Positions 1 to 30,215 of a stretch of 30,215 bases of DNA are shown piece after piece. A program made the translations under genes and the position numbers. The notes beneath the pieces are model-generated. The model was given only the letters and a program-made list of their open reading frames with translations, did no database searches and had not been told where the DNA came from. Location: positions 1 through 30,215 of IMG/VR virus record IMGVR_UViG_3300007072_000340. One strand, written 5' to 3'. Each line of letters opens with the position of its first letter. Within the stretch, counting starts at the first letter, position 1. This DNA is from a virus. Lineage: Duplodnaviria > Heunggongvirae > Uroviricota > Caudoviricetes.

Positions 1-60
1 ATGCGGATTTACGGCCCAAGGCTTCAGCTTTTCCGGCATACCGCGCATGGTGATCGTCCA

Positions 61-723
61 ATGAAGATTCCCTTCTCCATCTACGACTTCTTCGGCTACT
101 TGGCAAGCGGGTTTCTGCTTTGCGTGGCCCTTGACTATTGCCTAGACGCGAACTGGCTGATGCGGGACAAGCCGCCCGTGGCACACATGGCTTTCTGGAT
201 TGTGGCGGCCTACATCGTCGGTCATATCAACGCGAATCTCTCGTCGTGGGTTCTGGAAGAACGTCTCGTGGGGAGTTTGCTCGGCCGGCCAAACACCAAT
301 CTATTCGGAGTTGCACCGGAGACCAAGGGATGGCTCCGCAAGCGGCTTCAGCACTGGCTGCCGACCGTCTTTCGGGGCTACTTCGTGCCGTTGCCCAAGC
401 GGGTTCAGGAGCGGATTAGCGATCGCGCGACCGTGGAGGGCAAGCCACTTGAGGGCGAGGCGCTGTTCCACCACGTTCGGACGCTCACGAAGAGAGATCA
501 GGTTACATGGGGCAATGTCCAGTCTTTCTTTCATCTTTATGGCTTCTGCCGGAACATCTCGTTCGCGCTCCTCCTGACGACGCTACTTTTAGCGGCACAC
601 GGTTGCTGGGCATTAGTCGCCGTGTCGCTCATCGGCTCGGTCGGTATGCTCTACCGCTACTTGAAGTTCTACCGCCAGTATTCCTACGAAATGTTTACGG
701 CATACCCGGACTTGCCCAACTGA
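61..723 (+). CDS. Hypothetical multi-pass membrane protein
   Basis: ORF 1..723; likely start MKIPFSIYDFFG at 61; hydrophobic segments near both termini; only convincing + strand gene. Confidence 0.75.
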   Translation: MKIPFSIYDFFGYLASGFLLCVALDYCLDANWLMRDKPPVAHMAFWIVAAYIVGHINANLSSWVLEERLVGSLLGRPNTNLFGVAPETKGWLRKRLQHWLPTVFRGYFVPLPKRVQERISDRATVEGKPLEGEALFHHVRTLTKRDQVTWGNVQSFFHLYGFCRNISFALLLTTLLLAAHGCWALVAVSLIGSVGMLYRYLKFYRQYSYEMFTAYPDLPN

Positions 724-816
724 TTCAGCCGCTCAATGCCGCAGGCAACCGCGAACCAACGTCCACGATCCCCTGCGGGTCTCAACCGAGAACCGGTAGC
801 TCCTAGCGGCCGGCGG

Positions 817-1155
817 CTAGAGATCAAACGGGCCGTATTTTCCCGCCGTGGGTCGGGGCCGGGCGGCCCCGGCCCCGTGACGTTGGTAGGCGTCGATGTC
901 GGCCGACAAGATGCGAATCGTCCGGCCGATGCGATGATGGGTTAGCTCGCCCCGCTCCACCAGATCATAGACGGTATTCGGGGCCACGTTGAGGCGTTTG
1001 GCGGCTTCCGCCACAGTTAGGGCGGCCTCGGGCGGCGGGGCCGGGCCGCCGTTCTCCATCAGCACGGCGGCCAGCGCCAGGCTGGCAGCGGCGGCCTTGT
1101 CGCCGTCGGTGTGCTTCAGGTACTCGGCGTAGAGGGCGTTGAGGGCGGCGTTCAT
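817..1155 (-). CDS. Excisionase-like (HTH_17) DNA-binding protein
   Basis: LTVAEAAKRLNVAPNTVYDLVERGELTHHRIGRTIRI signature; ATG at 1155 overlaps the upstream TGA. Confidence 0.85.
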   Translation of the reverse strand: MNAALNALYAEYLKHTDGDKAAAASLALAAVLMENGGPAPPPEAALTVAEAAKRLNVAPNTVYDLVERGELTHHRIGRTIRILSADIDAYQRHGAGAARPRPTAGKYGPFDL

Positions 1156-1436
1156 AGATGGCGCTCGATCTCTTCGATGGGGATGCGGACCCGTCCGCCG
1201 ACCCGCACGCAGCGCAATTTGCCGGCTAGGCACATCCGGTAGACCTTCTTGCTGCTTGTATGCAGTTTCTCAGCCGCCTCTTTCACGCTGAGCGTTCCCT
1301 TGTCGTCGGGTTCGATGATGATCGGTTCCGGTGTCGGACGGCTGAGCATGTCCGCCAACGTCAGCACGGCGGCGGCCACCGGGTCTTTGGCGTCGAGAAG
1401 ATAGTCGGCGAACAGGGCCTTGATCTCGGCGTTCAT
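1152..1436 (-). CDS. Excisionase-like (HTH_17) DNA-binding protein, paralog of 817-1155
   Basis: LSVKEAAEKLHTSSKKVYRMCLAGKLRCVRVGGRVRIP signature. Confidence 0.85.
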   Translation of the reverse strand: MNAEIKALFADYLLDAKDPVAAAVLTLADMLSRPTPEPIIIEPDDKGTLSVKEAAEKLHTSSKKVYRMCLAGKLRCVRVGGRVRIPIEEIERHL

Positions 1437-1834
1437 CGGCTCTGCTTGGCGGCAGTATTGGGTTGACCGGCCGGACTACCGAGTTGCTGGAGAATCATCC
1501 CCACGTTGTTGAGGAATTGCAGAGGGTGGCCGTAGCGGTCGAGTATTTCCCGCCGGGCGAACTCGCTCTCCACTAGCTGTTCGGATTGGCTGACCACCTC
1601 TTCAGAAAAATCGGCCAAGGCGGCGTTCTGCATCTTCGTCCAAGTCTCTCCCGCTTCCCGGCAGGCGGCCGAAAGCAATGGATTTGCCTTCTTCCACGAG
1701 TCGAGCGAGGCCATCCGTTGCGAGCGCTCGGCGGCCAGTGTATCGGCGATGTACTTCAAGAGGTGGTTTTGCTGCTCTTGGCCTTCGACAAGTCGTTCCA
1801 AGAGCCGGACCATTCTCTGGCGTGATGTGGGCAT
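1433..1834 (-). CDS. Hypothetical helical protein
   Basis: 133 aa ORF, ATGA-coupled to the next gene. Confidence 0.7.
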   Translation of the reverse strand: MPTSRQRMVRLLERLVEGQEQQNHLLKYIADTLAAERSQRMASLDSWKKANPLLSAACREAGETWTKMQNAALADFSEEVVSQSEQLVESEFARREILDRYGHPLQFLNNVGMILQQLGSPAGQPNTAAKQSR

Positions 1835-1836
1835 CC

Positions 1837-2253
1837 TTAGCGTCTCCGAAACAAGCCACGGCGATAGTAATACTGACAGTTGGAGCGCGGCGTCTCAGCC
1901 GGCTTGACGGCCGGCTTTTCCGGCGGCGAGGCCGGAGCCATCGGAGGCGAGTCGGCCACGACCGGAGTGGGCGGGATCGGCAAAGGGGCGATCTCCGCTT
2001 CGATTTCCACCTCGGTCGTGACCGTCGGGGGCGGGACCGTCGAAACGGCGGGGCCAAGCGGAAGAGGTGCCAAAGTTGGCTGGAGGCCCGAGGGCTTGGC
2101 CGAATGGGGTTTCACGGGAGCCGGCCCGGCGTCCGGGGTAGCGGCCGGCACGGCGGTAAGGGGGGAACGGATCAGCCACGCGCCCAGGGCAATCGCCAAG
2201 ACAACCAAGGCGGCAGCAGTGACGGCACGGTTAAGCAAGTTCAGACCGGTCAT
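1837..2253 (-). CDS. Exported or membrane-anchored Pro/Ala-rich protein
   Basis: N-terminal hydrophobic stretch, Pro-rich linker, C-terminal CQYYYRRGLFRRR. Confidence 0.7.
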   Translation of the reverse strand: MTGLNLLNRAVTAAALVVLAIALGAWLIRSPLTAVPAATPDAGPAPVKPHSAKPSGLQPTLAPLPLGPAVSTVPPPTVTTEVEIEAEIAPLPIPPTPVVADSPPMAPASPPEKPAVKPAETPRSNCQYYYRRGLFRRR

Positions 2254-2612
2254 TTCAGCGGTTCACCTTTCGGAATTGCGGCTCTTGCGCGCTGGACAAG
2301 GGGTTCCGGCCCCACGGCCAACAGTCGAGCGGCTTCAGCCTCGTAGCCCTGGGCGGGGCTGACCATGCGAAACGGCACCATTTCCAGGAAGGCGCTCTCG
2401 GTCCTGCGGAAGTAGCCTCCCACGGCCCGCCGCGCCTCGCGGCGGCCGGCGAAAGTCACGCGGCGGTTGTCGGCGTACCGGCCCTTCCCACAATACCATC
2501 GGCCGCTGACGGTGTGCCGCAGGTGGTAGCCGACGCCGGTGTTACGGTGGCGGTCGTGTTCGGCCGCGTCGGCGATCTTCGCTTGGGTGAGGGTTTCTTG
2601 CGTGGCGGCCAT
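2250..2612 (-). CDS. Hypothetical protein
   Basis: 120 aa ORF, ATGA-coupled. Confidence 0.65.
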   Translation of the reverse strand: MAATQETLTQAKIADAAEHDRHRNTGVGYHLRHTVSGRWYCGKGRYADNRRVTFAGRREARRAVGGYFRRTESAFLEMVPFRMVSPAQGYEAEAARLLAVGPEPLVQRARAAIPKGEPLK

Positions 2613-2620
2613 GATGGTTC

Positions 2621-3028
2621 CTACTGAAACAGCTTGCCTCCGCTCAGTCGGTTAAGCACCCGGCGGGTGGTCTTGAAGTAGCGGACCACCCCACCCAATA
2701 GCCCTGCGCCGATGGCCAGTCCGAACCCTTCGGCCATCGAGCCCGCGTGGGCGTAGCAGAGGTACACCGCACCGCCGAGGATGCCCAGTAGCGTGAGGGT
2801 TACGATTCCGGCCAACAGGCACTCGCACAAGAGCACGACGGTCTTCTTGGCGATGCCCGTGGGACGGAAATGGCTCTCGGCCCATTCGACGAGGATGTCT
2901 CTGACCAACGGCCCCTGGTTGCTGTTGTTCAGCGCGACCGTCGCCTTCCGGCCGGCGATCTCGACGTTCAGCCAGGTGCCCTCGTCGTTCTTGGTCAATT
3001 CCACGGTTGCTTTGGCGGTCTTGTTCAT
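2621..3028 (-). CDS. Hypothetical membrane protein (two C-terminal TM helices)
   Basis: GAGGA RBS; first gene after motif copy 1. Confidence 0.7.
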   Translation of the reverse strand: MNKTAKATVELTKNDEGTWLNVEIAGRKATVALNNSNQGPLVRDILVEWAESHFRPTGIAKKTVVLLCECLLAGIVTLTLLGILGGAVYLCYAHAGSMAEGFGLAIGAGLLGGVVRYFKTTRRVLNRLSGGKLFQ

Positions 3029-3038
3029 GGGATTCCTC

Positions 3039-3075
3039 TATAGGGGACAACGCAAAACGGGGACGAATCCCGAGT
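3039..3075 (-). promoter_or_regulatory. Conserved bipartite promoter-like motif, copy 1
   Basis: + strand TATAGGGGACAACG-N15-TCCCGAGT; ends 11 nt before the ATG at 3028. Confidence 0.8.
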
Positions 3076-3090
3076 ACGAACTGGCGCGGG

Positions 3091-3522
3091 TTACCTTGCC
3101 CTCCGATTGGCGAAGATGCCGCAGGCATACCAGACGCCGTTGCTGCCGCGCACCATTGCGTACCCGTAATAGGTGCAGGGACCATTCACGGCCGCCCAAT
3201 GACCCGAGGAGAGCTTCCAAGAGCGATACATTTCTCTGGCCGCAGCGTTCACGTCTTGACCAGGCCAGCTTTCGTTGGCGACTTCCTTGAACGTGTCGCA
3301 ATCCGGCATCTGCCGCGCGATGCGGGCGTAGCGTTGGTCCCAGGCTTGATGGCCTTGAACCTGGACCCGAGCCTGATAGGCAGCGTGGTTTTCGGCCTCG
3401 CGTTGAAGTACGGGATGGGGTTGCCCGGCGCGGATGCTGAGGACGCCCAGGTCGCGGCCGGTCTGGACAAGTACCTGATTGGGCGTCAGGGCCGCCAGCA
3501 GAACGCACAGTAGGAAGTTCAC
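3091..3522 (-). CDS. CAP (SCP/PR-1) domain secreted protein
   Basis: GTG start overlapping the upstream TGA, signal-like N-terminus, WKLSSGHWAAV and GYAMVRGSNGVWYACGIF CAP-type motifs. Confidence 0.7.
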   Translation of the reverse strand: MNFLLCVLLAALTPNQVLVQTGRDLGVLSIRAGQPHPVLQREAENHAAYQARVQVQGHQAWDQRYARIARQMPDCDTFKEVANESWPGQDVNAAAREMYRSWKLSSGHWAAVNGPCTYYGYAMVRGSNGVWYACGIFANRRAR

Positions 3523-3803
3523 GAGTGGCAGCCTCCGCAGCAGCCGTCTTGTCGGCGCTGACGAACCAATTCCAGGGCCTCGGTCAAATCGGTCACGAAT
3601 TGCTCCGTATCCGGGTGCATCGCGCCGGGATCGCGGCCGGCGTAGCACTCTTCGTCGGTGACGGCGACCACGGCGATCTCGTCGGCCTCGGTGCCGACCG
3701 GGCTGTTCAGGTCGATCTGCTTGATGATCGTGCGCCGGCTGCCTGGCATCTCCAGTTTGTGGAGGAGAGACAACAAGTTGCGGCGGCTCAGTTTGACTTG
3801 CAT
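3519..3803 (-). CDS. Hypothetical protein
   Basis: 94 aa ORF, coupled to neighbours. Confidence 0.65.
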   Translation of the reverse strand: MQVKLSRRNLLSLLHKLEMPGSRRTIIKQIDLNSPVGTEADEIAVVAVTDEECYAGRDPGAMHPDTEQFVTDLTEALELVRQRRQDGCCGGCHS

Positions 3804-3807
3804 GGCG

Positions 3808-3978
3808 TCATTCCAAGGGTGGGAGTTTCAGGTCACGGGCGATCTTGGCGGCCAGCGTGTGTTCCAAGGCATCCAGGCCCGGGCCTCCGGCAATAGTGCG
3901 CAGGTGGTCGTAGACCCGGCGGGCCTCGGCTTCGCTGAGAATCACAATCACGCTACCGTCGATGTCAGTGCTGGGCAT
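3808..3978 (-). CDS. Hypothetical protein (56 aa)
   Basis: GGAG RBS then ATG at 3978 (MPSTDIDG...); the longer ORF-track version runs through the tRNA. Confidence 0.55.
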   Translation of the reverse strand: MPSTDIDGSVIVILSEAEARRVYDHLRTIAGGPGLDALEHTLAAKIARDLKLPPLE

Positions 3979-3992
3979 CAAGGTTCTCCGAA

Positions 3993-4067
3993 TGGCCCCG
4001 GCGGGACTCGAACCCGCATCCCAGGCTTGAAGGGCCTGCATCCTCACCAGTTAGAAATGACGGGGCC
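3993..4067 (-). tRNA. tRNA-Glu (anticodon UUC), atypical; CCA not encoded
   Basis: Acceptor GGCCCCG/CGGGGCC, anticodon stem CAGGC/GCCTG with loop CCTTCAA, T arm GCGGG-TTCGAGT-CCCGC. Confidence 0.85.
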
Positions 4068-4080
4068 GGACCAGTCTTTC

Positions 4081-4115
4081 GTCCCGCCCCAGGGAGGCGC
4101 GACCTGGGGCGGGAC
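4081..4115. repeat. Perfect 13-bp inverted repeat just 5' of the tRNA
   Basis: GTCCCGCCCCAGG-N9-CCTGGGGCGGGAC. Confidence 0.9.
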
Positions 4116-4129
4116 GCAGCACAGAGGGG

Positions 4130-4429
4130 TCACTTCGGGGTCTTCTTCAGCACCCGCGATACGGCCTTGCCGGCGGCCAATACGAGCCGGTCGATCTCGG
4201 CGTTGGCGGCCACGGCCGCCTGATTCAATTGCAGCAGTTCCACCAGATCGTTGCCGGCGCTGAGATAGATCGGGTCGCCTGAGCCAGCGGTCTTCATCGC
4301 CTCGCCTCGTGCCTCGACTTCCTTGCGAATCGCAGCGATCAAGGTTTGCAATTCCGCACCGGTCCCTTTCAGGTCGGACACGAGCACCTGCCCCAGGCGG
4401 CTGAGGCTTTCGCGGATTTCATTCGTCAT
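4130..4429 (-). CDS. Hypothetical helical protein
   Basis: ATG at 4429 overlaps the exonuclease stop. Confidence 0.65.
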   Translation of the reverse strand: MTNEIRESLSRLGQVLVSDLKGTGAELQTLIAAIRKEVEARGEAMKTAGSGDPIYLSAGNDLVELLQLNQAAVAANAEIDRLVLAAGKAVSRVLKKTPK

Positions 4430-5130
4430 GGGTTCATACCCTCCAATCGTTTGATGCCCAGTCGTATCAGCCGCACGACCGCCAGGGCATCTTCCACGGC
4501 GGTGTGGGCCACTTTGCCGTCCAGTCCGGCCCGTTCGTAGCAAGTCTTGCTGTCTGGCAGCCTCTCGTCTTCTGGCCGCAGGTAGAGGACGGCTGGATCG
4601 AGTGTGCGATGGTGCAGCTTCACCACCTGCTCGAATCTTGGAAGCCGTTTCAGGAATTGCCGATCAAAGCTGGCGAAGTTTTTGCCGGCCGGAGTGAGGG
4701 CGGCCCTTCCGTCCCAGCCGCAGCCTTTCAGCCAAGCAGCGAAGTCGTCAGCCACTTGGCCCGGGTCGCGCCACCACGGCTCCCGCCGGCCCGACAAGTG
4801 CCGCAGGAGATTGGCGTTCAGCGCCAAGGCGTAGGCGCTGCCACGATATTCCTTGTAATAGACCAGCCGGTGATAGACGGGCAACTCGCGGATCGGCTTC
4901 GTCCAGTCATCCCACACGGCTCCGATTTCGAGAATCTGGCAGGTCTCGGGATCGAGGCCCGTCGTTTCAATATCTATTGAGACGTAGGGCATCCTGGGCG
5001 GCGTGGCCGGCAGCCCTGGCTCGCGGCGGGCCGTGGCGGCAGGACCGGACCAGCCGCAGCCGTCGCAGTAGGCCGCGCCGTCTTCGGCGACCTTCAGCAG
5101 CTCTTCACACTTCGGACACAGTTTCTTCAC
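4426..5130 (-). CDS. DEDDh 3'-5' exonuclease with N-terminal Zn ribbon
   Basis: SIDIETTGLD, GKNFASFDRQFL and HTAVEDA motifs; CPKC...CDGC at the N-terminus; GTG start. Confidence 0.85.
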   Translation of the reverse strand: MKKLCPKCEELLKVAEDGAAYCDGCGWSGPAATARREPGLPATPPRMPYVSIDIETTGLDPETCQILEIGAVWDDWTKPIRELPVYHRLVYYKEYRGSAYALALNANLLRHLSGRREPWWRDPGQVADDFAAWLKGCGWDGRAALTPAGKNFASFDRQFLKRLPRFEQVVKLHHRTLDPAVLYLRPEDERLPDSKTCYERAGLDGKVAHTAVEDALAVVRLIRLGIKRLEGMNP

Positions 5131-5648
5131 GATTGATCCCCGTCGATGATCTCGGCGTTGTGCTTGAAGAGCATGGCTTGCACCCAGTCCTCGTGTTCTT
5201 GGTGCCAGGCCCCGCAGGAGCACGGGCCAATCAGCATGTCGCACGGTTGGCGGCAGGCGTTGTAGTGCCGGTCAGTCCAGTTTGCGGGCCAGGCAACGGA
5301 GCCATTCATGCGCTTCAGTTGTTGTTTCGCCGCGCGGTTGCGGAGAGCAACAAGCATCTCGATGATCGAGTGGGCGGCTTGCCGTCGTGCCAGGCAGACC
5401 CGGCGCAAGTCGGCCTCGACCGCGTGGCCGGCGTCGTAAATCTGCTCGGCGATCAGTTCCTTGCGGCACACGTCGCGGTACAGGTCGAGGGCCTGTGCGG
5501 CGGCCAGCACGGGGCTGAACACGTCGCTTCGTGGCGGAGTCGCCAGGGCCTCCTGCTGGTCCCTGAACCAGCCGCACACCTCACACAAACGGGCAGGGTC
5601 CCGTGCGGTTTCCAGGGGTGCCGTGCATCGCGGGCAGAACTCTGACAC
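5127..5648 (-). CDS. Cys-rich hypothetical protein
   Basis: CPRC...CEVC at the N-terminus and CRQPCDMLIGPCSCGAWH at the C-terminus. Confidence 0.65.
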   Translation of the reverse strand: MSEFCPRCTAPLETARDPARLCEVCGWFRDQQEALATPPRSDVFSPVLAAAQALDLYRDVCRKELIAEQIYDAGHAVEADLRRVCLARRQAAHSIIEMLVALRNRAAKQQLKRMNGSVAWPANWTDRHYNACRQPCDMLIGPCSCGAWHQEHEDWVQAMLFKHNAEIIDGDQS

Positions 5649-5660
5649 AATTCCACCTAA

Positions 5661-6137
5661 TCAAACTGGATTGAGCCAAGCGAACTCGCCAAATAAATAC
5701 CGTGCTGCCTTGTTGTAGGCTCGTGCCGCCTCCTTTGGTGTGTTGAAACAACCGAGGTGTTTCCTTTTACCGCCACCTATATGGATCACTGCTCTGATCT
5801 TCCCGGATGGGAGGGAGAATACGCCCTTGTATCCCAACTTGTTGTTGCGGTTTGGACCACGATTTCGGAGGTTCTGCTGGTGTGTTGCTGAACGGAGGTT
5901 GCTTCGACGATTGTTTAGACCGTTACCGTCTTTATGGTCGATATGTCTTGGACACCAGCCGGTTGTTAGGCGAAACACAACCCGATGCAAATAGCCATGA
6001 CTATGACTGGCTGCATACCAGGTGGTGCCTTTACGGCGTGCCGCTCTCCAAGGGCCGAGTGCAATCAACTTACTGAACAAGTCGGCATCGACAATCGTAA
6101 CCTTGCCTTGTGTGAGTGGTATCTTCCGAGTCATCAT
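5661..6137 (-). CDS. HNH endonuclease with AP2-type DNA-binding domain
   Basis: IDHKDGNGLNNRRSNLR, GYKGV, HLGCFNTPKEAARAYNKAARYLFGEFA; visibly more AT-rich than its flanks. Confidence 0.9.
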   Translation of the reverse strand: MMTRKIPLTQGKVTIVDADLFSKLIALGPWRAARRKGTTWYAASHSHGYLHRVVFRLTTGWCPRHIDHKDGNGLNNRRSNLRSATHQQNLRNRGPNRNNKLGYKGVFSLPSGKIRAVIHIGGGKRKHLGCFNTPKEAARAYNKAARYLFGEFAWLNPV

Positions 6138-6517
6138 ACCCCTAGCTCCCGGAGGGCTTGGATTTCGTGTTTCGTGAGCCTCCTGAGCACTTCACGCCGG
6201 AGCCGGAGGAGTCGGTCGTACTCGGTTTTCTCTTGCCGGTACGCTTCGACCGCTTCTTGGTACGCCTGGCGGCACGCTTCTTTCGTCCCCCGGCCGGACC
6301 TTCCGCAGGCGGCGCAAGGGATGGTGCGTCGGTACTTGTTGCCTTCGACCGGACACGGCGGGTCGTTCGGATCGTAGACCGTCCCTTGCCCTTTGCAGAG
6401 GAGGCAGGGGTATCGGTGTCCGAAACTTGCTCCGTGTGCAAGGCAGAAGAGTCCGAAGTTCTTGTAGGACCGGCGGGGCCGGATGCGTCGGAAGCCGGTT
6501 GTGAACTCTCGGTGCAT
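6134..6517 (-). CDS. Zn-finger protein (CxxCxGxG-type) with C-terminal helix
   Basis: CLLCKGQG and CAACGRSG; RBS-like GAGGA upstream. Confidence 0.7.
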   Translation of the reverse strand: MHREFTTGFRRIRPRRSYKNFGLFCLAHGASFGHRYPCLLCKGQGTVYDPNDPPCPVEGNKYRRTIPCAACGRSGRGTKEACRQAYQEAVEAYRQEKTEYDRLLRLRREVLRRLTKHEIQALRELGV

Positions 6518-6951
6518 GACTCGTCTTCCTCGTATTCACGGCACTTCATTGGCCGGTTGTCCATTAAGATGGCGTACAGCCGGCGGTCCATGTTCTCCCG
6601 CGCCCACAGGGGCATCCCGCTGGGCAGCCTGCCGCCGAACAGTTCCTTCAAGGCTCGGACGCCGGTGGTTTCGCACGCCCGTGTCCAGAGGCGTTGGTGT
6701 TTCTCGCACTCTTCTTGGGCCGCAGCAAAGGTCTTGATTAGGCGGCGTTTGTGGTTGACGAACTCCCACATCTGACGCAGTTGGCCGTCACTATAAGGAA
6801 GCAGGATTCGCACGCAGGCTTGAAAGCGGGCAGGCACGCGGACGCCGTAGACCTCCTTGCGCCAGACAATCCGGTAGCCCTCCTCCGAAAACCAGGTCTT
6901 GTGGACCTTCTTGTCCTGGCCCCGCTTTCGCTTGCGCGCGAACTCCATCAC
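6142..6951 (-). CDS. Hypothetical protein; C-terminal ~125 aa overlap the 6134-6517 gene in another frame
   Basis: Protein-like N-terminal half, low-complexity S/T/R/K tail. Confidence 0.55.
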   Translation of the reverse strand: MMEFARKRKRGQDKKVHKTWFSEEGYRIVWRKEVYGVRVPARFQACVRILLPYSDGQLRQMWEFVNHKRRLIKTFAAAQEECEKHQRLWTRACETTGVRALKELFGGRLPSGMPLWARENMDRRLYAILMDNRPMKCREYEEDESCTESSQPASDASGPAGPTRTSDSSALHTEQVSDTDTPASSAKGKGRSTIRTTRRVRSKATSTDAPSLAPPAEGPAGGRKKRAARRTKKRSKRTGKRKPSTTDSSGSGVKCSGGSRNTKSKPSGS

Positions 6952-7274
6952 TCAGTCCCCTGCGGCTCGGGCACCTCGGGCGGCTCGAAATCACGGGTCC
7001 AGGCGTCGTAGATTTCTCCGTGCAGCGTGGCCCAGCGTCCTCGATGCCCGTAGGCTTCCTCGATCGCGCGGACGTGCGCCCATTCGTGCAGGAGGGTGTC
7101 GATCTGCCCTTGGTCCGATTGCTTTGAGTTGACGCGGACTCGGTAGTCGTTTCCGTTGAAGGTCGTCAGTCCGCAGTCGCACTTCACGGGTCGGCGAATC
7201 ACAGTGACGGTGCCTTGCACGGGAAAGTGCTTCCGCAGGCGGCGGATCAAGGCTCGCCATTCGCTGGTTCTCAT
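6948..7274 (-). CDS. Small HExxH metallopeptidase-like protein
   Basis: DTLLHEWAH plus a downstream GH. Confidence 0.7.
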   Translation of the reverse strand: MRTSEWRALIRRLRKHFPVQGTVTVIRRPVKCDCGLTTFNGNDYRVRVNSKQSDQGQIDTLLHEWAHVRAIEEAYGHRGRWATLHGEIYDAWTRDFEPPEVPEPQGTE

Positions 7275-7281
7275 AGACGCC

Positions 7282-7491
7282 TCACATCCTTTTCCGACCG
7301 ATGCCGGTGCCGCGATTCTTGCGCGGATGGCACGGGCTGTAGCTGTTGTAGGTCGCGCAGGGCTTCAGCAGCACTCGGCGGACTTTCTTCTTGCCGCACC
7401 TCGCGCAGCGCGTCGGCTGGGGTTGGTTCATGGCCTGGAACGCCTCGAAGGCGTGGCCGCACGCGCTGCACTCCAGGTCGTACAAAGGCAT
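7282..7491 (-). CDS. FmdB-family zinc-ribbon protein
   Basis: MPLYDLECSACGHAFE...CARCG. Confidence 0.85.
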   Translation of the reverse strand: MPLYDLECSACGHAFEAFQAMNQPQPTRCARCGKKKVRRVLLKPCATYNSYSPCHPRKNRGTGIGRKRM

Positions 7492-7492
7492 C

Positions 7493-7579
7493 TCACACGG
7501 TCTCCGGCGGGGAAGCCTGCGGGCGGGCGATCAGGTGGCCGGGCTGGATTTCGCGGGCCAGGAAGTCGGTCGGGTTCAT
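7493..7579 (-). CDS. 28-aa ORF, possibly a truncated gene
   Basis: MNPTDFLAREIQPGHLIARPQASPPETV; stop lies just before the FmdB start. Confidence 0.35.
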   Translation of the reverse strand: MNPTDFLAREIQPGHLIARPQASPPETV

Positions 7580-7600
7580 CGTGTCTGTCTTTCGTTCGAG

Positions 7601-7644
7601 CAAGAGAAAAGGGTGCCAACCGTCGATCAACGCGCTCTGGCACC
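7601..7644 (-). terminator. Possible intrinsic terminator
   Basis: 7-bp stem GGTGCCA/TGGCACC followed on the - strand by CTTTTCTCTT; the loop is long (19 nt). Confidence 0.3.
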
Positions 7645-7711
7645 GGGAGCCAATGCCAACCCACAAGTGAAAGGCGAAAAGGGTCTGGTTGTTTCACGGG
7701 CTGCGGACGGC

Positions 7712-8005
7712 TCACCCGCCCGAAGTCGCCAGCGCAACGTCTTCGGGAGTCAACGACTCGTAGAACTGGTATCCGGCCGGCGGCCGGTACTCGGGCGGCG
7801 GGAACTCGTGGTCGAGTCCTTTGGACAGCTCCGCGATGATCTCGGCCAGGGCCGCCTTGTAGTTGGCCACGCGCTTCAAGCGCACGCGCAGTTCGGCACT
7901 CGGCCGCTGCCCCTCTTCGACGAGGGCGCGAATTCCCGGCCAGAACTTCGGGTGAATCGCATGGCGCTTCAGGATGGCGTTCAGGTTTGGCAGTTGGGCG
8001 ATCAT
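7712..8005 (-). CDS. Hypothetical protein
   Basis: GGAGG RBS; first ATG gene after motif copy 2. Confidence 0.7.
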   Translation of the reverse strand: MIAQLPNLNAILKRHAIHPKFWPGIRALVEEGQRPSAELRVRLKRVANYKAALAEIIAELSKGLDHEFPPPEYRPPAGYQFYESLTPEDVALATSGG

Positions 8006-8268
8006 GGTGTTGTCCCTCCGATTGGTTGATGTTGCTCTCTGTAAGGGACAACGCGAGACGCGGCTGAATCCCGAGTAGGATTTTGGTCGCGGACGAGTTT
8101 TCTAGCGGCGCGATACATCAAGCCCCACGCCGGACGGCGGCACGGGCGCAACTCGATCCGGCGGTTGCCTCGCGCGGGACCGCTGGTGCCGATGTTGACG
8201 ATCTTGCCGGCGGCAACGGTCTTGATCTCCCCCGTGACCCAGAGCGGTTCAATCTTGACGACCAGCGT
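8002..8268 (-). pseudogene. 88-codon open frame beginning with ACG (mutated or non-canonical start); absent from the ORF track
   Basis: ACG-CTG-GTC-GTC-AAG lies 2 nt after the upstream TAG; frame is open to a TGA overlapping the ATG at 8005. Confidence 0.5.
8040..8076 (-). promoter_or_regulatory. Conserved bipartite promoter-like motif, copy 2
   Basis: + strand TGTAAGGGACAACG-N15-TCCCGAGT. Confidence 0.8.
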
Positions 8269-8270
8269 GG

Positions 8271-8624
8271 CTACAGGTCGAAGAAGTCCACTTTGTTGAG
8301 CACGTTCGGCCTGGGCGTGGGGCGCTTCTGGGAGGGATCAAGAAACTCCAAGACGGCCAATCGGGCTGCGACCTCTTGCTCGACTTCACGCCTGGCAAGG
8401 ATTGCCGCGTACTCGGTGTCGGCAGAGCCCGTGTTGGGATCGTCCACGGGGCAGCGCACTCGGCCCGGCTTGCAGCGCGACGGAGTGTCGTCGCTTCGCT
8501 GCTCGATGCACAGAATCCGCTCCCGCCCGCCGCCCGGAGGCCGGCGTCCTTTGAGGGCATGGTTGTAGTCGTTTTCATTTCCCATCAGTAGCACTCCGGG
8601 GAAGGGTTCATCCTTGGTGTTCAA
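8271..8624 (-). CDS. Hypothetical protein (TTG start uncertain)
   Basis: 117 aa ORF with plausible composition. Confidence 0.5.
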   Translation of the reverse strand: MNTKDEPFPGVLLMGNENDYNHALKGRRPPGGGRERILCIEQRSDDTPSRCKPGRVRCPVDDPNTGSADTEYAAILARREVEQEVAARLAVLEFLDPSQKRPTPRPNVLNKVDFFDL

Positions 8625-8935
8625 GTCGTGTAGGCCGGGGATGCGATAGCGCCCAGCACTGTGCCGCTGTCATCGAGAGTCAAGTAGCCGTTCGTGCCAT
8701 GTGTAATGAGCCAGATCATCTTCGTCGTTCCCCTTTTCTCAAAACGGTTTCCGAATCGTTCCTCTCCGGCCGGCGGACTCAGGCTTAGGTCTCGCCACGA
8801 CTCCCATTCCATGAAATCCACGTGATCCCAGATGCAGGGCTTCTTCTCCGGGCGTGGTATCGACCCGCAGTTAGCGGCCTTCCGAGCAGCCTCTCGTCGA
8901 GCCGTGACTTCCAATGAGCGATCGGCGCTTTTCAT
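8621..8935 (-). CDS. Hypothetical protein
   Basis: ATG at 8935 after a GGAGG RBS; alternative internal start at 8719. Confidence 0.4.
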   Translation of the reverse strand: MKSADRSLEVTARREAARKAANCGSIPRPEKKPCIWDHVDFMEWESWRDLSLSPPAGEERFGNRFEKRGTTKMIWLITHGTNGYLTLDDSGTVLGAIASPAYTT

Positions 8936-9687
8936 CACTCCACCTCCCACAAGGCGCGGTGGATGTATTCCGAACGCTTCATGCCGTGTTCTTTGACGAT
9001 CTCCGCGCAGTAGTCGCGGTCGATTTCGATTAGGGTGCAGGGGTAGCCCAACCGGCGGCAAACGCGGAGCGTGGTGCCAGTGCCGCCAAACGGGTCAAGA
9101 ACCGACTCGCCCTCGGGCGTGGTGAGCCTGATGCACCGCTCGACTAAGCCCTCGTTCAACTGCGTTGGGTGCCAGGGGCGACGCTGCTTGCTGTTGCCCA
9201 CGACGCGGGTGAAGTCGAACACGTCGCCGGGCACGCGCCCGCGCGGGTCCGCCCGCTTGTCGCCGTTCTCTTGCCGCCAACTGGGAACGCGGATGGCGTC
9301 GGGCAGGAGCGGAGCGTCGGACCAACGCATTCGCAAGAGCGGCCGGTGGTTGTTGCCCAGATCGTGGTGATTGTGCTGGCCGAACGTGTAGGTCTGGACG
9401 CAGGGCTTGGCCTCCAAGCCGCTGATGCGATTGACCATCTCATGCACGATGCCGCCCAGGGCGAAGGACCACTTCGCGTTGTAGCTGAACCAGACCGTCT
9501 TCGCCTTGTGGACAAACAAGTGCAGCCAGGTTCTCAGCATGTCGATGTACTTGTCATCAGGCAGCCTATCCTTGTAGGTCTGGTAACCCAGGCCGATGTT
9601 GTCTGGCGGGTCGGCGAACAGCGTGGTCCACTGCTGGTGGCCGGCGTTGAGGTAGTCGAGGCAGTCGGCGTTAATCAGGGTGTGCAT
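8935..9687 (-). CDS. Beta-class N4/N6 DNA methyltransferase with DPPD in place of DPPY
   Basis: FADPPDNIG, HPTQLNEGLVERCIRLTTPEGESVLDPFGGTGTT, IEIDRDY. Confidence 0.85.
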   Translation of the reverse strand: MHTLINADCLDYLNAGHQQWTTLFADPPDNIGLGYQTYKDRLPDDKYIDMLRTWLHLFVHKAKTVWFSYNAKWSFALGGIVHEMVNRISGLEAKPCVQTYTFGQHNHHDLGNNHRPLLRMRWSDAPLLPDAIRVPSWRQENGDKRADPRGRVPGDVFDFTRVVGNSKQRRPWHPTQLNEGLVERCIRLTTPEGESVLDPFGGTGTTLRVCRRLGYPCTLIEIDRDYCAEIVKEHGMKRSEYIHRALWEVE

Positions 9688-9876
9688 GGAACAATGGCCT
9701 CTACGATGTCCCAGCCTTCGTGCTCGTGGCGGTTGTGGCGGTCGAGCAACCAGCGGATGGCGCGGATGTCGCCTACTCGCGCCTCGGTCACACCTTCTTC
9801 GTTGCGGTCATAGCAATGCCAATCGTCCAGTTGCTTGAATAACCGCCGCTGGAGCGAGGATGCTGATGTTCTTCAT
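9675..9876 (-). pseudogene. Small gene with one extra base (frameshift near 9858)
   Basis: ATGA-coupled start MKNISI; removing one C gives an open frame SLQRRLFKQLDDWHCYD...CTP; span is 202 nt (3n+1). Confidence 0.5.
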
Positions 9877-10145
9877 TGCTGAGGCGGCTTGCTACCGCCG
9901 TGACCACCGCGGGCGACGACGAGATACGTTCCCAGCCAGCCGCCGACGATGTAGGCGGCCACGGCCGCAAAACACTTCTCCACGATCAGGACCGTGGAGA
10001 CGATGGTGCAGAGGTAGAGCAACGCGCTGAAGTTGGCCGCTGTCAGGGGCTTCCTACGGGTCACGGCATCGACGCAAAGCGTCCACACGATGTCCATGAG
10101 GAAGCCGCAGAGGAACGCAAACGTGACGACGACGACCCACGGCAT
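9873..10145 (-). CDS. Small three-TM membrane protein
   Basis: Hydrophobic; ends GGWLGTYLVV. Confidence 0.7.
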   Translation of the reverse strand: MPWVVVVTFAFLCGFLMDIVWTLCVDAVTRRKPLTAANFSALLYLCTIVSTVLIVEKCFAAVAAYIVGGWLGTYLVVARGGHGGSKPPQQ

Positions 10146-10148
10146 ACG

Positions 10149-10253
10149 TTACTCCGTCAGTTCACCAGACATGCTGTGGCACTTCGGGCACTCAAGGTTG
10201 CACACGCGGCAGCAGGCGAAACCCGTAATCCAGCCCTCTTGTTCGTTTTCCAT
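10149..10253 (-). CDS. 34-aa double-CxxC peptide
   Basis: MENEQEGWITGFACCRVCNLECPKCHSMSGELTE; fills the gap between neighbours. Confidence 0.5.
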   Translation of the reverse strand: MENEQEGWITGFACCRVCNLECPKCHSMSGELTE

Positions 10254-10546
10254 CAAGTCACCTTCTGGCCCCTGGCATACGCCTCAATCGCGTTCAAGGT
10301 CCAGTAGCCAAGTTGAGCGAGGAAGCTGCCGGCGAATCCGCAAACCAACCACACCAGCGGGTTCCAACTCACAACTGGTCCAAGCAGCAGGCCGCACCAG
10401 AAGCCCGCACATTGCTGACAGTCCATGATCCGTGCGACAACCGGGAATCGCGGCTTGATCCAGGCATGGACCGGCTCACTTATTTCGGCGTCCACGACGA
10501 TGTGTGTCAGGCCAACAACGGCCAGGATGAACAGGGTCAGGTTCAT
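10253..10546 (-). CDS. DUF1360-like membrane protein
   Basis: MNLTLFILAVVG... with CQQCAGFW; start at 10546, not the long ORF-track start. Confidence 0.65.
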   Translation of the reverse strand: MNLTLFILAVVGLTHIVVDAEISEPVHAWIKPRFPVVARIMDCQQCAGFWCGLLLGPVVSWNPLVWLVCGFAGSFLAQLGYWTLNAIEAYARGQKVT

Positions 10547-10836
10547 TCTTCTACCTCCACGTCCGTTGCCGCTTCCGCCGGTACGATCTCGATTACCTTG
10601 TCCGGGTCGATGGGGACCATCGCCGTCTTTTGTCTTTGCAGCGAGAAGGTCAGCGTCGGGATAAGATCGCCGGGTTGTAGCTGATCGGTCTGGGCGTCGT
10701 AGGCGATGTCGATGGCTCCTTCGTTCTGTTCGGTGCGGTCGAGGACGTAGGCCAGCTTCGTGAACACGTCTGCCATGTGCTGGCCGTTGACGGGAGCACT
10801 CTTGATGCGTTCGAGGATGAACAGAGGGATGGGCAT
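10543..10836 (-). CDS. Acidic hypothetical protein
   Basis: Start MPIPLFIL at 10836, ATGA-coupled. Confidence 0.6.
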   Translation of the reverse strand: MPIPLFILERIKSAPVNGQHMADVFTKLAYVLDRTEQNEGAIDIAYDAQTDQLQPGDLIPTLTFSLQRQKTAMVPIDPDKVIEIVPAEAATDVEVEE

Positions 10837-10853
10837 GGCTTGACGGGCATGGC

Positions 10854-11849
10854 TCAGTGGAAATACTTGGGACGGGTGACATCGGCAAACCAGTCGTCCA
10901 GGGCCGTGCCGTTGGACACAAGCCCCACGGCCATCTGCTCCAGGACTTGGCAGCGGGCATCGCTGTCTTCGCGGCTGAGACTGGAGAAGACGTGGCCGCT
11001 GGTGATGGCCTGCCAGCAGGTCGTGACCCGCTCGGCGAGCTTCTGTTGGTAGTCGGCCTTGACCCGGCCGCGATGGCGGGCATAGCGGAGCGTGGGCGGA
11101 CTCCCTGGCTTGGCGCACAACTCCTCGATCCCCAGCACCGTGTTCTCGTCGCCGATCTTCTCGCCCAAGAGCCAGCCGTAGAGGCAAAGCTGATCGGCAT
11201 ATTCGCTGTTGCAGAACTCCATGAAGCCGCTGTTGATTGTCAGGCCACGGAAATCCATCGCCTTGTACATCGCGTGCTCCTTGCCCTGGCTCCGGCTGGG
11301 CTTCTCCGACCTGAAGCCATCCAGGCAGGTGGCGTAGCCCTTTGACGGGCTGGCCCCGTACTTGGAGCAATAGCCCCGGACCTTCCAGTCGTAGATGCAA
11401 GGGATGCGACCCTGCCCAAGGTCCAAGACGAAGCGGCAATCGGGCTTGCCGGTGAAGGGGACACCTTCGATCAGGCCGTCCACCTTGAACTCGAAGCGCG
11501 GCGGCTCGACTGACTGCTGCAATTGCTTGAGCAGGTCGTCGTAGGCCCCGCACAGCTTGTATGCCTTGAAGACGTGCTTGCCGGCCTTCAGCGCGAAGTC
11601 CCGGTTGTGCGGCTCGACCTGGCTCTCGAAAATGGCCGTGAACTCGAATTGCGGCGACATCGCCCGGCCGTAGAGATGCCAGTTGAGCTGAGCCTTGACG
11701 TAGGCGTCAAAGGCGCTCCCCACAGCCGCAGGTTGCTCCTGCGGCAGTCGAGGCGCGGCATGGTCGGCCAGGTAGCGGATATAGAACTCGTCCTGGTCCT
11801 TGTACCACAGCGACATCGACGAGTAGCTGAGCGACTTGGGGATGCGCAT
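10854..11849 (-). CDS. PD-(D/E)XK (RecB-like) nuclease
   Basis: LSYSS N-terminal motif, GSAFD, TGKPD, IYDWK, QLCLY. Confidence 0.75.
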   Translation of the reverse strand: MRIPKSLSYSSMSLWYKDQDEFYIRYLADHAAPRLPQEQPAAVGSAFDAYVKAQLNWHLYGRAMSPQFEFTAIFESQVEPHNRDFALKAGKHVFKAYKLCGAYDDLLKQLQQSVEPPRFEFKVDGLIEGVPFTGKPDCRFVLDLGQGRIPCIYDWKVRGYCSKYGASPSKGYATCLDGFRSEKPSRSQGKEHAMYKAMDFRGLTINSGFMEFCNSEYADQLCLYGWLLGEKIGDENTVLGIEELCAKPGSPPTLRYARHRGRVKADYQQKLAERVTTCWQAITSGHVFSSLSREDSDARCQVLEQMAVGLVSNGTALDDWFADVTRPKYFH

Positions 11850-11850
11850 G

Positions 11851-12042
11851 TCAGACTCCGGGAGTATTGACGGGATGGCCGAGAATGTTGGCCACCACGA
11901 CGTGTTCGCGCACGTGTGGCGGCAGGGCGGCGAAGGCTTTGATCTTCTCCAAGCAGCATCGCTTGGCCTTCTTGCCGCTGCCGCAAGGGCACTTGTCGTT
12001 GCGCCCAGGCAGCTTCTCTCGGCGGTAGGGTTGCAGTTTCAT
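11851..12042 (-). CDS. SEC-C motif protein
   Basis: GRNDKCPCGSGKKAKRCC. Confidence 0.85.
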   Translation of the reverse strand: MKLQPYRREKLPGRNDKCPCGSGKKAKRCCLEKIKAFAALPPHVREHVVVANILGHPVNTPGV

Positions 12043-12254
12043 GGGCGCTTGCCCCACGGGATTTGGTGCCACGCTCGCTCGTGCCAGTAGAAGAGGATCA
12101 ACTTCACGAGAAAGCAGATCAGCGTGAATGCGACACATCCGCCGATGTTGCCGAACATCGCGTAGGCCAGGGCAAAGCACAAAAGGTTCGAGAAGCTTTC
12201 CCAACTCACAGCCTTGGCAATGGATCGTTTGGGTGTGCTGGGGTCCGGTTTCAT
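12039..12254 (-). CDS. DUF2061-like membrane protein
   Basis: SIAKAVSW...KLILFYWHERAWHQIPWG. Confidence 0.75.
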   Translation of the reverse strand: MKPDPSTPKRSIAKAVSWESFSNLLCFALAYAMFGNIGGCVAFTLICFLVKLILFYWHERAWHQIPWGKRP

Positions 12255-12264
12255 GGCTAGTCCC

Positions 12265-13308
12265 CTAGTTGCGAGCGCAGTCCCCGTGCAACTCTTTGCG
12301 GGCCTTTTCAATGGCCTTTGTCGCGGCACTGAGGGTCTTGAAGTGCTTCTGCCACACCGGCTTGTTGCCCTTCCAGACAGCCGCCTTGTAGGTCTTGTTG
12401 GCCTCGTCGTAGCACACACCTTTGACTCCGGTGCGGTTGTCACCGCCTCGCCGCCGGTTCCATTGGTTCTGGCCTTCCGTCACGATGCGCAGGTTCTCGC
12501 GGCGATTGTCGAGCGGGTCACTGTTGATATGGTCGATGGTGTAACCAGGCGGCACGGCCATCCCCATACGCTTGACGACCTCCTGGTGCATCCCAACGTG
12601 CTGACGCCCACCCTTGCCGTTCACGCCGCGCTCTGCGTAGTACGTGATGGTCTGCCGGCCCTTCTTGGCGGCGTGCCAACGCCACTGCATCAGGTGGCGG
12701 TAGTCTTCCGGGCTGATGGTCGCACATTTTCCTTGTGTCAACGGGATCGTATTCATCCCATAGAGCAGTCCGTAGTCCAGAAAGCGCCAGCGGTTGAAGG
12801 TGTCGATCGGCGGCGGATCGTGGGCGACGTGCCGGACGTAAGCGAAAAGATCGTCCCACTCGCCAAAGACGTGTTGATGCGGCAACGCACCTAAATACCA
12901 GTCCGGCAGGTTCTCCTTGCCTTGCTCGACATGAACGAGGATCGGCACCTTCCGCCGGTTCAGGGTGGTGACTTCCTCATGCGTCCCCGTGGAGTAGATG
13001 TTGAGATCGAGATGCGTGATGGCAAAGTCGCAGAGGTCGGCCAGTCTAAGGTCGATACAACGAATCAGTCGCATCTCGCGGGAAATCGTCTCGAAGTCGC
13101 CGATGCGTTTCAAGGCTAAGCGGCGTCTGTGGTTCTCCAAGTCTTCACAGGCGAACCCCAGTTGCAACGGCTTCTTGCATGGGTCCAGGAAGATCAAGTC
13201 CAAATCGGCCAGGCGCTCGCGGACCATTTGCCGCCAGCCGACGCCAAAGTCCTTGGCGTTGTCGATGGGACCAGACAGGTAGACGCGGTTGTAGAAGAGG
13301 CGATTCAT
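12265..13308 (-). CDS. Nucleoside 2-deoxyribosyltransferase/dNMP N-glycosidase-like domain fused to an HNH endonuclease
   Basis: RVYLSGPID, FLDP, DLRLADLCD and GTHEE in the N-terminal part; MNTIPLTQGK...IDHINSDPLDNRRENLR...GVKGV in the C-terminal part. Confidence 0.8.
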   Translation of the reverse strand: MNRLFYNRVYLSGPIDNAKDFGVGWRQMVRERLADLDLIFLDPCKKPLQLGFACEDLENHRRRLALKRIGDFETISREMRLIRCIDLRLADLCDFAITHLDLNIYSTGTHEEVTTLNRRKVPILVHVEQGKENLPDWYLGALPHQHVFGEWDDLFAYVRHVAHDPPPIDTFNRWRFLDYGLLYGMNTIPLTQGKCATISPEDYRHLMQWRWHAAKKGRQTITYYAERGVNGKGGRQHVGMHQEVVKRMGMAVPPGYTIDHINSDPLDNRRENLRIVTEGQNQWNRRRGGDNRTGVKGVCYDEANKTYKAAVWKGNKPVWQKHFKTLSAATKAIEKARKELHGDCARN

Positions 13309-13955
13309 GGCAACAACTCCTCGAAGACGGACGCGCCAAGCCGTGTGCAGCCCAGGTCCAGGTAGCGGGCGGCGTCGGCGTAGGTCTTGATGCCGCCGCT
13401 GGCCTTCACTCCCGCGCCGCTGCCGCGCACGGCATCGACCATGATCCTGACCGCTTCCTCCGTCGCCCCGCCGGAGCCGAACCCGGTGGAAGTCTTCACG
13501 AAGCCCACCCCGCAATCGACGCACAGCTTGCAGGCATCGCGAATCTGGTCTGGGTTGTAGTAGGACGTTTCCAGAATGGCCTTGATGACGACGGGCATGG
13601 GCCGGAAGAGGTTGACCAGCAGGGTCAACTCCTCCTTGACCGTCCGCGGCTTGCCGGCAAGAAAATGGCCATAGTTGACAACTACGTCCAGTTCGGTCGC
13701 CCCGTGGCTGACGGCCAGGCTGGCTTCCAGCACCTTGACGGCCGGCAAAGTGTTGCCGTGCGGGAAGCCGACGACGGTCGCGATCTCTTCGACGTACAGG
13801 CGCGCCAGGCCGACGTTGACCGGGGCCACACAGAGCGAGTGAATGTTCTGAGTCTTGACCTTGTGCGCCGCCCGCACGATGTCGGCGTGTGTGGCGGTCG
13901 GCTTCAGGACGGCCAGGTCCAGGGCCTCGGCAATCTGCTTCTTGGTGTAGCTCAC
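13305..13955 (-). CDS. deoC: Deoxyribose-phosphate aldolase
   Basis: VGFPHG, GATELDVV, KAILET, FVKTSTGF, GVKASGGI, RLGAS. Confidence 0.95.
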   Translation of the reverse strand: MSYTKKQIAEALDLAVLKPTATHADIVRAAHKVKTQNIHSLCVAPVNVGLARLYVEEIATVVGFPHGNTLPAVKVLEASLAVSHGATELDVVVNYGHFLAGKPRTVKEELTLLVNLFRPMPVVIKAILETSYYNPDQIRDACKLCVDCGVGFVKTSTGFGSGGATEEAVRIMVDAVRGSGAGVKASGGIKTYADAARYLDLGCTRLGASVFEELLP

Positions 13956-14551
13956 AAGGCGGCTTCCGGCAGGAAGTAGTGCGGGCGGATGCCCAGCACG
14001 TTGAAGATGAGGATTTCGGCGTGGAACTCGACGCCGGGGAACGTGTCGAGTGGCAGGGACACGATGCTGGTCAGGTCGGCCCGGCTGTCACGCAGCCAAC
14101 GCCAACGGGTGCTTTTCCGCCGCTGGTTCAGGCGAAAGCCCATCGGGGTGAACAGCACTACGGGCATCGTCTCGCCAAACAGCTTGAAGGCGTGCCGCAG
14201 GAACACCTCGGGGTAGAGTTGCCTGCCAGCCGCGCCGTTGAAGGGTGGATTGCAGAGCACCAGATCGGGCAACGGTCGGATGCTTTCTTGGTCCTCGAAA
14301 TGGCCGTGGATGAACCGCTGGCAGGCCGGCTTCCGGTCAACGATGTCGATGCCGATGATGCGACAGGCGTCGTCGTACCAAGGGTCCGTCAAGTGGCCGG
14401 TGCCAATGGCCGGGTCCAGGATCGTATCCCAACGGTTACAGCCGCCCAGTACGTCAAACAGGAACCGGGCCACGCCGGGCGGCGTATAAACGTCGCTCCG
14501 CTTCGGGCGGGTATGGTAGTCGTTTCGTTTGACGGTCAACGGGCTAGGCAT
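13952..14551 (-). CDS. N6-adenine DNA methyltransferase (NPPF)
   Basis: YTPPGVA, ILDPAIGTG, CNPPFN. Confidence 0.85.
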   Translation of the reverse strand: MPSPLTVKRNDYHTRPKRSDVYTPPGVARFLFDVLGGCNRWDTILDPAIGTGHLTDPWYDDACRIIGIDIVDRKPACQRFIHGHFEDQESIRPLPDLVLCNPPFNGAAGRQLYPEVFLRHAFKLFGETMPVVLFTPMGFRLNQRRKSTRWRWLRDSRADLTSIVSLPLDTFPGVEFHAEILIFNVLGIRPHYFLPEAAL

Positions 14552-14560
14552 ATCGGTCGA

Positions 14561-15130
14561 TCACACGAGGGCTATCGAACCTTCCACTTCGTCACCGAAG
14601 GCGTCCCAGCCGGGCCGGCGCGTGCGGGCGAACATTTCCAGGTAGGGGCCAGGCGAAACGCTTTCGACCAGCCGATAGAACTCGTCCGGTTTGGCACTGT
14701 GCCGACCTCGCGGCCAGGCGAACCATGTCCCGCCGGTCGGGCCGAACGGGTTGCCGTGGCGTGCCCCTTTACGGCAGAGAAGGACGTGCTCGGTGTTGCA
14801 CTGGAAGCGGCCAACGCCGCGACCGGGCTTGCACCACGTCAACATCGTCCAGGGCTGGAAGCCCCAGGCCCGTGCCACGGCGTAGCCCCAGTCGATGTGC
14901 TGGTTGAGCACCCAGAGCCACAAGTGGGCCTGCTTCGCCCCCGGCACCTTCAGGCCGCAGATCGCATCGACGCTCATGGTTCGGTAGTGCTTCTGGGGCC
15001 GCCCCTTATCGGTAAAGCGAGTCTTCCAGGTGGCCCCCAGGACGGGCGTCCACGGCGGATCGGCGACAATGGTGCGGTAAACCACCGTCTCTTCCGCGCC
15101 TGTGCTTTCGTGTCGAGGAGACCGGCTCAT
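14561..15130 (-). CDS. MT-A70 family adenine methyltransferase
   Basis: IVADPPW, HYRTM, EHVLL, HSAKP, LEMFAR..RPGW. Confidence 0.9.
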
Positions 15131-15777
15131 GGGTTTGTTTTGACGAACACCAGGAAGTACGAGTGATTCTTTCTGGCATGGACCTGCTTCTTCAGCCGAC
15201 TCACTCCGGGTCGATTCGTCCGCACGAGCACAAACAAATCCTTGGCGTGGAACCCAATCGCGGCGTACTCGTTGACGATCTCAACGTGGGTCAAATGCTG
15301 CTGGTTGGCGCTCACTTCGTCTTGGCACTTGACAATGAGGATGCCCCGATTGCGCAGCACTCGACGGGCCTCGATAGCGGCCTCGACGTACAGCGACAGG
15401 ACGGCCGCGTGATACCGCGGGCCGCTTGTAGTCGTGGCTGAAGAGGCGTAATGCTCGCGAAAGGACGCATGAGACCCGGACCCCGCAAGCTGCTCCGCGG
15501 TTTGGCGGAAGAACCCCTCCATGTACGGCGGGTCAAGCACAACAGCGTCGATGGAGGCATCCTCATAGGGCAGTCTCCGGCAATCCACGCCGGTCTTCAG
15601 GTCGGTGGCCAGCAACGTATAGAGGGTCGGATCGACTTGCTTCCAGAAGGCCCCTTTGCCGTAGGTCACGTCCGCGACCTTGGAACCGCGCGGCACGTGC
15701 AGACGCAGGATGTCGGCGAAGACATGCGCGTTCTGGCCGACGTGCGCGCTGAGAACTAGGTCAAGCGGGACAGCCAT
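15127..15777 (-). CDS. SAM-dependent DNA methyltransferase-like protein (DPPY)
   Basis: [33 protein letters not shown]. Confidence 0.75.
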
Positions 15778-15793
15778 ACAGGATTTCGAGAGA

Positions 15794-16387
15794 TCATCGG
15801 TGCAGTGACCTCCGGCGCAGGATCGTCGCTTCCTCATGGAGCCGGCGGGTAAGCACCTCGGGGCGGGTCATTTCAATCACTTGCTGTCGCACGTCACTTC
15901 GATGAAGGCGTCGGATAGCACAGGACAACTCGTAAAGCTTCTCTTCGCGGGCGTTGATATGGCCGTGGCCGAAGAAGGGCCAGTAATCGTGCAGGGCTTC
16001 ATGGACCACAATCAGCGCTCCGTCCTCTGGCGGCCACGACAGCACTTCGGGATCAATCGTGATGCCGGGGCAGTACGGGACGTTGACGCCGACCGTCTTG
16101 CCGTTGGGGTAGACGCCGACGCACGGTGCCACCATGACATCCCATGCGCCGGCACGGCTGTAGCGACGGATCGTGTAGTCCAGGATGTCGCACAGGTCCG
16201 GGGCGTCGCACGACTCCCGCATCGCCCTCAGATGGTCGATGGCCCGGTCGAGCCACGCTTGCTCGTAGGCATGGTCGCCGCACAGGCCGTAGTACAAGCC
16301 GCCGATGTAGGCCGGCGCGCACGCGCCCAACGCCAGGCCAAGCGCGACGGTGCGCAGATACCGGAGGAGCCTATATCTCGGCTTCAT
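15794..16387 (-). CDS. Membrane-anchored HExxH protein
   Basis: N-terminal TM segment; VVHEALHD. Confidence 0.55.
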
Positions 16388-17492
16388 CTTGCGCGCCCTT
16401 CCGGTCCAAATAGTCCGCTGAAACAGATTTCAGAACGAGGCGACCCATCGAGCACTGCTGCTCGACAAGCGGGGTAATGACGATCCCTTCACGGCCCTTG
16501 AACTTCGACTTGACCGCCCGAGCCACGGTCGTGTCGCCATAGGTCAACCGCTCGACCAGTTCCGGTGAGAAGGGGCCTTCGTAGAGCACGGGCACGGTGG
16601 GGACACCATAGCGCTCGCAGAGCGCTTTGACGGGTGCCCAATCCAGATAGGTGCCGCTGACGGAGATGTCGAAGAGCCACCAGCCGATGTCGCCGGCAGG
16701 CACGCCGTAGTCCAAGTCCTGGACGCCGGGGCCAAACAACTCGCCGAAGAGAATCACGTCGTTGGTCGGCTCGTCGCCCTCGTTGCACAGGTCGGTGAGC
16801 AGGTCCAGCACACCTTCTCGATTCAATGGCCCCCAATACACGGACTCACGGCCTTCCGGGTCAATCTGCTTGCGGGCGGTCTTGTGGGAGCCGGCATGGA
16901 ATTGCCATTCGCCATCGACCTTCAAGAGGCCGACACGGCTGTTCGTGCCGTGGATTTTCTCGGTGATCCGCACCGGGAGTCCGGCGTCGAGAAGGTGTCG
17001 GTACTTGCGGTAGTGCTGGATGTCGGTGTAGCGGTGGAAGTTGACCGGCTCGCGGGCCAGGCCGCCCCACACTTCGCCGGTGCCGCCGCCGTAGCCTCGA
17101 TAGACCCGCGCCGGCGGCTCGTACTTCCGGCCGCGGAACGTCTCGGTCACGTCCATGCCGACCGAGGGCTGCTTCACCGTGCCGAGGGCGCTTAGCGGCT
17201 GCGCGAAGCCGTAGCTCGGCGTCCCGCGCAGCCGGCAGGCCGCCACGCGGCAGGGCACCCGCAGGCCGCCGTAGAGGGCCGTCTTGAGGTATTTCGTGAC
17301 GCCCAGGGCCTCGGCCACGTCGCCAGGGATCAGAATGTCGGGCGGGAAGTAGACGCACAGATCGCCGGCCTTGAACTGGCCTTTGACGATGGCGGTCTGC
17401 GTGCCGGCGACCTTGGCGATCTCCAACTTCTCGGCGTTGGGATGCGGCGCGACGGCCTCGATGCGTTCGATGGTGACGTTGACTTCCGACAC
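16371..17492 (-). CDS. RNA ligase, Rnl2/DRB0094-type, with N-terminal OB-like domain
   Basis: HPNAEKLE, EKIHGTNS (motif I), GELFG, FDI, GREGIV, LKSVS. Confidence 0.9.
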   Translation of the reverse strand: MSEVNVTIERIEAVAPHPNAEKLEIAKVAGTQTAIVKGQFKAGDLCVYFPPDILIPGDVAEALGVTKYLKTALYGGLRVPCRVAACRLRGTPSYGFAQPLSALGTVKQPSVGMDVTETFRGRKYEPPARVYRGYGGGTGEVWGGLAREPVNFHRYTDIQHYRKYRHLLDAGLPVRITEKIHGTNSRVGLLKVDGEWQFHAGSHKTARKQIDPEGRESVYWGPLNREGVLDLLTDLCNEGDEPTNDVILFGELFGPGVQDLDYGVPAGDIGWWLFDISVSGTYLDWAPVKALCERYGVPTVPVLYEGPFSPELVERLTYGDTTVARAVKSKFKGREGIVITPLVEQQCSMGRLVLKSVSADYLDRKGAQDEAEI

Positions 17493-17543
17493 GGGCGCAG
17501 GGTCTCAGACAGTTGACGGGTGATAGCGGAATGAAACGGCGAG

Positions 17544-17645
17544 CTACGCAGCCATTGGCTCGTCGTGGCTGAACGCCTTGCCCAGAGCGTCTTGAATCGT
17601 TACCGGGCGACTGGCGAAGTCGGCGTTCTGTCGAGCGGTTGCCAT
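17544..17645 (-). CDS. 33-aa peptide directly after motif copy 3
   Basis: MATARQNADFASRPVTIQDALGKAFSHDEPMAA. Confidence 0.4.
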   Translation of the reverse strand: MATARQNADFASRPVTIQDALGKAFSHDEPMAA

Positions 17646-17654
17646 TGGTTCGCT

Positions 17655-17691
17655 CTATCAAAACAACGCGAAGGCAGCGCGATACCCGAGT
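17655..17691 (-). promoter_or_regulatory. Conserved bipartite promoter-like motif, copy 3 (divergent)
   Basis: + strand CTATCAAAACAACG-N15-ACCCGAGT. Confidence 0.7.
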
Positions 17692-17700
17692 AGAATCCGG

Positions 17701-17847
17701 TCAGATTCTCCCCATCGCCCTGGCGACAATGGCGGCCACCGCCACGACGCCGCAGACGGTGGCGATGGCGACGGGAGCCTCGCAGGTGAGGGTCACGACG
17801 ACCGCACCGGCAAGCAGACTGATAATCAGGGTCACGATTCCACCCAT
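17701..17847 (-). CDS. 48-aa two-TM membrane peptide
   Basis: GAGG RBS; MGGIVTLIISLLAGAVVVTLTCEAPVAIATVCGVVAVAAIVARAMGRI. Confidence 0.6.
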   Translation of the reverse strand: MGGIVTLIISLLAGAVVVTLTCEAPVAIATVCGVVAVAAIVARAMGRI

Positions 17848-17977
17848 TGCACACCTCTTTCGCAAAAACCTCGGCTGTCGATCCGGGCCTCAGTGGCGGG
17901 CCGTCGCGGGCGGCCCTGGTTTCCTTGGACATTTGATGCAGGCCCCGCTCCGCGCTCGTAGGGCCAGACGCACCGAG

Positions 17978-19003
17978 TCATTCGCCCCGCAGTCGTTTCA
18001 TGGTTTGCAGGTAATGGGTCTCGCAGTTGCGGCAGTCACGGCAGTAGGCTGAGTTGATGCTGCTGCACATGCTCACCAGCCGGTTCTGGGCGTAGCGGGA
18101 CATGACCCAGCGCATGAAGTCTCTGGTCGGGCACCAGTAGGGATTGATGTGCCGGACGCGCCACTCGTAGCAAGGCCCCTTGAAGGTCAGGTCGGCCGGC
18201 ACCGGCGGCTCGCGGTCGTAGTAGGCCATGAAGGTAATCACCGCCGGCACCTGCGCGGCGGTCCACGCAGCCACGGCCTTGTCCACCAGGCCCAGGTTCG
18301 TGGCCGAGGTGCGGAGCCGCACGAACATCAGGTTGGGAGCGGGCGAGTACCAGGTCTCGCCGTGCCAGATCGGCCAGGCGTAGCGGGATTCCTCCTCTTC
18401 CTTGGGATTGGCCGTGAGGACCACGGGACCAGGGAAATCGAAGCGGGGGATCGACGTGTTGAAGAAGTACCGCTGATACTGCTTGGCGGTGTCGATCACC
18501 AGCTCGCGCTGATGGTTGCTGTCGTTGCCGCAGTTCATCCGCACAACGCCGTCGCCGACCTCTTCGGGCGCGGGCACCAGGGGCAACTGGTCCAGGGGAA
18601 CGTAGTACGCACCCGGCCGGTTGAAGAAACACTGGTTGCAGCCGATGGGGCACGGGCCGGCTTGCGGGATGCAATCGAAGTAGCTGGTGCCCTCTTGCTT
18701 GGGATTGCGTTTGGTTGCAGCCGTCTTCAGCAGTTTGCTTCTCGGCCCGGGAGCGATCCCGGTGACTTCGTAGCAGGAGTCCGAGCGGTTGACGACCTTG
18801 TAGTCGAACTTGCCTTCGAGCCGAAGCTGCCGAAGGACGCGATCGGGGGACGCAGGGGCAATCTGCGTCCTGGCGGCGATGTAGTCGTGCAAATCCTGGA
18901 TGTAGAAGCGCGGCTGGCCCGTCTGCCAGCGGTCCAACACGAACGTCTCCACCAGGTCGCCGATGTTGGCTTGAACGCGCGCTAGTTCTGCGGTTTGACT
19001 CAC
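17978..19003 (-). CDS. Radical-SAM-motif protein with N-terminal winged-helix-like domain
   Basis: CPIGCNQC (CxxxCxxC) at 18629-18652; C-terminal C-x7-CRDCRNC. Confidence 0.65.
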   Translation of the reverse strand: MSQTAELARVQANIGDLVETFVLDRWQTGQPRFYIQDLHDYIAARTQIAPASPDRVLRQLRLEGKFDYKVVNRSDSCYEVTGIAPGPRSKLLKTAATKRNPKQEGTSYFDCIPQAGPCPIGCNQCFFNRPGAYYVPLDQLPLVPAPEEVGDGVVRMNCGNDSNHQRELVIDTAKQYQRYFFNTSIPRFDFPGPVVLTANPKEEEESRYAWPIWHGETWYSPAPNLMFVRLRTSATNLGLVDKAVAAWTAAQVPAVITFMAYYDREPPVPADLTFKGPCYEWRVRHINPYWCPTRDFMRWVMSRYAQNRLVSMCSSINSAYCRDCRNCETHYLQTMKRLRGE

Positions 19004-19033
19004 CGTGCGAACCTCATTGGTCGGATCAACGGC

Positions 19034-19798
19034 TTAGAAGTTGGTGAACAGGACTTCGGTCTTCGTCTTGCCACGGGAGTTGTGCCGCCCGGCCCCGGCC
19101 CGGCTGGCGGTCACGCGGTCGATGCGGTTCCAGCCGCGGTAGAACTCCGCAGCTTCCGGGTACTCGGATACCGCCACTTTGGCGCTGGCCGAGTTCAGCA
19201 GTTCGACCATCGCGGGATAGTCGATGCGGTAGCGGTACTCGTCTTCGTGGCCATAGTAAGGCGGATCGACATAGATCAGGGCTTCTGGGTCGCGGTAAAC
19301 CCGCTGGATTGCCACCAGGGCGTCTTCGTGCAACAGCGCGACGCCGCGCATCCGATTTGCAGCGGGCAAGACCCGCCGGAACCAATCCGCCCAGACCTCG
19401 GGCTTCGGCTTGTGCGGGGCCGGGCACTTGTCGAGCGACCACGTGGAGGAATTGCCGTTGCCGCAGTAGAACTGCACGCCCTGCGCCATCAAGAGCACAG
19501 CCTGGTCGATGTCGCCTACGGGCTGTTCTCGCCAGTTGGCGGCCGAATAGGGCGTAGCCCAGAGCAGCGCAGCCAACTGTTCCGGCTGCGACTTGACCGC
19601 CCGCCACATGCCCATGACCACTTCGTCCAGATCGTTGATGATCTCGACGAACGAGCGGGGCTTGGCCAGGAGCACGGCGGCCGAAGCGCAGCACGGCTCC
19701 ATGTAAACCCGATGCTCGGGGAAGTGCGAGACGATCCACTTGGCGATGGACGCCTTGCCGCCGTACTGGCGATACGTAATCTTTGGCGTGGCGGTCAA
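19034..19798 (-). CDS. Dam/D12-class DNA adenine methyltransferase
   Basis: YGGKASIAKWIVSHFPEH, INDLD, HEDAL, YVDPPY. Confidence 0.9.
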   Translation of the reverse strand: MTATPKITYRQYGGKASIAKWIVSHFPEHRVYMEPCCASAAVLLAKPRSFVEIINDLDEVVMGMWRAVKSQPEQLAALLWATPYSAANWREQPVGDIDQAVLLMAQGVQFYCGNGNSSTWSLDKCPAPHKPKPEVWADWFRRVLPAANRMRGVALLHEDALVAIQRVYRDPEALIYVDPPYYGHEDEYRYRIDYPAMVELLNSASAKVAVSEYPEAAEFYRGWNRIDRVTASRAGAGRHNSRGKTKTEVLFTNF

Positions 19799-20937
19799 TC
19801 GGCATCCCTCCGTCGCCAGTAGCGGGCCTCCCTCGGGACGCTGTTATCGGACAGTTCGCGGTATTTGAACGTCACGGTTTGCCCGACCTTGAACGACTTG
19901 CCCTGGAAGAAGGAAGGCATGTCCTGGCCCGGTTTCTCGGCCGCCGTGTGGGCCATGTCGGGATTCAGGAACTCCCGTTCGGCGTCCGTCAGACCGGACA
20001 ACTCCAGGCGCTTGCCCTGGTAGTCCACAATCAGGGCACCGATCTTGCCCAACAGCCGGCTACCCTTGTTGGTTTCCCGGCCGCTGGTGAAGCCCGTAAT
20101 GCGGGCCTCGGCGTCCGAAAAGGGCTTGTACTTGAGGATGGACTTGTGGCGCTTCGGCGTCCAAACGGCATCGGGATCACGGATCACCACGCCCTCGCCG
20201 CCGCGGTCCAAGACCCGTTGCAGGTACTCTTCCATCTGGTCGCTGGCTGCCTCGGGAACGTCGATCAGCTTCATCTGCGGATGGAGGTAGCAGACCGAGG
20301 CGTCGGTGTTCTCCAAGGCCGTGTTCAGGACAGCCAATTCCTTGCCAAAGGGCTGACCGGGTTGCAGGAAGCGGAAGTAGTCGCCCAGGCAACGCTTCGG
20401 CCGAGGCACGCCCTCGAAGCGCTCGCCGCGCTGATTGAGTCGCTGGCGAAGCCATCGCTCAATCGTGAGGTAATCGACATCGCAGACCATGTTGGCGTTC
20501 TTGATCTGCCCGGTGCGGAAGACGCAGCCCAGCGGCGGGCTGGAATAGACCGCGAAGACGATCTTGTCAAAACGCTCGTCCGGGGTGTCGCCGCCGCAGA
20601 TCGACCGACAGAGCTGGAACTTGCCCCGCCCGGCCCACAACTCGCCGTCCAGGGGGCAGCAGGGAAGTTGATTGAGCCACCAGTCGGGGGCCATGATCGG
20701 ATTGCTGTAGCGGCTCCACAGGCCGGTCGCCACCGGCTTGATCTTGGCCTTCTTCCGGCCAGTCTTGGGGTCGATGACGCTGGCCCAGGGCACCTCCTCG
20801 GTGGGCAGCCCACGGCTGATCCCACCGTCCCAGAAGCAGCGGGTGCCGTCCAGCTTCTCCGATACGAACCAACCTGCGACGTTATGCTTGTGCGGATCGT
20901 AGTGGTCGGCCAGTTGCAGGAACTCGCGTCTTGCCAT
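19795..20937 (-). CDS. ATP-dependent DNA ligase
   Basis: EKLDG, LDGELW, GEGVVIR, LKYK, C-terminal OB fold with TFKY. Confidence 0.95.
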   Translation of the reverse strand: MARREFLQLADHYDPHKHNVAGWFVSEKLDGTRCFWDGGISRGLPTEEVPWASVIDPKTGRKKAKIKPVATGLWSRYSNPIMAPDWWLNQLPCCPLDGELWAGRGKFQLCRSICGGDTPDERFDKIVFAVYSSPPLGCVFRTGQIKNANMVCDVDYLTIERWLRQRLNQRGERFEGVPRPKRCLGDYFRFLQPGQPFGKELAVLNTALENTDASVCYLHPQMKLIDVPEAASDQMEEYLQRVLDRGGEGVVIRDPDAVWTPKRHKSILKYKPFSDAEARITGFTSGRETNKGSRLLGKIGALIVDYQGKRLELSGLTDAEREFLNPDMAHTAAEKPGQDMPSFFQGKSFKVGQTVTFKYRELSDNSVPREARYWRRRDAD

Positions 20938-20940
20938 CGG

Positions 20941-21108
20941 TCATGCCTGTGCGGATAGCTGGGATCGGAGCAGGTCTTCCATCAGGTCACACTCCCGGCG
21001 AACGGTCTCCCGCCGCTCGATCAACACCGGCCGGCTGTAGACAACCAGGCCGGGCCACCAGGCGGCTCGCTCTAGCCAATCGGCGGGGATGAACTCGACG
21101 GCGTACAC
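20941..21108 (-). CDS. Hypothetical protein (55 aa, GTG start)
   Basis: VYAVEFIPADWLERAAWWPGLVVYSRPV...; lies between motif copy 4 and the ligase. Confidence 0.5.
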   Translation of the reverse strand: MYAVEFIPADWLERAAWWPGLVVYSRPVLIERRETVRRECDLMEDLLRSQLSAQA

Positions 21109-21144
21109 AACTCGCTATTAGGTCAAAAGGTCTGAATTACTCTC

Positions 21145-21181
21145 CATAAGGGACAACGGAAATCAGACCCGTTTCCCGAGT
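21145..21181 (-). promoter_or_regulatory. Conserved bipartite promoter-like motif, copy 4
   Basis: + strand CATAAGGGACAACG-N15-TCCCGAGT. Confidence 0.8.
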
Positions 21182-21744
21182 GCTGCCGCCAACTTCTTTT
21201 CCAGATAACGGCGGGGGTCAAAGGCCCAGTTGGCGTTCCAGGGCCTCGGCACGAGGATTACGTGGCCTCCGAGGGCCTGGAAACGGTCGGTGTTCTCGCT
21301 GTAGTCGTCGATCAAGAGGGCGTCCGGCCGGGCGAAAAGGTGTTTGCGGGGCGTGATGGCAAACTGCCGGTGCATCCACGGCGGAAAGTGCCCGTGAATC
21401 CACTCCAACTTGCCGGCCAGGCTTTCGGGGCATTTGGTCGGGCTCGTAGCGATGCAGACGCCCTCGCGGCCGACCGCCTCGGCGCACCTCTCCAAGAGCC
21501 AGGCGAAGAACGGCGACTCGGGGACCTGGACCCAGACCGAGCGTGGGATGGACGCCCAGAACGTGGCTGGCGTGTAGCGAGACTCGCCCAGCAGGTGGTT
21601 GGCCGCCTCGGAAACGCGGTAGCCGAACTGGCGCGGGTAGGTCGCGTAGTCAGTCGGAGCGATGCGGCAACCGACTGAGTGCAACACGAACGGGGCCAGT
21701 GTGTTGCACACGTCGTCCAGGTCTAGGAAGATGCGCTGAATCAC
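21163..21744 (-). CDS. HAD-family 5'(3')-deoxyribonucleotidase (NT5C-like)
   Basis: IFLDLDDV, ATSP, KLEW, LLIDD, PRPWN. Confidence 0.8.
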   Translation of the reverse strand: MIQRIFLDLDDVCNTLAPFVLHSVGCRIAPTDYATYPRQFGYRVSEAANHLLGESRYTPATFWASIPRSVWVQVPESPFFAWLLERCAEAVGREGVCIATSPTKCPESLAGKLEWIHGHFPPWMHRQFAITPRKHLFARPDALLIDDYSENTDRFQALGGHVILVPRPWNANWAFDPRRYLEKKLAAALGKRV

Positions 21745-22424
21745 TGGTTGCGAACGGCCTCCATCTTGCGCCGGACCCTGGCCTCCAACGCGCTTACCAT
21801 GACGTGGGTTGATGAAACCGGCATGTGGAGCGCTGCCGCGATCTCGGTGAACTTGTAGCCGGCCTCCCGCATGGCCACGAAGGTCCGTTCCGCGTCGCAG
21901 GTGCAGCAGGACTCAATCAGGTCGCGCGTTTCCAGTTCCTTCTGGTAGGAAGGCACCTCGAATCGCTCGGGAACGACATTGTGGACCGTGGGAGGATTCA
22001 ACTCCTGGCCTTGAGCACGTGCGCGATAGCGCGATCGCGGCGGCAACCGGATCAGGCTGGCCGAGGCAATCAGGTTGCGCAATTCCCGATTGATCCACAT
22101 GCCCAGAAACTCGACCGGTGCGGACGGATCGGTGCTGCGTGGACCCTTGCCCGTTGCGATTCTGTTCACGCCTTCCACAAGCCCGGTAAACGCGGCGCTG
22201 ACAAGATCGTCGCGCAGATGGGCAATGCCGGGACAAGAGCGAATGAAGCTCTCGACGTTGGTGACAGCCAGAGGCATGTTGCCGACTATCATTTCCTCGC
22301 GGGCCGTGGCATCCCCGGTTGCCACGCGCTTGAAAAGGGCCAGGTTCTTCTCGGCGTCCAACGTCTCACCGCTGGTCGCCTGATGAAGATTGCTGATAAG
22401 AAGATCGTTGTAAGGATTACCCAC
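21741..22424 (-). CDS. Sigma70-family RNA polymerase sigma factor (short, regions 2 and 4)
   Basis: GDATAREEMIVGNMPLAV, DDLVSAAFTGLVEGVNRI, YKFTEIAAALHMPVSSTH; GGAGG RBS before the GTG. Confidence 0.75.
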   Translation of the reverse strand: MGNPYNDLLISNLHQATSGETLDAEKNLALFKRVATGDATAREEMIVGNMPLAVTNVESFIRSCPGIAHLRDDLVSAAFTGLVEGVNRIATGKGPRSTDPSAPVEFLGMWINRELRNLIASASLIRLPPRSRYRARAQGQELNPPTVHNVVPERFEVPSYQKELETRDLIESCCTCDAERTFVAMREAGYKFTEIAAALHMPVSSTHVMVSALEARVRRKMEAVRNQ

Positions 22425-22917
22425 GGCCGCACCCTCCAATCGCGTCGATCCGCCAGGCGCAGCGGGTGTAGAACTGGTGGGCTTCACAGGCGAGGCGGCT
22501 GTAGTCGTAGACTGGCCCGCGCGGGTCGTGGATGCGGCCGTGGTCGTAGGCGACCATGTGGCCGTGGCGTGCGCCGGTGCCGTCGATGACGCCCCGGCTG
22601 TTGCGGATCGTGGCCTCGAATCGCCGCCAGTTGTTGTCGGGGTAGAGCACCGTTTTGCGGAACGGTCCTGCTTCGGTCGGTTGCAGCACGGGAAACAACT
22701 CGACCGGCGTGACGGCCATGCCGCGCGCCAACGCGACGTGAACTAGCTCTTGAACGTGAAAGCACCGCCGGCACAGCGGCTCGGGAAGTGATGAACAGAC
22801 GATCTCGCTGCCGTCGTGGCCTATGGCGGCGAGCAGATCGGCGACGGGCACGTCCAAGGCCATCGCAAAGGCCAGCGGCATACACATCCACGGTTCGGGT
22901 CGCTGTTGCAGATTCAT
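22417..22917 (-). CDS. Possible papain-fold (C39-like) peptidase
   Basis: Q-x-C-x2-A-x-AM N-terminal pattern (QRPEPWMCMPLAFAM) and HMVAY...HDP. Confidence 0.45.
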   Translation of the reverse strand: MNLQQRPEPWMCMPLAFAMALDVPVADLLAAIGHDGSEIVCSSLPEPLCRRCFHVQELVHVALARGMAVTPVELFPVLQPTEAGPFRKTVLYPDNNWRRFEATIRNSRGVIDGTGARHGHMVAYDHGRIHDPRGPVYDYSRLACEAHQFYTRCAWRIDAIGGCGRG

Positions 22918-22968
22918 AGCGCAGGGTTTCTCCGCAGTTGGCGGGTGTAACGAGTTGCGAGAAGCGAG

Positions 22969-23364
22969 CTACCAGCCTTCGCGGTCTAGCTCGTCGAGGA
23001 GGGCGTCGATGTCAGGAACCTGACTCCACGACTCCTTCCAGTAGTCGCGCCAGTTGGGCGGCTTGAACAGTTTGTCGTACTCTTCCTGCGTGGCCGCAGT
23101 GAGTATCCAGATGCCGGTGCCCTTGGCTTCCCAGAGCGGCCACTTGAACCGCTGGGCTTTGGTAAACGTGTACCTCTTCGGTTGCTTACAGTCGATCCAC
23201 CGCTGGCCCCATTTCTCGTGCATCACGTACAGGTCGGGGAACCCGGTCTGGTACAAGTTGCCGTGCGTTCTTTCAACGTGCCATTTACGCGCACGGAGAA
23301 ATGTGATTAAATCACGTTGAATGAACCACTCCGGGCCGTGGCGCGGTCGTCGTATGCTGCCCAT
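22969..23364 (-). CDS. VRR-NUC family nuclease
   Basis: EWFIQRDL, GFPDL, WIDCK, TKAQ. Confidence 0.75.
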   Translation of the reverse strand: MGSIRRPRHGPEWFIQRDLITFLRARKWHVERTHGNLYQTGFPDLYVMHEKWGQRWIDCKQPKRYTFTKAQRFKWPLWEAKGTGIWILTAATQEEYDKLFKPPNWRDYWKESWSQVPDIDALLDELDREGW

Positions 23365-23870
23365 TGCTTCATCATCTCCGGCGCTACCCGCTGGCGTCCT
23401 GTAAGCCACGACCAACTCATTCCTTTAATCACGTTGTAAATGGTAGTTGGTTTGCGCCTCAGTTCCCGAGCGATCTCAGCCGGCGTGCGGCCTTTGTTGT
23501 CCAGGTCAACGATCCTTCCTACCTCATATTCGGTGAGCACCGCCTTTCCGTGTTGTCGCCCTCTCGCAGTGCGATTCTTTCGCTTGCAGTCTTGGCGGTT
23601 GTCCTTCTGCGTGCCGGCAAATAGGTGTCGCGGATTTACGCAGCGTGGGTTGTCGCACGAGTGGCATACGTGCAAGCTCGTTGGGCCGTATGCCAGTTGG
23701 TAAGAGATGCGGTGAGCCAAGTACGTCTTCGACAAACCTCGGGGACCGACCGAGAAGTTGCCGTAGGGGTTCCGAGGGCCGCCGCCTTGCCAAAGCCAAC
23801 AGTCCGTTGGCCCTTTCCGGTCCACGAAAGACCAGAAACGCTGAATGTCTGCCTGCGTCAGCTTTATCAT
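23307..23870 (-). CDS. HNH endonuclease with C-terminal HTH
   Basis: CWLWQG, AHRISY, VCHSCDNPRCVNPRHL, GTQKDN, AEIAREL. Confidence 0.9.
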   Translation of the reverse strand: MIKLTQADIQRFWSFVDRKGPTDCWLWQGGGPRNPYGNFSVGPRGLSKTYLAHRISYQLAYGPTSLHVCHSCDNPRCVNPRHLFAGTQKDNRQDCKRKNRTARGRQHGKAVLTEYEVGRIVDLDNKGRTPAEIARELRRKPTTIYNVIKGMSWSWLTGRQRVAPEMMKQWAAYDDRATARSGSFNVI

Positions 23871-26365
23871 TTCAACATCTCCGGCGGGCGTATCTTGACT
23901 TGTTTGGCTCCCGCCTTCTTTTCCGCCCAGGAGGACATCTCTTCATTCCAATCCATTGCGATGAGCGGCACTTTGGGACGGAAGAACTCAACAGCTTCAG
24001 TTACAACGGCCGTCACCGGCTTCACGTAATTCGGCCGCGTGACGCACATCAGTTCGTCATGGATGTTCAGGATTGCCACCCGCCACTCGTGGACGCCGAC
24101 CGGCTGCAAGTCCCAAATCCTCCGCTGGACGTGCTTGGTGATTTCAGCCCCCGGCGACTGGATTTCATGGTTCGCCGCTGCGCGCATGTTGGCTGCCTGC
24201 ATCGAAAAGGCCGCGCCGTAGAGGGCCGACGAGACGGCACCTCCGGCCGTCTGCACGCGGTCGCGGCGGACGACCTTGACCTTGCAGTCCTTCCAGTGCT
24301 TGGGCGTGTTGTGGGCCAGGTCGAAGATCGCGCGGGCGATGCGGTTCTCCAAGGTGAAGTAGCGCCGGAAGCCCAGCATCGTCTCGGCGAAGTCGGCTGG
24401 GTCTCTCCAGACCACCTTCGTGCCGATGCCGCCCGGTTGCGTCATGGAACAGAACGAGTCGGCGACCCGCTTTCGCCACTTCTTGACCCCCACGAAGCGG
24501 CTGCCGAAGTTCTCGATGGCCGCCCTGGCGACCTCTTCGCTGATCCCCAGGCGGTTGACCAAAGTGCTATGGTCGCCGCCGTAGAGCATCGTGCCGAAGA
24601 AGCCTTGCTTTCCCTTCGTGTACATGTCGTTGGTCGTGCTGCCGTCGCTCGACTTCACCTCCTCGTAGGTCGTGCCGGGGAAGATGGCCATGCCGAAAAG
24701 CGCGTGAATCTTCCGGCCGGCGATTAGCTCAGCGCGAAGGGCCTCGTCGTTGCATACGGCATCCGCGATCGTCACCTCAAAAGAACTGAAGTCGCCGCCG
24801 CAGAGCAGATACCCCGGCCATGCCAGGGGGAACATCTGCCGGACCTCTTTGGTGTGCTTGATCCCTTGAGCGTTGAGGCCGTCGGCCCCAGCCATGCGGG
24901 ACGAGAGGGCACCGATCACCACGAACGAGGCGTGGAACTTGCCGGCCAGGAGCAGCTTCTCGTATAGCTCGATTTCCTTGGCCGCAAACTTGACGGCGAG
25001 GATTTCCTTGGCGCGAACTCCGGCCGGATGGTGGCCAACCTTCAGGAAGCCCGTACCGCCGCAGCGGGCGCACTGCGGGTCGCCGCCCAGGCACGCGCCG
25101 CACGGCTCCGGCTCGCCGACGTAGCACACCCCGCTGCACTGCGGGCAGAGGTTTCCAGGCTTTTCCAGAAACCCCTTGCCCTTGCAGGCCGGGCACATCT
25201 CGCCGATGCCCCACTTGCTGATCGCTTCGAGATTGGCCTTCTTCGTGGATTCTTCGAGGATCACCTTCTCGGTGTCATCCATCGCCGCCGTGATGTAGGC
25301 CCGCACCTCGCTCGGCTTGTTGATGTTGACCGGGCTGGCCGCCACAACGGCCTGGGCCTTCGCCATCAGGCCCTTGATCCCTTCGCGGTCGATCGTGAAC
25401 CCGTGCCAACGGACGGCGGCCACCATGCAGGTCAGGGTGGAGTCGTTGTCGCCCGGCTCTGGGCAGCCGAAATGCTTGTCCAGCGCCCGCGTATAAACAA
25501 TGTCGTCGGTGGCGTACTCACGGGCGTCTTGGCGGGTCGCCCAGTGGTCGATGAATTCCCGAATCACGCCGGGCCAGGCATACTTCGTGACCTTCTTGCC
25601 GCTGTCTCCATCCGCCTCAACCGCCCAGCCCCTTTCAGGACTCGACACGGCCAGGGCCGTGGGCGCATAGCCCAGCTCGTAGGGCCGCCATGCCGGGAGC
25701 GGCTCCACGTCTTTGTAGTGGTACTTGGGCTGGAGCTTCAGGGCGTGCTCGGCGAGAAACTTTAGCCCGCCGGCTGGGGAGAACTTCAAGACGACATCCT
25801 TGAAGTCGGTGTCCAGGTCGCCGAAGGAATCGTGGCGGTCGAAGACCTGCCACTTGGGCGCTTCCGGGTCTGCCGACTTGGCGAAGTAGATGTTGTCAAA
25901 CTGGACGCGGGCCTCCAGCTCGCGGGCCAGGGCATAGGCCAGCGCCGTGGGCACCCGCTTGATGCGGACATCCTCGCGGGCCATGAGCGACTGATAGGGG
26001 CCTTTGCGGCTGTGGAGCATCAGGTCCAGGACCGCTGCCGGCTTGACACATGGCCCATCCTGCCCCTGCGGCTCCAGTATGGCGATCTCGTCGATGTGCT
26101 CCTCGGGAATCCAGTCCGGGTTGCACAGGCGAAAAATGGTGTAAGTCTTGACGACATGGAACCAGTCAAAAGCCAGATTGAAGCCGACGACCCTGTGCCG
26201 ACATATCCACTCGACGAGCGCCAGCGTCTCGCGGATCGGCTGCCGCCAGACCTCGTAGAGCGTGATCGGGCCGTCCTCCACGGCATACTGCAACAGCACC
26301 ATCATGCCGTGCAACCCGCACGTTTCGGTATCGAGATAGACTTTCGGTGGCAACTTCTCAGGCAT
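23867..26365 (-). CDS. polA: Family A DNA polymerase with 3'-5' exonuclease domain
   Basis: LDTET, GFNLAFD, YATDD; motif A DFSSFE, motif B KQGFFGTMLYG, motif C IHDEL. Confidence 0.95.
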   Translation of the reverse strand: MPEKLPPKVYLDTETCGLHGMMVLLQYAVEDGPITLYEVWRQPIRETLALVEWICRHRVVGFNLAFDWFHVVKTYTIFRLCNPDWIPEEHIDEIAILEPQGQDGPCVKPAAVLDLMLHSRKGPYQSLMAREDVRIKRVPTALAYALARELEARVQFDNIYFAKSADPEAPKWQVFDRHDSFGDLDTDFKDVVLKFSPAGGLKFLAEHALKLQPKYHYKDVEPLPAWRPYELGYAPTALAVSSPERGWAVEADGDSGKKVTKYAWPGVIREFIDHWATRQDAREYATDDIVYTRALDKHFGCPEPGDNDSTLTCMVAAVRWHGFTIDREGIKGLMAKAQAVVAASPVNINKPSEVRAYITAAMDDTEKVILEESTKKANLEAISKWGIGEMCPACKGKGFLEKPGNLCPQCSGVCYVGEPEPCGACLGGDPQCARCGGTGFLKVGHHPAGVRAKEILAVKFAAKEIELYEKLLLAGKFHASFVVIGALSSRMAGADGLNAQGIKHTKEVRQMFPLAWPGYLLCGGDFSSFEVTIADAVCNDEALRAELIAGRKIHALFGMAIFPGTTYEEVKSSDGSTTNDMYTKGKQGFFGTMLYGGDHSTLVNRLGISEEVARAAIENFGSRFVGVKKWRKRVADSFCSMTQPGGIGTKVVWRDPADFAETMLGFRRYFTLENRIARAIFDLAHNTPKHWKDCKVKVVRRDRVQTAGGAVSSALYGAAFSMQAANMRAAANHEIQSPGAEITKHVQRRIWDLQPVGVHEWRVAILNIHDELMCVTRPNYVKPVTAVVTEAVEFFRPKVPLIAMDWNEEMSSWAEKKAGAKQVKIRPPEMLK

Positions 26366-26511
26366 GTCGCTCTTTCGACTTCGACGAGACTTCCGGCCCT
26401 TCGCACGAATCCCCGCCGGCCACGGCGGCTATCGTTGCCGGCCGGGCTTCACCAAACCCAGCCACCGGCGGCGCGATTTTGGGTCCAGCGCCAGGACGCG
26501 CGCAGGAAGTC

Positions 26512-26868
26512 TCAGAACACGTCATAGGACCACCGGCTGCCGTCGTCGCGTTCTCCCTTGACGCTGGCGGCCACCACCGGCTGGGTGCGATAGACGGCGT
26601 TGCGGAATCGGATTTCCAGGGCCAGGCCCTTGCCGATCCAGAAAGGGACCGGCGCGCCGGGATTCGGCCAGTGGACGCTATGGAGCAACTGGCCCACCGT
26701 CGCCGTCCGCAGAGTCGGGTCGCTGGAACTGATCCCCACGATGCCGTGGGCCGGATACATGACGCGAATCTCATAGAGATACGGTTCCGCCTCCAGGAGG
26801 ATCACGGTCTCCGGCTTCAGCTTCCGTATGTCGATCCCCGACTCAGCCGGGGCGGTTGGCACGAGCAT
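26512..26868 (-). CDS. Hypothetical protein
   Basis: GGAGG RBS, ATG at 26868, first gene after motif copy 5. Confidence 0.7.
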   Translation of the reverse strand: MLVPTAPAESGIDIRKLKPETVILLEAEPYLYEIRVMYPAHGIVGISSSDPTLRTATVGQLLHSVHWPNPGAPVPFWIGKGLALEIRFRNAVYRTQPVVAASVKGERDDGSRWSYDVF

Positions 26869-27706
26869 CGAATTCCTCCCTATCAGGGACAACGCAATCC
26901 CCGGCACTTCCCCGAGTTGCCGCTTCGATTTCTCTCAACAACTCCTCGTCGGCGACGTGGCCGGCACACCACGCCGCCACCCGAGGCGGCAGCCCACCGA
27001 TGCCGGCGGCCAACATCCGTTCGATCATGCCGTTGATCTCTTCGCGGCGGCGCACGCCACGGCGGCGTTTGTACGTTCGATTCAGGCCGGGCAGGAACTT
27101 CCCCCGGCCGCGTTGCCGCGCCGCGACGATCTCGTTGGCGGCTTTGATCTGTTCGTCCGGCCTCTCAAGCCCTGCCAGCATCTCTACGTTCGCTTGCGAC
27201 AGCAGGCCGGCAGCCGCTTTCTGCTGGATCGCCTCCGGCATCCGCAGCAGCCGGACCCGAATATGGACCCACTTCGTGGGCTGCTTCAGCTCGGCCGCCG
27301 CGTGCCGCACGCTCGCTCCTTCGGGATAGAGGTTTTGGATCGCGCGGGCTTCTTCCAGGATGTTCAGGCTCTTGCGTTGCAGGTTCTCCACGAAGTTCAA
27401 CATGCGGGCTTCGTGGTCGGTCAGGCCCTCGCAGATGTAAGCCGGGATCGCGGTCCATTTCAGAAAGGTGGTCACGGCCTTGAAGCGACGGTGCCCGACG
27501 ATCAGCCGGTACGCGAAGCCCTCGGCCTTGGTCCACGGTTGAACGGCCACCGGGCAGATCAGCCGCCCGGCTTCGGCAATGCTGTCGGCCAGTTCCTTGA
27601 CGGATTGCAGCGTGAACTCTCCCCGGCAGTTGAAAGCGGCGTCGTAATAGATGGCCGCGACCGGAATCGAGTACGCCTTGTACTGCTCCAATTCCGGCAG
27701 ACTCAT
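26843..27706 (-). CDS. ParB/Spo0J-like protein
   Basis: ELADSI, LIVGHRRFKA, ENLQRKSLNILEEA, HTH region. Confidence 0.9.
   Translation of the reverse strand: MSLPELEQYKAYSIPVAAIYYDAAFNCRGEFTLQSVKELADSIAEAGRLICPVAVQPWTKAEGFAYRLIVGHRRFKAVTTFLKWTAIPAYICEGLTDHEARMLNFVENLQRKSLNILEEARAIQNLYPEGASVRHAAAELKQPTKWVHIRVRLLRMPEAIQQKAAAGLLSQANVEMLAGLERPDEQIKAANEIVAARQRGRGKFLPGLNRTYKRRRGVRRREEINGMIERMLAAGIGGLPPRVAAWCAGHVADEELLREIEAATRGSAGDCVVPDREEFDARANRPG
26881..26917 (-). promoter_or_regulatory. Conserved bipartite promoter-like motif, copy 5
   Basis: + strand TATCAGGGACAACG-N15-CCCCGAGT, inside the 3' end of the ParB gene. Confidence 0.8.
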
Positions 27707-28557
27707 CTCAGCTTCACGTCAAAGGGGACCGGCCCCCAGTCAGACGGCCACTCCCACACGGAAGCCTTGCCGGTGTCGTCGATGCAGACGAAGGTGTCGC
27801 GCTGCCGTGCCCAGCAGCCGGTATTGAAGTGGTAATCCCCGATGCGGCCCGGCTCGTGGGTGTGTCCGTAGACCACCACGTCGGCCTTCTGATTCTGGCG
27901 ATACTGCTCGACGCCGTTGACCATTTCCTCTTGGCGGCCGTTCTGAAACGTCAGCTTCCGCCAGAGGGTCAAGGCCCCTTCCAGCGTGCCGACGAATTCG
28001 TCTTCCACGGCATGGCGATGGCGGTTGAACGGACCCTTGTTGCGGTCTTCCAGCATCCCGCTGATGATCGACGTGATTTCGCCGGTGCCCGGATTCAGGT
28101 CGCAGCAGTACGGGTCCGCCTCGTGACCGTGGAGATAGGCGATCTTCCGGCCGCCGATGATTTCCTCGAAGGGACGGCAGGCCGCCTGGAGGAAAGGATG
28201 ATCCGGCATCAAGGCCGTGCCGATGAGCGGTGACAAGGCATTGTCGTGATTGCCGACGATCCACGTCGCCCCCATGCCGCCCAGCCGGTCCAAGAGCGGA
28301 CGGTAGGCCATGATCGCCGCGCCCACGGGGACCTGCCACCAGTCGAACAAGTCGCCGAGAATGAACAGCCGGCCGTGGTTGTTCTCCACGAAATCCAGGA
28401 AGCGATGGAATCGCTCCTCTCGGCCCTCAAAGCAGAAGTTGTCGCGGGGGCCGCGGTCACACAGATGCAGGTCGCTTACGCAGTAGGTGGGCACGGGGTC
28501 GTCTCCACGGAAAGGTGCAACCAGATATGAGCCCGACGAGCAAACGAATTGCTCCAT
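27703..28557 (-). CDS. Calcineurin-like metallophosphoesterase (LpxH-like)
   Basis: SDLH, GDLFD, GNHD, HGH, GHTH. Confidence 0.9.
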   Translation of the reverse strand: MEQFVCSSGSYLVAPFRGDDPVPTYCVSDLHLCDRGPRDNFCFEGREERFHRFLDFVENNHGRLFILGDLFDWWQVPVGAAIMAYRPLLDRLGGMGATWIVGNHDNALSPLIGTALMPDHPFLQAACRPFEEIIGGRKIAYLHGHEADPYCCDLNPGTGEITSIISGMLEDRNKGPFNRHRHAVEDEFVGTLEGALTLWRKLTFQNGRQEEMVNGVEQYRQNQKADVVVYGHTHEPGRIGDYHFNTGCWARQRDTFVCIDDTGKASVWEWPSDWGPVPFDVKLR

Positions 28558-28558
28558 C

Positions 28559-28624
28559 TGGCAAGCTGTAGCGCCTGGGGTCGAACCAGGAACCAGCGGA
28601 TTGGCGCTCTGGCTGAGGGCTTGC
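28559..28624 (-). ncRNA. tRNA-like element or decayed tRNA with intact T arm
   Basis: CCTGG-TTCGACC-CCAGG; termini GCAAGC/GCTTGC followed by CA; no anticodon loop. Confidence 0.5.
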
Positions 28625-28828
28625 TCACGCCTGGTTCTCTCCCGCGTAGCGGTTCCAGATACGGTTCAGGGTTTCTTCGATGCCGTGCAGGGAATAGACC
28701 GCCGTGGAGCCGATGACGTACAGCCGGGTGTAGCACACTGCCGCGCAGTCGATCGCGGCCGGGCAGTGGTCCAAGACCCGCTCTTGCCCATCCACCGGGC
28801 CGTCGATGAAGAGCGCTCGGAATCTCAT
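28625..28828 (-). CDS. Hypothetical protein (67 aa)
   Basis: MRFRALFIDGPVDG...; ATGA-coupled. Confidence 0.65.
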   Translation of the reverse strand: MRFRALFIDGPVDGQERVLDHCPAAIDCAAVCYTRLYVIGSTAVYSLHGIEETLNRIWNRYAGENQA

Positions 28829-28971
28829 GCCTGCTCGTTGGTGAAGTCGAAGATCAAGGTGTCGTGCTTCCGCAGGTCCAGGTCTTCCTCGACAGTGACT
28901 CGGGCCACCATGCCGCCAGCAGGTTTGCGGCCGAGCACGTAGTAGGTCTCGATCGCTTCGGCCGGCATCAT
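28825..28971 (-). CDS. Hypothetical protein (48 aa)
   Basis: GGAGG RBS; ATGA-coupled at both ends; absent from the ORF track. Confidence 0.6.
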   Translation of the reverse strand: MMPAEAIETYYVLGRKPAGGMVARVTVEEDLDLRKHDTLIFDFTNEQA

Positions 28972-29177
28972 GTCCTCCCTTGCAGACGCTCAACGATGCC
29001 GTCCGCGTCGAAATGCAGTTCGTCGCCCGTCGCCAGGACGATCTGCCCCGGTGGAAAGACGACGCGCGCTGTGCCGTCTTCGCCGCGCTGAATCACTCTG
29101 TCCGTGACTTCGATCTTCTCGATGCACTCGCCATCGCGCCAGTGTTCGATGGTCCAGCGACCAACTCTCTTGGGCAT
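28968..29177 (-). CDS. Hypothetical protein (69 aa)
   Basis: GAGGG RBS; coupled to the next gene. Confidence 0.65.
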   Translation of the reverse strand: MPKRVGRWTIEHWRDGECIEKIEVTDRVIQRGEDGTARVVFPPGQIVLATGDELHFDADGIVERLQGRT

Positions 29178-29192
29178 GGCACCCTCGCAGCT

Positions 29193-29366
29193 TTAGAGGT
29201 GCGCAGGCCGTCCCGTTCGGTATTGAATGGCAAGGGCCTGTTGGATGGCTTTCTTCTTGGCGGCCTCGCGGCTCGTCTTGTTGCCGGGCTTGTAGGTGTA
29301 CTTGGCCCCGGTTGAGCCGTACTGATAAGCCGGCTTCCCGTTCTTTGTGGTCCGATGTAGTGGCAT
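29193..29366 (-). CDS. Basic hypothetical protein (57 aa)
   Basis: GAGGGAG RBS; MPLHRTTKNGKPAYQYGSTGAKYTYKPG...; absent from the ORF track. Confidence 0.65.
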   Translation of the reverse strand: MPLHRTTKNGKPAYQYGSTGAKYTYKPGNKTSREAAKKKAIQQALAIQYRTGRPAHL

Positions 29367-29375
29367 ACTCCCTCG

Positions 29376-30215
29376 CTAGGTTCGGAGCGGCCCCACGTCG
29401 CGGCCACCATCTACCAGATAACGCTTGGGACCGAGCCTCTCGTTGTCGTGGCGCAGCTTGCAGTTCAGTCGCCAGGTGATGCCGTGTTTCGGGTTGACCC
29501 CGTGGAGCCATTGCGCCGGCTCCCGGTAGCCGGACAGCGAGTTGTATGCGAAGGCATCGGTGCCGATCCATGATCCATTGACCAGCAATTCACCGTCCAC
29601 GTCGGACAAGACGCTGGCGGCATGGTGGTGCCCGACACAGAAGTACCGGCACCGCTGGGCACCGGCCGCCGCACCCAGGGCGATCAGGCCCTTTTGGCGG
29701 CGGGTCATGGCATACCAAGGAATACCCAGGTTGCTCCGCACGTCATCGCCGTGGCTCACGTTGAAGCCGACACCGTTGATGTTGACGTTGGCCGACCACG
29801 CATCGGGAATCGTGAAGTGGACGTTCTCGATGTCTCGGCAATGCAGCCGGGCCGCCTCACCGCAGAGGTAATCCCAGTTGTCGTTTGCGCCGAGGTAGTC
29901 TTTCTTCGGAGTCCGCCGGCCGTGGTTGCCGGCCAGGTACAGAACGTTGACTTCCTCGAAGTGCGCGGCCAGGTCGCGGTACATCAGGGCGTGCAGTTGC
30001 CCGATGGCGAGGCAATTCTTGAACTGGTTGCGGTAGTAGGACCGCTCGCACGCCCTGTGAATTTCCCCGCTGGTGAAGTCGCCATAGGCGAGCACCCACA
30101 ACACCGGGAAGTAGAACTTTGGGGCCAGGGTGTCTTGCGTCCACTCGACTACCGTGTTGACGTACCGCTCGGCGCGAGCACAACTGATCGGGAAGGTGTA
30201 CTCTTCCAGGCCACC
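29376..30215 (-). CDS. Metallophosphoesterase-like protein, 5'-truncated by the window end
   Basis: GDFTSG, GNHGR, HGDD, GHHH; the frame stays open to 30215. Confidence 0.8.
   Translation of the reverse strand, partial: GGLEEYTFPISCARAERYVNTVVEWTQDTLAPKFYFPVLWVLAYGDFTSGEIHRACERSYYRNQFKNCLAIGQLHALMYRDLAAHFEEVNVLYLAGNHGRRTPKKDYLGANDNWDYLCGEAARLHCRDIENVHFTIPDAWSANVNINGVGFNVSHGDDVRSNLGIPWYAMTRRQKGLIALGAAAGAQRCRYFCVGHHHAASVLSDVDGELLVNGSWIGTDAFAYNSLSGYREPAQWLHGVNPKHGITWRLNCKLRHDNERLGPKRYLVDGGRDVGPLRT

Follow-up and report, generated by a model that had tools for sequence, protein, structure and literature searches.

The window analysed here is a 30,215-nt stretch, corresponding to the beginning of the IMG/VR virus record IMGVR_UViG_3300007072_000340, whose full length is 94,215 bp. 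The record is classed as a provirus (IMG/VR), with an estimated completeness of 91% (CheckV), and the contig carrying the sigma gene described below also encodes terminase, portal, major head and tape measure proteins. The element is a tailed phage or prophage of Planctomycetota, roughly 94 kb in size. Comparison of the window by megablast with deposited phages revealed no close relatives. In tblastn searches the sigma protein matched one unannotated fragment, and the polymerase gave only matches of 20-30% identity.

The features discussed are listed in Table 1. Five copies of a bipartite motif, called P1 to P5, are found along the window, each followed by a block of genes. P5, located inside the 3' end of a ParB-like gene, heads a unit including DNA polymerase A and the sigma gene. 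The genes of this unit lying ahead of the sigma gene also comprise two ORFs with no assigned function, and no convincing intrinsic terminator was found among them. The P4 unit includes a 55-aa ORF, a DNA ligase, a methyltransferase and a 341-aa ORF. Genes downstream of P3 encode an RNA ligase, three methyltransferases, an HNH-containing protein and others. The last genes of the P1 block encode two HTH_17 (excisionase/MerR-like) proteins (1152-1436 and 817-1233).

Table 1. Position of motif copies and neighbouring genes
Feature	Position	Strand	Remarks
Putative promoter P5	26889-26917	-	ACTCGGG-N16-CGTTGT, then CCC, then tgATAGGGAGG; ATG at 26868, 20 nt on
Putative promoter P4	21153-21181	-	Across the NT5C-like stop codon; GTG at 21108, 44 nt on
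Putative promoter P3	17663-17691	-	Sole copy with TTT replacing CCC after CGTTGT; ATG at 17645 (33-aa ORF), 17 nt on
Putative promoter P2	8048-8076	-	ATG at 8005, 42 nt on; block of small ORFs with no assigned function
Putative promoter P1	3047-3075	-	ATG at 3028, 18 nt on
Motif copy outside the window	35895-35923	-	Exact genome search
Motif copy outside the window	79079-79107	+	Exact genome search
ParB-like gene	26843-27706	-	Final codons formed by the -35-like box and spacer of P5
P5 unit upstream of the sigma gene	22417-26868	-	Tightly packed genes
118-aa ORF	26512-26868	-	In P5 unit
DNA polymerase A gene	23867-26365	-	In P5 unit
HNH endonuclease gene	23307-23870	-	In P5 unit
Sigma gene	21741-22424	-	Divergent sigma-70-family protein, 227 aa
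NT5C-like 5'-deoxyribonucleotidase gene	21163-21744	-	Last in P5 unit; 3' end overlaps P4

Organization of the repeated motif

Read on the strand of the genes (minus), the motif is ACTCGGG-N16-CGTTGT, corresponding to ACAACG-N16-CCCGAGT on the plus strand. The first-pass annotation had described five co-oriented copies, with invariant boxes 16 nt apart and spacers of variable sequence, each placed shortly upstream of a start codon. All this is borne out by the exact search: the window contains five matches, both boxes are the same in all copies and the 16-nt spacers differ, and 17-44 nt separate the end of the motif from the start codon. None was expected by chance, and none of 100 dinucleotide-preserving shuffles of the window contained any exact match. 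The extension of the motif to CGTTGTCCC, also reported earlier for four copies, is present in four of the five, the exception being the copy at 17663. A semi-conserved purine-rich box (ATAGAG or GGAGAG) is located 3-5 nt past CGTTGTCCC; in P5, the sequence tgATAGGGAGG also serves as Shine-Dalgarno sequence. Neither dyad symmetry nor complementarity of the two boxes was found. Three copies had been thought to overlap the 3' ends of upstream reading frames. An overlap is demonstrable for two copies (26889 and 21153); the other three in the window look intergenic on the basis of codon-position GC.

The whole genome hosts seven copies, all co-oriented with the downstream genes, at 14-44 nt from the start codon. 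The regulon proposed earlier would have seven blocks rather than five. Allowing two mismatches in the search of the window added no sites. A more relaxed scan, with two mismatches per box, gave 10 sites, versus about 6 in shuffles, the extra ones being antisense and inside genes. Since relaxed scans yield nothing above chance, the motif class is all-or-none. The structural module has no copies, hence the sigma factor cannot account for the whole transcription programme; no second repeated motif stood out for this module. Sigma-70-like promoters and intrinsic terminators were likewise searched for, and neither exceeded shuffle expectation in any region scanned; nor was an early promoter of the sigma-70 type found from which synthesis of the sigma could begin. 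A sigma-32-like or sigma-70-like reading of CCCTTATAG was rejected by inspection, as a conserved upstream partner at the right spacing is absent.

A T7-like polymerase reading, prompted by the TATAG-like start region, was rejected on account of the bipartite signal and the lack of a gene for such an enzyme. Searches for a T7-like RNA polymerase were negative, PF00940 having no match in six frames in a search run without a positive control. All the ORFs longer than 550 aa either have another assigned function or sit in the tail module: the 889-aa protein is a primase, and the remaining large ones comprise a helicase, DNA polymerase A, portal, terminase, tape measure and tail proteins.

The sigma protein

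The short ORF at 21741-22424, taken as a sigma gene in the first-pass annotation, encodes what profiles and fold indicate is a genuine, though very divergent, sigma-70-family protein, which presumably binds core RNA polymerase. Homologues confirm the ATG at 22424 as its start. The sigma-2 domain spans approximately residues 20-135, and sigma-4, which contains a helix-turn-helix, residues 160-227. A profile built on the family matched sigma factors only, and no phage sigmas, among the 60 PDB matches listed. E values for SigF, SigK, SigA, RpoD and RpoS range from 1e-10 to 1e-3 (SigF 1e-10, SigK 4.6e-8, then SigA/RpoD/RpoS). The alignment covers positions 9-135, that is regions 2.1-2.4; in the alignment to SigF, the invariant motif LRDDL..GL..AVN corresponds to region 2.2, and WINREL to regions 2.3/2.4. 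The TIGR02937 sigma-70 superfamily model matched all the 28 family members tested (best 4e-13), and aligns over its whole length to residues 41-220. Sigma70_r2 and Sigma70_r4_2 give weak matches in the correct order, the E value for Sigma70_r4_2 being 0.016 for the window protein and 7.5e-6 for one family member. The window protein falls below every curated sigma cut-off tried (PF04542, 12 bits, cut-off 24; PF08281, 12.1 bits, cut-off 25.7; TIGR02937, 22.3 bits, cut-off 42.9), and is recognisable only through the profile of its own family or through its fold.

The AlphaFold model has a mean pLDDT of 80, the four C-terminal helices reaching about 90. The best Foldseek matches are sigma-32, sigma-S, SigA and sigma-E, with full-length alignments to sigma-32, sigma-S and sigma-E. 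Only one short helix (129-137) and a predicted disordered linker (138-158) are placed between the two domains in the model, so the sigma-3 bundle is apparently absent. At the N-terminus there are two additional helices, which align with the region-1.2-like part of group 1-3 sigmas. Membership of the ECF group, of which CGTT -10 elements were said to be typical in the first-pass annotation, is not demonstrable. PF07638 (Sigma70_ECF) matches only 3 of the 28 members (best 1e-4); models of SigF, SigG, SigK, SigE and RpoS match all 28, with scores comparable to TIGR02937, and the sigma-2 part gives its highest scores with SigF, SigG and SigK, which are group 3 sporulation sigmas.

Motif copies in host genomes

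Two relatives of the phage are found inside host MAGs, and could be used to compare the abundance of the local motif, i.e. that of the relative itself, in phage and host DNA. The 3.8-Mb Thermoguttaceae MAG has 10 copies, nine on the contig carrying the sigma gene and one on one other contig. Twelve copies are present in the 9.3-Mb Pirellulales MAG, again on the sigma contig and one other contig only. Eight are found within the terminal 113 kb of the sigma contig; of the other four, at least two have spacers identical to copies in a related complete phage record. For both relatives the rest of the host MAG is free of the local motif. The motif of the window was searched in five Planctomycetota MAGs (32.6 Mb), which may not include the host of the phage, and gave one match versus one control match. 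An abundance of the motif on the host chromosome, the finding which according to the first-pass annotation would speak against a private promoter, was thus encountered neither in the host MAGs of the two relatives, nor in this set.

Sigma genes and boxes in related phages

Homologous sigmas are encoded at 35 viral and 12 genome loci; the family comprises more than 100 clusters at 50% identity. The exact motif of the window is absent from all the loci with homologous sigmas, and near-matches in relatives (about 9610, minus strand) correspond to one conserved position within a homologous gene, on the opposite strand. The boxes of the relatives were found by anchoring the search on syntenic junctions; unanchored dyad discovery was too noisy in this GC-rich DNA. 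They occupy the same two junctions, at the 3' ends of the ParB and NT5C genes, and feature the same layout as in the window (7 nt, N16, 9 nt, then a purine-rich box), with different spelling. Examples are ACTCTCG-N16-CGTTGT, ACTCCAG-N16-CGATCTCCC, ACTCCAA-N16-CAGTCTATC, ACTCCAG-N16-CGTCATAGC and AAACCAG-N16-ACTCT. The -35 box AAACCAG is that of the L027/L028 lineage; -10 boxes of other lineages include CAGTCT, GGTCCT and GTTGAT. Each lineage-specific box is present in 3-12 copies, with 4-8 per viral contig, almost always on the strand of the sigma gene, and reversed-pattern controls gave no matches. Loci with near-identical sigmas have identical boxes. The location of the sigma gene downstream of P5, already pointed out for the window (4.4 kb, within the P5 unit), is also a feature of the relatives: the sigma gene is always downstream of one copy and between two copies, and in at least 12 lineages the distance from the upstream copy is 3.8-5.2 kb.

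Pairwise comparisons suggest that the two boxes vary with the corresponding sigma domains. The window phage and its closest relative (L009) have the same -10 box and sigma-2 loops 74% identical, and differ in the -35 box, the sigma-4 helix-turn-helix being 44% identical. Conversely, L011 has the same -35 box (ACTCCAG) as L017 and L026, and differs from them in the -10 box, the sigma-2 loops being 26-35% identical. This hypervariable loop corresponds approximately to residues 88-110. Mantel correlations are 0.54 with sigma-4 and 0.42 with sigma-2 for the upstream box, and 0.59 with sigma-2 and 0.49 with sigma-4 for the downstream box; the trend is in the expected direction, the covariation being confounded by shared ancestry and the differences between domains small. 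No residue-to-base recognition code could be read from the sigma alignment, and the ACTCCAG box is accompanied by quite different recognition helices. It may tentatively be suggested that the family represents a naturally occurring set of mutually orthogonal sigma/promoter pairs, whose -35 and -10 specificities have been re-set independently and repeatedly; at present this would be a conjecture less likely to be right than wrong. If correct, the privacy of the promoter would itself be under selection, for example to prevent co-infecting or resident relatives from exploiting one another's transcription programme, and the recognition code of a minimal sigma could be read from the paired data.

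Proposed mechanism and alternative explanations

Overall, the data are best explained by a phage sigma factor acting on private two-box promoters, a reading which we regard as probable, and which, in the form originally given, has survived all the computational tests run. The small two-domain protein would bind the host RNA polymerase core, sigma-4 reading ACTCGGG as the -35 element and sigma-2 reading CGTTGT(CCC), 16 nt downstream, as the -10 element. Transcription would start a few bases beyond the -10 element, in or just before the purine-rich ATAGAG/GGAGAG box, which may often double as ribosome-binding site. Leftward genes for replication, nucleotide metabolism and DNA modification would be split by the promoters into separate units, five of the seven promoters lying in the window, and the copy at 79 kb would drive two small rightward genes. 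Because of the functions served, the promoters look like those of a 'middle' gene class, a timing suggested by gene content. Since the sigma gene is part of the P5 unit, existing sigma would reinforce its own synthesis; the first sigma molecules would have to come from a different promoter.

The motif could alternatively be read by an alternative sigma of the host, such as a Planctomycete ECF factor, the phage sigma serving different targets or a different function. Both the initial CGT of the -10 box and the 16-nt spacer are indeed typical of ECF-type promoters (PMC5758882). Yet, this explanation is improbable, as the local motif is confined to the sigma contig and one other contig in both host MAGs, the window motif is at chance level in the 32.6 Mb of Planctomycetota DNA, and, among closely related phages, changes of the boxes go along with changes of the phage gene. 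Moreover, host ECF sigmas are normally kept inactive by anti-sigma factors, and would be an unlikely basis for a core replication programme. Slightly better odds, though still low, may be given to the binding of one or both boxes by another phage protein, be it a MotA-like activator that assists a host sigma, a repressor, or a ParB-like or HTH protein. Candidates are not lacking, because the phage encodes two ParB-like proteins, two HTH_17 proteins and one HNH-HTH protein; one motif copy lies within a ParB-like gene, and any co-varying phage factor would also give lineage-specific boxes. However, the site is asymmetric, made of two unlike boxes at a fixed distance of 16 nt, and is co-oriented with genes, at 14-44 nt from start codons. 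This is the geometry of a promoter, and is not palindromic, as is typical of parS sites or operators. In addition, the downstream box differs from sigma-70 -10 elements and varies by lineage, hence it is not read by the host housekeeping sigma, and sigma is the sole DNA-reading gene always found between two copies.

The least probable is that repeats are non-transcriptional, and represent RNA-level elements, sites of recombination or packaging, or what is left of mobile repeats, as the dispersion of identical short sequences in a phage genome might suggest. There is no potential for base pairing between the boxes, nor any that covaries across lineages; spacers and flanks are not conserved, and the sequences are therefore not copies of a mobile repeat. 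The sites keep a constant position and orientation with respect to start codons, and occupy the same junctions in lineages with different boxes.

Relationship to known systems

The sigmas gp28 and gp33/34 of the Bacillus phage SPO1, and gp55 of phage T4, replace the host sigma on the core enzyme, and switch transcription between temporal classes of genes. Promoters read by SPO1 gp28 are bipartite, with -35 and -10 elements, as those of the window phage, whereas T4 gp55 relies on a -10-only promoter and the sliding clamp. None of the SPO1 and T4 sigmas has a detectable close sequence relationship to the window protein, and, since a single sigma was found, no cascade comparable to theirs is visible. 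A summary of the SPO1 sigma switch is included in PMC13401047.

[quoted passage not shown] The divergent two-domain sigma, the multi-copy promoters and the location of the sigma gene behind one of them are features all recognisable, from sequence, in the window phage. However, gp36 promoters mainly have one element in the -10 region (AATGTA, centred at -11.5; tAATGTAtA), in contrast to two strong boxes 16 nt apart; gp36 works with the co-factor gp79, whereas no co-factor was identified here; and late genes are covered by the gp36 system, whereas structural genes have no copy in the present phage, whose hosts are Planctomycetota.

ECF promoters have a -35 box containing AAC, a -10 box containing CGT and a spacer of 14-17 nt (PMC5758882). 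The CGTTGT box and the 16-nt spacer agree with this scheme, ACTCGGG lacks AAC, and the boxes of relatives vary. Other similarities are the small size of a protein made of sigma-2 and sigma-4, the bipartite promoter, and the sigma gene placed behind its own type of promoter. The window sigma differs in being below ECF model cut-offs, in having SigF and SigK as best PDB matches, and in being encoded by a virus and plausibly driving replication genes instead of a stress regulon; no anti-sigma gene is evident. Many mutually distinct ECF sigma/promoter pairs are reported to exist, and to have been used for orthogonal circuits (PMC6101570, PMC5829568).

The likeness to polymerases of the T7 group consists in the private multi-copy promoter of each lineage, which diverges along with its reader. 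The start region of the T7 promoter, TATAGGGAGA, is purine-rich, and recalls the conserved ATAGAG/GGAGAG box. T7 promoters are one contiguous block of about 20 nt, whereas the signal described here consists of two boxes with a variable 16-nt spacer, reaching about 40 nt upstream.

Literature searches retrieved no description of this sigma family, or of sigma factors in phages of Planctomycetota. Because related phages each carry a differently spelled pair, this is a new family of a known strategy, and not a new mechanism. Private promoters served by a phage sigma, with positive feedback, are a textbook principle, and to the specialist the finding is neat rather than surprising. In Planctomycetota, where genetic tools are scarce and phage biology has hardly been explored, it would nevertheless be the first phage transcription signal to be worked out. 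As a sigma and several cognate promoter copies are visible in each genome, the family is a source of paired parts, and offers dozens of them, compact (about 225 aa and about 45 bp) and probably orthogonal. It also documents, as a natural data set, the changes of specificity in sigma-2 and sigma-4. In annotation, the motif may be used to mark operon boundaries in the replication/DNA-modification module, setting it apart from structural genes, which must be transcribed by another route.

The two-box motif in the phage genome

The element is a tailed phage. IMG/VR classes the record as a provirus, of which the window is the first third; CheckV estimates its completeness at 91%, and the virion genes (large terminase, portal, major head protein, scaffold, tape measure) lie at 58-74 kb. 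No close relative was found among deposited phages. Homologues of the encoded sigma reside in Planctomycetota metagenome-assembled genomes (MAGs) in 11 of 12 genome hits (Thermoguttaceae, Planctomycetaceae, Pirellulales), a location that supports this phylum as the probable host.

An exact search of the window for ACAACG-N16-CCCGAGT returned five matches, all on the plus strand, and none in 100 dinucleotide-preserving shuffles; allowing two mismatches added no site in the window. On the minus strand, which carries nearly all likely genes of the window, the element reads ACTCGGG-N16-CGTTGT (putative -35 and -10 boxes). Both boxes are invariant, as the first-pass annotation had described. The spacers are mutually unrelated, apart from beginning with A/T and being T-rich in their 3' half; the five copies end 17-44 nt before a start codon, and CGTTGT is extended by CCC in four of them. 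A purine-rich box (ATAGAG, ACAGAG or ATGGAG) lies 3-5 nt farther downstream. A scan of the whole 94,215-bp genome added two copies, for a total of seven, where five had been reported earlier. Relaxed scans yielded 10 sites where shuffles gave about 6, nothing above chance, the extra sites being antisense within genes; the motif class is therefore crisp.

Three copies had been thought to overlap the ends of upstream reading frames. Only two demonstrably do, at the ParB-like and NT5C-like genes. The last ParB-like codons (26843-26917) coincide with the -35 box of a promoter copy and the spacer next to it. Relatives share this junction (e.g. L011:6130-6195), and the protein tail consequently varies with the promoter of the lineage (e.g. 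..EIEAATPES.. vs ..EIEAATRG..). Constraint on the DNA here seems to come from the promoter more than from the tail of the protein. The site lacks dyad symmetry, and no base pairing covaries across lineages, features that speak against its being an operator, parS site or RNA element.

Motif copies, the genes behind them and other features (genome coordinates unless a locus is named; L001 and L003 are stretches of this genome)
Feature	Position	Strand	Remarks
P1, P2	3047, 8048	-	small unknown ORFs; two HTH_17 proteins at end
P3	17663	-	33-aa ORF, RNA ligase, three methyltransferases, HNH-containing protein, others
P4	21153	-	55-aa ORF, DNA ligase, methyltransferase, 341-aa ORF
P5	26889	-	118-aa ORF, DNA polymerase A, HNH endonuclease, two unknown ORFs, sigma, NT5C
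P6	35895-35923	-	44 nt to ATG, same direction; large DNA methyltransferase with embedded HNH ORF, helicase, protease-like protein, exonuclease, phosphoesterase, ParB
P7	79079-79107	+	14 nt to ATG, same direction; two unknown ORFs (75 and 121 aa)
ParB-like gene	26843-27706		3' end overlapped by a copy
NT5C-like gene	21163-21744		3' end overlapped by a copy
Sigma gene	21741-22424	-	start ATG at 22424, confirmed by homologues
Sigma-2 loop	~22095-22163		residues ~88-110
Methyltransferase genes	8935-9687, 13952-14551, 14561-15130, 15127-15837, 19034-19798		in sigma-driven blocks
540-aa DNA methyltransferase	34,228-35,850 (L001:4228-5850)		first gene after P6, just past the window
HNH endonuclease ORF	L001:4415-4858		inside the 540-aa gene, different frame
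Terminator-like hairpin	L001:4919-4903	-	within the 540-aa gene
Intergenic region	78,998-79,121 (L003:8998-9121)		124 bp, divergent, AT-rich (ctataaaagactgcc..gttttttt)
tRNA array	81,370-86,020 (L003:11372-16021)	-	36 tRNAs (ARAGORN; 26 confirmed by Rfam), beyond the window
tRNA-like match	4001-4056	-	partial, Rfam 31.9 bits (gathering score 29), model positions 10-63

A divergent two-domain sigma factor

The sigma ORF alone scores marginally (phrog_351 'sigma factor', E 3e-4; Sigma70_r2, E 0.015, and Sigma70_r4_2, E 0.016, correctly ordered; TIGR02937, E 8e-5 over residues 41-220, under the model's cut-off). Homologues number 87, at 34-70% identity. A family profile built from 28 of these found only sigma factors among the 60 PDB matches listed, the best being SigF (1e-10) and SigK (4.6e-8), then SigA, RpoD, RpoS and FliA. 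The alignment spans regions 2.1-2.4; the family-invariant LRDDL..GL..AVN falls on region 2.2 and WINREL on regions 2.3/2.4. The AlphaFold model (mean pLDDT 80) has a helical sigma-2 and a four-helix sigma-4, with a single short helix and a disordered linker between them and no sigma-3; Foldseek matches it best to sigma-32, sigma-S, SigA and sigma-E. The ORF is a genuine, very divergent two-domain sigma. It cannot be classed among the ECF factors: ECF-specific models match few family members, whereas SigF, SigG and SigK models do as well as the superfamily model. The family is large: an exhaustive profile search returned 107 cluster representatives at E < 1e-30 and 440 at < 1e-10.

Between two sigma-2 helices lies a hypervariable loop of a few distinct types (e.g. 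GKGPRSTDPSAPVEF and GCxIKxPxNWNPTDC). Its identity follows the -10 box more closely than does that of the remaining protein, which makes it a candidate for determining specificity; ECF sigmas have an analogous variable sigma-2 loop.

Putative promoters of related loci

The loci surrounding sigma homologues (35 from IMG/VR, 12 from genomes) all lack the exact motif of the window. Many bear multi-copy motifs of their own, identical in layout, at two shared syntenic junctions, one at the ParB-like 3' end, which precedes the sigma gene by about 4-5 kb, and one at the NT5C-like 3' end just downstream of it. A GGAG/AGAG-type box follows each of the motifs tabulated below. It is retained even where the Shine-Dalgarno sequence is a distinct one farther downstream, so it belongs to the signal or to the transcript 5' end and is not an RBS alone.

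Promoter-like motifs at loci of relatives (all on the sigma strand)
Loci	Motif
L009 (sigma 67% identical)	rCTCTCG-N16-CGTTGT
L010, L011, L013, L024, L036	ACTCCAG-N16-CGATCTCCC
L017	rCTCCAG-N16-GGTCCTACT
L020	ACTCCAA-N16-CAGTCTATC
L026	rCTCCAG-N16-CGTCATAGC
L014	GTCTAA-N16-CGGCGCrTT
L027, L028	AAACCAG-N16-ACTCT
L029, L030	rCTCCAA-N16-TGATyCAAC
L031	GCGCGCA-N16-TACGACTCT
L034, L035	CTmT-N16-GTTGATGTG

Counts over whole contigs gave 4 copies in each of four L011-type records, 5 in the L009 record and 4 in that of L020. Every one of these copies is on the sigma strand; the opposite strand and the reversed-pattern controls gave no match. The complete 113.8-kb L028-type record has 8, seven of them on one strand. 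Ten relatives' motifs had no promoter-like site in this genome, the single match being antisense within a tail gene.

Two relatives sit within host MAGs, and in both the motif is confined to two contigs, in keeping with the private promoter of the first-pass annotation. In a 3.8-Mb Thermoguttaceae MAG, the 137-kb sigma contig carries 9 of the 10 copies of the local motif and another contig the tenth (control 0). A 9.3-Mb Pirellulales MAG has 12, against about one chance match expected for a 12-base pattern; 8 lie within the final 113 kb of the sigma contig and 4 on a second contig, where the spacers of at least two exactly match those of copies in the complete phage record. The window's motif stays at control level (1 match) in five Planctomycetota MAGs (32.6 Mb), which is indirect evidence for the window itself.

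In several relatives an ORF that precedes the sigma gene by about 6-7 kb has poly-Asp/Glu runs specified by long GAC/GAT repeats (L016:3520-3720, L031:2556-2750, L014:3916-4100, L027:2930-3450). These highly acidic proteins are possibly DNA mimics or regulators.

Proposed reading of the motif by the sigma

Copies within one genome agree at 13-16 box positions, and between lineages all copies changed together, so that the reader must differ from lineage to lineage. The DNA-reading parts of the housekeeping sigma are nearly invariant in bacteria; those of the phage sigma vary, and near-identical sigmas go with identical boxes in the loci compared. No other transcription enzyme is encoded (a PF00940 search was empty): the 889-aa protein is a primase and the remaining large ORFs are replication or virion proteins. 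Sequence comparison thus points to the phage sigma, which would read the motif directly, and the pairing of the two is quite probable. The core of the earlier proposal, an element-encoded sigma with a private promoter, is supported by profile, fold and lineage-specific boxes, with details corrected.

Pairwise comparisons suggest a modular trend of sigma domain with box. Between this phage and L009 the -10 box is kept (8/9 positions) and the sigma-2 loop is 74% identical, whereas the -35 box differs and the sigma-4 helix-turn-helix is just 44% identical. Between L011 and L017 or L026 the -35 box is kept (7/7), the -10 box differs (4/9) and identity between the sigma-2 loops is just 26-35%. Across 12 lineages, Mantel correlations run in the expected direction by a narrow margin, confounded by shared ancestry (upstream box, 0.54 with sigma-4 vs 0.42 with sigma-2; downstream box, 0.59 with sigma-2 vs 0.49 with sigma-4). 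No simple recognition code was apparent: one -35 box, ACTCCAG, occurs alongside several distinct recognition helices.

Comparison with known systems

Among characterised systems the nearest is phiEco32 gp36, which is distantly homologous to sigma factors and has one sigma-2-like and one sigma-4-like domain. AATGTA, with its centre at -11.5, is common to the middle and late promoters of gp36, and gp79 assists it (PMC12276001; PMC4331800). Here, in contrast, the promoter is strongly bipartite, late genes are outside the regulon, no co-factor was found and the hosts are Planctomycetota. ECF systems (PMC5758882) are similar in the layout of their domains, in spacer length and in having a CGT -10 box, but by sequence the sigma is not recognised as ECF and the -35 box lacks the AAC hallmark. 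With the T7 group, the only likeness is that reader and promoter diverge together. No description of this family turned up in literature searches; it is a new and diverse one of a known kind of system.

Genes behind the proposed promoters

The structural module (46-78 kb) has no motif copy, nor was another repeated motif found there. The regulon thus resembles a 'middle' class that serves replication and DNA modification. As previously noted, the sigma gene is downstream of P5; the distance is 4.4 kb, the intervening genes are tightly packed and terminator-like sites are rarer than in shuffles. In at least 12 lineages it lies 3.8-5.2 kb behind a copy, which makes positive feedback plausible. 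Phages 7-11 and phiEco32 similarly have the sigma gene behind its own promoter type (PMC4331800). Sigma-70-like matches, sought as the source of the first sigma, were not in excess of shuffle expectation.

With five methyltransferase genes in the sigma-driven blocks and the large one at 34-36 kb in addition, the investment in DNA modification is unusually heavy, and presumably directed against restriction. The intergenic region between the first leftward structural-side gene and P7 is the likeliest site for a leftward late-gene promoter. The tRNA array covers most amino acids; the tRNA-like match, distant from it, may represent part of a tRNA or what is left of an attachment site.
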